A stretch of DNA of 64,000 bases, taken from the NCBI GenBank assembly GCA_963765145.1, contig CAVXVG010000005.1, positions 1-64,000 of the forward strand, given 5' to 3'. This document shows positions 1 through 64,000 of this stretch, one piece after another. The translations under genes and the position numbers were made by a program. Under the pieces are notes generated by a model. That model had not been told where the DNA came from and made no database searches. It worked only from the letters and a program-made list of their open reading frames with translations. This DNA is from Parachlamydiales bacterium. GTDB lineage: Bacteria > Chlamydiota > Chlamydiia > Chlamydiales > JAJFMK01. Numbering within the stretch: position 1 is the first letter of the stretch; each line of letters begins with the position of its first letter.

Positions 1-21
1 TCGCACTCCAAACGCTTCGCG
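1..21. repeat. Right end of a family-A repeat element (CTCCAAACGCTTCGCG), truncated by the window edge
   Basis: Same motif ends the elements at 28950 and 56702; variants at 10569, 22361 and 33477. Confidence 0.75.
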
Positions 22-24
22 AGA

Positions 25-597
25 TTATTCTTGCGCTCGGCTTACGTACTCGGCGGTTCTGGTGTCGACTTTGATTTTCTCGCCTTGGTCAACGAAGATT
101 GGAATTTGCACCTTCGCACCACTTTCAAGAAGAGCAGGCTTCATGACGCGGCCTGAAGCTGTATCACCTCTGACTCCCGGAGCCGTTTCAACAACGATCA
201 TTTCCATAAAGGTTGGTGGCAGAACGGTTAAAGCCTCTCCTTTGTTGAAGACGATGTCGTAGAGTTTGTCTTCAAGCAGCCACTGAGCGTTATCACCCAT
301 CGCTTCAAGACTGATCGATAGCTGATCGAATGTGGCTTCATTCATGAAAACAGCGCTGTCGCCTTCTTTGTAAAGCATTCTCATTGAAAACTCTTCAACA
401 TCGGCCTCGTCTATTTTATCGCCCGACTTATACGTTTTTTCAATCACTCTGCCACTTTTCAAGTGTTTGATTCTAATCCTATTGAAGGCTTGCCCTTTCC
501 CTGGTTTGACATAGTCGTTTGAGACAACAACATAGGGTTGTCCATCGACTTCTAGTTTCATTCCAGCTTTGATATCGCCCGTACTGACTTGGCCCAT
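25..597 (-). CDS. efp: Elongation factor P
   Basis: VKPGKGQAF loop, PGVRGDTA and C-terminal KVDTRT..YVSR motifs; 190 aa. Confidence 0.97.
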   Translation of the reverse strand: MGQVSTGDIKAGMKLEVDGQPYVVVSNDYVKPGKGQAFNRIRIKHLKSGRVIEKTYKSGDKIDEADVEEFSMRMLYKEGDSAVFMNEATFDQLSISLEAMGDNAQWLLEDKLYDIVFNKGEALTVLPPTFMEMIVVETAPGVRGDTASGRVMKPALLESGAKVQIPIFVDQGEKIKVDTRTAEYVSRAQE

Positions 598-644
598 AAA
601 AACAGTTCCTTTATTTAGAAATGACAGTATAAGAGAAGTTAATT

Positions 645-839
645 ATGTGGGCCAAGGAATACCGTGACATCCCTCCAGATTCGCCTCTCACCCGAGAGCC
701 GCTTGAACCTGGAAAAGGGATAATTGGATGCGAAATGCACGAAATCAATGGGTGGGGAGAGGCCTATCACCCTCCGTCTTACAAAAAAACTTGGCTCCGA
801 CGCTTATTTGAAACACTGTTCATTAGACGACGACGATGA
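645..839 (+). CDS. Small hypothetical protein (64 aa)
   Basis: Divergent from efp; its TGA overlaps the ATG of the next ORF (ATGA at 836-839). Confidence 0.5.
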   Translation: MWAKEYRDIPPDSPLTREPLEPGKGIIGCEMHEINGWGEAYHPPSYKKTWLRRLFETLFIRRRR

Positions 840-2174
840 GTCATACCTGGCCCCTTTCATATTCCTATCTTTGCTGTCCAAAATGTGGCCATCTTTTTTT
901 AGACCGCTCCCTTCCTGTAAAAAGGTTGGGTGTTGTTCAAAGAGAGGTGCAGTGTCCAGCTTGCCAGTATGTATTCCCTGAAGAGGCGAAACCGTGGACT
1001 CCCCCAGATACTGCTGACTGGCGTCATTAACCTCTGTAAGATTTTCTTTGATGATTTGAGCAATTTCTATCTCGATCGGTTCTAGATTCACGTCGAAAAT
1101 CCAGGTTTTTTCAATCGGCACTCGGGGAGAATGAGAACTAATAGCAGGTCCTGTTGTGTCTCGAAGGCTTACCCATGTCTCAGTAGAAAGGCCTAACCTT
1201 AGTGGATAACGTTTGACCTCTTCAGGATCTAATATAATTTTTACTGGCAATCTTTGGACAATTTTAATCCAGTTGCCTGTGGCATTTTGAGGAGGGATCA
1301 AAGAAAAAACACTTCCTGTCCCTGACGATATCCCTTGAACTGAACCATGAAATTCTGTGCCAGAACCATATAAATCTGTCGTCACAATGACAGGCTGACC
1401 GATCCGGACATATTTGAGCTGAGTTTCTTTGTAATTGGCCTCAACCCACACCTGATCGTAGGGAACGACGCTCATTAAAGTATTGGTTGGAAGGGCCCAG
1501 TCACCAACTTGTGCAGCCCTTTTTGCCACAAACCCATCAACGGGAGAGCAGATATTGCAATACCAAAGGTTCAGATAGGACCGTTTGACCAATTCAGCTT
1601 GAGCCAAAACAGTGGGGTGCTCTGCAACAGGGCCTGCACCGTAAGCTGCAATGGCGCTTTCTAGCTGCTTTTCAACAGATTCATAATTGGCATGGGCTGC
1701 CAATAAATCAGCCGAGGCATGTTGCACCTCCTCGCCTGAAACCGCAAGTTGGGCGATGACAGCTTGTCTGTTATCAAAATCGTCCTGCGCCTTTTGAAGC
1801 TCTGCCTTTCTGGCAGAAAGCTCTGCCACCTTTTCGCCTACATTTTCTTTCAAAACCCTTGCTTGACGAATGGCAAGAGCCAAATTTTGTTTTTGATAGG
1901 CCAGCTCCACTTCGAAAGGGGTTTTATCTAGTGTGACAAGAAGGTCGCCTTCTTTAACCAGGTCATTGTCATCGGCAAAGAATGCAGTGATGCTGCCGGC
2001 GACTTGAGGTTTAACCAAAATTCTGTTTCCTGAGACATAGGCATCGTCGGTGTACTCTCTCCATCTAAAGTGGAAAAACCAGAGAAGAAACCAGATGAAC
2101 AGTAGGGCAATAACAACCCAAATAACAGCCACAACAGCGGCCCGTTTGGTTTTTTTAGGTGGTTCTTCTGTCAT
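804..2174 (-). CDS. EmrA/HlyD-family efflux membrane fusion protein with a ~78 aa non-family C-terminal extension
   Basis: N-terminal TM anchor, TDDAYV, WVEANYKETQL and FSLIPPQNATGNWIKIVQRLPV motifs typical of EmrA. Confidence 0.92.
   Translation of the reverse strand: MTEEPPKKTKRAAVVAVIWVVIALLFIWFLLWFFHFRWREYTDDAYVSGNRILVKPQVAGSITAFFADDNDLVKEGDLLVTLDKTPFEVELAYQKQNLALAIRQARVLKENVGEKVAELSARKAELQKAQDDFDNRQAVIAQLAVSGEEVQHASADLLAAHANYESVEKQLESAIAAYGAGPVAEHPTVLAQAELVKRSYLNLWYCNICSPVDGFVAKRAAQVGDWALPTNTLMSVVPYDQVWVEANYKETQLKYVRIGQPVIVTTDLYGSGTEFHGSVQGISSGTGSVFSLIPPQNATGNWIKIVQRLPVKIILDPEEVKRYPLRLGLSTETWVSLRDTTGPAISSHSPRVPIEKTWIFDVNLEPIEIEIAQIIKENLTEVNDASQQYLGESTVSPLQGIHTGKLDTAPLFEQHPTFLQEGSGLKKDGHILDSKDRNMKGARYDSSSSSNEQCFK
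836..1030 (+). CDS. Small zinc-ribbon protein (CPKC...CPAC)
   Basis: Two CxxC knuckles; translationally coupled to 645..839; lies antisense within the C-terminal tail of the EmrA-like ORF. Confidence 0.6.
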   Translation: MSHTWPLSYSYLCCPKCGHLFLDRSLPVKRLGVVQREVQCPACQYVFPEEAKPWTPPDTADWRH

Positions 2175-2175
2175 A

Positions 2176-3579
2176 TTACCCTCCCACCGCTTTCACAAGT
2201 TCTAATAGAGAAATCACAAGATTTGCTTCGATGGCAATGAGGTCAGACTGTGCAACTAACTCAATTTCTTCTTGGTCAAGAAAGTCGAGAGCAGTGCTTA
2301 ACTTTTGCAAACGGATTTTCAAGATGTTGAGGGAAGCCTTTGTCGACTCTGCTCTTTGGATGGAGGCAATCCATTTGTTGTTATACCGCTCAACCGATGT
2401 GAATGCATCTTTAACGTCTTGCAGTGCTTGCAAGATGTTTGCGTTATATAACTCTATTTCAATTCGGAAATTTTCTGCCGCTTCGTCCATTTTCGCTTCG
2501 ATTTCTCCCGCAGAAAAAATGGGCAAATGGAGAGCAGGGCCGATTGAATAGGTTGTACTTGCAGGGTTAAATAGTTTTTCCGGAAATATCGTTGACAACC
2601 CAACAAGGGCCGATAGGTTGATGTCGGGGTAGTAGCCGGCATTTGCCACTTTAACCAAATGCTCGGTCGATTGGATTTTCCACAGCTGGGCTTGGATGTC
2701 GGGTCTTCTGGATAAACTATCTAAAGCGATGCAGGTTGGAAGAGGAAAGGGGAATAGGTCGAGGTTTAAGTCACACTCCATTGAAGGTAAAGGCTCGCCC
2801 GACGCGACAAGGGTGTAAAGGTGGTGCTCTTGCAGTTCTCGAACTCGTTTGGCCTCTTGGTACACATTTTGCCGGTTCAGCGCGTCTTGTCTTGAAGAAA
2901 GGCTCGATAAAATATTGTCTAACTTATGCGTGACCCTTAATTGAACAAGCTGCTCTTTCTTCTCTCTGTTTTCTACGATTTTTTGGGCTAAGTTTTCAAT
3001 CTGTTTGGCTGTTTTCAGGGTGAAATAGCTTTCGGCCACAGCAATGCTGAGCAACAGTTCTGTCGTTCTGGCATTTAAAACCTCGGCAAAGAAAAGGTCT
3101 CTTTGGCTGTTAAGGGTATTTTGGTTTTTCCCCCAAAGATCCAAATCCCAATCGAGCTTTAAATCGAGATCTGTTTCGGCATAATTAAAAGGGATAGGGA
3201 GGCCCGTGTTAGGAGGAAAAATCCCTGTTCGGGTGTAAAGTTGCGGAATGATGTCTGCAAAACCGCTTAAAATCGGCCAAAGGGAACTTGCCGCCAGCCT
3301 CACTTCGCTTTGAGCCCGTCTTATTTTTGAAGCAGCAATCTCCATGCTGGGGTTATAAAACAGGGCGCTTTCAATCAGATAGTCCAGGCATGGGTCGCGA
3401 AAAATTTTCCACCATTTTCCTTCCGGCCAACAACTATCGGCAAACAAACCGGTGGAGTATGCTTGACCTACCTCCTCAACTAGGACCTCCTCTTGTGACA
3501 AAAGTCGGTGCCTCGGCAGCTGACAGCAACATCCGACAAGCATAGAGAGAAGTAAGAGGCGAAGAGGATAAAACATCAA
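2176..3579 (-). CDS. Outer-membrane efflux factor lipoprotein (NodT/OprM/TolC family)
   Basis: Lipobox-like LVGC, WWKIF.DP.LD.LIE.AL..NP, WDLDLWGK, RRPDI, GP.L.LPIF and C-terminal L.KA.GG. Confidence 0.92.
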   Translation of the reverse strand: MMFYPLRLLLLSMLVGCCCQLPRHRLLSQEEVLVEEVGQAYSTGLFADSCWPEGKWWKIFRDPCLDYLIESALFYNPSMEIAASKIRRAQSEVRLAASSLWPILSGFADIIPQLYTRTGIFPPNTGLPIPFNYAETDLDLKLDWDLDLWGKNQNTLNSQRDLFFAEVLNARTTELLLSIAVAESYFTLKTAKQIENLAQKIVENREKKEQLVQLRVTHKLDNILSSLSSRQDALNRQNVYQEAKRVRELQEHHLYTLVASGEPLPSMECDLNLDLFPFPLPTCIALDSLSRRPDIQAQLWKIQSTEHLVKVANAGYYPDINLSALVGLSTIFPEKLFNPASTTYSIGPALHLPIFSAGEIEAKMDEAAENFRIEIELYNANILQALQDVKDAFTSVERYNNKWIASIQRAESTKASLNILKIRLQKLSTALDFLDQEEIELVAQSDLIAIEANLVISLLELVKAVGG

Positions 3580-3609
3580 AAAATTTATATGTATATGTAA
3601 GGGAAAAAG

Positions 3610-4542
3610 ATGTCAATTTCGGAACGAGGAAGATTTCAAAATTTGGAGCATAGTGGTGGTCCAAATGGTTTTTTAGAGGTTCTTAAATGGAAGTGGTCTT
3701 CAAAAAAAGTGCCTTGGCAACATGTTGAGAACACCCATCAACCTCAGCTTCCCCTTGAGATAAAGGAGAAAGAATGTGCTGTGACCTTTATCAACCATGC
3801 CTCTTTTCTGTTGCAGTTTCAAAGTCTCAATATTTTGATCGACCCGGTTTTTTCTGAAACGTTAGGACCTTTTTCAAAACTAGGGATTAAAAGGGTGAGG
3901 TTGCCTGGCCTAACGTTTGAACAGTTGCCAAAGATAGATTTGGTGGTGATCAGCCACAACCATTATGACCACATGGATTTGCCCTCGATCGAAAAAGTGT
4001 GGGAAAGGGATCGCCCTACCTTCATTGTCCCCCTCAACAACGGAAAGTTTTTGCGAAAGGTGGGGGTGAAAGGGATCATTGAACTGGATTGGTGGGAATC
4101 GTATGGTCCTGTCACTTTAACCCCTTCCCACCATTGGTCTTCCCGCACCCTTTTTGATCGGTGTAAATCTCTTTGGGGCGGCTTTTTGTTCCAAGAAAAG
4201 GGGTGGAAAATCCTCTATGCCGGCGATGGGGGATATGCAAATGACTTCAAGAAGATCTACGAAAAATTTGGCTCACTCGATCTGTCTCTCATCTCGATAG
4301 GCTCTTATGCCCCCCGCTGGTTTATGAAAGAACACCACATGTGCCCGGAAGAGGCTTTGCAAGCACACCTCGACCTCCATTCCAAAAAAAGCATAGCTTA
4401 CCATTTTGGTACTTTCCAGCTAGCCGACGAGCCCTACCACGAACCTGCCGAGCGTCTGAAAGCCGCCCTGCAAGAGCACGGGTTATCGCCAGACACCTTC
4501 CTCGTCCCCGAGCACGGCCAAACCTTCAAGTTCTCCCTTTAG
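3610..4542 (+). CDS. MBL-fold metallo-hydrolase (RomA / NAPE-PLD-like)
   Basis: SHNHYDHMD metal motif, HHWSSR, YAGDGGY, HFGTFQL. Confidence 0.9.
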   Translation: MSISERGRFQNLEHSGGPNGFLEVLKWKWSSKKVPWQHVENTHQPQLPLEIKEKECAVTFINHASFLLQFQSLNILIDPVFSETLGPFSKLGIKRVRLPGLTFEQLPKIDLVVISHNHYDHMDLPSIEKVWERDRPTFIVPLNNGKFLRKVGVKGIIELDWWESYGPVTLTPSHHWSSRTLFDRCKSLWGGFLFQEKGWKILYAGDGGYANDFKKIYEKFGSLDLSLISIGSYAPRWFMKEHHMCPEEALQAHLDLHSKKSIAYHFGTFQLADEPYHEPAERLKAALQEHGLSPDTFLVPEHGQTFKFSL

Positions 4543-4560
4543 TTACCCTTTTTTTTGGGG
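4489..4560 (+). repeat. Direct repeat, left copy (~70 bp; second copy 5398..5467)
   Basis: CCAGACACCTTCCTCGTCCCCGAGCA(C/T)GGCCAAACCTTCAAGTT(C/T)TCCCTTTAGTTACC...TTTTGGG occurs twice with about 3 differences. Confidence 0.95.
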
Positions 4561-5328
4561 CTATGGGTAACGTTCGTTAAATGCATCGATAGCCGCATTA
4601 ATAACGCCCGTTCCAAGATCTTTAGAGTCAATAAACTTCTGTTCATTATAAAATAAACCAGACTGAATTTGTGACGCTTTGTGATTAGTTGGTTGAAGAA
4701 TTACATTTCTTCTAGGCGTCCTAAATAAACTATAATCAACTTCATCATAAGTGAAAGTGATCGAGTTTTTTTCCGTGACACGGCTCATGATTTCTTTAAT
4801 TCCTTGAGTTGCTACCAATCGGGCGTCTGAGATAGCTGCGGGGTCAACAAGCTTAACTTGTTCACCCTCTACATACTTGTTAAGAGTACCCAGACACGAC
4901 GCGTCTAAATTTCTTTTAATAAAATCATCGAATGATCCGAATTCTGTAGCTTTTGGCACAAATTTTAAGAATAAAGCCTGCATAACTTCATCTCGATTAT
5001 TAAATTTTGAGGCAATAATATCGAGTTTTTTCAAAAAGACAAAGTTGCTCCCTTGAAGGGTATTAGTTGATCTCTCTGGACTCTGGTAATCTCCCGCCAT
5101 ACCAGTTTCTATAACGTGCTTATCAGGGTTATATTTGATGTATCCTTCCGAAATCAAGAAAGTGTCAGGCAAGCCTTTAAACTCTCCCACTGCTACTTTG
5201 ATTTTTCTTGACGCAGCATCTTTCCCTACAGAATTAACTGTACTTTCCCATGCAGTCTTTAGCTTTTCTTGATTCGTGGGCAATATTGGTCGAGCATAAG
5301 AACCATCACTAGTTAATGTTAAACTCAT
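4561..5328 (-). CDS. Hypothetical protein (255 aa), AT-rich, between direct repeats
   Basis: Long ORF with GGAG RBS upstream; no recognisable motif. Confidence 0.8.
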   Translation of the reverse strand: MSLTLTSDGSYARPILPTNQEKLKTAWESTVNSVGKDAASRKIKVAVGEFKGLPDTFLISEGYIKYNPDKHVIETGMAGDYQSPERSTNTLQGSNFVFLKKLDIIASKFNNRDEVMQALFLKFVPKATEFGSFDDFIKRNLDASCLGTLNKYVEGEQVKLVDPAAISDARLVATQGIKEIMSRVTEKNSITFTYDEVDYSLFRTPRRNVILQPTNHKASQIQSGLFYNEQKFIDSKDLGTGVINAAIDAFNERYP

Positions 5329-5397
5329 AATAAAAACTCCAATCTTCTATTTTTCATATTAAAGTGAACTATATTTAATAGTAAAGAGTAGGGTGCC

Positions 5398-5467
5398 CCA
5401 GACACCTTCCTCGTCCCCGAGCATGGCCAAACCTTCAAGTTTTCCCTTTAGTTACCTTTTTTTTGGG
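5398..5467 (+). repeat. Direct repeat, right copy; contains the stop codon of the antitoxin gene
   Basis: Near-identical to 4489..4560. Confidence 0.95.
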
Positions 5468-5893
5468 TTTTGCTTTTTCAGGTGTGGAAAGAAAGACACG
5501 ATAATCTGTTTTTAGGACTGTCGCTAATTTTTTTGCCGTTTTTTCACCAACAGGCCTTTTTCCATTTTCCATCTTGGAAATATTGTCTTGTGAAATGTTG
5601 GTAAGGGCGGATAATTCTTTTTGGGAAAGGCTTTCACGAAAGCGCGCTCCTCTTAGTGCCAAACCTGCTTTTGTATGTTTCTCAATACGGTCTTTGGCAA
5701 CCTCTTCCCAGGGCTTAGCCTCATCCCATGACTTTCTTGCGTCTTCTAAATGATCTAAAAAGGATTTTAGGCTTTCTTTAGTTGCCTTGTCGTTTGGTAC
5801 TTGGTAAAGGATTTGTTTGTTTCCGGGGATCCCAATCGTTATCTGTATAGTACTTTGAGTACTAGTATGGCGCTGCCTCATGTGTCCCGACAT
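5435..5893 (-). CDS. XRE-family HTH protein, probable HigA-like antitoxin
   Basis: LRGAR.RESLSQKELSALTNISQDNISKMENGKRPVG is an HTH_3-type helix-turn-helix; overlaps the upstream toxin-like ORF. Confidence 0.85.
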   Translation of the reverse strand: MSGHMRQRHTSTQSTIQITIGIPGNKQILYQVPNDKATKESLKSFLDHLEDARKSWDEAKPWEEVAKDRIEKHTKAGLALRGARFRESLSQKELSALTNISQDNISKMENGKRPVGEKTAKKLATVLKTDYRVFLSTPEKAKPKKKVTKGKT

Positions 5894-6164
5894 AAAAAAC
5901 CTCTATTTCTTTCCGATTGGTACTTACAACTCTCCAGCAAGCAACAAATGTTGGCTTGCCCCGTTTGAGATGGCAATGGTAGGTGTCTTTTGACAGTTTC
6001 CCATAGTGAGGCCATGCAATTCTTTCAGGGCCGCTTATCTCCATCTCAATGATCAAAAAATCTACTAAATCAGTAATGGAAGGTTTTGTCCTGCCATTTT
6101 TTTTTAGTTTTTCATACTGCTTTTCAGCTTTGTTGGATAAACGAATGTGCCAACGTTCGCCCAT
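5862..6164 (-). CDS. RelE/HigB-like toxin (probable start MGERW at 6164)
   Basis: ~100 aa basic protein, W.I.LS.KAEK start, WPHYGKL, YHCHLK.GKPTFVACW, EVFYVGTHE; toxin-first order. Confidence 0.7.
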   Translation of the reverse strand: MGERWHIRLSNKAEKQYEKLKKNGRTKPSITDLVDFLIIEMEISGPERIAWPHYGKLSKDTYHCHLKRGKPTFVACWRVVSTNRKEIEVFYVGTHEAAPY

Positions 6165-6186
6165 TTCAATCTCTTGGGTAGCATAC

Positions 6187-6206
6187 AATTTGACATATGT
6201 CAAATT
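6187..6206. promoter_or_regulatory. Perfect 20-bp palindrome AATTTGACATATGTCAAATT, candidate TA operator
   Basis: About 20 bp upstream of the toxin start; contains TTGACA on both strands. Confidence 0.65.
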
Positions 6207-6222
6207 AATGAGCAAGGCCAAA

Positions 6223-8490
6223 CTACCAGGGAAAGTGGCGGGCGATGCGGTGGAAGAGGGCTTCGAGACAGGAAGTTAGGACAGAAATTTTGCGGAAGAA
6301 GAGGGCGCTCCAAGAAGAAGGCTCCGGTTGAGCCCTATTTTTCCACTGGTGGGCTGTTTTTGCTTGGGTGATCTCAGCAAGTCTTGGCACATCGACTATA
6401 GGGCAGCGGTTTTTCCACAAAGGGGGAATCTCTACATTTTCACGCATCTCTACGACTAAAAAGAGCTTTCCACATTCCACCTTTTCTTCAATGCGATCCA
6501 GAAAGATCGATCCAAACTTAGTAGCTAATTGAGTGCCTTGAAAGAAAAGAATCAACTGTTCTGCCTTGTCGGTAATCTCTTCGACCACTTCGCTTAATTG
6601 AACTTTCCGGTCTTGAATATCTTGATAAATTTCATTCAGGTCGATGGTTAAAGTGGCTCTAGAAGGAAATTGCTTGAAAACTTGATGGATCAAGGTAGTC
6701 TTTCCAACGCGTGGTTGGCCGGTGACAAACACTGCAGTGTATTCATCTGAATGCAAAGCTTTTGTAACAACGTTTGTTTCAGTCCGATCGATACTTGTCT
6801 TGGTAGATGGGGCGATACGCTTGCCATACTTGTGCAAGAGAGAGGCTTGATCGATCAAGGTTAAATGTGGGTCGTTCTTCAATCGTTCAAGTTCAAGTGT
6901 GACATCCTCAGCCGACAACTTTTCTATTTTAGCTAACCTGTTGATGACAACTTCTGGAGTGACTTCTGTGATCCCCTCTCTTGAGGCTCGGTTACAGATA
7001 GTATCGAGGAGCTTATAGGCAGAAGAGGGGAGCCCTTCATGCTTTACGAACTTAAAAGAGAGGTAAACAATGGCTTCCAGAGCTTCGGATGTAATCGAGA
7101 AAGGGGCTTCATGTTTGCAGTAGCTTGCTTCAAGCCGTTTTTTATCAAGCTTGAGCACTTCAAGAGCTAGCTTGGGGGTCATTCTGTCGATTTTTTGAAG
7201 CTGAAAACGGCGTACAAAGTCGGGAGCTGACTTGACCAAACGTTCAAATTTCAACTCGGTGGTCATAGCGACCATAGGAAAGTTTGCCTCGTCAATGTGG
7301 GTCAGTAAAAGATCGGCAATCGTCGTCTCTTGCGACGAATGACTATCGGAAGTTTGAGAAATTTCATCAAAGACGATCAAAACTTCGTTGGCATGCTTTT
7401 TTGCATAGTCGACAAGTGTTTGGATCTTTCCTTCCATCATGCCACGATAGGGAGTGTTTGCGAGCAATCTGCTAGTATCTACAAACAAGACCCTTCGTCC
7501 TTTCATATTGTCAGGGGCTTTACCTTCATGAATTCTTCGGGCAATTTCTCTGGCGATTTGCGTTTTACCACACCCTGTAGGACCTGTAAGAAGAACAGAT
7601 GATAATTTCTTTCCACCTAAGTCATCAAAAATTGACTGGATCTCTTCCTCTCGGCCATAAGCCGGAGAGATTAGCCCCTTTTCTGCAAGCTCGGTAAGAT
7701 CGATTGTAAAGGTTTTGATATCCACTTCGGATTTGCCAGCTTGGGAACCTAGGATCTCTTTAAAAAACGATTCCATCATTCTTTCCGGATGGCGATCAAC
7801 TTTAGACGGTTTTTCTATCCGATACTCGCCTGAAATCGAAGGGAGTTCTTCTTGAGTAAAGGTGCGTGTGGAAAATGCGTTTTTTAAATCTTCATCTAAT
7901 AAAACAGCGCTGAATTTTGCACCCTCTTGCAGGGATGTCTCCTCAAAATCGACAAAAACTGTCTTGTCAGTCCCATAAGCTGAGATGATTTGCTCTCGCA
8001 AGAAGACTTTTTCCTCATTTGGCAAAGAGGGTTCAATAAGAAAAACCCGTTTGGCAATCTCATCCTCTCCTGGTTTTGTGTCAGGCTTTTCATATTTCAT
8101 CAGGTAGGCAAGGGTCATGAGTTGATTTTTTGCCTCTTCAAGTCCCAATGATTCAAACGAGGTAATCATCGACGAAACAATCCTCATATTTCGGTAATGA
8201 TATTGTAGAAAAAGCTCCCGACCTTTTTCATTTTCAGAAACCATTTCGAATGCTTCGTCTGTCAGGTCACGTACGAGCCCATTATCCATCATCTTTTGTA
8301 GAACTTTTTTGGCGTTCTGATCTGCCTGAGGTAAATAATGGGGCTTTTCTAGGGGTGCAGGCGGCAAAGAGCGGCTGACCCCATTGGTAAATACATGAGG
8401 GGGCAGAATGGGTGCAGTCTTAGTCGGAATGATCTTAAAGTTTGGCCAGGCGGGGATCCAAGAATATAGCTTATTAAGGTTGAATAGCAT
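6223..8490 (-). CDS. Atypical Clp/Hsp100-derived AAA+ ATPase
   Basis: FTIDLTELAEKG...YGREEEI, Walker A GPTGCGKT, pore loop PYRG, Walker B LIVFDE, RRF finger; second degenerate module with GQPRVGKT; no Clp N-domain or D2. Confidence 0.85.
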   Translation of the reverse strand: MLFNLNKLYSWIPAWPNFKIIPTKTAPILPPHVFTNGVSRSLPPAPLEKPHYLPQADQNAKKVLQKMMDNGLVRDLTDEAFEMVSENEKGRELFLQYHYRNMRIVSSMITSFESLGLEEAKNQLMTLAYLMKYEKPDTKPGEDEIAKRVFLIEPSLPNEEKVFLREQIISAYGTDKTVFVDFEETSLQEGAKFSAVLLDEDLKNAFSTRTFTQEELPSISGEYRIEKPSKVDRHPERMMESFFKEILGSQAGKSEVDIKTFTIDLTELAEKGLISPAYGREEEIQSIFDDLGGKKLSSVLLTGPTGCGKTQIAREIARRIHEGKAPDNMKGRRVLFVDTSRLLANTPYRGMMEGKIQTLVDYAKKHANEVLIVFDEISQTSDSHSSQETTIADLLLTHIDEANFPMVAMTTELKFERLVKSAPDFVRRFQLQKIDRMTPKLALEVLKLDKKRLEASYCKHEAPFSITSEALEAIVYLSFKFVKHEGLPSSAYKLLDTICNRASREGITEVTPEVVINRLAKIEKLSAEDVTLELERLKNDPHLTLIDQASLLHKYGKRIAPSTKTSIDRTETNVVTKALHSDEYTAVFVTGQPRVGKTTLIHQVFKQFPSRATLTIDLNEIYQDIQDRKVQLSEVVEEITDKAEQLILFFQGTQLATKFGSIFLDRIEEKVECGKLFLVVEMRENVEIPPLWKNRCPIVDVPRLAEITQAKTAHQWKNRAQPEPSSWSALFFRKISVLTSCLEALFHRIARHFPW

Positions 8491-8497
8491 GGTGATC

Positions 8498-10249
8498 TCA
8501 AGTAGTGCTTAGAAGCTCTTTTCGCTTCTTTTCATCTAAAGCCTTAAAGAAAGCCTTAAATTTTAGATCTTCAGGCAAGCAGATACAGTTAACGTTATTT
8601 TTCTCTCCATAGTTGTTTGTAAAAGTGACAAAAAGTGCCTTTAACTTATAAATAGATCTGATTTCTTCTTTCACAAGAAGAGCTTCGTCTGGCGTTAAGC
8701 TGGGGTGAATCCAGAAAAATCTTCTTGTAAACTCACTCTCTTTTGGTCGATCGGTTTTCATGTAAAATGCAGCAGCTCTGACGGCCTCTTCTGCAGATTT
8801 CTTGCCACTATTAGGTAGGGCAATGGTGACATTGCCATTACCCATTTTCATTTGGGCAAAAGATTGTTTTTTCCACTGAGAAGAAAAAGCCGCCTCATCA
8901 GTAATGTCACGAATAAGACCCGCCTTTTCGTAGGGGAGGAGTTCTTCGGCTTTTCTTGGCAAATAATCCTTTTTGCTATGAAGCTTGTCTATGTAAGAAC
9001 GGGCTGCTTGGCTGAGTGGGGGAGGTGTCGCTTTTTCTTTTTTTCTCACTTCTTGAATAACATAAGAGCCAGGTTCTAAGCTGCAAGCCTTCCATGCATG
9101 ATCAGAAGATTCCAAATCTACTTTTTCCCAAGACTCCAGAAGAGCGGCAGTTTTATCTAATGTGAAAATTTGCTTTGTAAGTAACTGTTTGTCAACCCCA
9201 TTGAGTCTCTCATGGAGAACATAAATCCGTTTTGCTTTTTCCTCTCCTTTCAGAGGCAATGTTTTCATTAAAAAAGCGACATCATTAATAAGCAATTTTC
9301 TTTTAGAAGATACTGAGCCTCCTGAGGGTGTAAGACTTACAGCGTAATAGTCTTCCATATAGAGGGTAGGTAAATCGCGTGTGTTTTGGCGTAGCGCTTC
9401 GACAATCTTCTTGGCATCATTGTAGAACTTAGTTCTTTCAGGAGTCGCTTCATTTGCTTCTGTTGTGTCAGTTATTTCGCGAACGAGTCCAAGGCTCAGA
9501 AGTGTTTGCATTTCTGAACTAATGAGAGGTAAAAAGTTCTCTGTAGAAATCGTTTGTTCTCCGTGGTCGACATAATGACCACCGAGGCGAAGAGGGCCAT
9601 CTGCTTGCGCTTCCCTCAGCTCTTTCATTCCTGGTAAATGATCGAGTTTTTCTGGAATCGGAGGAAATCTTTCAGCTTCGTCCATCTCTTGTTGCAGTGT
9701 TTTTAACACCTCATTTCCCTTCTCGGTAATGTAGGCATAAGAAAGCTTTTTTTTAAAACTTTCTGGCAAAATCAGGTAAGTTCCAGAACCTACCCTGTCA
9801 AATTTATGCTTGTCGGCTGTACACTCAGCAATGCAGGCATATCGGTCGTACACAGATTTAAGCTTCCATCTAACTAACACTTGCTGTTCTTCTGTCAATT
9901 TTTCAGAGAGTATGAAAATTCTTTTAGGAGTCTCGTCTTTCTCAGCAGGCGGTTGAATTTTCATGAGAAGTGCAGTGGTTTTCATGAATGCCGTTACACT
10001 GGATGCATTGATCTGAACCATCCCTGAAAAAGATCTTATCATGCGTACAGATTGCTGCTGATCAGGAGTTATTAGGTCAGCATGACAGGAACATGTGTAA
10101 GCATCTACTGTAAGGTCGCGGACCAAGCCGGTAGTGATCAAGTCATAAATTTTTTCATCGAGCTTGGGTAGATAGCTTCTAGAGTTAGATGATTCCAATT
10201 TACTTAAAGCATTGAAAAACGGATTTAATATTGTAGCAAGAAAAGACAT
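8498..10249 (-). CDS. Hypothetical protein with three copies of a domain shared with the N-terminus of the downstream ATPase
   Basis: (Y/F)LP...GL(V/I)R(D/E)(L/I)T...A(L/F).MK...(K/R)R(I/F)(F/Y) at about aa 41, 254 and 444. Confidence 0.85.
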   Translation of the reverse strand: MSFLATILNPFFNALSKLESSNSRSYLPKLDEKIYDLITTGLVRDLTVDAYTCSCHADLITPDQQQSVRMIRSFSGMVQINASSVTAFMKTTALLMKIQPPAEKDETPKRIFILSEKLTEEQQVLVRWKLKSVYDRYACIAECTADKHKFDRVGSGTYLILPESFKKKLSYAYITEKGNEVLKTLQQEMDEAERFPPIPEKLDHLPGMKELREAQADGPLRLGGHYVDHGEQTISTENFLPLISSEMQTLLSLGLVREITDTTEANEATPERTKFYNDAKKIVEALRQNTRDLPTLYMEDYYAVSLTPSGGSVSSKRKLLINDVAFLMKTLPLKGEEKAKRIYVLHERLNGVDKQLLTKQIFTLDKTAALLESWEKVDLESSDHAWKACSLEPGSYVIQEVRKKEKATPPPLSQAARSYIDKLHSKKDYLPRKAEELLPYEKAGLIRDITDEAAFSSQWKKQSFAQMKMGNGNVTIALPNSGKKSAEEAVRAAAFYMKTDRPKESEFTRRFFWIHPSLTPDEALLVKEEIRSIYKLKALFVTFTNNYGEKNNVNCICLPEDLKFKAFFKALDEKKRKELLSTT

Positions 10250-10298
10250 ATATTCTATTTTATAGACATTCTATTTAAAAATAAATTGATTTTTACTT

Positions 10299-10569
10299 CG
10301 CAACGCGTTTGGAGTGCTCGAACTCTTGTTGCGCTTTGACTTTCAAAGAGTGAAAGCGCAACAAGAGTTCGAGCACTCCTGAGTAAGTCTCTTAAAACAC
10401 AATTCTCTTAAACTTAAGAAATACTCTCTGTGATCTCTCGAGTCCTCTGTGGTTGAAATATCTTTAAATTTTTATAACCACAGAGGACTCGAGAGATCAC
10501 AGAGAGTATGAAAACTTACTTCATGATCTTAGGGACGGCAGTCTCTTCCTTGCTCCAAACGCTAGCGCG
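10299..10569. mobile_element. Family-A nested non-autonomous palindromic element
   Basis: Ends CGCAACGCGTTTGGAG / CTCCAAACGCTAGCGCG; perfect 27-bp IR (10311-10337/10353-10379) and 34-bp IR (10421-10454/10476-10509). Confidence 0.85.
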
Positions 10570-10579
10570 TGGGGTGGGG

Positions 10580-11503
10580 TTACCACACAGGGATGATGCC
10601 GGTGAGGTTGTTGCGGTCCCATTGAGTGTGGATGGATGCTTGAGGATCATACTCCAGTTGGCCGTTCATCTGGTTGTACACCATGAGATTGCGCTCATCA
10701 TATCGGTCGAGGAAAATATTGGTTTGAGAAGTGTGCACATCAAACCCCGGCTTTGCGACGATTGTTGTTCGCTTGCTGCCATCTTCCAGCTTTTCTTCAA
10801 TCGTTTCGTAACGAGTGGTAGGCATCAAATTCCAGTGAGATTTTGTATCGAGTAATTCTCGTCTGAAGACAAGGGTCTGGCCTACGAGAGATCTATCGCC
10901 CATCTGATCAAAGATCAGGGTTGCTACACTGAATTGATTCAAGCGAAGAGCTAAAAGAAAAGGGGTTGCTTCGATGAATCGTTGCGGTTGGAGAGATCTT
11001 TCCGGCAGACGAGGGGCAAAATGCTTTGTAAAGAAAAATTCACCTGTGTCTTCGTTGAGCCACGCATGGGTGTTGAGCTCTGCCCCTTGGCGGATCTTCT
11101 TTTCTGCAAGAGAGGGATTGTCGGTAGCGATCGCTTTAAATAGTTCTTTTGAAAGGATGTCCTTTGTGTATTGGCTGATGTTGCCTCTCATGAACCGTTT
11201 TTCGCCATATAAAGGGAGCACTCTAAACTGATAGCTAGAGAGATCTTTGTAGCTCAGCTCTTGAAGGGAACGGAAGTCATCGGCCTGATTTTTGAGCATG
11301 AACTCACGGACGCTATTGATGTTGGCATAGACCTTTTCGCCATTCACTGTGATGGTGACAGCTTTGCCAAGGATGTAAGCGCCGGCTTGTGTTAGTGCAT
11401 TATTATAGGTGTCGATGCTACCTGCGTAGTCGCCATTGATCGCAAAATGGGTTCTACCCCCATCTACAACTGTATCGATAAGTTCAGCTTTTTCGATTCT
11501 CAT
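10580..11503 (-). CDS. Hypothetical protein with ankyrin-like motifs (probable start MRIEK)
   Basis: LFKAIATDNPSLAEKKIRQGAELN and TPFLLALRLNQFSVATLIF resemble ankyrin repeat halves. Confidence 0.7.
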   Translation of the reverse strand: MRIEKAELIDTVVDGGRTHFAINGDYAGSIDTYNNALTQAGAYILGKAVTITVNGEKVYANINSVREFMLKNQADDFRSLQELSYKDLSSYQFRVLPLYGEKRFMRGNISQYTKDILSKELFKAIATDNPSLAEKKIRQGAELNTHAWLNEDTGEFFFTKHFAPRLPERSLQPQRFIEATPFLLALRLNQFSVATLIFDQMGDRSLVGQTLVFRRELLDTKSHWNLMPTTRYETIEEKLEDGSKRTTIVAKPGFDVHTSQTNIFLDRYDERNLMVYNQMNGQLEYDPQASIHTQWDRNNLTGIIPVW

Positions 11504-11556
11504 TTGAAAGTCCTTTTTTTTAGAAGTCAACATTCTCACAAATAAATGTTAAGATT

Positions 11557-14500
11557 TTATGAAGTGAGTTGGTCGATGGCGGCCACGAGAGAAGCGGGGG
11601 TCATGGCTTTAGGTAAGAAAGTTTTCCGGTCAACTAGATCTTTCCCCACTTTTTTCTGAGCAGTAATGGTGAATTTTTCAATTTTGATCAAAGGACATTT
11701 GCGTGTTGCGCCAAAAACTCTCGCTTTAGAAAGGGCCAAGAGCCATTCGGCCTCTGAAGGCAGTGGACCAAAACGGTCAGCAAGCTCTTCTCCGATCGAA
11801 TCAATTTCGTTGATCGCAACCGCGTCGCCAAGTCTTCGGTAGAGGTCGAGCCGAAGGGTAACATTGGGGACATAAAGCTCCGGCAATTTGGCGTTCAAAG
11901 AGGTATCGACTTTGCAGTCGATCAAGCTTTTTGGGCCTTCCCCTTTTAGGGCGTGGATGGTCCGTTTCAATAATTTGCAATAGAGGTGAAAGCCAACAGA
12001 CGAGACATCGCCCGACTGCTCTGTGCCTAGAAGGTCGCCGGCTCCTCGAAGTTCTAAATCTCGCAAGGCTACTTTTAATCCTCCTCCATGTCCAGAGGTG
12101 TTGACTAAAGCATCCAACCGTTTTTTGGAAATTTCAGGTAACCGCTCGATTTTGCGGACAAAAAAGTAACAAAAAGCCTTTCTGTTCCATCTTCCAACTC
12201 TTCCTCTCAGTTGATAAAGGTCGGCAATTCCAAATGTGTCTGCTCGGTCGATAATGATAGTATTAGCATTGGGGATGTCAATGCCGCTTTCTACAATGGT
12301 TGTGGAGACCAAAATGTCGGCATCACCTTTTTTGAAGGTGTGGAAAATTTGATCGATCTCGTCGTTTGATAACTGACCATGTCCAACGATGATTCTGGCT
12401 TCAGGAACCAATTTTTTTAAGTGGGCTGCCACATCAAAAATGGTTTCCACCCTATTGTGGATGAAATAGGCCTGTCCACCCCGGTTAAGCTCCCTCCTTA
12501 ACGCTGTTTGAATCATGATGTCGTTTGGTTCGACCAAAAACGATTGGATCGGCAGCCGGTCTTGCGGAGGGGTCTTAATTTCAGAAATATCACGCACCCC
12601 AATGAGGCTCATGTAGAGAGTGCGGGGAATCGGGGTGGCGGAAAGGGTTAAACAATCGACGCCTGCCCGCATTTTTTTGAGGTGCTCTTTGGCTTTGACC
12701 CCAAACCGTTGCTCTTCATCGATGATTACAAGACCAAGATCTTTAAAGCCGATATCTTCCCCAATGATCCGGTGTGTGCCGATCAGAATGTCGATCGACC
12801 CCTTTTTTACCGATTCGATGATCTCTTTTCGCTCTTTGGGCTTAACAAAGCGGGACAGATGGGCCACACGGAGGGGAAAGCCCAACATCCTTTCGGTGAA
12901 GTTTTCGTAATGTTGCAGAGCCAGAAGGGTAGTAGGAACTAGGACGGCGACCTGTTTGCCCCCTTCTATAGCCTTGAAAGCGGCCCGCATCGCTACTTCT
13001 GTTTTTCCATACCCTACATCGCCTGAAATCAACCGATCCATCGGTTCGGGATCCTGCATATCCTTTTTGATGTCGGCAATCGCAGATAGCTGATCTTCTG
13101 TCTCGATGTAGGGGAACGCATGTTCAAAAGCGATCATCTCTTCATCATCCGGCGGGAAGGCAAAACCCCCTTCAATTTCCCTTTTGGCATAGAGCTGGAG
13201 CAGATCGTTGGCATAACCAAAAATTTCACGCTCTGTTTTTTCTTTGATATGTCTCCATTTGGGAGAGCCAATTTCAGAAAGGCGAGGAGTCGATTGATCA
13301 ACACCGATATAGCGAGAAACGAGGTGAGACTGATGGAGGGGAACGTAAAGTTTTCCTGCTTGAGCATATTCCAGAATCAAAAATTCGGTTTCGACTCCTT
13401 CATGGTTCGGCTGTTTTGCAAACCCTATAAACTTTCCAATCCCATGGTTAAGGTGGACCACCAAGTCGCCCGGATCAAATTCTTCCAGTAGAAGCTCGTT
13501 TGAATGGCGGGTTGACCTTTGCCTTTTCCTTCGGATCTTTGGTCGATTGGTCCACTCGGCAAAAGGGAAAAGAACATCTCCCTTTTTGCCGTCGACGAGC
13601 CCTTCCGATAAATAGCCTCTGTTAAAAGTGTAGGGCATTTTTGGAGATAAAGAACAAAAAGCTTCTCCAAGTAGCTTATCCTCTCGGTCGCTCTCGGTAA
13701 GGAAGGTAATCGAAATAGGGGCAGGAGGGGAAAGGAGGTCAGTTAAAAGCCGGTCTCCCGCGACATCTTCATCGACTGCTAAAAAATCGCGCAGTCGTTG
13801 GTAAGGGTGGTGATAGGCAAAGGCGGTAAAAGGGCGGCCAAAGGCCTCGAAAGTCACCTGGCTGGCACGCCGTTGTACAGTTGACAAGGCTTCTAACGAT
13901 TGATCTGTCAGAAAAATTTTCTGCAGGTCATTGGCTTCGTTCAGAAACTGTTCAAAGGTAATCAGGTGAACCGGTGAGGGCCCAATCAAGCTTTTAAGTT
14001 GCACCCATCTTTCTTCCATCTCCTCAATGTCATCGAAAATAATCAGTGGAGGCTTTTGAAAGCTATGAAGCAGCGATACCTCATCCCCTTTATTCAACAT
14101 TTCTCGCTCGATGGCAGGAAAGAGGGTAAAAGAGGGCAGTTTTTCAATCGAACGTTGGCCAAGTGGATCAAACCGACGGATCGATTCAACCTTCCCTTCC
14201 CAAAATTCCATCCGGATAGGGTCGGCGCATGTACTTGGGAAAAGGTCGATAACCCCACGTCGGCGAGAAAATTCGCCCTTGTCGGCGGTTAAAAGGACCT
14301 CTTGGTAACCAAAGCGTTGCAGCGTCTCGACAAAGGCCTTTTCATCTAGTTCTTGTCCCGTTTTAATTGGAAGCTCAAGAGTAGAAAGCTTGTGACGGGG
14401 CAGTACTTTTTGCAAAAGACCTTGCAAATTGGTCACCACAAGCGGCTTTGGGTCTTTGGCAATTTTTTTAAGCACTTCAAAGCGCTCGCCGACCACGTCG

Positions 14501-14736
14501 GCCGAAGGGGAAATCTCTTCTGTCGGCAACGTTTCCCAGGCCGGCAATTCCAAAATAGGGCAAGAAGCAAAATAGGGGAGATCTAGAAGCATCCCGCCCT
14601 CTTTGTCGCCCAAATTGGAGACGATCAATACAGGTCTGTCTGTCAAGTCATAAGCAAGGGCTGCCAATAAGGCCTTCGGAGTGCTCCAAAGGTCTGAAAT
14701 GACAACCGATTGACCAGCCAGGATCGCTTCCTTCAT
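11557..14736 (-). CDS. mfd: Transcription-repair coupling factor (probable start MKEAIL; the longer ORF start lies inside a repeat)
   Basis: CarD/TRCF VVH..HGIG, GDVGYGKTEVA, DEEQRFGV, SATPIPRT, QLRGRVGR. Confidence 0.97.
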   Translation of the reverse strand: MKEAILAGQSVVISDLWSTPKALLAALAYDLTDRPVLIVSNLGDKEGGMLLDLPYFASCPILELPAWETLPTEEISPSADVVGERFEVLKKIAKDPKPLVVTNLQGLLQKVLPRHKLSTLELPIKTGQELDEKAFVETLQRFGYQEVLLTADKGEFSRRRGVIDLFPSTCADPIRMEFWEGKVESIRRFDPLGQRSIEKLPSFTLFPAIEREMLNKGDEVSLLHSFQKPPLIIFDDIEEMEERWVQLKSLIGPSPVHLITFEQFLNEANDLQKIFLTDQSLEALSTVQRRASQVTFEAFGRPFTAFAYHHPYQRLRDFLAVDEDVAGDRLLTDLLSPPAPISITFLTESDREDKLLGEAFCSLSPKMPYTFNRGYLSEGLVDGKKGDVLFPFAEWTNRPKIRRKRQRSTRHSNELLLEEFDPGDLVVHLNHGIGKFIGFAKQPNHEGVETEFLILEYAQAGKLYVPLHQSHLVSRYIGVDQSTPRLSEIGSPKWRHIKEKTEREIFGYANDLLQLYAKREIEGGFAFPPDDEEMIAFEHAFPYIETEDQLSAIADIKKDMQDPEPMDRLISGDVGYGKTEVAMRAAFKAIEGGKQVAVLVPTTLLALQHYENFTERMLGFPLRVAHLSRFVKPKERKEIIESVKKGSIDILIGTHRIIGEDIGFKDLGLVIIDEEQRFGVKAKEHLKKMRAGVDCLTLSATPIPRTLYMSLIGVRDISEIKTPPQDRLPIQSFLVEPNDIMIQTALRRELNRGGQAYFIHNRVETIFDVAAHLKKLVPEARIIVGHGQLSNDEIDQIFHTFKKGDADILVSTTIVESGIDIPNANTIIIDRADTFGIADLYQLRGRVGRWNRKAFCYFFVRKIERLPEISKKRLDALVNTSGHGGGLKVALRDLELRGAGDLLGTEQSGDVSSVGFHLYCKLLKRTIHALKGEGPKSLIDCKVDTSLNAKLPELYVPNVTLRLDLYRRLGDAVAINEIDSIGEELADRFGPLPSEAEWLLALSKARVFGATRKCPLIKIEKFTITAQKKVGKDLVDRKTFLPKAMTPASLVAAIDQLTS

Positions 14737-14754
14737 CTGCAACTCATTAAAATA

Positions 14755-14993
14755 AACCACAGAGGCACAGAGATCACAGAGGAAATATGAGAGCAATGAG
14801 AGAGACTGCTGCTATACATTTTAACTTTTTTTCTTTGTGTATCTTTATCTTCGTGTCTTTGTGTCTTCGTGTTTAATTTTTTTAAAATGGTTGGAACACA
14901 AAGACACGAAGGCACAAAGAAAGAAGGATGCTTCCTACGAGCAATACACTCACTGCTCTCAATCTTTCTCTGTGATCTCAGTGCCTCTGTGGT
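14755..14993. repeat. Nested intergenic palindrome: outer ACCACAGAGGCACAGAG type, inner ACACAAAGACACGAAG type
   Basis: 26-bp IR 14756-14781/14968-14993 with one mismatch; inner IR 14848-14863/14896-14911. Confidence 0.85.
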
Positions 14994-15004
14994 GAAATGA
15001 AAAA

Positions 15005-17602
15005 TCATTCGATGAGGCTCAAAAACAGTTTGGAAGCCTCTTCAAAGCGGCCCCGATTCTTCATCACACCCTGGGCAAGGTTTGGGCGTCCACCCGCGCT
15101 GCCGTCGACGACCGCAGCTACTTTTTTGAGGAGATCGGCGGCGTTGTGCCCTTTTGCAACCAACTCTTCGTTGATCCTTAAGATGAGGGGAGAAACTTGC
15201 CCCTCTTTTGTTGTGATCAAAAAAGCTTGGAAACGTTGATCAGTAGCTAAAAGTTCGGCCACCTCTTTCAATTCGTCTTGAGAAACGTCAAACGTGGTAA
15301 CAAGAGTTTTTTGAGCAGGCAAAGCTTGAAGCAGGTTTTTTAATTCCAATCGCTTAGCCTCTTTTAAATCTTTTTGAAGATTTTTGTTTTCCTCAAGCAG
15401 CGATTTTACTTTGGTGACGAGTGTTGGACCAGACCCTTTCAACAACTCTTCAAGGGCAAGAAGGGTTGCCTCTGCATTGCGGTAGTGCAACAGGGCTTCT
15501 TCTCCGGTCACCGCTTCGATCCGGCGGACGCCGGAAGCGATGCTCCCCTCTTTTACAATTTTTAAAAGGCCTAAAGTCCCCGTTGATTGGGCGTGTGTTC
15601 CCCCGCACAGTTCGATTGAAGGGCCCATTTGGACAACACGAACTTTTTCACCATACTTTTCGCCAAAAAATTGCTTAATATCAGAACGTCCTTTGACAGC
15701 ATTGTAGGCTAATTCTTCCGTTTTAACAGGAACGTTTTGCAAAATCAGCCGATTGATGATCCCTTCAATAGAGGCAATTTCTTCGGAGGTCAACGGTTTA
15801 TGGTGGTTGAAGTCGAAACGGAACCGTTCTCCTTCTACCAAAGAACCGGCCTGTTTGATGTGGTCGCCCAACACTTGAGCCAACGCATAGTGAAGCAGAT
15901 GAGTTGCCGAGTGGTTTTTTTCCACTTTTCGACGATTTTGGGCATCAAGCGTAGCAGAGATGGTTTCATTAGCCTCTAAAGAGCCCTCTTTCATGACGCC
16001 GTAGTGGAAAGTTAAACCTGTAAAGGGGGATTTTGTCGTCTGAACTTGAAAACGTCCGGTTTTGCATTCAAGCAACCCTTTATCGCCCGATTGTCCACCC
16101 ATCTCTGCATAAAAAGGGGTTTGATCAAGCAAAACGGCCCCTTCATCCCCTTCTGAAAGGCGATCGACAAGCTCTCCGTTTTTCATCAAAGCGACAATTT
16201 TTCCTGTCGAGTGGTCGTGACCATAACCGGTGAAGGTGGTCGCCCCTGCTTTATTCAGAAGCTGTTGGTAGACCTGGGATGAAACTTCTTGGCTGGTTGT
16301 CTTTTGGCTTTGTTTCGACCTTTCACGTGCCTCTTTTTCAAGCACGGCAAACCCATCTAGGTCTACTTTAAGGTTACTATCTTTGGCTAAAAGGACGATC
16401 TCATCAACCGGCAGGCCGTAAGTATCTTTAAGCTTAAAAGCATCAGAGCCCGAAATCAGATGAGAGGCACCGGCATTTTCGATCACTTCTCGTAAGAGGT
16501 TGCCGCCTCGCTTGAGGGTGCGGAAAAAACCTTCTTCTTCTTGTGTCAATACGTCGGCGATGATCGACTGGTGTTTTTTAAGTTCAGGATAGTCTTCGCC
16601 CATCTCTGCAACTAAAGTAGGCAAAATGTCGGCTAGGAAAGGTTTTTCGAAGCCTAAATTTTTTCCATAACGTACGGCCCGTCTCAACACTTTACGTAAG
16701 ACATAGCCCCGGTCGACGTTGCCGGGCTGAACCCCGTCTGCAATAGCAAAAGATAGTGTTCTTAGATGGTCGGCGATCACACGGAAAGCAGGAGCTAATT
16801 TATCGTCATCGGCTTTGTAGACAAGGCCGGAGTGCTTTTCAATTCCGTTAATTAAACTGCGCAAAATATCTGTTTCAAAAACAGTGTCAACACCGCTCTT
16901 GAGCATCATGACTCTTTCAAGGCCACTACCGGTGTCGATGGAAGGGTTTGGAAGGGGGTGTAAAACGCCATCCTGCGTCCGGTTGTACTGCATGAACACC
17001 AAGTTCCAAAACTCGATGAACCGATCGCCTGTTGGGTCATCTTTAGGAGAGGTCCCGGAACCATAAGCGTCACCTCTGTCGAGATAAAGCTCGGAGCATG
17101 GACCGCATGGGCCGGTTTCACCCATCGCCCAGAAGTTGTCTTTTTCTCCCATTCTGACGATGCGGGAGGCAGGGACATAACGGGTCCAAAGCTTAAAAGC
17201 CTCTTCATCGGTTTCAAAAACTGAAGGCCAAATTTTTTCTGCAGGAAAGCCGAAAATTTCAGTAGCTACTTCCCAAGCGTAGGCAATGGCAGCCTCTTTG
17301 AAATAATCGCCAAACGAGAAGTTGCCCAACATTTCAAAGAAGGTGAGGTGCCTTGCGGTATGACCTACGTTTTCTAAGTCGTTGTGTTTGCCCCCGACCC
17401 GTAAACATTTTTGGCTTGTCACGGCCCTCTTGTAAGAGGCTTGACGATGTCCCAAAAATAAATCTTTAAATTGATTCATTCCTGCATTGGTAAACAACAA
17501 AGTTGGGTCGTCATGCGGCAAAAGAGGAGAAGAGGGAAGAAGCGTATGTCCACGCTCTTGGAAATAGTGGAGATAATTCTCCCGAGTTTTTTGGCTGTCC
17601 AT
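15005..17602 (-). CDS. alaS: Alanine--tRNA ligase
   Basis: DPTLLFTNAGMNQFK, HLTFFEMLGNFSFGDYFK, HSATHLL, ELCGGTH, GVRRIEA. Confidence 0.98.
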   Translation of the reverse strand: MDSQKTRENYLHYFQERGHTLLPSSPLLPHDDPTLLFTNAGMNQFKDLFLGHRQASYKRAVTSQKCLRVGGKHNDLENVGHTARHLTFFEMLGNFSFGDYFKEAAIAYAWEVATEIFGFPAEKIWPSVFETDEEAFKLWTRYVPASRIVRMGEKDNFWAMGETGPCGPCSELYLDRGDAYGSGTSPKDDPTGDRFIEFWNLVFMQYNRTQDGVLHPLPNPSIDTGSGLERVMMLKSGVDTVFETDILRSLINGIEKHSGLVYKADDDKLAPAFRVIADHLRTLSFAIADGVQPGNVDRGYVLRKVLRRAVRYGKNLGFEKPFLADILPTLVAEMGEDYPELKKHQSIIADVLTQEEEGFFRTLKRGGNLLREVIENAGASHLISGSDAFKLKDTYGLPVDEIVLLAKDSNLKVDLDGFAVLEKEARERSKQSQKTTSQEVSSQVYQQLLNKAGATTFTGYGHDHSTGKIVALMKNGELVDRLSEGDEGAVLLDQTPFYAEMGGQSGDKGLLECKTGRFQVQTTKSPFTGLTFHYGVMKEGSLEANETISATLDAQNRRKVEKNHSATHLLHYALAQVLGDHIKQAGSLVEGERFRFDFNHHKPLTSEEIASIEGIINRLILQNVPVKTEELAYNAVKGRSDIKQFFGEKYGEKVRVVQMGPSIELCGGTHAQSTGTLGLLKIVKEGSIASGVRRIEAVTGEEALLHYRNAEATLLALEELLKGSGPTLVTKVKSLLEENKNLQKDLKEAKRLELKNLLQALPAQKTLVTTFDVSQDELKEVAELLATDQRFQAFLITTKEGQVSPLILRINEELVAKGHNAADLLKKVAAVVDGSAGGRPNLAQGVMKNRGRFEEASKLFLSLIE

Positions 17603-17670
17603 AGGAGAAATTGTATCGCAAGCAAACGAAAAATAACAGAGTGAACAGAATGCACGGACAGAAGCATCAA

Positions 17671-17840
17671 CCTAAGGAAAAACATCCTATAAATTTAACA
17701 GGGTGAACAGGATGACCAGGATAAGCTCTGCCTAATTTCACTCTAGAGTGGTAAATAAAGAGCAAAAAAAGGCTTCATTTAATTAGCGCCTATTGGTGGC
17801 GAAGCTTATCCTGGTCATCCTGTTCACCCTGTTAAATTTA
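17671..17840. repeat. Family-D palindrome (TAACAGGGTGAACAGGATG..CAGGATAAGCT)
   Basis: Perfect 38-bp IR 17690-17727/17803-17840; relatives at 26773, 43817 and 46152. Confidence 0.9.
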
Positions 17841-17861
17841 TTGGTGTGATGAGCGGAATCG

Positions 17862-18470
17862 TTATTCGATTTGTTCTTTTGTTAAGGAAAATCCCGTGAT
17901 TGGTGGGTCGTCATCCCAAAAGCTTAAAGGGGGAGGCGGGGCGTTGAAAAAGGCGTCTTTTTCAAGGAAGCGGTCGACCGCTTCCCGTTCCTCAGTCGAA
18001 AATTTAAATCCGAAGTCTTTCAAATGGTCCCAAGGAACTTTGGTGGGTGCCGGTTGCGAGGATAAAAGGGATTTGCCGTGGACAAAAATTTTTTGTGTGG
18101 CATCTTCCCCGCCTGCAGAGAGGAGGGCTAGCGCCTCGCCGAAGTTGTAAGCCACTCCTAATGCATTGACGCCGATAGCGCTAAATTTTTTCAAACTTAA
18201 GCCTATCTCTGCGGTGACCGAGGAAAAACGGGGAGAGCTATAATCTGCGTCACTCACTTGATGTACAGCTTTTTGAGAGTTTTGAACGTTTTTTACTGAC
18301 TCCATCGTTTTAGCGTAGATAGCAGTTAAAGCGATGATAAGAGCTGCATTTCGTAAAGCCGGATTCCCAAACCACCCATCAATCACACGGCCAAGAGTCA
18401 TCCATCCAGGGTTTTGTGTTTGATGGATCACATCGATCCCCACAAAGACTAAAGGCGTTAAACTACTCAT
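17862..18470 (-). CDS. Hypothetical protein with two hydrophobic segments and a Pro/acidic tail (probable start MSSLTPL)
   Basis: ATG at 18470 overlaps the TGA of the upstream gene (ATGA coupling). Confidence 0.7.
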   Translation of the reverse strand: MSSLTPLVFVGIDVIHQTQNPGWMTLGRVIDGWFGNPALRNAALIIALTAIYAKTMESVKNVQNSQKAVHQVSDADYSSPRFSSVTAEIGLSLKKFSAIGVNALGVAYNFGEALALLSAGGEDATQKIFVHGKSLLSSQPAPTKVPWDHLKDFGFKFSTEEREAVDRFLEKDAFFNAPPPPLSFWDDDPPITGFSLTKEQIE

Positions 18471-19342
18471 TTGATCCAGATGAGCACTGCCGTTAATAGG
18501 CAAAGTGCTGAAATCTCAGATTTTCTAAGTTCTTCTTTTAAAATGAAATACCCTCCTAATGATGCAATCAATGGGGTGCAGTTCAGAATAGGCCATGTTA
18601 AATAGGAATGTGGCTGCCCAAGCGCAAGGAGAAAAGCCCCTTGGGTGAACAGGAAGGCAAATGTCCGAAGAAGGGTCATCGGAATATTCATTGTCGCCAT
18701 CACCTCGGCCATCCAAAGAGCCGGGTGTTTGGCTTTGAACAGAAGGGGAATGAACGAATAGACCACCCGGCAGCCTAAGATGGCATTGTTTAGCAGCCAA
18801 AACGCCTCAACAGTTTGTATGCCTCCGTCTTTTGGCAAAAAGACAAACACGACGGCTTGAAAGTTGATGGCAAAAGCGATGGTGATCAGCGAGATCCAAG
18901 GAATATGTTTGAAAAAGTTGCCATTGCGGATAAACAGGGGGCAAAAGGCAAGAAGGGAGGCAGCGTAAAAAAGATATTCCCTCTCACTCCAGGCTCCAGT
19001 GATCGGCAGCAAACAAAGAGGAATCAATACCTCTCCAATTTTTGACAGGATCATCACCCGTGTGATTTCCATATGCTTAAAAGCAAAGGAAAAACTATAG
19101 GAGGCCAGCTGTATGGCTAAAGCAAAAATCCAAGGTCCCGGCTGCAAAAAGAGGTCGAGAAAGTTTTGCACCGGAAAAAAGATGAGCGAAATGACCAGGC
19201 AAAGGATAAAGGGGAGGGTGACATTGAAAAGGGCGTTGAGGAACAAATCTTTTGTTTTCATTCCTAAAAGGTAGCGGTCGATAAGGTTGACACCCCCTCT
19301 GCAGAATGCAGAAAAGAGGGCAACCCAAAGCATGGGATCCAT
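18467..19342 (-). CDS. Multi-pass membrane protein, EamA/DMT-like
   Basis: About 10 hydrophobic segments in two halves; P.IASL.GYFILKE motif at the C-terminus. Confidence 0.75.
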   Translation of the reverse strand: MDPMLWVALFSAFCRGGVNLIDRYLLGMKTKDLFLNALFNVTLPFILCLVISLIFFPVQNFLDLFLQPGPWIFALAIQLASYSFSFAFKHMEITRVMILSKIGEVLIPLCLLPITGAWSEREYLFYAASLLAFCPLFIRNGNFFKHIPWISLITIAFAINFQAVVFVFLPKDGGIQTVEAFWLLNNAILGCRVVYSFIPLLFKAKHPALWMAEVMATMNIPMTLLRTFAFLFTQGAFLLALGQPHSYLTWPILNCTPLIASLGGYFILKEELRKSEISALCLLTAVLIWIK

Positions 19343-19419
19343 AAGCGTCTATTATAAATTATATTCTCTATCTCATCCAGAGGATAGGGATTCCTCCATT
19401 TATAGCAAGCTCCACTTTT

Positions 19420-19479
19420 CCCCGTGCCCTCATTCTATTACCCACAAATTCAACCCTTGCCCGTGCCCTTGCCCGAAAA
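19420..19479. repeat. Family-E repeat (CCCTTGCCCGTGCCCTTGCCCG)
   Basis: 19451-19479 is the exact reverse complement of 27026-27054. Confidence 0.8.
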
Positions 19480-19556
19480 TGAAAAGGCCCGGCTCTTTTA
19501 AGTCGTAGCGTAGTTTGATATACTTAGGCCTTAACTGCGCTGAGGTAAATTAGAAA

Positions 19557-20498
19557 TTGTTGCTGTCTTGTGAAAATGTAGAATTGGTTTCCCCGTTCTT
19601 TGACAGAACGGAGTGTTTGACTTGCTATGAAGCTATCATTTATGCAGGCAAAACAATGAAAGTGATTGTTCCCGAATGTCCGCTTGCCTTGGGTTCTCTA
19701 AAAATTGTTCCTCATTCGCATGCTGAAAGTTTCTCTGAATGGAGTGACTTCAACGAACTAGAAACATACGAGCTTCTTCAAAAAATTGTTCGGATTTGGG
19801 AGAAGAAGGGGATCACTGACTACCTTATTTACGGGAAGGAATCGAATCATTCCAAGTCTATATTTAGCTGGGAAATTGTTCCGTATCCAAAGGATGGATG
19901 GAAATTTTGGAAGCAGTTCAAAGTCTTATGGAACATTGCTTTTGGAAGCCGGTGCTTACCTGAAGTTGAACGGCGTAGGATCGTTAAAGATTTTTTTCTC
20001 CAGCCCCTCACTAATCAAATTGAATCTATCACAAAAATTGCTCAAGGAAACGATGCATTTTGTAATCAAAAAGTTATCGACAAGCAACTAGTTTTTGAAG
20101 GGAAGGAAGTAAATGTCCTTTATGATTATGCCCCTATAGGAATTGGTGAAGAGAAGCTCCATTTCTTGATAGTCCCGAAGCTACACCGTTTAAAATTTTC
20201 TGATTTAACAGAAACAGAATATTTGGAAGCCATGCAGTTATCGCAAAAGTTGATCAGCTTTTACAAAGATAAAGGCTGTCACACTGCTTACCTTTTTGAT
20301 AAAACAGGTGCTGAGGCTGGGCAATCGGTGCCCCATTGGCACGAGCATCTCATCTTTGCAGCTACGAAAACCCAAGAACTTTTCGGTAAGTTGACTATTT
20401 TAAAAAATATGCTTATTGGCTCTTCTCCTCTTTCTGAAAAAGAACTTCAAGCTCGCGTTCAGTCATTGCAAAATGAACTGAAGGAAGCTTTAAGTTAG
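19557..20498 (+). CDS. HIT-family nucleotide hydrolase with tandem HIT-like domains
   Basis: C-terminal domain has DAFC...HFLIVPK.H...GQSVPHWHEHL triad; N-terminal half is similar but lacks the triad; TTG start. Confidence 0.85.
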   Translation: MLLSCENVELVSPFFDRTECLTCYEAIIYAGKTMKVIVPECPLALGSLKIVPHSHAESFSEWSDFNELETYELLQKIVRIWEKKGITDYLIYGKESNHSKSIFSWEIVPYPKDGWKFWKQFKVLWNIAFGSRCLPEVERRRIVKDFFLQPLTNQIESITKIAQGNDAFCNQKVIDKQLVFEGKEVNVLYDYAPIGIGEEKLHFLIVPKLHRLKFSDLTETEYLEAMQLSQKLISFYKDKGCHTAYLFDKTGAEAGQSVPHWHEHLIFAATKTQELFGKLTILKNMLIGSSPLSEKELQARVQSLQNELKEALS

Positions 20499-20542
20499 TA
20501 AGAGCGTGGCCCTAAGCTACGTTTTTAGATAAACAAGGAAAA

Positions 20543-20592
20543 ATTCGAACTAAAAAAAACGCACTTCGTGCGTTTTATCATGAGCAGGCCCT
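20543..20592 (+). repeat. Direct repeat, left copy (50 bp, hairpin core; second copy 22298..22347)
   Basis: ATTCGAAC.AAAA.AAACGCAC(TTC/GAA)GTGCGTTTTATCA.GAGCAGGC.CT. Confidence 0.9.
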
Positions 20593-22062
20593 TTAGGACT
20601 TGAACCGTTCTTCTACCTGTTCCTTATAGGTGTCGCCGGCCTCAATTTTTTTCAAGACCGGAAGGTTTCTGATCAGTGAGTCTTCCTCAAGCAGGGTCTG
20701 GATGAATGCTTCCCTTTCTTCGTCTGTTTTAAGAGAGGAAAAATGGTTGTTTAACCAGGTGACAGCGCGGTCTACCAGGGTGGGCGCTTGGAAGTAATCT
20801 GCCGTCGCAATGATGTCGATCGCGTTGTTTACATCTGTAAATTCCAAAAAGGGATCAGCAAGATATCTAAGAAGATCTAGGACAGCATCGGCAGAGACGT
20901 CTTGTAGAGGCAATGCTTGCATAGTTCCCGAAAAATAGGTAGAAAAATAATTTGAATTGTCGGCAAGCAGTTTTTGATCAGCGCCAAAAAGGGAGGCTAT
21001 CTCTGTTTCCCCTTCCAATGTGCACTCAATTGTTCGCTCTTCTTTCGTCAGCTCGTCCCAGGTGATCTCTTTTGAACCATTGAGAAGTGCTAATGCCATT
21101 GCGGGAGACAATACAGCCTCTTTTCCTTCATTCGCAATTATTAGCAACTTCCATTCATCTGCTCCTGTTTTTGACCATTGATGGAGGGCTTTAGCGATCA
21201 ACAGCCTGGGATCTTTCACCTCTTTTTCGTCCAAATCTCGGGCAGCAACTTTGAACAGCTCCAGCGTAGCCCTTGGAGACAGCTTGAATAAGGAGTTTTG
21301 AGGTGGATTGAAGCCTTTATCTAATTCTGGGAACAGCTCTTTCGTAGCTCTTGGAGACAACTCGGACAAGATGTCTTGAGGTGGGTTGAAACCTTTATCT
21401 AATTGATCTAATAAGGATGCTAGTTGGACGATGTGGCGAGCATGATCGCGATTTCTGACATTCTTCAATTGAGAGTTAGCAGCTTTCAGTACATCATTCC
21501 TTTGTTCCTTGGGAATGCCTAGAATTGCGTCTATAATATAAGATATGTGTTCACGGCTATTCTTAAAGTCAAAATAGGGAGCCGTCATCGTAAGAACAGA
21601 CGCGAGTTCATCCTCAGGTATTTTTTCCAGAAGCAAATATTCCATATAATGAGACGCTACTTGTTGAGCTATAAGGCTCATACAAACCCTATTTGCAGCC
21701 AGTACGACTTCTTTGTTTAAACTAGTTTCGGGGATTCGCAATAAACACCTCCTCAAAATTGAAGCATGATAAAAGTCTTGAAAAGGCAGGCCAAGCGAGT
21801 TCATGAATATTTTCATGGAGACGCCTTCAACGTTGGTTTTTCCAGCCTCTTCCTCAGAATTACGATTAAAAACAATCTCTCCTATTGTTCTTAAAAAACT
21901 CTGTGGGAGGGGCTGAGGGATATTGACCTCATTGCTGTTGGGAGTGATGACTGCGCTAGATAATGCCTTGATGCGTGTTAGAAGATCCCCTTCTCCTCTC
22001 AAATAGGAAGTAGGATTATGAATGAATTGCTGGATGTTTGGATTGGAAAAATCAATCGTCAT
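20593..22062 (-). CDS. BTB/POZ domain protein, candidate secreted effector (probable start MTIDFS)
   Basis: C-terminal LLADNSNYFSTYFSG..Q..LQDVS....DLLRYL.....N..II..ADYFQ...L...A..WL matches the BTB consensus; GGAGGTG RBS. Confidence 0.8.
   Translation of the reverse strand: MTIDFSNPNIQQFIHNPTSYLRGEGDLLTRIKALSSAVITPNSNEVNIPQPLPQSFLRTIGEIVFNRNSEEEAGKTNVEGVSMKIFMNSLGLPFQDFYHASILRRCLLRIPETSLNKEVVLAANRVCMSLIAQQVASHYMEYLLLEKIPEDELASVLTMTAPYFDFKNSREHISYIIDAILGIPKEQRNDVLKAANSQLKNVRNRDHARHIVQLASLLDQLDKGFNPPQDILSELSPRATKELFPELDKGFNPPQNSLFKLSPRATLELFKVAARDLDEKEVKDPRLLIAKALHQWSKTGADEWKLLIIANEGKEAVLSPAMALALLNGSKEITWDELTKEERTIECTLEGETEIASLFGADQKLLADNSNYFSTYFSGTMQALPLQDVSADAVLDLLRYLADPFLEFTDVNNAIDIIATADYFQAPTLVDRAVTWLNNHFSSLKTDEEREAFIQTLLEEDSLIRNLPVLKKIEAGDTYKEQVEERFKS
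21253..21404. repeat. 78-bp in-frame tandem duplication within the BTB gene
   Basis: Encodes LDKGFNPPQ..L..LSPRAT.ELF twice. Confidence 0.9.
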
Positions 22063-22297
22063 GATCACCTCCACGGTCATCATCCTAAAAGTAGTTCCTT
22101 TCTATTAAGAGGGTATTGATCCACTATTTAAAGTGTATAAAGGCGGTATAGCCCATCAATATAGCTTTAAACTTTCAATAGGTTGTAAATAAGATAGTTA
22201 CATTCTAAAGGAAGCCGGCCAGGCGATTATAAGCCACTGCCAAAAGCCCCTCCCTGACCGGAAGTTGCGAAGCAACGATGAGAAGATGCAGAGAAAG

Positions 22298-22361
22298 ATT
22301 CGAACCAAAAGAAACGCACGAAGTGCGTTTTATCAGGAGCAGGCACTCCAAACGCGCTGCG
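22298..22361 (+). repeat. Direct repeat, right copy, fused to an orphan family-A right end (CACTCCAAACGCGCTGCG)
   Basis: Matches 20543..20592. Confidence 0.85.
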
Positions 22362-22451
22362 GAGTAAAAAGGGTTGGGTTTTGAGGAGTGGTCATTTAAT
22401 TTTTGCTTTCACTTCTTAGAAAAGGGGGAGGGGGGATAGAATGGATGGCCT

Positions 22452-24434
22452 ATGGAAAACTTGACCCTTGATTTAAAGAAACAACTAGAAGAAATAGCGA
22501 AAACGATCCGTCACCTCTCCATCGACGCAGTGGAAGCGGCAAATTCCGGCCATCCGGGCCTTCCGCTAGGTTGCGCAGAGATAGGCGCTTATTTGTATGG
22601 AAATCTTTTAAAACATAATCCCAAAAATTCTAAATGGATGAACAGAGACCGCTTCATCTTGTCTGCGGGGCATGGGTCGATGTTGCTTTACAGCGTTCTT
22701 CATTTGGCAGGGTTCGACCTTTCTTTAGACGAGATCAAAAAGTTTCGACAATTAGGTTCTCATACACCAGGCCACCCTGAATCGTTTGAAACAGATGGTG
22801 TTGAGACAACGACTGGTCCTTTAGGTCAAGGGATTGGGAATGCTGTTGGTCAAGCCCTTGGACTAAAGCTTTTGGGCGCACAGTTCAACACACCAGAATT
22901 TAAAGTATTTGATGCCAAAGTTTATACCTTGGTAGGCGACGGTTGCATCATGGAGGGGATCTCGTCTGAAGTTTCTTCTTTAGCAGGTCACCTTTGCCTT
23001 GATAACTTGGTTGTGATTTACGATGCCAATAAAGTCTCTTTAGATGGCCCTTTAAGCGATTCTTGCTCCGAAAATACAGCCGAGCGATATAAAGCTTATG
23101 GTTGGGATGTGTATGAAGTGGATGGTCATGAACTCGATGACCTTCACCAAACTTTTTCAAAGGCTTTGAAAGACCAAAAGCGGCCTATCATTATCATTGC
23201 AAAGACGACTATCGGAAAAGGATCTCCCAATAGAGCAGGTACTTTTAAAATACATGGCTCTCCTCTTGGAAAAGAAGAAACATTGTTGACAAAAGCTGCT
23301 TTGGGAATAAATGGGGAACCATTTTTTGTCCCACCTTCAGTCACATCGTTTTTCGATCAAAAACTCAAAAACGATCGCCAAAAAGAAACTGAGTGGAAAG
23401 ATAAATTTGAAGTGTGGTCAAAAGCTCATCCTGAATTGCGGAAGAAATTTGATCAAATGGCGCAAAAAAAGCTTCCGGACAACATGATCGAATTGTTGAA
23501 GCAAGTTCCGTTTCCTGCTGCTATTTCGACACGTAAAGGGTCGCAAGAATTGTTGCAGGTCATAGGCAAGGAACTTCCCTTCGTCTACGGAGGTTCTGCC
23601 GACCTTTCAGGTTCTGACATGACCTGGATGAAAGTTTTCCCTGCAGTGACTAAAGACCATTTTGAAGGAAGAAACATCAAATTTGGTGTCAGAGAGTTTG
23701 GAATGGCAGCGATGGCTTCCGGGCTTTACGAAACAGGGATGATCATCCCGTTTGTAGGGACTTTCTTGACCTTCTCAGACTACATGAGAAACGCGATCCG
23801 TCTGGCCAGTTTGATGAAGCTGCGAGTCGTCTACCACTTTACCCACGATTCGATCTTCTTGGGAGAAGACGGGCCGACTCACCAACCGATTGAACAACTC
23901 GCTTCGTTGCGGACGATTCCGAACCTCCATCTGTTCCGCCCCGCCGACCCCAATGAATTAATTGCGGCTTGGGTCTCTGCTTTAACTTATCAAGGGCCAA
24001 CAGCTTTTGCCCTGTCCCGCCAAAATCTGCCAATTTTACAACACTCTTCCATTGAAGGGGCTCTTAAAGGGGGCTATGTCCTTAAAAAAGAAGAAAACGG
24101 GCATGCCTTTACTTTGATTGCAACAGGTTCAGAGGTTTCATTAGCACTTGAGACTGCTCAACTGTTGGAATCAAAAGGGAAAGGGACACGCGTTGTCTCG
24201 CTACCTTGCTGGCAACTGTTTGATGGGCAAAGCAAGAGCTATCAAGATGAAGTGTTAGGAAAGGCAAAAAGGGTCAGTATTGAAGCCGGAACCACTTTTG
24301 GTTGGGCCCATTTCATCGGACTCGATGGTGTTGCCATAGGGATCGACCACTTCGGAGCCTCTGCGCCAGACAAAGAGTTAGCGAAAGCTTTCGGATTTAC
24401 CAAAGAAGCCATTACCGATAGGTTGTTAAAATGA
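22452..24434 (+). CDS. tkt: Transketolase
   Basis: SGHPG, DRFILSAGHGSMLLY, TTGPLGQG, GDGCIMEG, GEDGPTHQP. Confidence 0.98.
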   Translation: MENLTLDLKKQLEEIAKTIRHLSIDAVEAANSGHPGLPLGCAEIGAYLYGNLLKHNPKNSKWMNRDRFILSAGHGSMLLYSVLHLAGFDLSLDEIKKFRQLGSHTPGHPESFETDGVETTTGPLGQGIGNAVGQALGLKLLGAQFNTPEFKVFDAKVYTLVGDGCIMEGISSEVSSLAGHLCLDNLVVIYDANKVSLDGPLSDSCSENTAERYKAYGWDVYEVDGHELDDLHQTFSKALKDQKRPIIIIAKTTIGKGSPNRAGTFKIHGSPLGKEETLLTKAALGINGEPFFVPPSVTSFFDQKLKNDRQKETEWKDKFEVWSKAHPELRKKFDQMAQKKLPDNMIELLKQVPFPAAISTRKGSQELLQVIGKELPFVYGGSADLSGSDMTWMKVFPAVTKDHFEGRNIKFGVREFGMAAMASGLYETGMIIPFVGTFLTFSDYMRNAIRLASLMKLRVVYHFTHDSIFLGEDGPTHQPIEQLASLRTIPNLHLFRPADPNELIAAWVSALTYQGPTAFALSRQNLPILQHSSIEGALKGGYVLKKEENGHAFTLIATGSEVSLALETAQLLESKGKGTRVVSLPCWQLFDGQSKSYQDEVLGKAKRVSIEAGTTFGWAHFIGLDGVAIGIDHFGASAPDKELAKAFGFTKEAITDRLLK

Positions 24435-25438
24435 AACCTTCTCCTCTCTTACAAGCCCTTTATGGCGAACGGACAGGCAGACCGCCTGTTTGGTTCATGC
24501 GTCAGGCGGGACGTGCATTGCCTCCCTTTCGTAAACTAAGAGAGGAGCACTCGTTTTTAGAAATTTGCCACGATCCTGCCCTTGCCGCTGCTGTCACATT
24601 GATGCCGGAACAGCTCGGTGTGGATGCCTTGGTCATATTTTCTGATATTTTAATTCCTTTAGAAACTTATGGGGTTGGGTTGTCTTATCCTGAAGGGGTG
24701 GGCCCAAGGATTGAACATCCTATCGAGCGTACCGGCGGAGTGGATGACCTTTTTCCTCTCAACTTAGAAGCGCTCTCTTTCCTTCCTGAGGCTATCAGAC
24801 GGGTGAAGCACGAAAGCCCGTTGCCGGTCATCGGTTTTGCAGGCGGTCCTTTTACACTGGCCTCTTACCTTATTGAAGGTGGACATGTAGGGGAATTGAA
24901 AAAAACCAAATGTTTCATGTTGGACGACCCGCGTGCTTTTGCCGCTTTGATGGAACGGCTCACACGAGACACGATCCGCTATTTAAAGATCCAGTTTGAT
25001 GCAGGGGCCGATGCTCTTCAAATATTTGAAACATGGGCTTCACACCTTTCACCTTATCAGATGAATCAACATGTGATTCCCCATTTGCGCCTCATCGTCG
25101 AAGAGGTCAAACGGTGGCAGGTACCTTTATTGCTCTTTGCGCGGGGACACCATTATCCTGCGCTTGGCAAGTTGGAACCGACCGGCTTGAGCATCGATCA
25201 CACTGTAGATTTACAAAAAGTGAGAGATATGTTCCCCCACATGGTTTTGCAAGGGAATTTAGACCCTGCTGCACTATTGTCGCCGCATGGACTAAAAGGG
25301 GAAGTTGAACGTATTTTGAACGAGAGAGAAGGGGATAGGGCCTTCATATTTAATTTGGGGCATGGGGTGTTACCAGAAACGCCAGTTGCTTCACTGCAAG
25401 AGGTGATTCGTCTTGTCAAATCTGCTCACGGATCTTAA
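24431..25438 (+). CDS. hemE: Uroporphyrinogen decarboxylase
   Basis: PVWFMRQAGR, FSDIL, IGFAGGPFTLASY, QGNLDP, IFNLGHG. Confidence 0.97.
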   Translation: MKPSPLLQALYGERTGRPPVWFMRQAGRALPPFRKLREEHSFLEICHDPALAAAVTLMPEQLGVDALVIFSDILIPLETYGVGLSYPEGVGPRIEHPIERTGGVDDLFPLNLEALSFLPEAIRRVKHESPLPVIGFAGGPFTLASYLIEGGHVGELKKTKCFMLDDPRAFAALMERLTRDTIRYLKIQFDAGADALQIFETWASHLSPYQMNQHVIPHLRLIVEEVKRWQVPLLLFARGHHYPALGKLEPTGLSIDHTVDLQKVRDMFPHMVLQGNLDPAALLSPHGLKGEVERILNEREGDRAFIFNLGHGVLPETPVASLQEVIRLVKSAHGS

Positions 25439-26768
25439 GGTTTATGACAAACCGCTTCCACGGTATACAAGCTATCCTACAGCGCCTCTGTGGTATTCCC
25501 TTGCCGAAGCAGATTATGTAGAACATCTGTCCCGCATCGAGGGGCAGTCGGTCAGCGTCTACATCCATGTCCCCTTTTGCCATTCGATGTGTCTCTATTG
25601 CGGCTGTTCAGTGGTGCTCAACAGAAAACGGGAAAATGAAGAGCGGTATGTCGCAGCATTGCAAAAAGAAATACGCCTTCTCCCTTTCAAGAAGAAAGAG
25701 GTGACGCAGCTTCACTTTGGGGGAGGGACTCCCACAAAATTGACTGTAGAAGATTTTCAGGCACTTTTCGAAACATTGCAAGAACGGTTTGTCTTTTCTA
25801 AGAATGCAGAAATTGCCATTGAAATTGACCCCAGGACCGTTTTTGGCGATGGGGGAGAAAAGTTAAGAGGCTTGAAGCGAGTCGGTTTTAACCGTGTTAG
25901 CTTTGGCGTGCAAGATACCGATCAACAGGTCCAAGAAGCGGTTAAACGTCGGCAAACAAGGGAAATGACAGAAGAAACTTTCCACAAAGCGCGTGAAATT
26001 GGTTTTGAGGGGGGCATTAACATCGACCTGATCTATGGATTGCCTTATCAGACCGAACAGACGTTTAGGCAAACGGCAGAAGAGATTGTCACCTTAGGGC
26101 CCGATCGGATTGCCCTGTTTTCCTATGCTAAAGTCCCTTGGTTAAAAGCCCACCAAAAAGCGATTAAAGATGAAACCTTACCTACAACGGAAGAGAAATT
26201 TCACCTTTATATTGCTGCTAGAGAAACATTTTTGGCGGCAGGCTATGTGGCTTTGGGGATGGACCATTTTGCAAAAAAGGGAGATTCGCTCTCTTTAGGG
26301 ATTGCCAATGGGACGTTGGGACGTAATTTTCAAGGTTATACGGTGAAAGCTTCTCCGTTATTAATTCCTCTTGGTCTTACGGCTGTCGGCGATTTAGGCT
26401 CCGGCTATTTCCAAAACGAAAAAGAATTAGACGATTATTATGGGGCGCTGGAACAAAACAGACTGCCGATTCATCGAGGAATGATTTTGAAGCCGGAAGA
26501 TCAATTGAGAAGGTATGTGATTCACACCTTGATGTGCCGTTTCAAACTGGATAAAAAGGAATTCGAATTGCTTTATCATGAGCAGTTTGATGTCCACTTT
26601 GCAAAAGAGGTGCAGGTGCTTCAACCTTTTATCGATAATGGCTTTGTGATCGACACATCAAACGAGCTACAGATCGTTGCCAACGGGCAGTTATTTGTCA
26701 GAAATATTGTGTCTGTTTTCGACGAATACCTCCCTTCCCAAAAACACCATTTTTCCAAAGCTGTCTAG
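25413..26768 (+). CDS. hemN: Oxygen-independent coproporphyrinogen III oxidase
   Basis: PRYTSYPTA, radical SAM CHSMCLYCGC, GGGTP, GMDHF, RNFQGY. Confidence 0.96.
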   Translation: MSNLLTDLKVYDKPLPRYTSYPTAPLWYSLAEADYVEHLSRIEGQSVSVYIHVPFCHSMCLYCGCSVVLNRKRENEERYVAALQKEIRLLPFKKKEVTQLHFGGGTPTKLTVEDFQALFETLQERFVFSKNAEIAIEIDPRTVFGDGGEKLRGLKRVGFNRVSFGVQDTDQQVQEAVKRRQTREMTEETFHKAREIGFEGGINIDLIYGLPYQTEQTFRQTAEEIVTLGPDRIALFSYAKVPWLKAHQKAIKDETLPTTEEKFHLYIAARETFLAAGYVALGMDHFAKKGDSLSLGIANGTLGRNFQGYTVKASPLLIPLGLTAVGDLGSGYFQNEKELDDYYGALEQNRLPIHRGMILKPEDQLRRYVIHTLMCRFKLDKKEFELLYHEQFDVHFAKEVQVLQPFIDNGFVIDTSNELQIVANGQLFVRNIVSVFDEYLPSQKHHFSKAV

Positions 26769-26772
26769 TGGC

Positions 26773-26935
26773 AAAAGCATCCTAAAAATTAACAGGGTGA
26801 ACAGGATGAACAGGATAAGCTCCGCCTATAAAAAGCAGTTCCTTTTGTAGACATAAATGAAAAGAGTGGACTTCGCCTATAAAAGCGCTCTATAAAGCTA
26901 GGCGGAGCTTATCCTGTTCACCCTGTTAATTTTAT
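26773..26935. repeat. Family-D palindrome downstream of hemN
   Basis: AATTAACAGGGTGAACAGGATGAACAGGATAAGCTCCGCCTA / TAGGCGGAGCTTATCCTGTTCACCCTGTTAATT. Confidence 0.9.
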
Positions 26936-26967
26936 ATTATAACCAAAAAACCTTAGGTTGCGGCGTA

Positions 26968-27054
26968 TGCCCGTGCCCGATTTTTTACCAAAAAGGTTTT
27001 AGGCAAAGGGGTAAGGGGAAGGTTTTTTTCGGGCAAGGGCACGGGCAAGGGTTG
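26968..27054. repeat. Family-E palindrome
   Basis: TGCCCGTGCCCGA ... TCGGGCAAGGGCACGGGCA. Confidence 0.8.
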
Positions 27055-27071
27055 TTTCTTCTTGAAGAGAG

Positions 27072-27134
27072 ATGTGGAGATGGCTACGATGAAGTGTTGA
27101 AGTGAGGGTAGAATGAAACGTTCGTTATTGGCTT
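27072..27134 (+). repeat. Direct repeat, left copy: relic of the upstream region and first codons of the TPR gene (second copy 29010..29072)
   Basis: ATGTGGAG.TGGCTACGATGA...TTGA.GTGA...ATGAAACGTTCGTTATTGGCTT present at both sites. Confidence 0.92.
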
Positions 27135-28269
27135 AATCCGATTTTTGCAAGTGGCTAATAAGTGCTTGTCGTGCTTTCTTTAAAGTATTCTGATTGTAGC
27201 CAACGAAACCAGTTTGGGTGTACATAGAGTCATCCATCAATTTTTTCCATATCCATGCGTAAAGCGCAAAAATGTCGTCGAGATCATCCTCATCTTTTTT
27301 AGAGAGTGAGTCGTTTGAACTATGTAAGCAAAAACGGTAGCGGGTTGTGCTTTTTTCAATGTTGTATGTTTGATCATCAAAGAAGATATTTGTATGTAAG
27401 ATGCAGAATGGTGCAATCCTGCTTAGCAAGTCAATTTTGTACGTCGATTCAGGAATATTAGAAACATCGAGTAACCCAATCGGTAAACTTGTCGGAATCT
27501 TCGTTCCAAGGTCTTCAAAATTCCCTATCACTGACACGATGTTCCCAGACAGGGCATAGTGGTGTAGTTGTTTAAATTGTAGGTCGTTTTGGTGATACCC
27601 TACTCCTTCAAAAGCCCCTGTTGTGTTATTCCTCCAATAGTTACGTGGAGAGAAATAGACTTTGGCGCAACTCTCTAAATTTTTTTCATAGTATTTTTTG
27701 ATCCGATCGGGCAATGAGCCTATTGCGAGCTTCTCTCTTATTTGCTCAACTCTCTTTCCAAAGGGGAGACAATTTTTCTTGTTAAAATCATAAATAGGCT
27801 CATTACTTGGCCATTTTCTCTTAATCAGTTGAGGCACACTTTCTATTTGCTGCTCTGAAATAGGTTCAGAAAGCTGCTGAAATGCCTCTTTTGTTTCAGA
27901 AATTGCCAGCAATAGTACAAGAAAATCGTTGTAAGCTTTAATGCAATGGTTGAGATCAACAATCACTACACCCTGTGTCTTCGCCGGGTCTGCCAAAGCA
28001 AGTGTAAAGAAATTTCTTTCCGCCCCTGTGCCAATCGTATAACCATGCGGCACACTTTTTAGATGAGATGCCATCCGTTCAGGATATGTCTCATTGGGGG
28101 ATAGATAGATGTGATAAGGGTTGTTTTCGATATCCAGAGAGAATTTTTCAGAGTAAGACTCTTCAAAGAGGTGCCAGAGTGATTTTTCGACATTTTTTCT
28201 AATTTGTAAAGGTTGGGCAGGAGGCTGGGCTTGGTTCTGGGAACTAAAATAGATATCTACTATGTGCAT
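27133..28269 (-). CDS. Hypothetical protein (378 aa), possibly with a SAM-binding Rossmann-like fold
   Basis: Long ORF; PNE..., IGTGAERNF, VIVDLN and DVSNI motifs only weakly suggest the fold. Confidence 0.75.
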   Translation of the reverse strand: MHIVDIYFSSQNQAQPPAQPLQIRKNVEKSLWHLFEESYSEKFSLDIENNPYHIYLSPNETYPERMASHLKSVPHGYTIGTGAERNFFTLALADPAKTQGVVIVDLNHCIKAYNDFLVLLLAISETKEAFQQLSEPISEQQIESVPQLIKRKWPSNEPIYDFNKKNCLPFGKRVEQIREKLAIGSLPDRIKKYYEKNLESCAKVYFSPRNYWRNNTTGAFEGVGYHQNDLQFKQLHHYALSGNIVSVIGNFEDLGTKIPTSLPIGLLDVSNIPESTYKIDLLSRIAPFCILHTNIFFDDQTYNIEKSTTRYRFCLHSSNDSLSKKDEDDLDDIFALYAWIWKKLMDDSMYTQTGFVGYNQNTLKKARQALISHLQKSD

Positions 28270-28395
28270 ATTTACCGATTCCTAATCCTTATGCAACAAT
28301 TTTACCAATGCAATTAATTAATTTAATTAGGAGAGGGTTAATTTTTGATTAATAGCTTTTTCGTTAAAACCCCATGTTTCCAAAGCTGTTTAATT

Positions 28396-28950
28396 CGCGA
28401 AGCGTTTGGAGTTGTTGCATAATTCCTTGTAATGTTTCGTCTCTCCTGCAGCCCTTCAGGCTGCCATATAAATTTTCGTCCTGGACCCGGGGCGTTGCCC
28501 ACGGGCTGTTGCAGTTTTGGCCTTTCAGGCCAAGGGAAAAGCATATATTGCGAAGGTTTTCCGGCTGAAAGCCGGATAGTTGCAACAGCCCGCGGGCAAC
28601 GCCCCGGGTTAAGTTGGAAAATAAAATTGGCAGCCTGTAAGGTTGCAGGAATAAAGAAGCGCAGTGAACAATTATGCAACAAGGCCGTGCTCCTGAGCCT
28701 GTTTAGCTTTGACTTATCAGTAAAAGTGAAAGCTAAACAAGAGTTTAGCACTCCTGAGTAAGCGCTCTCAACAACAAAGGATTTCAATTTAGCAAAGCAT
28801 CTCCGTGTTCTCTGTGCCTCTGTGTTTAAAACTTTTTAAAAAATTAAAACACAGAGACACAGAGATAACAGAGGAAGATAGAAAGAGAAATACATTCTTA
28901 CTTCAGGATCCGAGGGACGAGAGTCTCTTCCTTGCTCCAAACGCTTCGCG
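28396..28950. mobile_element. Family-A nested element containing IS903-like inner ends and a REP-like hairpin cluster
   Basis: CGCGAAGCGTTTGGAG / CTCCAAACGCTTCGCG ends; inner TTGTTGCATAATT / AATTATGCAACAAGGCC; GCAGCCCTTCAGGCTGC and GGCCTTTCAGGCC hairpins; inverted relative at 56035..56702. Confidence 0.88.
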
Positions 28951-29009
28951 GAAGAAAAAACTTTTAGGCTTCAAGCGCATCACAGAGGCTGCAAACATTT
29001 CGCGTTAAA

Positions 29010-29072
29010 ATGTGGAGGTGGCTACGATGAGAGATTGAGGTGAAAACATGATGAAACGTTCGTTATTGGCTT
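29010..29072 (+). repeat. Direct repeat, right (functional) copy overlapping the start of the TPR gene
   Basis: Matches 27072..27134. Confidence 0.92.
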
Positions 29073-29866
29073 TAACGCTGTGTATCGGTGGATTGCAGGC
29101 TGACTGGTGGGATTCTGTCACAAACGTTTTAGGCCCAAGTGGGCAAGAAGAAGAATCTGGCCCTTCTTCTGACGACAAGCTGAAAATTTTGAACGCGGCG
29201 ATCAGCTCCAATACCTTGCCGCCAAATCTACAGATGTCGTTGTTAGTCGAAAGGGGCAACATCTATCTCGATAACCAACAGTATCAATTGGCTCTGAACG
29301 ACTTTAATGCGGTATTAGCAAGAAAACCTGAAGACAAAGAGACCCTTTTAGAAGCATTAGCGGGCCAGGCTAAAGCACAATTAGCTTTGGGAAAAACCGA
29401 TCAATATTTGGCAACTCGTACCATCTTGATCAACATGGCGCCACCTGAAGGGTATCCGGTCGAGTCCGATTACTATTACCTTGTAACGTTTCCGGACACA
29501 TGGGGCGGACCCAATTGGTGGAGAAACCCTGCCTGGAGAACCCCCTATCACCAATGGTTACGTAATAACCACTCCCACTCGCCAAGCGTTGTCTTCTCTA
29601 AAAACAACGTCAATGTTGTTAAAAAGCCAATGATTAAAACTGTTCCTTCCGCACAGCCTGTAAAACCTGCCACACCTGTAAAAAGTGTGGAAGAGGCAAA
29701 AAAGAGGATGGGTGAAAAATTGCCAGAGACAATGCCTGCCGAAAAGCCTATGATGGAAAGAGAAAGGGAAGCTCAACGTTCTACTGAACGGGTGGACGAG
29801 CCCCAAAGCAGACCGGCGGCTCCGGAAGCCAGACCCGGTCCCGACCGTCCGGGCAGTAATAGATAA
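29048..29866 (+). CDS. Exported TPR-containing protein
   Basis: Sec signal MKRSLLALTLCIGGLQA; TPR-like ERGNIYLDNQQYQLALNDFNAVLARKP; low-complexity C-terminus. Confidence 0.8.
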   Translation: MMKRSLLALTLCIGGLQADWWDSVTNVLGPSGQEEESGPSSDDKLKILNAAISSNTLPPNLQMSLLVERGNIYLDNQQYQLALNDFNAVLARKPEDKETLLEALAGQAKAQLALGKTDQYLATRTILINMAPPEGYPVESDYYYLVTFPDTWGGPNWWRNPAWRTPYHQWLRNNHSHSPSVVFSKNNVNVVKKPMIKTVPSAQPVKPATPVKSVEEAKKRMGEKLPETMPAEKPMMEREREAQRSTERVDEPQSRPAAPEARPGPDRPGSNR

Positions 29867-29926
29867 ACTGAAAGTTGAAAATTAAAGGGGTCCTCCCTAG
29901 AGTTCAAGAAAAGATAGAGATCATCC

Positions 29927-32485
29927 ATGTTCGATAAATTCACCAACCGCGCAAAACAGGTCATTAAATTAGCTAAGAAAGAGGCGCAAAGACTGAACCA
30001 CAACTATTTGGGCACCGAACATGTCCTTTTAGGGCTCCTAAAATTAGGGCAAGGGGTTGCAGTTAATGTCCTCCGGACGTTGAACATCGATTATGAAGCC
30101 ATACGCGCTGAAGTCGAAAAAGTCGTTGGCTTTGGCCCTGAAGTACAGGTGTTTGGCGATCCTGCGCTCACCGGTAAAGTTAAAAAAGTTTTCGAATATG
30201 CAAATGAAGAAGCTGCCAACTTAAACCACAACTATGTGGGCACCGAGCACCTTCTTTTAGGGTTGCTACGGCAAACTGAAGGCGTTGCAGCTCAAGTGCT
30301 TGAAAACCTCAACGTCAATCTGAAAGACGTTCGAAAAGAGGTGTTGAAAGAGCTTGAAAACTTTAACCTCCAATTGCCTCCGCTCGGCAGTTCCGGCACG
30401 CCTCCGCCTCCTTCCTCCAGCCGCCCTTATGAAAAAGGGGCCACAGCGGCAAATAATGATAAAATGCCGGCGCTAAAAGCCTATGGCTATGATCTGACCG
30501 AAAAAGCCCGTGAAGGGAAGATGGATCCTGTCATCGGCCGAAAAGACGAGGTCGAAAGGCTTATCCTTATTTTATGCCGTCGCCGTAAAAACAACCCTGT
30601 ATTGATTGGTGAAGCAGGCGTTGGTAAGACAGCGATTGTCGAGGGGCTTGCACAAGCGATTGTCAGGGGAGATGTGCCTGATAACCTGCGCAAAAAGAAG
30701 CTGATTAGCCTTGACTTGGCTTTGATGATTGCAGGTACTAAGTACCGCGGGCAATTTGAAGAGCGGATCAAAGCTGTCATGGATGAGATCAAGAAAAATG
30801 GAAACATTTTGCTGTTCATCGACGAGCTCCATACGATTGTTGGGGCAGGTGCAGCTGAAGGAGCCATTGATGCATCCAACATTTTAAAACCGGCCCTCTC
30901 TCGCGGCGAGCTGCAGTGTATTGGTGCGACAACAGTTGATGAATATCGCAAACACATCGAAAAAGATGCTGCCCTAGAAAGACGTTTCCAGAAAATATTC
31001 GTTCAGCCGCCGACGGTCGATGACACCATCATGATTCTGAATGGCTTGAAGCAAAAGTATGAAGAGCACCACAAGTGTATCTACACACCGCAAGCAATCG
31101 ATGCTGCTGCAATGCTGTCTGACCGTTATGTCCATGGCCGCTTTCTACCCGATAAGGCGATCGACCTACTTGATGAAGCCGGTGCAAAAATGAGGATCTC
31201 GATGATGAACCAGCCTCAAGACATCAGCAATTTTGAAAAAGAGATCGAAGAGGTCCGGGTTGCTAAAGAAGAATCGATCAGTAAGCAGGAATATGAAAAA
31301 GCTGCCAACTTGCGCGATCGGGAAAAGAATCTCCGAGAAGACCTTCAACGAGTTAAATCGCAGTGGGAAAGCAATAAAGAAGAACATGAAGTGATCGTTG
31401 AGGAAGAAGATGTCGCCATGGTCGTAGCTCGACAAACCGGCATCCCGATCCACCGCTTGACCGAAGAAGAGACCCAAAAGGTTCTCAAAATGGAAGAGGA
31501 GCTGAAAGGGACTATCATTGGTCAAGAAGATGCGATCAAACAGGTCTGCCGAGCTATCCGTAGAAGCCGTGCCGACATCAAAGATCCGAACCGGCCGATC
31601 GGTGCCTTCCTATTCTTAGGTCCTACAGGTGTTGGTAAAACCCTGCTTGCAAGACTTTTAGCCATCCAATTATTTGGTGGGGAAGATGCCTTGATACAAG
31701 TTGACATGTCTGAGTACATGGAAAAATTTGCCGTCAGCCGTATGACAGGTTCCCCTCCGGGCTATGTTGGGCATGAAGAGGGTGGTCAGCTGACCGAACA
31801 GGTGAGACAACGCCCCTATTCTGTTGTCCTTTTTGACGAAATCGAAAAGGCCCACCCAGATGTGATGGATATTTTACTGCAAATTTTGGAAGAAGGGCGT
31901 TTAACAGACTCTTTCGGACGAAAAATCGACTTCCGCAATACCATCATTATCATGACATCGAACGCCGGTGCCGACTTGATTAGGCGCACCACAGAGATGG
32001 GCTTTGGAGCAAAAGAAGAAACACTTGAGTACGAGGCAATTAAAGAAAAAATCGAGCGTGAGGTGAAAAAACGGTTTAAACCAGAGTTTTTGAACCGTCT
32101 CAATGGCGCTGTCATTTTCCACCCATTGACCAAAGAGCACTTGAAGAAAGTTATCCGGTTAGAAATCGAGAAGCTGCATAAGCGATTAAAAGCTCGCCAA
32201 GTCACTTTGGATCTAGACGAAAAGGCTTTAGATTTCTTAGTGGACAAAGGGTACCAACCTGAAATGGGGGCAAGACCTATCCGAAGAACTGTTGAAGAGT
32301 ATCTTGAAGATCCATTAGCAGAAAAACTGTTGTTGAACCCAAATGAAGGGCGCCGCTGTTTGGTCACTGTTGAAGGAGATGCTATCAAAATCATCGATGA
32401 AGAGGTGTTTCCTTTGATCAATCAAAAAGGGAAAAAAGTAAAAGCTCCTCTTCCGGTTCAAGTGTCTCAAGAAAATCCTCAATGA
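29927..32485 (+). CDS. clpC: ATP-dependent Clp protease ATP-binding subunit ClpC
   Basis: Double Clp-N repeats, [15 protein letters not shown] coil [24 protein letters not shown] loop. Confidence 0.97.
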
Positions 32486-33051
32486 CGTTTTATCAAATTA
32501 GATCAGATCCTCCTGAAGTGCAGGTGGATCTGATCTATGCAACGGCTGAGAATTTCACCGGAAAAACACTTTACGATGCCCCTATTTTTGCCTTGATTGG
32601 CGAGACGATTGAGGCCCTTAAAAAAGCTAAACAGCAATTGGCAGCTATGGGTTTTGGTCTATTGCTGTGGGATGGTTACCGCCCTTTTGCCACTCAGGTT
32701 ATGATGTGGGACATGGTACAAAATGAACGGTATGTGTCTGATCCGCACAAAACAGGAGGACGACATACAAGGGGCACCGCTGTCGATTTGACGTTGACCG
32801 ATCGATCGGGGCACCCTTTACAGATGCCGACCCGTTTCGACGATTTTACGGACAAGGCTTCGTATGCTTATCAAGATTTGCCCGAAGAGGTTTTGGCCAG
32901 GCGCACGTTGCTAAAAAGTGTCATGGAAGCTTGTGGGTTTGTTGCATTCCACACTGAGTGGTGGCATTTCGATTTGCAGGGTTGGGAAGGGTTCCCCCCG
33001 CAACATGTCCCGTTAAGCACCCTTCAGAACGCCCCTCTAGTAAAGCTTTAA
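32482..33051 (+). CDS. ddpX: D-alanyl-D-alanine dipeptidase (M15D, VanX/DdpX family)
   Basis: [32 protein letters not shown]. Confidence 0.88.
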
Positions 33052-33054
33052 CAA

Positions 33055-33477
33055 CGCAACGCGTTTGGAGTGCTAAACGGCCTTGTTGCATAATTCAATT
33101 TCTAATTAAAAAATGTAGCTCCAGGCTTTAGAAGTACTTGCAAAAATCGGATTGTTGGCTTTTTTTTAGAAACAGGTCCGAAGACCGAAATATGAAAGCC
33201 CAGCGCCGAAGGCCTGGGTTACAAATGTGAAATAAAATTGGAGTCCTGAAAGGACGGCATAAAATATCTCCTGTAGTGTTTGTGGAACAGGATATGTCGT
33301 CCCTTCAGGACTCCAATTTCTATTGGCATACTTACCCTGGCCTTCGACCAGGGCTTTCATATTTCGGCCCTTCGGGCCTGTTTCTGAGCTTAATCTGATT
33401 TTTGCAAGTGCCTCTAAAGTCTAAGCTACAATATTTGTCCAAATTAAGATTAATTATGCGCTCCAAACGCTAGCGCG
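33055..33477. mobile_element. Family-A nested element carrying a ~317-bp inner MITE-like unit (33114..33430)
   Basis: Layers: CGCAACGCGTTTGGAG > GGCCTTGTTGCATAATT > TGTAGCT > CTTGCAAAAATC > REP-like hairpins, mirrored on the right. Confidence 0.88.
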
Positions 33478-35605
33478 AGGCAGGTAGTTTTGCTGTTTGT
33501 AGAGGGAGGGTGACGGTGAAGGTGGAGCCGAGGTCGGGGGTGCTGGTGAAGGTGATGGTGCCATCCATCATTTCGACGATGGCGCGGGTAATGTAAAGGC
33601 CAAGCCCAGATCCTGGCACGTTTCCACGCCTGATCGGCGAGAATTTTTCAAAGAGATGTTGCTGGTCTTCTTTGTTAATACCCACGCCAGTATCTTCCAC
33701 CTCGAGCGATAACACCCCTTTTTCTAAGGCTTCGGTATATCCGATGGTAACTAAAACAGACCCTTTATTTGTAAATTTGATCGCATTTCCCACCAGGTTA
33801 TTAAAGATCTGCCGCAATCTTGTTGGGTCGATATAGAGCTGTTCCGGAACATTGCAATGCAGTTCAAGCGATATCCCTTTTTCTTTTGCTTTAGGTAAAA
33901 GAAGGGTGATTAAATCGCCCGCGATTTTGTTGACATCTTCGATAGAAGGTTCAAGGGGGATTTTACCTGTTTCCAGTTTGGCTAAATCTAACACCTCATT
34001 GACCACCTTTAGAAGGTGTTGGCCTGAAGAGCGCATGATGTCCAGCAATCGCAACTGTTTGGCATCTTCTGTGGTATTTTCCAGAATGTCGACTGAGGCA
34101 ATGATCCCCGAAAGAGGTGTCCTCAGTTCATGGCTAACTTGGGCAAGAAAAGCCGACCGAGCCAAACTGCGGGCAGCTATCATTCTGCTCTCTTCAAATA
34201 ACTTGAGGGCCATGTAGGTCAAAATCGCCACAAAAATCGAAATCAAAGACCCAAAAAGAAAAGCTGTTAAAGGAAAATAGCTTTGTTCGTTTTTAATAAA
34301 CTGAGAAGTGGCCCAAAAATCTACCTTCCACTTTGTGTTGAAAATTTTAACAGAATCTTTTGCCTCTAAATACTTATAAGTCACATCATTTTTGTTGTTT
34401 TCATAGACCTCATGTCCACTAGCAGAAATGGTCAAGCCTGTTTCTTTTTTCCGATATTCGGGCACAAAGTCTGACAAAAGCTCATCGATTGAAATCACTC
34501 CGACTTCATGGTTGTTTTTACGTCCTTTAGGAGTTACATAAATTAAATGGGGGCGATCGGTCGCATGAGAAAAGCGGATTTTGGGCTTTCTTTTGGGCGT
34601 CAGCTCTTTTGCACGCTCTTGGATCTCTCTTTCTATGTCGCCTCTGTTGGTCAAAATAGACCATTTTTTTTGAATGATCTCTCCGGAATCCGACAATTTG
34701 ACGATGCCGACTAGCCCCTGTAGGTCGTGTAGGTAACTGATAGCGCTCTTCTTCCATTCGTTTTCTGGCGAAGAGGGTGACTTTTCAAAATTTATCTTCG
34801 ACAGCCGATCAAGTGCGCTTGTCACAATTGTCATTTTTTCAACCAGGGCCTTTGTATACTCTTTGGCTAGCGATTCCACCGTTTGATGGATGTAGGAGGC
34901 TTGGTGGAGCGCCAAAGCCCTTGTAAAAGCAATCGTGGTAGAAAAAAGGATCATCCCAACCAGGGCAGCACTCCAAATAGGCAAGATGCTCTTGTCAGTC
35001 TCTGCAAGTTCTTTTGTGGCAGCTGCAAGTTGGAGGAGGGAGGCTATTGAGAGGCCAATAGCCGTTGAAAAGGCCATCCTTGTTAAATCGCCCCAGCTGT
35101 AGGCAGCTTCAATCCCCGAAACATACCCCCAAAAAGCAACCAAAGTGATGGCAAAACAAAGCCCGGCTAGTAGACCAATTAGTAAGAGGTGGAACGTCTT
35201 GAGCTTTTTAAGATTAAAGAGCAGCAGAGAAAAGAAAAGGCAAGTAAAACAAAATAAGGTGTTTAAACCACAATATTCGACCTCCATAAGTTTCGAAGGC
35301 TCGAAAAAAAGCTGGTTTAACCCCCAAGGAAAGTCAAATAGCCTCTGGATGAGTAAAATCAGGGCAAAAAGCCCCCCCATCAAAGCAATAGCTGTCGACG
35401 CTTTCTTTAATCCGAGAATGTAAAAAAGAGCTCCAAACCCTAGAATAACTAAAAGAAGGGCTGAATTGAAATACATGGGGGCAAAGGAGGGGCTCCATTG
35501 AACCAGCCAGACCGCTCCGGTCAGCCATCCTATAATAACGCTTAGCCCCAGTAGGATAACGAAAATTGAACCCCATACTCCCACTTTCCAGATCTTTTCG
35601 CCCAT
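33470..35605 (-). CDS. Membrane-bound sensor histidine kinase
   Basis: Multiple N-terminal TM helices; H-box SHELRTPL, N-box NLVGNAIKFT, DTGVGI, GSGLGL. Confidence 0.95.
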   Translation of the reverse strand: MGEKIWKVGVWGSIFVILLGLSVIIGWLTGAVWLVQWSPSFAPMYFNSALLLVILGFGALFYILGLKKASTAIALMGGLFALILLIQRLFDFPWGLNQLFFEPSKLMEVEYCGLNTLFCFTCLFFSLLLFNLKKLKTFHLLLIGLLAGLCFAITLVAFWGYVSGIEAAYSWGDLTRMAFSTAIGLSIASLLQLAAATKELAETDKSILPIWSAALVGMILFSTTIAFTRALALHQASYIHQTVESLAKEYTKALVEKMTIVTSALDRLSKINFEKSPSSPENEWKKSAISYLHDLQGLVGIVKLSDSGEIIQKKWSILTNRGDIEREIQERAKELTPKRKPKIRFSHATDRPHLIYVTPKGRKNNHEVGVISIDELLSDFVPEYRKKETGLTISASGHEVYENNKNDVTYKYLEAKDSVKIFNTKWKVDFWATSQFIKNEQSYFPLTAFLFGSLISIFVAILTYMALKLFEESRMIAARSLARSAFLAQVSHELRTPLSGIIASVDILENTTEDAKQLRLLDIMRSSGQHLLKVVNEVLDLAKLETGKIPLEPSIEDVNKIAGDLITLLLPKAKEKGISLELHCNVPEQLYIDPTRLRQIFNNLVGNAIKFTNKGSVLVTIGYTEALEKGVLSLEVEDTGVGINKEDQQHLFEKFSPIRRGNVPGSGLGLYITRAIVEMMDGTITFTSTPDLGSTFTVTLPLQTAKLPASR

Positions 35606-35691
35606 GCTTTTTCTATAAAGCTCTGAAATTTTAAAGAATATTAATAAAGATCGGTTTCAATGGGGTTGACGAAATAAAAGGGGAGCTCCCT

Positions 35692-38600
35692 ATGAGTACA
35701 GTTGGCGGCGGCAATGCAAGCTATGGTGATATTGAGAATTTTTATGGGCAATGGAAGGCCAACTTGTCTACAGATATGAAAGAACAGGCGGCTTTCGCAG
35801 CTTTAAGCGACGATGATAAAACCATTGTTTTATTAGCATTTAAGTCTCTGTCAAAGAGAAACATTGAAGGCAATTTAGGGACTATTAGATCCGATACATC
35901 GGAGCCTGAAACTGATGCCCCTGATAATATCTCCTTACATTCCATTGAGAGTATTGGAACTGATGGTAGCTCTATGTATTCCTACGCAAGTGGTGATAGT
36001 AATGACAGTGATTATAGTGATGATGATGGCCCTTTTTACAGGTTGCTTTCCTTTGTAGCTGACGATGGAGATGATAGCTCCCTCACCTCAAATGATAGCT
36101 CTGTAGATTTTGGCCACACAGGCAACATTGTAACGAAGGAAGATTTGGATGGCGTTCTAAGTAAGTTGAAAAGTAATAAGCGTTTAAATTTTGAAAATCG
36201 TAAAGAAGTCTCTCGAGACATCACCAAGGCTGTCGACCAGAGTTACAGAAATATCATGCGGGTTGCAGGACACCTTCCCACAGACAGTGAGAGGAAATAT
36301 GCAGCTGGCTATACAGAAGCAAAATTTAAAAGTATTTACAAACAGCGGGCCGCCTTGCAGGAGGCGTTTGAAGGCGATTTTGTAGGTCAGATGATGGAGG
36401 GGATTGATGTCCCCACTGAAGGTCTACTTTCTTCTAAACCTCTCTATGACAATTTAAAAGCTTGGGCAGAGAAGAACATTAAGAGTGGAGATTTTCAAAA
36501 AGCTGCGCTCAAAATTATTAAAGACTTGAAGGAGCACGAAACCGAATTTACGAAGGGAAAAGTTCAAGATAGTAATTTGCGAAATCAAGTTGAGGTATTT
36601 AAGGATAGGCTCACCTTGGCTTTTATCGAATTAAACCCGCAACTAACACCAGAAGATATTAAAAAACTAAATCGGTTCGGTTTGAAAGGAACAAGCCAGC
36701 AACAGGTGATACGAGATTGTTTTATCGATTTAGGGAAAGTCTTTATTTGGCCCCTCCAAAAAGCCTTTGAGGTGCTTAAACCGGGTGAAGTGAGGGACGA
36801 AGCGGTATCTGCCATTCGGTCCGGGTTTATGAAGCTGATTATTGACCCCGATAAAGGAAATCGGTTGATTGCGACCTTTAAGGAGATATTTACCCAGATT
36901 ACAAAAGCCCCATTAGAGTCGATGGGGGCAGTGGGTCGTATGAAAGGGCCTTTCGCCGCGATTGCTAATAGGCCTGAAAACGTCGTGTTTCAAGAAATCA
37001 ATAAGTTGGAGGCCCAGGTAGTCGAAGAGCGGGCAGAGATAGATAAAGTGATTAATGACGGGCTGACACTGGAAGGAGGCATTCCGGAAGCGCAAAGAGA
37101 GACCCTTTTAGAAAAGATCGCGGTTTACCATGAAAACTGCCAGTTATTGCTGGCTATGATGGAGCTAAAGGAAAGCCTTTTTGTAAAAGGGTACGTTCTT
37201 CTTCCCCACTTGGCAGCTGGTCACGGTAAGGAGATACACGCTCAAGCAAATGTCTTGATGAACCATGTAGCCTTTGCTGTCGATATGAGGGGTGTTCTAG
37301 AGCATGCCGATCAAGTCGCAGTCAGGATGGAAGAAAAAGGGATCAGCGCTCAAAATGCCTACTTATCTTTGGTCAAAGGCACTCCTCCGAAAGAGGGAGA
37401 GACCATTGAGTTGTCTCAGGAAAGAGTAGAAGTTGAAGCCGAAGCTGCAGAAAAGTTGGAGAGGGCAGGCAATTGGTTGCAGTATGCCCGCTCGAGAGGA
37501 GATCTGTCTGCACCCATTTATTTGGCTGACTTGATTTGTACTTCAGATCGAAAAGCTTGGTCTCCGGAAAATGCCGATCGCACCTTTGCAACAGCGCAGA
37601 TGTTGTTAAACGAGTCTTTCAAAGGGGGAGACTATGAACGTCGAGCAGATGCCGAGACAGCGATGAGATCTTTGCTCCGGCTCCGTTTTGAGGCTTCTGT
37701 TCGAAATGATCGGCCTATGGCGGAGCAGACCTATAATGCCCATGAGCTCATCAAAGGGATGAAGTATGTCAACTCGGTCACCCGCTTCCCAACAACTGCA
37801 GCTAGAGAAACAGCTTTAAGAAATCAGCTGTTAGGTTTGGTTCTATTAGGCTCGCAAGAGGCCGGACAAGTTATTCTCGACCAAATTGACCAGCATGCCA
37901 AAAAAGGGCGTGTAACCGCAGGTGATGTTTTGGTGCTTTCAGAATTGGCAGCCGAGGGGTTTCCCGGCGCAAAAGAGAGGTTGCAAAATGTTACGCAAAT
38001 GAAATCCTTTCTGGATAAGGTTGAAAAAGATGCTAAAAAAGAGATACTAACTTCTGAAGCCTTCAGAGCTTTAGCCAGTCTGGCAGCCCACGGAAATGTG
38101 AAGGCAAGATCTGTTCTTGGTGATCTTAATAAGGGAGACTCAGGCTTTCTTGGGGTATTTGGTCGTTCATATCCTCCAACAGAAGATGAAGATTTTTTGG
38201 ATATGGCCATTTCCAACTGGGCGATGTCTATTGCCGCCGGGAGCTCATTAACACAAATTCCATCCATGCAATACGACCACGTGAAAGGCTTTAAAGAGTT
38301 TTATGATCGGTATGCCCTGTCGCCTATCCAAATAGACTTCAACATTCCTCCTTTCAAGGGAGTAGAAGTAGACCTTGAAGCGATATCAGACCGGGCAGCT
38401 AAAGGGAAGCTAACTGAAAAAGATGTCAATAACTTGGTTTTAGCCATTGGCAGCGGAAATCGCGAGGCTATCCTCACCTTAGACGATGCTATCGTCAAGA
38501 TGGCTGCTAGGCATAGTGAAATCCAAAAATCCAAAAATCCGAATGAAGTATTGAAATTTGCAAAGTGGGCTTTAGGGCAGGCCAAGAGCCCCGATGGTTT

Positions 38601-39381
38601 GCAGCGTCCTCTTGCAGATCAGGCTGACAATATCAAGGAAAGATACAATAAATTGTTCCCATCAGTGTTCGCGGAACAAATCCCAGCTCAACAGGTTCAA
38701 CCAGAAGTTCCATCATCGGAAACGGAAGCTGAAACGATTAGCCAAGGATCGATCGACGATAGTCTTTTGGATTCAGATTTAAACGATTTTGGACCTCCTC
38801 AAGCACCTATGGAGCCTTTTTCGTTGCAACAGACTCTGATTGCAGCAATTGAACGTGTAAATGAAAAAGTAGAGATAGAGGTAGAGAGCGAGTATGAGGT
38901 TGCCCCAGCTGCAGCTACCGCGTCCCCAGCCGCAACTGTTACTGAAGTTCCTCCCCTGTCAGACACTGAATTTTTGTTTAAAAAAATGAACGAGGGGGGG
39001 CAAGTGGAAAGCGAAGCATTTTTCACTGAGATGGGGCGTCGTTTTGAAAGAGGAGTCGTTTCTTGGGTGGATTTAAAATTCCTAACGAACTCTCTTCTAA
39101 GCAGTGAGAATAAAGTTAAGGCAGATAACCTTTTAAGAATAATTGCAAATGCAAAAACAGAAGGAACCGACGACTACGCAGCCATTGCGAATTTAAACAT
39201 GGGTGAAAAATGGGCTGCCGATGTGTTGTTAAATGAAATCAATACATCGCTTAAGCCTCCCTCAGATCCCTTGGGGGAAAACTCATTGTTATCAGGTCAG
39301 CCTAAGGCTATCTCTACCTTCAAGATAAATTGGCAGTTTTGGAAAAAGAGTTCGAAAGGCACACAGGGAGAATCTCTATGA
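35692..39381 (+). CDS. Large hypothetical protein (1229 aa), Ser/Asp-rich N-terminus, Sel1-like motifs; candidate effector
   Basis: Long ORF with GGGAG RBS; repeated AA.G...A...L motifs. Confidence 0.85.
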   Translation: MSTVGGGNASYGDIENFYGQWKANLSTDMKEQAAFAALSDDDKTIVLLAFKSLSKRNIEGNLGTIRSDTSEPETDAPDNISLHSIESIGTDGSSMYSYASGDSNDSDYSDDDGPFYRLLSFVADDGDDSSLTSNDSSVDFGHTGNIVTKEDLDGVLSKLKSNKRLNFENRKEVSRDITKAVDQSYRNIMRVAGHLPTDSERKYAAGYTEAKFKSIYKQRAALQEAFEGDFVGQMMEGIDVPTEGLLSSKPLYDNLKAWAEKNIKSGDFQKAALKIIKDLKEHETEFTKGKVQDSNLRNQVEVFKDRLTLAFIELNPQLTPEDIKKLNRFGLKGTSQQQVIRDCFIDLGKVFIWPLQKAFEVLKPGEVRDEAVSAIRSGFMKLIIDPDKGNRLIATFKEIFTQITKAPLESMGAVGRMKGPFAAIANRPENVVFQEINKLEAQVVEERAEIDKVINDGLTLEGGIPEAQRETLLEKIAVYHENCQLLLAMMELKESLFVKGYVLLPHLAAGHGKEIHAQANVLMNHVAFAVDMRGVLEHADQVAVRMEEKGISAQNAYLSLVKGTPPKEGETIELSQERVEVEAEAAEKLERAGNWLQYARSRGDLSAPIYLADLICTSDRKAWSPENADRTFATAQMLLNESFKGGDYERRADAETAMRSLLRLRFEASVRNDRPMAEQTYNAHELIKGMKYVNSVTRFPTTAARETALRNQLLGLVLLGSQEAGQVILDQIDQHAKKGRVTAGDVLVLSELAAEGFPGAKERLQNVTQMKSFLDKVEKDAKKEILTSEAFRALASLAAHGNVKARSVLGDLNKGDSGFLGVFGRSYPPTEDEDFLDMAISNWAMSIAAGSSLTQIPSMQYDHVKGFKEFYDRYALSPIQIDFNIPPFKGVEVDLEAISDRAAKGKLTEKDVNNLVLAIGSGNREAILTLDDAIVKMAARHSEIQKSKNPNEVLKFAKWALGQAKSPDGLQRPLADQADNIKERYNKLFPSVFAEQIPAQQVQPEVPSSETEAETISQGSIDDSLLDSDLNDFGPPQAPMEPFSLQQTLIAAIERVNEKVEIEVESEYEVAPAAATASPAATVTEVPPLSDTEFLFKKMNEGGQVESEAFFTEMGRRFERGVVSWVDLKFLTNSLLSSENKVKADNLLRIIANAKTEGTDDYAAIANLNMGEKWAADVLLNEINTSLKPPSDPLGENSLLSGQPKAISTFKINWQFWKKSSKGTQGESL

Positions 39382-41915
39382 CAACACGTTCAGGTGATTT
39401 AAGTTTTGGGCAAGCTCGCGATGTCTATTCTGCATTTTATACTGCAGGCCATGCAGATGGAAAATCGGAAGCGAAAGTGTTTGGAGAGCTGTCGCTAGAT
39501 GAGCGTAAGGTGATTGTCCGTGCCATCGAAGTGTTAGGAGGAAGAAAAGGTACCGCCGGAAGTTCTCTTGTGTCAGACGATCGATTAACACCTCTAATTA
39601 AAAAATTAGGAGGCGATAACGTGACGACCATTGATGATAAAGACTTACCAAATGCTCTAAAAGGTAGTAAACCCATCCTTGTCCAAGGGCGGGCTGAAAT
39701 AGGGATGGCCAACCGCTTCTTAGTACACGATAAATTTTTAAAAGCTCTTGAGCCAGACGGAGAACTTTATCAAAAGCTTGAAGGGTTTTTTAATAATCCT
39801 CACGCATCGCAAAAAACATTGGTGAACAGGGCCGTAAAAGAATGGGTGGAGAATTTACCTCCCGGAGAAGGGAAAGCGGCGGCTAAAGAAGCTTTGCAAT
39901 ACCTAGAAGCAAGTATCAACAATTTTTCTTCTGCGCATGGCTTTACCCCAGAGAATTTAAAGAAGGTCATTGGCGATTTTAGAGAAAATATTCACAAAGA
40001 ACTTGTGCTTGCATGGGGTGCAACACCTTTAACAAAAGCAGACCATCAAGCGATGGGGATTGGCGCTTTGGATCTGCTGCCATTTTCTATCAACAAAACC
40101 ACCATCAAACAAAAACGGGCAGAGTTTGAGAGCATTGTTGACGATCTTAGGGATCCTAAGAAAAGCAAGGAAGGGCTTGAGGAAAGGCTGTCGCAACTTG
40201 AGGGCGAGCTGTTGCCAATGGTCCGCTATCCGGAATGTGCCGGTCTTTATTCACGTGTTGTAGGTGAGCATGTAAATCTCTTAAGAGAAAGCAGGGATCC
40301 AGAGGTTGAAGATCGGGCGATTGAGCTTACGAAAATTCAGTATATTTATGCCATGTACGCCGCTGCAAAGGGAAATGGAGAGGGGGCGTATAGCTTTGCT
40401 AGAGGGTTTGTCGAGTTTGGGTTGTGGACTAAAGATGAGAGGGAAAATACCCTAAAAGAGGGTTTGCGTTTAGTTGACTTAGCCATTAATGCGGCCAAGA
40501 AAAGCGGAGATAAAGGGTTGCTCGCGAAAGCCAATGTTCTAAGAGCTGTTCTTTTAGAAAAAAATTACCTGACTTTACTTGAGCTAAGAAATGAGTTTGA
40601 GGAACCGAGAAGTGTAAAAAAAGCGGAAAAATATGTCATAGACAACTTTGTTAAATTGGGTTTTGATGGCATTGAGGGGCTTTATATTTTGTTTGTCAGG
40701 GGTGGATCTTCTGCCGACCCGATGATCGACCTGCTGAAGAGGTTCCTGGTAGGCCCATTCAAGGTAAAGCCAACAGCAGAACATGTTAAGTGGATCACCA
40801 CCGCAGCCTTAGCCGGCAATGAGAAGGCTATAAAGCTTTTAACCAAGCTTGTTGAACTTTATCCTGCAGAAACCAAAAAAGTTCCTGCCCTTATCCCGGC
40901 CGCGCTGTTAGTAAAGGATGGGGTCCATACCAATGCAAACGTTAGTGAATTTACACGAATAGACGCTTTGAAATGTTACCAAGAGGCCTTTGACCATTTG
41001 GCAAACGAACTTAGGGAATTAAAGAATTCCGGACAGTTAAATCGAGCTACACTTGATGCGATTTTGCCAAGATTAGAGGTATTACGTGGCAAGTATGAGG
41101 CGCTTCTTAGGCAATTCCCGGATAAGACTCTTACACAGTCAGCAATGCAGTTAAGAAAGGACATAAACACTGCAATCGAAGAAATCAAAGAGGCTGAAGT
41201 TGGAGTTTTGGAGGAAGCGCCAGTCCCGGGCATAGCTAAGCACATGGACTTAGGCTCGCCAAAAGTTGCTCCATCTCGTAATAGGTTTTTCAGTGCCGTC
41301 AGCAAGTTTTTTAATGAATGGGTCATGCCCAAGTCTGAAATTCTGAAGTTCAGGGAACCTGCAGGAAGCCCTGAGCCGATAGATCCCCAGTTGACAGCTG
41401 CCGATTTTCATAAGTCGAAAGATGAAGATTTAACGAAAACCGAACCCTCTTTGTTAACTACCACCATCTACGACATCGATGCCCTAGAAATAAGTGATTC
41501 ATTCATCGACCGCATAGGTGGTTCTTTAACTCCAATTCCTGCGCCAGCTAAAAAAGCAGCTCCTGTGATTTCAGCGGTTGAAGTCGGTGACGAAGCTACT
41601 CAAGGTGTCGTCAATGTGTTTGGGGAATTTTGGGATGCAGCAGATGGAAAAGTTCACTTGAAAGGATTTCTTTCCATGGCAGGGCAAGACGAATTTGATA
41701 AGGGGAATTTTAATCAAAAGCAAATAGAAGCTGCAAAGAAGACCGAGTTCATGGCTCAAATAGCCAAATTAAAAGAGCTGGGTGAAAAAGAACAACCTAT
41801 CGCTATTCGGTTGATGGCCGATAAAATGGGCAATGCCAAATATGTTAATTCCCTAACCAAGCTTATTGAAGATGATAGATTTGAAGCAGTCCAAAAACTC
41901 CTTTCCGCTCAGTAA
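39378..41915 (+). CDS. Large hypothetical protein, paralogue of the upstream gene (probable start MTTRSG)
   Basis: ATGA overlap at 39378-39381 with GGGAG RBS; colinear similarity to 35692..39381. Confidence 0.85.
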   Translation: MTTRSGDLSFGQARDVYSAFYTAGHADGKSEAKVFGELSLDERKVIVRAIEVLGGRKGTAGSSLVSDDRLTPLIKKLGGDNVTTIDDKDLPNALKGSKPILVQGRAEIGMANRFLVHDKFLKALEPDGELYQKLEGFFNNPHASQKTLVNRAVKEWVENLPPGEGKAAAKEALQYLEASINNFSSAHGFTPENLKKVIGDFRENIHKELVLAWGATPLTKADHQAMGIGALDLLPFSINKTTIKQKRAEFESIVDDLRDPKKSKEGLEERLSQLEGELLPMVRYPECAGLYSRVVGEHVNLLRESRDPEVEDRAIELTKIQYIYAMYAAAKGNGEGAYSFARGFVEFGLWTKDERENTLKEGLRLVDLAINAAKKSGDKGLLAKANVLRAVLLEKNYLTLLELRNEFEEPRSVKKAEKYVIDNFVKLGFDGIEGLYILFVRGGSSADPMIDLLKRFLVGPFKVKPTAEHVKWITTAALAGNEKAIKLLTKLVELYPAETKKVPALIPAALLVKDGVHTNANVSEFTRIDALKCYQEAFDHLANELRELKNSGQLNRATLDAILPRLEVLRGKYEALLRQFPDKTLTQSAMQLRKDINTAIEEIKEAEVGVLEEAPVPGIAKHMDLGSPKVAPSRNRFFSAVSKFFNEWVMPKSEILKFREPAGSPEPIDPQLTAADFHKSKDEDLTKTEPSLLTTTIYDIDALEISDSFIDRIGGSLTPIPAPAKKAAPVISAVEVGDEATQGVVNVFGEFWDAADGKVHLKGFLSMAGQDEFDKGNFNQKQIEAAKKTEFMAQIAKLKELGEKEQPIAIRLMADKMGNAKYVNSLTKLIEDDRFEAVQKLLSAQ

Positions 41916-41938
41916 GCCACACCTTGTTGCATACTAAA

Positions 41939-42255
41939 TGTAGCTTAGACTAAAGAGCCACTTGCAAAAATCAGATTAAGCTCAGAAACAGGCCCGAAGG
42001 GCCGAAATATGAAAGCCCTGGTCGAAGGCCAGGGTAAGTATGCCAATAGAAATTGGAGTCCTGAAGGGACGACATATCCTGTTCCACAAACACTACAGGA
42101 GATATTTTATGCCGTCCTTTCAGGACTCCAATTTTATTTCACATTTGTAACCCAGGCCTTCGGCGCTGGGCTTTCATATTTCGGTCCTTCGGACCTGTTT
42201 CTAAAAAAAAGCCAACAATCCGATTTTTGCAAGTACTTCTAAAGTCTAAGCTACA
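41939..42255. mobile_element. MITE-like unit, near-identical inverted copy of 33114..33430
   Basis: TGTAGCTTAGAC / GTCTAAGCTACA ends; interior is the reverse complement of the 33.1-kb copy; CCTTGTTGCATA relic at 41922. Confidence 0.92.
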
Positions 42256-42292
42256 TTTTTTGTTCTCTGTGCTATCTGTGGTCGCGGAATCA

Positions 42293-42721
42293 TTAGGATT
42301 TATTCTTAGTTTTGTTTTTGAAAACAATCGGTTCGGCATAGAGGGGATGCTTTGCGATGGCGACAGGGAGACCTTCGTAAAAGAGAATCGCTTGGTAGGA
42401 GAGGTAGCCGCCGGTATCGAGATAGGTTTGCCCTCTCAACGGGATTTCGAAGCGACCGGCGCAGTTGGGGAGGAAGAAGGCCTCTGTTTCTCGCTCACCA
42501 CAATGGAAAACACGGGTGAGTTCGAGCCAGTAACCCGGTTTTTTAGGAATGGTCCAGTGGATGATGAGAGTTTCGCCTTGGCTATTTGGGTCGCACCGAC
42601 GGGGGTCTGGAGTTTGAACGTAAGTACTGGCAAGACGTTCGAGGGTGTCATAGCGGGTGTAAACGGTTAGATTGGGGCCGCAGCAGGCCGAAAGTAAGAA
42701 AAGGAAAAGAAGGGCTCTCAT
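42293..42721 (-). CDS. Putative lipoprotein (probable start MRALLF)
   Basis: Lipobox LSAC; ATGA coupling to the DAHP synthase stop; LASTYV.TPDPR motif. Confidence 0.75.
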   Translation of the reverse strand: MRALLFLFLLSACCGPNLTVYTRYDTLERLASTYVQTPDPRRCDPNSQGETLIIHWTIPKKPGYWLELTRVFHCGERETEAFFLPNCAGRFEIPLRGQTYLDTGGYLSYQAILFYEGLPVAIAKHPLYAEPIVFKNKTKNKS

Positions 42722-43704
42722 CTGCAACTTAAAATGAGTTCTTCGGTCTCTTCCCAGCCGAGGCATGGGTCAGTGGCTGAAAGGTAAGGAGAGTTGCCTT
42801 TGCCACGCTCGATGAAACTTTCTACCATGGCGCCGATGATCCTTTTTTCCCCTTTTTCGTAGCGTTCGAACACCTCTAAAAAATTTTTCTTTTGCTTTTC
42901 TAAATCTTTTTGAGAGTTGTCGTGGGCGCAGTCGATGACCATCTTGGGCTCCAGATCAAATTCGAGTAGCCGGTGTTCAATTTGGTCAAGAACATGGGTT
43001 TGAAAATTAGGGCCATTTGGACCACCACGGAGAACTAAGTGGGTGTAGGGGTTCCCGGGTGTTTCAATGAACTCGAGTTGTCCTTGCAAGTTGGGAAGAA
43101 TGGTCGATTGAGGCTGGCGTGCCGCGACCACCCCTTGGATGGCCATTTCAAAAGAACCATCGATCCCGTTTTTAAAAGCGATGGGAAGTGTCAGAGAGGA
43201 AGCTAATTCACGATGAACGGCTGAGGCCGAGGTTCTGGCTCCAATCCACCCCCACGTCACCAAATCGGAGGTGTAAGGGGCAAGTAAGGGGTTTAAAAAC
43301 TCTGTTGCAAGTGGAACTCCCATTTTGGTGAGCTCTAAAAACAGCTTGCGAGATTCATAGATCCCTTTCACAACTTCAGGAGGCTTTGAGCTAGTTGGGT
43401 CGGTGATAAAGCCTTTCCACCCTCCCCAGCTGCGGGGCTTTTCTAAAGAGGCCCGCATGACAATGAAGAAAGTATTTCCTAAAGATTTTTGAAGCTCAAC
43501 CACTCTTTGGCCATATTCTAAAGCACTTTCAGTGTGGTGGATAGAGCATGGGCCTAATACAAGCAGAAATCCGGGCGATCCCTGTAGTTTTTTTTCAATC
43601 TTCTGCCTAAAAGCTGCAATTTTTAACGCCTCGGCAGGTTGCAAGGATAAATCCTTATGCAATTGATCAAGGGTTGGAAGAGGGGTCGAGTGGCAAAAGA
43701 ACAT
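42718..43704 (-). CDS. 3-deoxy-7-phosphoheptulonate (DAHP) synthase, class I
   Basis: GPCSIH, EKPRS..GWKG, IGART, FKNG.DG, GNP..H.VLRGG, DCAHDNS.K, TDPCLGW. Confidence 0.93.
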   Translation of the reverse strand: MFFCHSTPLPTLDQLHKDLSLQPAEALKIAAFRQKIEKKLQGSPGFLLVLGPCSIHHTESALEYGQRVVELQKSLGNTFFIVMRASLEKPRSWGGWKGFITDPTSSKPPEVVKGIYESRKLFLELTKMGVPLATEFLNPLLAPYTSDLVTWGWIGARTSASAVHRELASSLTLPIAFKNGIDGSFEMAIQGVVAARQPQSTILPNLQGQLEFIETPGNPYTHLVLRGGPNGPNFQTHVLDQIEHRLLEFDLEPKMVIDCAHDNSQKDLEKQKKNFLEVFERYEKGEKRIIGAMVESFIERGKGNSPYLSATDPCLGWEETEELILSCR

Positions 43705-43816
43705 ATCGTTAAAGATTCTTCCTCATTCCCACTAAACAGGCAATCCAAAAAATAACCAGATGGCTAAGTATATTTGCATGAATCAAAGACATTCTTGTTG
43801 TGACGCCAGAAAAAAA

Positions 43817-43980
43817 TAACAGGGTGAACAGGATGAACAGGATAAGCTCTGCCCACAAAGGAAATGTTTTTTTAAACAAATGGAAAGAATGGCTTCGCCT
43901 CTGCTTTTACCATTTTGAAATAGAGAGGCAGAGTTTATCCTGTTTACCCTGTTAAATTTTTAGGATGCTTTTTCCTAGGT
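43817..43980. repeat. Family-D palindrome
   Basis: TAACAGGGTGAACAGGATGAACAGGATAAGCTCTGCC / GGCAGAGTTTATCCTGTTTACCCTGTTA. Confidence 0.88.
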
Positions 43981-44031
43981 AATGCCGCTAGCGCGGACTG
44001 CTTATTTTTGTTTGGATGTGGGTATGGTTCT
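43899..44031 (+). repeat. Direct repeat, left copy: right arm of a family-D element plus a diverged relic of the recF 3' end (second copy 46124..46269)
   Basis: Colinear match including TAGGATGCTTTTTCCTAGGTAATGC..CTAGCGCGGACTG.TTATTTT. Confidence 0.9.
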
Positions 44032-45441
44032 TTAATCTGGAAATAAGGCGAGGACTAGATGTCTTTTATCCAAAGTCGTCGGAAGTGGTAGCAGATTAAT
44101 ATCAGTTTTAATGTAGTAGAGTTCTTTTAGTCGTTTATAAAGCATGTTGATGAATTGTCTTAAGAGATAAAATTCCGGCATGAACATCTGATATTGGCGA
44201 ATGGCTAACTGGGCGCTAGTGATCTGATCAATAGACTTAATCTGTTTCAATTTCTCTAATAGCTGAGGAAGCTTTTCTTTTGAAAACCGATAAGGGATGT
44301 CGGCAAAGGATTCATCCATCATTTGGTGAAAGGGAAACTTGAGAAACTTTTCTAGGCGGACTTCCAAATCTTTAGCGAAACTTAAAAACAGTTGATAACA
44401 CTCTTTGTAAACTTTTGCGTGTTGAGTCATTTTATGTTCAACTTGATCTTGAATCGTTTCAATTCCATCAACACAATCATCCACCGGATAGAGATCGCCT
44501 AAAAGGTGGCTTACAGTTTTCTCAAAGTCGTCATTGAGTTCAAAGTCCATAAAAAAGTTTCCTTGTCGAAAAGCATTCAAAATCTCAATCACCCCCTTCC
44601 AGTCTTGCCCAAAGTGAGGTGGGCTGCGCAGAATGGGAGCGATAAAAGCTGGCAATAATGGCTCTATTTGGATTAAGCAATTGCGAAAAAGTACTGTCTT
44701 AGTTATTTCAGAACTATTTTGGAGCCCGGGAATTACTGAACGGATTGCAATAATTGCTTGGAGTATTCTATTCCAGGTAGGGGCTGTTTTTGGCAATTTG
44801 CCGATGATAACTTGCAATTCTTTTTGTTTTTTTAATTCATAGTTTTTTTTGTTTTTTACCTGTGTTGCTATGAGTATCCCTGCTGCGGCAAAATGGTCAA
44901 GCGCAGTCATCAAGCTTCTTTTAGAGTATCCTATTTCAACGAGGTCGGCGGCTGAAAAATACTTCCCTTTTCGTGCGAGAAAGTGTGTCAAGATGTCAGC
45001 TTTTGCCCCAGGGCCAAATAAGCTTCGTGTTCGAAGCGCTAGAAGGGAGGGAGATTCAAGCGGCGGAAGCAAAGATTTTCCGCTCAAGTGAACTTTAAAT
45101 TGAACTGTCTCTTCTGCGCTCGGCCACTTTGCTGATGATATCGAATTTAAAGCTGCAGCAAATTGTGAGAAAGAGCGCATTGCATCATTATTCAATCCTT
45201 TTAGAAGCGCGCGTAGCCGACTGACCGAAACATACTCATGGTAGCGAGAGAGCCAATCTAAGGCTTCATCGCGTAGGCGAGGGTCATATTCTGAGACAAC
45301 TGTAGTCAAAATAATCAACTCTTCTGGTGGGATTAGGCAGTTCTCGTGAAAGCGGTCGATTCCGGCTACCCCCAATTCTTTCCACAAGCTCCATGCAAGT
45401 CCAGCAAGCAGGTGATCAAACTCTTCCTTCATTTCCACCAT
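44032..45441 (-). CDS. Winged-HTH-containing partner of the DUF6036-like protein, with a C-terminal helical extension
   Basis: AWSLW.ELGV, DPRL.DEALDW; wHTH-like FSAADLVEIGYSKRSLMTALDHFAAAGIL; starts 1 bp after the upstream stop. Confidence 0.75.
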   Translation of the reverse strand: MVEMKEEFDHLLAGLAWSLWKELGVAGIDRFHENCLIPPEELIILTTVVSEYDPRLRDEALDWLSRYHEYVSVSRLRALLKGLNNDAMRSFSQFAAALNSISSAKWPSAEETVQFKVHLSGKSLLPPLESPSLLALRTRSLFGPGAKADILTHFLARKGKYFSAADLVEIGYSKRSLMTALDHFAAAGILIATQVKNKKNYELKKQKELQVIIGKLPKTAPTWNRILQAIIAIRSVIPGLQNSSEITKTVLFRNCLIQIEPLLPAFIAPILRSPPHFGQDWKGVIEILNAFRQGNFFMDFELNDDFEKTVSHLLGDLYPVDDCVDGIETIQDQVEHKMTQHAKVYKECYQLFLSFAKDLEVRLEKFLKFPFHQMMDESFADIPYRFSKEKLPQLLEKLKQIKSIDQITSAQLAIRQYQMFMPEFYLLRQFINMLYKRLKELYYIKTDINLLPLPTTLDKRHLVLALFPD

Positions 45442-45442
45442 T

Positions 45443-45997
45443 TTATTCTCCGAGTTGTAGTAATGCTTCAGCTAAAGTTCTCGCAAATTCTTCTGATACG
45501 TCATGCGTTTTACACCAAAAGCCCGCTTTTAAAAGCTCTTCGCTTGTGGGGTGTAATCGCTTTAAATCTTCGAAATGCTTGGAGCCGGGGCCTTGATCGA
45601 CTGAGGCATAGAGTTTAAAACAAATCTGATCAAACCGGCTTGCGCAGAAGAGGGTTAGTCCACCGAAGTGGATGGGTTCTAAGCGCTTTTGAAATCCTTC
45701 TGGTAGTCCCATTTCCCATAAATCGGCTGCTGTGGAATTGATCCAGTCTTCAGGCAGCTTAAGTGCCGTTCCAACTTCTCTAATTGCTGCAAGAAGTGGA
45801 GCTGGTAAGGGTCTGGCTGAAATGAGCTCGTTTCCATCGATCATGGCAACAACATCTACATCTTTTGTAGGTCGAATGACGCATCCCAATAATAATAAGG
45901 CGCCTCCACCAATGGCGACTATTTCATATTTCAATCCTTTATCTGACAAATAGGAGCCTAATACCTCTAAGGCATCATTTAATGTATTTGAATCCAT
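45443..45997 (-). CDS. DUF6036-like nucleotidyltransferase (probable start MDSNTL)
   Basis: IGGGALLL...RPTKDVD, LPEDWIN, LPEGF..RL, KLYA. Confidence 0.8.
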   Translation of the reverse strand: MDSNTLNDALEVLGSYLSDKGLKYEIVAIGGGALLLLGCVIRPTKDVDVVAMIDGNELISARPLPAPLLAAIREVGTALKLPEDWINSTAADLWEMGLPEGFQKRLEPIHFGGLTLFCASRFDQICFKLYASVDQGPGSKHFEDLKRLHPTSEELLKAGFWCKTHDVSEEFARTLAEALLQLGE

Positions 45998-46123
45998 AAT
46001 GCTCCAGATCGAGAAGTTTAACATCTCAATTCGACATCTTAATCTTACCAAAAAGTGAATTAAAATGGTAATGCGGCTTGCTTTAGCCAATACCAACTAT
46101 GGTTTGGGGGAAGCCTTTTTTGT

Positions 46124-46269
46124 CTCTGTTTCTACCGTTTTGAAACAGAGATAGGCGGAGCTTATCCTATTGATCCTGTTCACCCTGTTAAATTTCTAGG
46201 ATGCTTTTTTCCTAGGTAATGCATGCTAGCGCGGACTGTTTATTTTCTTTCTAATTTCGGTGTGGTGGG
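46124..46269 (+). repeat. Direct repeat, right copy: half family-D element plus the functional recF 3' end
   Basis: Matches 43899..44031. Confidence 0.9.
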
Positions 46270-47254
46270 TGGCGGTGTTGGCAACGGGAGCGGTTGAGGT
46301 GATGATGACTTGGCCGAGGGTGGGGGCGATGTCCCAAAACTTTTCGATGCGGATGGGGTCTAGGCTGGCTGTCAAATCGTCCAGAAGAAGAAGAGGCTTC
46401 CCTTCATGGATGGCATGGTGGGCCAGCTTTATGGCCAATAAATAAGATTTTTTTTCCCCTTCGCTTCCAAAATGACGAATTTCCCTTCCATCAGCATGAA
46501 AAAGAATGTCATCTCGGTGGGGCCCGTTCAATGTATAGCCGCAATCGAGCTCCTTTTCCCTTGCTGTTTTCCACAGCTCTCTTAAATTTGTTTTGGTTTT
46601 GTAAACAAACTCCATCTTTTTGTGTACGCCAAGGAGATGACGAAAAAGAGGGTCGGCGTGAGGCAACAGTTTTTGCAGCCCCTGTTCTCGTTCCGAAATC
46701 AGGTAAAGGGCGCTTTTTTCTAGTTCAGTTTCAATCGCATCGAGCATCTGAACGCGCTTGCTTTTCAAGTTCCCATTTCGGCACTCCAAACCCTTTTGAT
46801 AACGAAGTCTATGGTGCAGATAAGTGGGATTCTGTTTGGCTAACAGTAGGTCAAGAAAACGGCGCCGGTCATCTGAAGAACCGGTTATGAGGGTGGCATC
46901 TTGAGGAGTTAAAGAAACTGCAGGGATCAGGCCCAACACTTCGCTTGCACCGCTCAATTTTTTTTGACCGGCGTAAAAACTCGCCTTTTCATCAAAAGTC
47001 CAGCCAAGTTGATGGTGCATGGCCGTGCCGGATTTATAATGCAATTTTGCAAATGCTTTAGAAAAGCCCTCTTCAACAAGATGTTGGGCTCTTTTTGTTC
47101 TAAACGATTGGCCAAAAATAAAAAGGGTTAAAGCCTCAAGGATCGAACTTTTACCTGCTCCATTTTCTCCCCAAAGCAGGTGAATCCCGTCCGAAAAAGA
47201 AAAAGCAGCTTCTTCAAAGCACCGAAAATGGGAAAGAAGAAGCTGCTCGATCAT
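46226..47254 (-). CDS. recF: DNA replication and repair protein RecF
   Basis: GENGAGKS, RRRFLD, GPHRDD, GSEGEKK, LLLLDD; follows dnaN. Confidence 0.95.
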   Translation of the reverse strand: MIEQLLLSHFRCFEEAAFSFSDGIHLLWGENGAGKSSILEALTLFIFGQSFRTKRAQHLVEEGFSKAFAKLHYKSGTAMHHQLGWTFDEKASFYAGQKKLSGASEVLGLIPAVSLTPQDATLITGSSDDRRRFLDLLLAKQNPTYLHHRLRYQKGLECRNGNLKSKRVQMLDAIETELEKSALYLISEREQGLQKLLPHADPLFRHLLGVHKKMEFVYKTKTNLRELWKTAREKELDCGYTLNGPHRDDILFHADGREIRHFGSEGEKKSYLLAIKLAHHAIHEGKPLLLLDDLTASLDPIRIEKFWDIAPTLGQVIITSTAPVANTATHHTEIRKKINSPR

Positions 47255-47269
47255 TTTTACGATGAGATA

Positions 47270-48397
47270 CTAATGTGTCTCTTCAAGACGCATTGGCATC
47301 AACATGAAGAGAGGGGTCGTTTTCGAATTGTATCCTTCAGGCTCTTGGTCGATCAAAAGGCCGGGATTGTACGCATCGGTGATTCCCAAAGTGACTGTTT
47401 CTCCTTTGCAGTGGCGAAGGATGTCTAAAAAATAACCGGGGTTAAAGGCGATGTCAATTTTATCCCCGCTGTATTGTAGAGGCATCGATACTTTTCCTTC
47501 TCCCACCTCGGCTGCGTTAGCAGATAATTTGAGCTCTTCTGGGCAAAAAGAGAATCTTACCGATTGAGAAGCATCAGCTGTAAACAGAGAGATTTGTCTC
47601 AATAAGGAGATCAATTCATCTCTGTGGATAGTCAACATTTCTTGCGGGCTTTGAGGAATGACTCGCATAAAGTCAGGAAATTCGCCCGGAAGCAGTTTAG
47701 TGACAAAAAGGAATGAGGGTGTTTGGACAGCTACTCGATCGGGTTGGAGATAGAGGACCATTTTCTCTTCCCCTTCCAAGTTTCTGAGCAGCTCATCCAC
47801 CGCACGGATGGGGAGGATGGCATTTCCAAGAAATTCTTGAGTTCCAATAGGAGGAAGGTGGGCTTTTGACAACTTTTTCCCATCAGTCCCAACAAAGGTA
47901 ACCAGCCCCTCTTCAATTCTCATCAACACGCCGGTCAAAGCGTAGCGGCTATCTTCTTTTGAAACGGCAAAAGCCGTTTTATAAAGAGACTCTTTGAACG
48001 TTTTTGCGTCGATTGTGGTTTTTTGTGCCCCTTGAAGATCGGGGAAAGGAGGGTATTCAGCAGGGGGAAGAGCGTGGATTTTAAAGCGAGAAGCATTGGC
48101 GTTGATCTCAATGACCTCGTCTTTTCCTTTCCAAATTTCCACCGCGTGGCAGGTTAATTCGTTGATGAGCTGAGTAAGCCTGCGCGCAGGAAGGGTAGTA
48201 GCCCCCTCTTCTTGCACTCGGGCTTCGGCAAATGTTTGCATACCGATCACAAGATCGGTACCTGTTACAGTCAGTGTATTCCCTTTAGCTTCCAATAAAA
48301 TATTGGATAGAATTGGGAGGGCTGCTTTTTGCCCCACAACTGTCTGTAGACGCTTTAATAATTGAAGAAGATCTTGTCTTTGAGCAATAAATCGCAT
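47270..48397 (-). CDS. dnaN: DNA polymerase III beta clamp (probable start MRFIAQ)
   Basis: LPILSNILL, GTDL, RYALTGV, GTDGKKL, FPDF.RVIP, IAFNP.Y.LD.L, LMPMRL. Confidence 0.97.
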   Translation of the reverse strand: MRFIAQRQDLLQLLKRLQTVVGQKAALPILSNILLEAKGNTLTVTGTDLVIGMQTFAEARVQEEGATTLPARRLTQLINELTCHAVEIWKGKDEVIEINANASRFKIHALPPAEYPPFPDLQGAQKTTIDAKTFKESLYKTAFAVSKEDSRYALTGVLMRIEEGLVTFVGTDGKKLSKAHLPPIGTQEFLGNAILPIRAVDELLRNLEGEEKMVLYLQPDRVAVQTPSFLFVTKLLPGEFPDFMRVIPQSPQEMLTIHRDELISLLRQISLFTADASQSVRFSFCPEELKLSANAAEVGEGKVSMPLQYSGDKIDIAFNPGYFLDILRHCKGETVTLGITDAYNPGLLIDQEPEGYNSKTTPLFMLMPMRLEETH

Positions 48398-48480
48398 AGT
48401 ACTGGCACTTTTTACAAAACGGGAGCATATCATTTTTCCCGTTTTCAGATTAGACTTCTTTTCGAGTATAATAATTCGAT

Positions 48481-48924
48481 ATGACCGACCTTGTTTCCAA
48501 CAGAAAAGCCTTTCATGACTATGAAATTCTTGAGACTTTAGAGTCTGGAATTGCTCTTGTCGGAACGGAAGTCAAGTCGCTTCGTGAACACCACGGTAGT
48601 TTGTCAGACGCCTTTGTCATCTTTGAAGAGGGAGAAGCTATTTTGATTTCTTCCGCAATCACCCCTTATCGGTTTGGAAATGTCCATAACCATGAAGAGC
48701 GGAGAAAAAGAAAGCTACTCCTCCATAAAAAAGAAATTTTTGACCTGAAAAGGAAAAGAGAAGAGAAGGGGCTTACCATCATTCCCCTTGCATTTTACCT
48801 GAAAAAGGGGAAAGTCAAAGTGCGCCTTGCTGTTGTAAAAGGGAAAAAGCAACACGATAAACGGGCTGCCACAAAAGATCGCGAGGTTAAACGAGAAATC
48901 GACAGAGCGATGAAAGAGAAGTAG
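48481..48924 (+). CDS. smpB: SsrA-binding protein
   Basis: [39 protein letters not shown]. Confidence 0.97.
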
Positions 48925-48925
48925 A

Positions 48926-49345
48926 ATGAAAGTTTTAGTTGCTGCGGTTGGTAAACCACCCAAGGGATGGGTAGCAGAAGGTCTTTCAGAGTATACCGAG
49001 CGGCTAAAAGGTGTTCTTTCAATCGAGTGGCATTTTTTTAAAACGGACGATCAGTTAATCGCGTTCGTCAAAAAGCAGAGACAGATTGTTCTTTTAGACC
49101 CCAATGGTAAGCAAGTAACAAGCCCTGCTTTTTCGACTCTATTTCATCAAAAAGTGGTCGAGGGGGGCGCCTCTATTACTTTCGTCATTGGCGGCTCCGA
49201 CGGCCTTCCCGAATCGCTCAAAAGCCAGGGACACCTGCTGAGCCTTTCTTCCCTGACCTTTACCCATCAGATGGCGCCTCTCATCCTGATCGAGCAGATC
49301 TACCGCGCCATCGAAATCGCAAAAGGCACTCCCTACCACAAGTGA
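48926..49345 (+). CDS. rlmH: 23S rRNA pseudouridine-1915 N3-methyltransferase
   Basis: VGK, LDPNGK..TS..F, FVIGGSDG, SLS.LTFTH, EQIYRA..I..G.PYHK. Confidence 0.95.
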   Translation: MKVLVAAVGKPPKGWVAEGLSEYTERLKGVLSIEWHFFKTDDQLIAFVKKQRQIVLLDPNGKQVTSPAFSTLFHQKVVEGGASITFVIGGSDGLPESLKSQGHLLSLSSLTFTHQMAPLILIEQIYRAIEIAKGTPYHK

Positions 49346-49395
49346 ATAAACGTGCCCGAACAAAAAAAGGCGGAGCGAAGAGGATGAAATAACGA

Positions 49396-49448
49396 AAAAG
49401 TCACCCATCGGTAGTATATTGGCTGGCATACACCGATGGGTGACTTTT
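49396..49448. terminator. Bidirectional hairpin between convergent rlmH and the chloride channel gene
   Basis: 17-bp IR AAAAGTCACCCATCGGT / ACCGATGGGTGACTTTT. Confidence 0.7.
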
Positions 49449-49476
49449 ATCGTTATTTCGCCTCTGCAGGCCTCGC

Positions 49477-50835
49477 CTACCGGGAGGCTTTAAGGCCGCG
49501 GGGCAATAATATGCCACGCCTAAAGAGTCTGAGGGTGTAAATGCTTTCGTGGCAGATGGCTGCGCGAACGCTATAAGCAATTGCAACCGTCAACATTGTA
49601 GGAAGGATGTGGTAAAAGTCGTGGGTCATCTCCATCACAATGACGATCGCTGTGATGACAGCGCCTGTTGTTCCTCCTACCATTCCAGCCATTCCAGCCA
49701 CAGCAAATAGACTTGCGTCAATGGCAACGCTCGGAAATAACGCATTGAAAAACTGGCCGTAGGCAGCGCCAAAGACAGCTCCTAAAACAAGCGATGGCAA
49801 AAACACACCGCCTGTTCCTCCTGATCCTAAGGTCAGGCAGGTTGCAAGGAGTTTGGAGAAAAATAAAAAAGAGAGTACCCAAGGGTTTACAAGGAGTTCT
49901 TTTAATGTATCGAAGATAAGCGCATAGCCTAAGCCCTCGATATAATAGTGACCGAAAAACACCATGCACAAGTAAAACATGACTCCTACTATAAACATGC
50001 CTATTGAATGTCGAAGATAGGGGTTTTTAAAGACTGCATGGAACAGGTCGTCAAGGCCGCAAAGAAGGTAAATAAATAGGGCGCTTGCGAGGCCTAAAAA
50101 GATGCCGAAAGGGATGAAAAACAGAGTCATCTGCAATATTGACGGATAATCTAGAGGAGGCAAAGAGGCGACTAGAAGGACAGGATCCATTCCGAAAAGG
50201 AAATAACCAATAAATGTGGCCACAACAGTAGAAATGGTGACCAAGCTGATGCTGGTTTCATTAACAGATACAAGAAGTAATTCAAGTGCAAATAGCATTC
50301 CGCCAAGAGGCGCGTTAAATGTGGCGGCAAGTCCGGCAGCACCTCCTGCTGCAACAAGCATGGTGCGTTGCGCAGCAGGCATAGCAATCAATTGTCCGAT
50401 AGCTGAGCCAAGTGCACTGCCAATTTGGATGATGGGCCCTTCACGGCCAACCGAGCCGCCGCTTCCGATAGAAATGGCAGATGTTAAAGCTTTGACAAAC
50501 GCAACAACCGGCCTGATTTTGCCCCCTTGAAAGTGATTGGCATACATCACCTCAGAGACCCCATGCCCTTTAGCTTCATGAGAAACATTTTCAATCAACC
50601 ATGTGACGACCAAGCCTCCAAGCACCGGGGCAAAGATAATGCCTGCACCCCAAACGCTTGGCAACGTGTGTAGATCTGTGCCGTAATAAAAGCTAAATTC
50701 CCCCAAAAAAAAGAGGTTGTGCATCAGGTTGATGAGATTGCGAAAAATCGCCGCACCCACACCGGCCAATAGCCCAACGGCTACAGCGCACCCTATCAGG
50801 ACTGGGACCGATAAAGATTTTCTACTTGATGCCAT
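49477..50835 (-). CDS. CLC-family chloride channel / Cl-H+ antiporter
   Basis: GHGVSE, GREGP, FNAPLGG, GGVFLP and SIY signature motifs. Confidence 0.93.
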   Translation of the reverse strand: MASSRKSLSVPVLIGCAVAVGLLAGVGAAIFRNLINLMHNLFFLGEFSFYYGTDLHTLPSVWGAGIIFAPVLGGLVVTWLIENVSHEAKGHGVSEVMYANHFQGGKIRPVVAFVKALTSAISIGSGGSVGREGPIIQIGSALGSAIGQLIAMPAAQRTMLVAAGGAAGLAATFNAPLGGMLFALELLLVSVNETSISLVTISTVVATFIGYFLFGMDPVLLVASLPPLDYPSILQMTLFFIPFGIFLGLASALFIYLLCGLDDLFHAVFKNPYLRHSIGMFIVGVMFYLCMVFFGHYYIEGLGYALIFDTLKELLVNPWVLSFLFFSKLLATCLTLGSGGTGGVFLPSLVLGAVFGAAYGQFFNALFPSVAIDASLFAVAGMAGMVGGTTGAVITAIVIVMEMTHDFYHILPTMLTVAIAYSVRAAICHESIYTLRLFRRGILLPRGLKASR

Positions 50836-50849
50836 CTGGGGTGCAAAAA

Positions 50850-51341
50850 CTAAGCAGGTTTTAGCGAACGATAGACGCGTAGCGAGGCAACGCCGCCTTG
50901 GATCAGGGCAACGCCGACAGCCACATCAATAAAGCCGCGGACATCAATTGGAACGGGTAGATTATTGATCAACATCCCAAGTGTCATCATGACCCCTAAG
51001 ATGATCCATCCTTTCCGATCATAGGCTTGTGAAAGGGGGATTGGGTTGGTTTCAGACTGCAGCCGTAATAGGTTTCTTTCCACCCCGGGTACAATGACTT
51101 TCCGACCTTTAAAAACGCCTGCAACAAGAGCAATGATCACTAAAAAAATCATAGCCATGCTTGCATCGCCAAAAAGAGAAGTGAGAGGTCGCACAAAAGG
51201 GAGTGTTAAAGAGGGAAGTTCTCCTGCAAGGCTTGTCGCCTCTGAAATAAAATTAACGCCTTTTCTATTGAGCATGATGCCCGCAAGGAAATAGGGCAAG
51301 CCAGAGAGAAAAATGATCAGTTGCGGTTTAAACCGAAGCAT
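50850..51341 (-). CDS. Small membrane protein, about 4 TM segments
   Basis: Hydrophobic segments, AAGGAG RBS, RGFIDVAVG.ALI.G motif. Confidence 0.75.
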   Translation of the reverse strand: MLRFKPQLIIFLSGLPYFLAGIMLNRKGVNFISEATSLAGELPSLTLPFVRPLTSLFGDASMAMIFLVIIALVAGVFKGRKVIVPGVERNLLRLQSETNPIPLSQAYDRKGWIILGVMMTLGMLINNLPVPIDVRGFIDVAVGVALIQGGVASLRVYRSLKPA

Positions 51342-51389
51342 GGGAAAGACTCCTTAAAATAGAATATTTTAAGGAGTGCTCCCATTAAT

Positions 51390-52484
51390 TTAGTAGGTAA
51401 ATGATGCGGAAAGGACAAGACCTTGGAAAGAAAGGTCATTGCTGGATTGGTTGGCATTAGGTGATACAACAACTTGGCCGAGAGAAAAATTGGCAAAATT
51501 CACTTGTCTGAAATATTGATGGAGTTCCCAACCGGCTTTCAGTTGCAATAACCCGTTGCCGTTTTCATACATAAAATGGTTCCATTGCACACCAAAAGCT
51601 AGATCCATGATGGTGCGGACGACGTTTGGCCTATATGTACTTTCTACAGTAATAAGTGATGTGAAATTTAGTACGTTTGTTCCCGCCCCGGAAAGAGAGG
51701 ATTTATTTTTACCATATAGCAGGGCTGTGGAAAAATCTCCGTATAGCCCAAGGCCGCACATCATGTCCCAGGTAGAGGAAAGGCCTGCCACAATTCCAAT
51801 TCCCTTAAATTCATTCCTTAACTTTGCGGTAATGGTAGCGGTATTTGAAATAATGGAGCCGTCGGTTGTAAAGATTTGGTTAAAAGAGGAAGTTTTTTGA
51901 TTTAAGAAAAGGGCTCGTAATCCACCATAGGGTTTTAATGTGACCTTATGGCCGACATAAAATTCCCTATTGATGACAAGATCCGCTTGCTCTAATTCCA
52001 CTTGCCAGTGGGCCTTTAAACTGGAATCGGAAACAGCTGTAAAATTAGTTGAGTTGACATAGGGAGATGCGACCAGTGTTGTTGTAGTCGTCGTATTTGC
52101 TAATGCCGTGGAGTAGAAGAAATCGTGCAAGTAGTGAGTCCAATTGAACGCGACTCTCCATTCATTGCAAGGCCATCCTGCATCTACGCCTACTCTAAAG
52201 CCCGCTTTGTATTCATACTTGTAATCTTGCAAGCTCACAAAGATCGCCTCAGATAAGACATCGCCCGCTAGTCTTGCTGGCGAATTGATCGTAATGGCAG
52301 CGGGATTTCCTTCTGCATGCGGTTGCCAGTAAAGGAAATCAAAATGGCCTCCCCAAACACAGCATTCATTTGAGATTAAAGGAGGGTTGACTGCGTAGGT
52401 GTAGCAGTTCGGATCATCCAAAGCCATACAGCAAGGACCAGCAAAAAGAGTGATGGGGGCTAAAAGAGATAGAAATTTTTTCAT
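51390..52484 (-). CDS. Lpg1974/MOMP-like outer-membrane porin
   Basis: Signal peptide, FLYWQ, GFRVG, REFYVG...L.PYGGLR, F.G.G, AGWE, QGL; aromatic C-terminal residue. Confidence 0.85.
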   Translation of the reverse strand: MKKFLSLLAPITLFAGPCCMALDDPNCYTYAVNPPLISNECCVWGGHFDFLYWQPHAEGNPAAITINSPARLAGDVLSEAIFVSLQDYKYEYKAGFRVGVDAGWPCNEWRVAFNWTHYLHDFFYSTALANTTTTTTLVASPYVNSTNFTAVSDSSLKAHWQVELEQADLVINREFYVGHKVTLKPYGGLRALFLNQKTSSFNQIFTTDGSIISNTATITAKLRNEFKGIGIVAGLSSTWDMMCGLGLYGDFSTALLYGKNKSSLSGAGTNVLNFTSLITVESTYRPNVVRTIMDLAFGVQWNHFMYENGNGLLQLKAGWELHQYFRQVNFANFSLGQVVVSPNANQSSNDLSFQGLVLSASFTY

Positions 52485-52491
52485 TATAGGC

Positions 52492-53589
52492 CTAATGGTT
52501 AAAGGTTGCGGATAGAACGAGTCCCTGGAAAGCTATGTTACTGGCCGGCTTTTTGAAGCTGCCACCCACAAACATCTGGTCTTCGCTCAAATTCATAAGA
52601 GTGTTTTGGTTAAAATAAAGGTGTTCTTCCCAACCGGCCCTTAAGCAGACGACACTTCCATTGGCTAAGTTGGAACTTTTCCACTGAAGGCCAAGGGCAA
52701 AATCGAACGCATATTTGACCGTATTGAGGTCGTGAGAAAAATGGGCGTTTATAAAAGTTAAGTTTTGGCCTAATTCAAGGCCGGTATTGGTTAGTTGGCC
52801 TTGTAGGGTTGACCGACTTTTTCCGTAAAAAATGGAACATTTCATATCGGTGTATAAGCTGCATTGGCAGAGAAAGTCCCAAGTAGAGAAAAATCCTCCC
52901 ACCAAACCTACCCCTTTAAAATCGGTTGAGGCTTTAAGGTTTGTGGTAGAAGTATTGAATGACTGCCCAACGGGCGCACCGTGGATGGTGTTAGAGGCTT
53001 CGACTTTTTGTTTTAACAAAAAGGCCCTCAAGCCTCCATAGGGACAAAAAGTTACTTGATGTCCAAAGTAAAATTTCCGATTCAATACAAGGTCAAGCAC
53101 CTCTAGTTGCGTGCGCAAAGAAGAATCGACGAATGAATCCGAGTATAAAACATCATTGTCTTGAGGCGTAAAAAATCCAATGTTTAGGTAAGAGGATAGG
53201 GCAACCTGATTTCCGGTAGCTGAAACAGATCCCTGATTGTGGTGAAGGTAGTGGGTCCAATCTAAAGACACATTCCACTCGTCGCAGGGTAATCCTGCAT
53301 CAATACCTATACGAAATCCGGCTAGATAGTCATATGCATACTCTTTTGTTATGAAAGAAAACGGGCCGCTGGTTGTGGAGGATTTTGCATTAGAATCATT
53401 TTTCACCACATAGGCAAACGGGTTTTCATCTTCTGAAATTTGTAAATAGAGAAAATCGAAATGACCTCCCCAATTGCAGGTTTCACGTGAAATGGGTGGA
53501 GGGTTGACCCCAAAGGGATAGTTACAGCCGGTATCTGCTAGCAATAGGGTAGGGACTAAAAAAGTAAGGAAACCTTTTTTCATGATCAA
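52492..53589 (-). CDS. Lpg1974/MOMP-like outer-membrane porin
   Basis: Same motif series as its neighbours. Confidence 0.85.
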   Translation of the reverse strand: MIMKKGFLTFLVPTLLLADTGCNYPFGVNPPPISRETCNWGGHFDFLYLQISEDENPFAYVVKNDSNAKSSTTSGPFSFITKEYAYDYLAGFRIGIDAGLPCDEWNVSLDWTHYLHHNQGSVSATGNQVALSSYLNIGFFTPQDNDVLYSDSFVDSSLRTQLEVLDLVLNRKFYFGHQVTFCPYGGLRAFLLKQKVEASNTIHGAPVGQSFNTSTTNLKASTDFKGVGLVGGFFSTWDFLCQCSLYTDMKCSIFYGKSRSTLQGQLTNTGLELGQNLTFINAHFSHDLNTVKYAFDFALGLQWKSSNLANGSVVCLRAGWEEHLYFNQNTLMNLSEDQMFVGGSFKKPASNIAFQGLVLSATFNH

Positions 53590-54701
53590 TAAGTCAAACT
53601 AGCAGAGACAACAAGTCCTTGCAAGGTTATATCACCTGCAGGTTTGCTCAAATTAACATTGAAGAGGGCCTGATCAAATGACAAGCTAGGTAAGGTGTTT
53701 TGGCGGAAGTAAATTTGTTGTTCCCATCCTGCACGCAGGGTCAGTATAGCCCTCTGTTGGCAAAAAGATTCTCTCCATTGCAAGCCAAAAGAAAGGTCTA
53801 GTAAGGCTTTAATTTGATTGCGGTTTTGGGTCACATTGGCCGTAAAGCCGGTTGTAGGTGCATTTGTTAAAGTTGGAGTCGTTGCATTGCCTGTCAGGTT
53901 AGATTTGTTTTTCCCATAAAGGGCAGAGGCTGAAATATCCCCATAAAAACTTAAGTTGCACAAAAACTCCCAAGAAGAAAATAGGCCAGCCTCTATCCCA
54001 ACACCTTTAAAATCGGATGAGGATGTGGCAAGGCTTGTTTGGGTGGCTAAAGGTTCTCCGCCTATGAAGCTTGCGATAGTATTGGTTGTATGGACTTTTT
54101 GTTTCAAAAGGAGGATTTGCAATCCGCCATATGGCATGAGGGTCACTTGGTGGCCAATATAAAATTCTCTGCTGCATACCAGATCAATGAGGTCTAATTG
54201 GATTTTCCAGTTAGCATTGACGCTGGTTTGACCAAAAGTAACACCTGCATCAATGAACGAAAAGGTTCCGAAATTAAAATAACTACCTAAGGCAACTGTT
54301 AGCGGGTCATTCGTGAAGATAGATCCGTGGTTAGTATGGAGATAATGGGTCCAATCTGCATTTAGTCTCCATTCGTTTTGAGGTAGGCCAACGGCTATTC
54401 CTAACCTAAAGCCCCCCTCGTAATCGTAGTTAAAATCTTTAAGAGTTAAGGAATAATTCCCGTTTGGCGAAGGTGCTCTTGTCGTAACGCTGTTTGAGAT
54501 ACTTGCAGCAAACTCATTGTTTTCAACAGAAGGTCTCCAATAAAGAAAGTCTAAACGTCCTCCCCATATCCAACAAGGGTTGCAACAAATAGGTGGGTTA
54601 ACAGCGTAAGGATAACAATGTGGTTCTTGCAGCCTTTCACAACAAGGATCTGCCAAGAGGGGAGAGATTGCAGCGAGGAGAACAGGCAAAGTTATTTTCA
54701 T
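53586..54701 (-). CDS. Lpg1974/MOMP-like outer-membrane porin
   Basis: Same motif series; overlaps the start of the next paralogue. Confidence 0.85.
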   Translation of the reverse strand: MKITLPVLLAAISPLLADPCCERLQEPHCYPYAVNPPICCNPCWIWGGRLDFLYWRPSVENNEFAASISNSVTTRAPSPNGNYSLTLKDFNYDYEGGFRLGIAVGLPQNEWRLNADWTHYLHTNHGSIFTNDPLTVALGSYFNFGTFSFIDAGVTFGQTSVNANWKIQLDLIDLVCSREFYIGHQVTLMPYGGLQILLLKQKVHTTNTIASFIGGEPLATQTSLATSSSDFKGVGIEAGLFSSWEFLCNLSFYGDISASALYGKNKSNLTGNATTPTLTNAPTTGFTANVTQNRNQIKALLDLSFGLQWRESFCQQRAILTLRAGWEQQIYFRQNTLPSLSFDQALFNVNLSKPAGDITLQGLVVSASLTY

Positions 54702-54880
54702 TATCCAACCTTCTGAAGTATGTATTTGAGAGTCATGGAAAAAAGATTTTTATGCAACGCATTAAAGCTTTTTGTAAGAAAGCTCAGTGGTCATCTGTTT
54801 GGCAAATATCTTATGAAAGTGCTAGTGTCTAATTGCGTAAATAAGTGATCATATTTTTAACCAAAATTACCCTCTAGAGG

Positions 54881-55651
54881 ATGATGACAGCCCTTCCTTT
54901 TCTTGCATTCCTAGGTGGCATAGGCGCCACATTTTTAATATACCCTTTTTGGAGCTCGATCCTTATAAAAAGGAAAAAACGGTTTGCACCAGGAACACTT
55001 GTTATTGATTCAAGTGCACTTTTAGACCCACGCTTAGTTGATGTCGCAGTTTCAGGGTTATTAGATAAGAGATTGTTATTGCCTCACAGTGTTCTTAAAA
55101 AATTATCATTAGAAGCGCAGTCTGAAGATGAAATGGAAAGGCTGAAAGGGAAAAAAGGGTTAGAAAACTTCCGTCGGCTTGAAGCATTGGAAAACCTTGA
55201 ACTGCAAATTGTGGATGTCAAAAGTGAAAAACGGGGCAGCACCTATCTAGAAGCCTTATCAATTGCGAAAACTTTAGACGCCGATCTATTAATTTCTGAC
55301 CCAACTTTACAAGACCCTGCTATCACTGAAGGGGTTAAAATCATCAATCTTCAACTGGTTGCACCATCCTTCAAGCAGCCTATCCAAGGTGGAGAAAAAT
55401 TGGTTGTGAAAGTGCAGCGAATGGGAAAAGAGATAGGGCAAGGGGTAGGCTATTTAGAAGATGGCACCATGGTTGTCATCAATGGTGCTTCAGACCTGAT
55501 CGGTGAAACTTTAGAAACGATTGTTCTATCTGTTAAGCATAACACCGCAGGCCGTATGGTCTTTTGCAACACCAAAGAAGAGCATGCAAAAACTGCAGAG
55601 GGGCTGCTAGATAAGATGAAGCGACCGACTCTTGCCCGATTTCCTTTATGA
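54881..55651 (+). CDS. PIN/TRAM domain protein (YacL-like)
   Basis: IDSSALLDPR PIN start; TRAM GKE.GQGVGYLEDGTMVV...AGRMVF. Confidence 0.88.
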   Translation: MMTALPFLAFLGGIGATFLIYPFWSSILIKRKKRFAPGTLVIDSSALLDPRLVDVAVSGLLDKRLLLPHSVLKKLSLEAQSEDEMERLKGKKGLENFRRLEALENLELQIVDVKSEKRGSTYLEALSIAKTLDADLLISDPTLQDPAITEGVKIINLQLVAPSFKQPIQGGEKLVVKVQRMGKEIGQGVGYLEDGTMVVINGASDLIGETLETIVLSVKHNTAGRMVFCNTKEEHAKTAEGLLDKMKRPTLARFPL

Positions 55652-56025
55652 GTGCAATCAGAGGGATTGGTCATGATCTGATCGAAATTGATCGGATCGA
55701 GAAAGTTCACAAAGAACATGGCGATCGTTTTTTGGAAAGGATTTTCACAACAGAAGAAATTAAGTACTGCTTTACGAATCGCGATCCATACCCTTCATTA
55801 GCAGCCCGATTTGCTGCCAAAGAAGCGGTGTCTAAAGCCATTGGCACAGGAATTGGCAGGGAAGTCAACTGGAAGGATATTGAAGTGAGAAGAGAAGCTT
55901 CTGGCAAGCCTGTTGTTGTGTTGAGCCGCTCCTTGCAGGCCAAATTTCCTGGTGTGGATGTTTTGCTTACCCTGTCACATACCAAAAAAATAGCTTCCGC
56001 TTTCGCTATCCTTATCCAGAAGTAA
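55648..56025 (+). CDS. acpS: Holo-[acyl-carrier-protein] synthase
   Basis: GIGHDLIEIDRI, LAARFAAKEA.SKA.GTG, LSH. Confidence 0.96.
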   Translation: MSAIRGIGHDLIEIDRIEKVHKEHGDRFLERIFTTEEIKYCFTNRDPYPSLAARFAAKEAVSKAIGTGIGREVNWKDIEVRREASGKPVVVLSRSLQAKFPGVDVLLTLSHTKKIASAFAILIQK

Positions 56026-56034
56026 AGTTAAATA

Positions 56035-64000: not shown

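Follow-up and report, generated by a model that had tools for sequence, protein, structure and literature searches.

How do unrelated accessory genes come to lie between long direct repeats that differ from one site to the next? The question is raised by a window of 64,000 nucleotides (contig CAVXVG010000005.1 of a Parachlamydiales bacterium, assembly GCA_963765145.1), in which four passengers, all on the minus strand as a preliminary description had stated, are each enclosed by such a pair. That description invoked a polar, sequence-independent insertion process that creates long duplications, leaves the flanking host genes intact and places the passenger's stop codon at the repeat edge. Its observation of the repeats is partly confirmed here and its interpretation partly supported: the four pairs belong to a genus-wide pattern, found in this genome (G000) and in the sister species G001. 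The features of the four loci are the following.

4489..4559, no strand: locus 1 left repeat, 96% identical to the right copy; last 54 bp of a metallo-beta-lactamase-fold gene (3610-4542, plus strand) and 17 bp more
4561..5328, minus strand: passenger 1, 255 aa, without a match in family searches; stop 1 bp off the repeat
5398..5467, no strand: locus 1 right repeat, including the last 33 bp of an HTH gene (5435-5893, minus strand)
20538..20592, no strand: locus 2 left repeat, with a 9-bp hairpin (fold z -2.7), 85% identical to the right copy
20593..22083, minus strand: passenger 2, 496 aa, BTB/POZ protein (Pfam PF00651); stop 0 bp from the repeat
22293..22347, no strand: locus 2 right repeat, upstream of tkt, its hairpin loop inverted relative to the left copy
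26741..26767, no strand: hemN 3' end, left copy of a second locus 3 pair (27 bp, 89%, by BLAST)
27072..27134, no strand: locus 3 left repeat, a decayed copy (81%) of the TPR gene's upstream region and first codons
27133..28269, minus strand: passenger 3, 378 aa, DUF7790; stop overlaps the repeat by 2 bp
28366..28392, no strand: decayed copy of the hemN 3' end, right partner of 26741-26767
29010..29072, no strand: locus 3 right repeat, the true start of the TPR gene (29048-29866, plus strand)
43899..44008, no strand: locus 4 left repeat core, with a weak extension to 44028, 81% identical to the right copy; right half of a palindromic MITE (about 43817-43954) and a decayed recF 3' end
44032..45441, minus strand: passenger 4a, 469 aa, full length against its homologues
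45443..45997, minus strand: passenger 4b, DUF6036 nucleotidyltransferase-like (Pfam PF19502), counted from the ATG of an ORF open to 46096
46006..46071, minus strand: predicted passenger 4 promoter (-35/-10) and palindromic operator, inside the cassette, from an alignment of 12 upstream regions, positions hand-counted
46124..46246, no strand: locus 4 right repeat core, with a weak extension to 46266; the true recF 3' end
46226-47254, minus strand: recF, its 3' end within the locus 4 right repeat

By BLAST the four pairs are real, with 81-96% identity between copies, and, as first described, they do not match one another when each left copy is searched against both genomes. In these searches pairs 1 and 3 occur in two copies only, as does pair 4 outside its MITE portion, and pair 2 matches, beyond its two sites, just its own hairpin. 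An assembly artefact is ruled out by the 4-19% difference between copies and by a record (L267, 98.6% identical) that spans the left junction of locus 4. Four sequencing runs aligned to 19500-30000 contain relatives mostly 90-99% alike; none of the listed pieces bridges a cassette, coverage of the passengers is slight or nil, and these reads carry no weight in what follows. The runs listed include none of RNA. None of the five passenger proteins was recognised by Pfam or NCBIfam as the product of a mobility gene, Rfam gave no match at the four repeats, and none of the eight PF00589 integrase matches of G000 falls on contig C5.

The recF end and the TPR start are among the host sequences found in the repeats, but the remainder of pair 4 is half of a multi-copy palindromic MITE (74 BLAST matches, fold z -5.0), and the HTH gene to the right of locus 1, taken as 'host', is accessory too, being the antitoxin-like partner of 5862-6221 in a putative toxin-antitoxin pair. 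G001 and G002 do not align at the site of pair 2, and a single-copy host origin of that repeat is therefore putative. At locus 3, the second pair (26741-26767/28366-28392), overlooked in the preliminary description, suggests that the duplicated unit was probably the whole interval from the hemN end to the TPR start, about 400 bp, and 28366..28392 is likely the true inner right edge of the cassette. The middles of the two presumed unit copies align poorly, and the unit was probably invaded later by different MITEs. The last codons of passenger 3 match a REP/MITE of the same genome (27131-27156 against 33388-33413, 92%). Truncation at the junction is possible for this passenger; it is rejected for passenger 4a, which is full length against its homologues, and for passenger 1, whose homologue P0004 (84% identical) also has 255 aa, placing the passenger 1 stop at its native position. 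As for the cargo, passenger 2 is a candidate host-directed effector with three paralogues in tandem on contig C29, each adjoining a copy of one shared host gene end, and passengers 4a and 4b appear to form a toxin-antitoxin-like pair.

Comparison with G001 gave the expected empty site at locus 4, where a single recF end is present and the flanks lie 232 bp apart, but not elsewhere: the whole block between the metallo-beta-lactamase-fold gene and 10580, including the accessory HTH gene, is absent at locus 1, other cargo occupies locus 2, and the hemN site of locus 3 holds a different passenger within a different repeat. The two genomes share 76% DNA identity, at which non-coding single-copy targets are unreadable base by base. 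These sites bear on the view that the repeats are eroded tandem gene duplications instead of insertion scars. Such an origin would suit the 14 of 113 pairs with inner ORFs that enclose a paralogue of a flanking gene, and the locus 3 duplication that was formerly longer than it appears; yet none of the four window passengers is paralogous to its flanking genes, and the empty recF site and the other cargo at hemN exclude it for loci 3 and 4. As a general account, we give it very little credence.

A census of both genomes (G000 85% and G001 94% complete) extends the pattern beyond the window. Low-copy pairs 0.2-12 kb apart are mostly direct, with 72 direct against 5 inverted in the window's genome and 44 against 9 in G001, and the direct pairs of the former fall to 1 at 48-96 kb, which rules out chance pairing. 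Non-redundant cassettes number 94 (57 and 37 in the two genomes), with a median repeat of 76 bp (25-371) and a median insert of 2.4 kb; some pairs are 98-99.7% identical, and some repeats are entirely non-coding. A detectable repeat accompanies only 18 of 401 variable intervals. Outer repeat edges lie inside a host ORF in 84 of 187 cases, and cassettes with both flanks collinear in the other genome face an empty site in 5 of 23 cases and other DNA in the remaining 18. The edges within ORFs, the empty sites and the reuse of the same intergenic sites by other passengers in G001 uphold the proposal of a sequence-independent insertion in which a long stretch of the target is duplicated and the host genes stay intact. 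REP/MITE words show no excess at cassette edges (0-2 per edge class against 8-19% of non-coding positions), a weak test, as the low-copy filter discards high-copy cases by design. Long duplications around short inserts amount to five candidates per genome, only one of them with a fully high-copy insert.

This footprint is not new and is already in the literature. Insertion with long target duplication was described by Furuta, Abe and Kobayashi in 2010 (PMC2853133), following an earlier report by Nobusato et al. (2000, Gene 259:99). In the accessible part of the 2010 paper, the class comprises gene-sized inserts that carry no mobility gene and are bounded by direct repeats which are long, variable and otherwise unique (from >30 to >400 bp), often over a host start or stop site, with the target gene intact and an empty site in a relative (PMC2853133). 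The window's pairs combine repeats >30 bp with inserts <20 kb (cores 55-123 bp, inserts 0.8-2.1 kb). The 2010 study screened by restriction and modification cargo (PMC2853133), and the accessible part of PMC3457768 has the mode cover other DNAs too. In contrast, the window's cargo is a BTB protein, a DUF7790 protein, a DUF6036 pair and an orphan, with no match to restriction-modification families and nothing significant in PADLOC. The high density (57 and 37 cassettes) also sets these genomes apart, as does a partial excess of stop codons at the edge, unmentioned in the available part of PMC2853133. Our literature search, whose coverage leaves out most subscription journals and supplements, found no chlamydial report and no stop-codon rule.

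Which process could leave such a footprint? Insertion sequences had been set aside for their short target duplications. This holds for the other multi-copy elements of these genomes, whose exact duplications do not exceed 10 bp, so transposition here does not in general leave long duplications; the exception is IS1549/IS1634, with published duplications of 8-514 bp for which no model is given (PMC2266710). G001 carries an intact IS1634 (NF033559, 340 bits), which has inverted ends and is flanked by a perfect duplication of 75 bp from a gene end, as well as a decayed one inside a 320-bp pair, and the family is above cut-off in 47 of 301 genomes of the phylum. A transposase of this type acting in trans might insert passenger DNA and produce long, variable duplications like those of the cassettes. 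However, the cassettes have no ends in common and no dominant terminal dinucleotide, and 92 of the 94 inserts lack terminal inverted repeats (one of the two exceptions is an IS1634, and neither lies in the window). No IS1634 transposase was found in the four window cassettes, and G000, 85% complete, has only fragments below cut-off. The 13-bp end motif of the element is absent from G000 and occurs at one other place in G001, and none of four copies from other chlamydial genomes has a long duplication within about 500 bp. We consider this origin quite improbable.

Integrative elements (attL/attR) likewise duplicate and restore the 3' end of a host gene on insertion, and some relatives have stacked cassettes beside tRNA-like sequence. 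Unlike these elements and integron cassettes, however, the window cassettes have no integrase and no fixed att core or attC, and the repeat differs at each site. Homology-facilitated illegitimate recombination resembles the pattern as an enzyme-independent uptake of foreign genes beside host sequence, but usually deletes target DNA instead of duplicating it.

The most distinctive claim, a stop codon within 0-3 bp of the repeat edge in all four cassettes, holds at loci 1-3 (+1, 0 and -2 bp); at locus 4 BLAST puts the distance at 23 bp, and 3 bp is reached only when looser scoring extends the left copy to 44028. As a rule it fails in the census, where, of 89 edges that face the 3' end of a passenger, only 8 are no more than 3 bp from the stop and the median distance is 66 bp. 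Polarity relative to replication is likewise absent, with 33 lagging and 32 leading among 65 single-strand cassettes with callable skew. Flush stops are in modest excess (8 in -3..+3 against 13 in 4-30 bp; p 0.005-0.05 depending on the bin), with p 0.09-0.26 when this window is left out. Among the eight is a doubtful G001 pair at 1897364 (27 bp, AT-rich, with neighbours that look paralogous); a flush stop at G001 597111 was dropped as a spurious alignment. Later trimming of 3' flanks is not supported, since the distance to the stop is uncorrelated with the age of the repeat (Spearman 0.04). In an ortholog-anchored set, 5' flanks are at least 53 bp in 16 of 16 cases, and 3' flanks are <30 bp in 8 of 20, one of the 20 being spurious.

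Could translation termination itself set the junction, either through transcripts cut or trimmed and then reverse-transcribed, or through R-loop breaks after the stop? The flush edges point that way, as do native-length flush stops in passenger 1 and in a G001 AlbA-type gene, and repeats that start 1-7 bp past the stop in 5 of 14 passenger 4 homologues. Yet 81 of 89 edges are not flush, there is no strand bias, several passenger 4 loci are not independent, having a repeat family in common, and a second passenger family has repeats at 2 of 16 loci, with stop distances of 59 and 202 bp. Moreover, the predicted -35/-10 and operator are kept within the cassette in passenger 4, the one passenger examined for this, and in its homologues, and a promoter that travels with the gene argues against RNA capture. 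RVT_1 has no match in G001 (94% complete), and its sole match in G000 is a group II intron maturase. Such a termination-linked mechanism is highly improbable; that a subset of insertions arose by an undescribed polar capture, in which the translation end sets the 3' junction and the whole gene enters with its promoter and a flush stop, strikes us as a long shot. On present numbers, the flush-stop excess is a minor signal of uncertain standing.

Homologues of passenger 4 occupy unrelated sites with unrelated repeats, and direct repeats flank 14 of 42 chlamydial-type loci (inverted, 1 of 42) and 9 of 31 other loci (inverted, 0 of 31). In the record L203, copies of one repeat are stacked around the homologues, as might follow from single-crossover integration of a circle, whereby a relative's fragment carrying the passenger and a piece of neighbouring host gene recombines into the matching sequence and leaves direct repeats. 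The conserved host gene ends in many repeats (the 84 of 187 edges above) would serve as anchors, and the reuse of intergenic sites in G001 also fits. Set against this are the unrelated sites and repeats of one passenger's homologues, the need for a non-homologous step in the first capture at each site, the wholly non-coding repeats and the pairs of 98-99.7% identity, and we hold this route to be unlikely.

The reading that we favour, with somewhat better than even confidence, is that the cassettes are insertions with long duplication of the landing site, arising from ordinary repair of breaks or forks and not from a dedicated mobile element. A gene with its promoter, on a loose piece of DNA, would be joined to a broken or stalled chromosome end; the other end of the piece would re-engage the chromosome 25-400 bp short of that first joint, and the intervening stretch would thus be copied twice. 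Selection would retain insertions whose duplicate rebuilds the end, promoter or terminator of a host gene, and one of the two repeat copies would then decay. This mechanism, which we infer from sequence comparison, is consistent with the excess of direct over inverted pairs, the near-absence of terminal inverted repeats, the lack of strand bias, the promoter inside the cassette, the outer edges within host ORFs, the empty sites, the different cargo at hemN, the direct repeats around passenger 4 homologues and the tandem BTB paralogues on C29. Counting against it are the small share of variable intervals with a repeat (18 of 401), the 18 of 23 comparable sites that are filled with other DNA, and the local spike of flush stops. 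The shorter 3' flanks may follow from selection as well, because the 5' flank must keep the promoter while the 3' flank can end at the stop, and the flush stops of this window, taken together, would mark the extreme of that spread; however, selection does not obviously yield flush-stop precision. Once in place, the repeats would permit loss or tandem amplification of the passenger by homologous recombination, and excision between them is plausible.

The pattern matches a known insertion class, here with non-restriction cargo, in an uncultured chlamydia-like bacterium and its sister species. The published footprint, drawn mostly from restriction-modification genes, comes without a tested mechanism in the accessible parts of the sources consulted, and this genus, with 94 scorable cassettes, site reuse and a resident IS1634, is a good test bed for the arrival of genes, candidate BTB effectors and toxin-antitoxin-like pairs among them, without a mobile element. 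Were a large sample to confirm the excess of flush stops, this would suggest that translation and DNA capture are connected, and polar capture, if true, would be a main route by which chlamydiae of the environment acquire and reassort genes for effectors and defence with no mobile element involved.

The four repeat pairs of the preliminary description were confirmed close to their reported positions, with copies 81-96% identical. Each cassette holds accessory genes (passengers) between two direct copies of local host DNA, and repetitive families lie around them:

4489-4559 and 5398-5467, locus 1; minus-strand orphan gene, 255 aa (passenger 1)
20538-20592 and 22293-22347, locus 2; minus-strand BTB/POZ gene (passenger 2)
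27072-27134 and 29010-29072, locus 3; minus-strand DUF7790 gene (passenger 3)
43899-44008 and 46124-46246, locus 4; minus-strand genes for a 469-aa protein (passenger 4a) and a DUF6036 protein (4b)
33111-33438, 41936-42263, 28400-28760, 56281-56668, 17629-17853 and 43806-43954, REP/MITE families

Divergence between the copies exceeds what duplication during assembly would leave, and a 98.6% identical record (L267) spanning 43811-45835 reproduces the left junction of locus 4; both contradict the earlier concern that the repeats are assembly artefacts. Pair 4 comprises the recF end plus half of a palindromic MITE. At locus 3, a second pair copies the hemN 3' end (26741-26767 and 28366-28392), and the duplicated unit probably extended from the hemN end as far as the TPR gene start, the middles of the two copies now aligning poorly. 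In the hairpin of pair 2 (20556-20576, 22312-22331), the 3-base loop is inverted between copies.

Some of the window's REP/MITE families reach ~290 copies in the genome, and Rfam Acido-Lenti-1 matches at 33335-33379 and 41990-42034 lie barely at the cut-off. Additionally, the window carries five tandem porin-like genes of the Legionella-OMP family (PF05150; 51390-59215), one copy of which (56737-57946) is broken into two ORFs, two large fast-evolving genes (35692-41915; 1229 and 861 aa) lacking a Pfam match and 33-42% identical to their counterparts in the sister genome G001, and a 307-aa zinc-finger-like ORF with repeated CxxC motifs and a weak DUF7573 match (62888-63811).

The window covers the first 64 kb of contig C5 of its genome (G000; 2.68 Mb, 37 contigs, 85% complete); gene content and the records carrying passenger-4 homologues suggest an environmental chlamydia. 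G000 was compared mainly with G001, of the same genus (one contig, 2.635 Mb; median orthologue identity 81%). High-copy repeats make up ~13% of non-coding DNA in G000 vs 5% in G001. Genome-wide self-alignment, proposed from the window, was run on both genomes, retaining low-copy pairs 25-400 bp long in which one or both copies included non-coding sequence, and found a direct excess: pairs 0.2-12 kb apart were direct in 72 cases against 5 inverted in G000, and in 44 against 9 in G001, with a single direct pair per genome at 48-96 kb spacing. Locus 4, excluded by the low-copy filter, was added by hand to the 116 direct pairs, and removal of 4 without an inner ORF, 14 with a neighbour's paralogue inside and 5 with a common copy left 94 cassettes (57 in G000, 37 in G001), with noise in all census counts from the simple ORF caller. 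Their median repeat is 76 bp (range 25-371) and their median insert 2.4 kb. In a second, independent count anchored on orthologues, 18 of the 401 variable intervals had direct repeats (one case proved spurious on re-check), against no inverted repeats and 0 of 600 shuffled pairs; the 18 include 6 of 129 intervals empty in the other genome. The direct-repeat pattern is thus genome-wide and beyond chance, and detectable scars are a minority of gene-content differences.

The preliminary description had every passenger stop codon at the inner edge of the left copy. This holds at three loci (+1, 0 and -2 bp), but at locus 4 the distance is 23 bp by BLAST, and 3 bp only with a weak extension to 44028 accepted. 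The stops of passengers 1 and 4a occupy native positions, flush with the repeat; the C-terminal end of passenger 3 consists of MITE-derived codons. As a general rule the claim fails, with only 8 of 89 inner edges facing a passenger 3' end (one case doubtful) lying within 3 bp of the stop (median distance 66 bp), against 0 of 99 edges facing a 5' end that lie within 3 bp of a start. Enrichment over neighbouring bins (p 0.05, 0.016, 0.005) weakens without the window's own cases (p 0.26, 0.17, 0.09), and stop-to-edge distance is independent of repeat identity. Strict polarity is reduced to a modest, uncertain excess. Replication-relative strand, which had also been proposed for checking, is even (33 lagging, 32 leading), so the window's four minus-strand passengers reflect chance. 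A polar route linked to translation, to which the flush stops would point, is decidedly improbable; within cassette 4, a predicted -35/-10 promoter and operator are conserved across most of the 12 upstream regions compared by alignment, which favours a DNA intermediate over an mRNA one.

Among homologues of passenger 4a, 152 loci were retrieved, and the 73 distinct ones with enough flank were crudely sorted into 42 chlamydial and 31 others. Direct repeats surround 14 of the 42 and 9 of the 31 (inverted, 1 and 0), the nearest repeat in the 14 lying -61, -7, 1, 3, 4, 7, 7, 35, 53, 86, 578, 1051, 2044 and 2244 bp from the stop; loci L195, L198 and L203 share one common repeat family and are not independent. 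For an AlbA-type passenger family, repeats occur in 2 of the best 16 loci, at 59 and 202 bp, with flanks of only ~700 bp. Short 3' flanks recur but are not the rule. Passenger-4 homologues in L176, L195, L198, L203 and L207 sit amid stacked copies of a common ~85-bp repeat, with at least four partial copies in L203, resembling a small cassette array, and tRNA-like sequence nearby in L198 and L207. Furthermore, passenger 2 has a tandem pair of BTB paralogues (G000:C29:23207-29764) in which each stop lies within 0-2 bp of a degenerate copy of the adjacent host gene 3' end; this looks like amplification through repeats.

The empty sites expected in relatives were found in part: of the 23 cassettes with both flanks collinear between the genomes, 5 correspond to empty sites and 18 to sites occupied by other DNA. 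The G001 interval from the aroG-like gene to recF is 232 bp, without the passenger and with a different MITE; the whole accessory block downstream of the MBL gene is absent; other genes lie upstream of tkt; and the hemN-TPR interval holds an unrelated plus-strand gene bracketed by two 56-bp repeats of the G001 hemN end. The same insertion sites have thus taken up different cargo, and the boundaries differ as well. That the repeats are eroded tandem duplications, a reading suited to the once longer duplication at locus 3, is highly improbable beside these empty and refilled sites.

Enzyme searches, proposed when none was visible in the window, returned a group II intron reverse transcriptase/maturase just outside it (G000:C5:69842-71158; the only RVT_1 match in G000, with none in G001), and Y1 transposases and tyrosine recombinases, all matches lying outside the window. 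A ~1.7-kb multi-copy IS-like element (G000:C29:27663-29353; copies on C18, C27 and C29, >99% identical) has ends within G000's most abundant short repeat. Inverted ends mark 2 of the 94 inserts, one being an intact IS1634 (G001:C1:535934-537731; L067) with 13-14 bp inverted ends, lying between two identical 75-bp copies of the 3' end of a gene; PMC2266710 reports target duplications of 8-514 bp for IS1549/IS1634 and offers no model. IS1634 acting in trans is improbable. Matches above the family threshold occur in 47 of 301 genomes of the phylum, but G000 has only fragments, and long duplications were absent near 4 of 4 copies checked in other chlamydial genomes. Duplications at other multi-copy IS in G000 and G001 are ≤10 bp.

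Across the census, inserts sit between unique, variable, mutually unrelated duplications without shared ends or strand bias, and host ends fall inside the repeat at 84 of 187 outer edges. Integration of circles is an unlikely origin of the repeats. We infer instead repair-type joining: a DNA fragment would be joined to the chromosome at a break or stalled fork, synthesis would restart upstream of the initial joint and so copy the intervening stretch twice, and selection would retain events that restore host ends and keep a promoter.

The long-duplication insertion footprint is real, and its kind is already in print. Nobusato 2000 is reportedly also cited for insertion with long target duplication. 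This class was defined by Furuta, Abe and Kobayashi 2010, who describe repeats of 44 to >400 bp, often spanning a start or stop site and leaving the target intact (PMC2853133). A literature search, with supplements outside its scope, found no chlamydial census or stop-codon rule. BTB proteins belong to the expanded ubiquitination-related families of chlamydiae and act as effectors. The expansion of ubiquitination-related families in chlamydiae is the subject of PMC4209131. Strict polarity would have been the new element and is now a modest, uncertain excess; the cassettes are of a known kind, notable here for their density and cargo.
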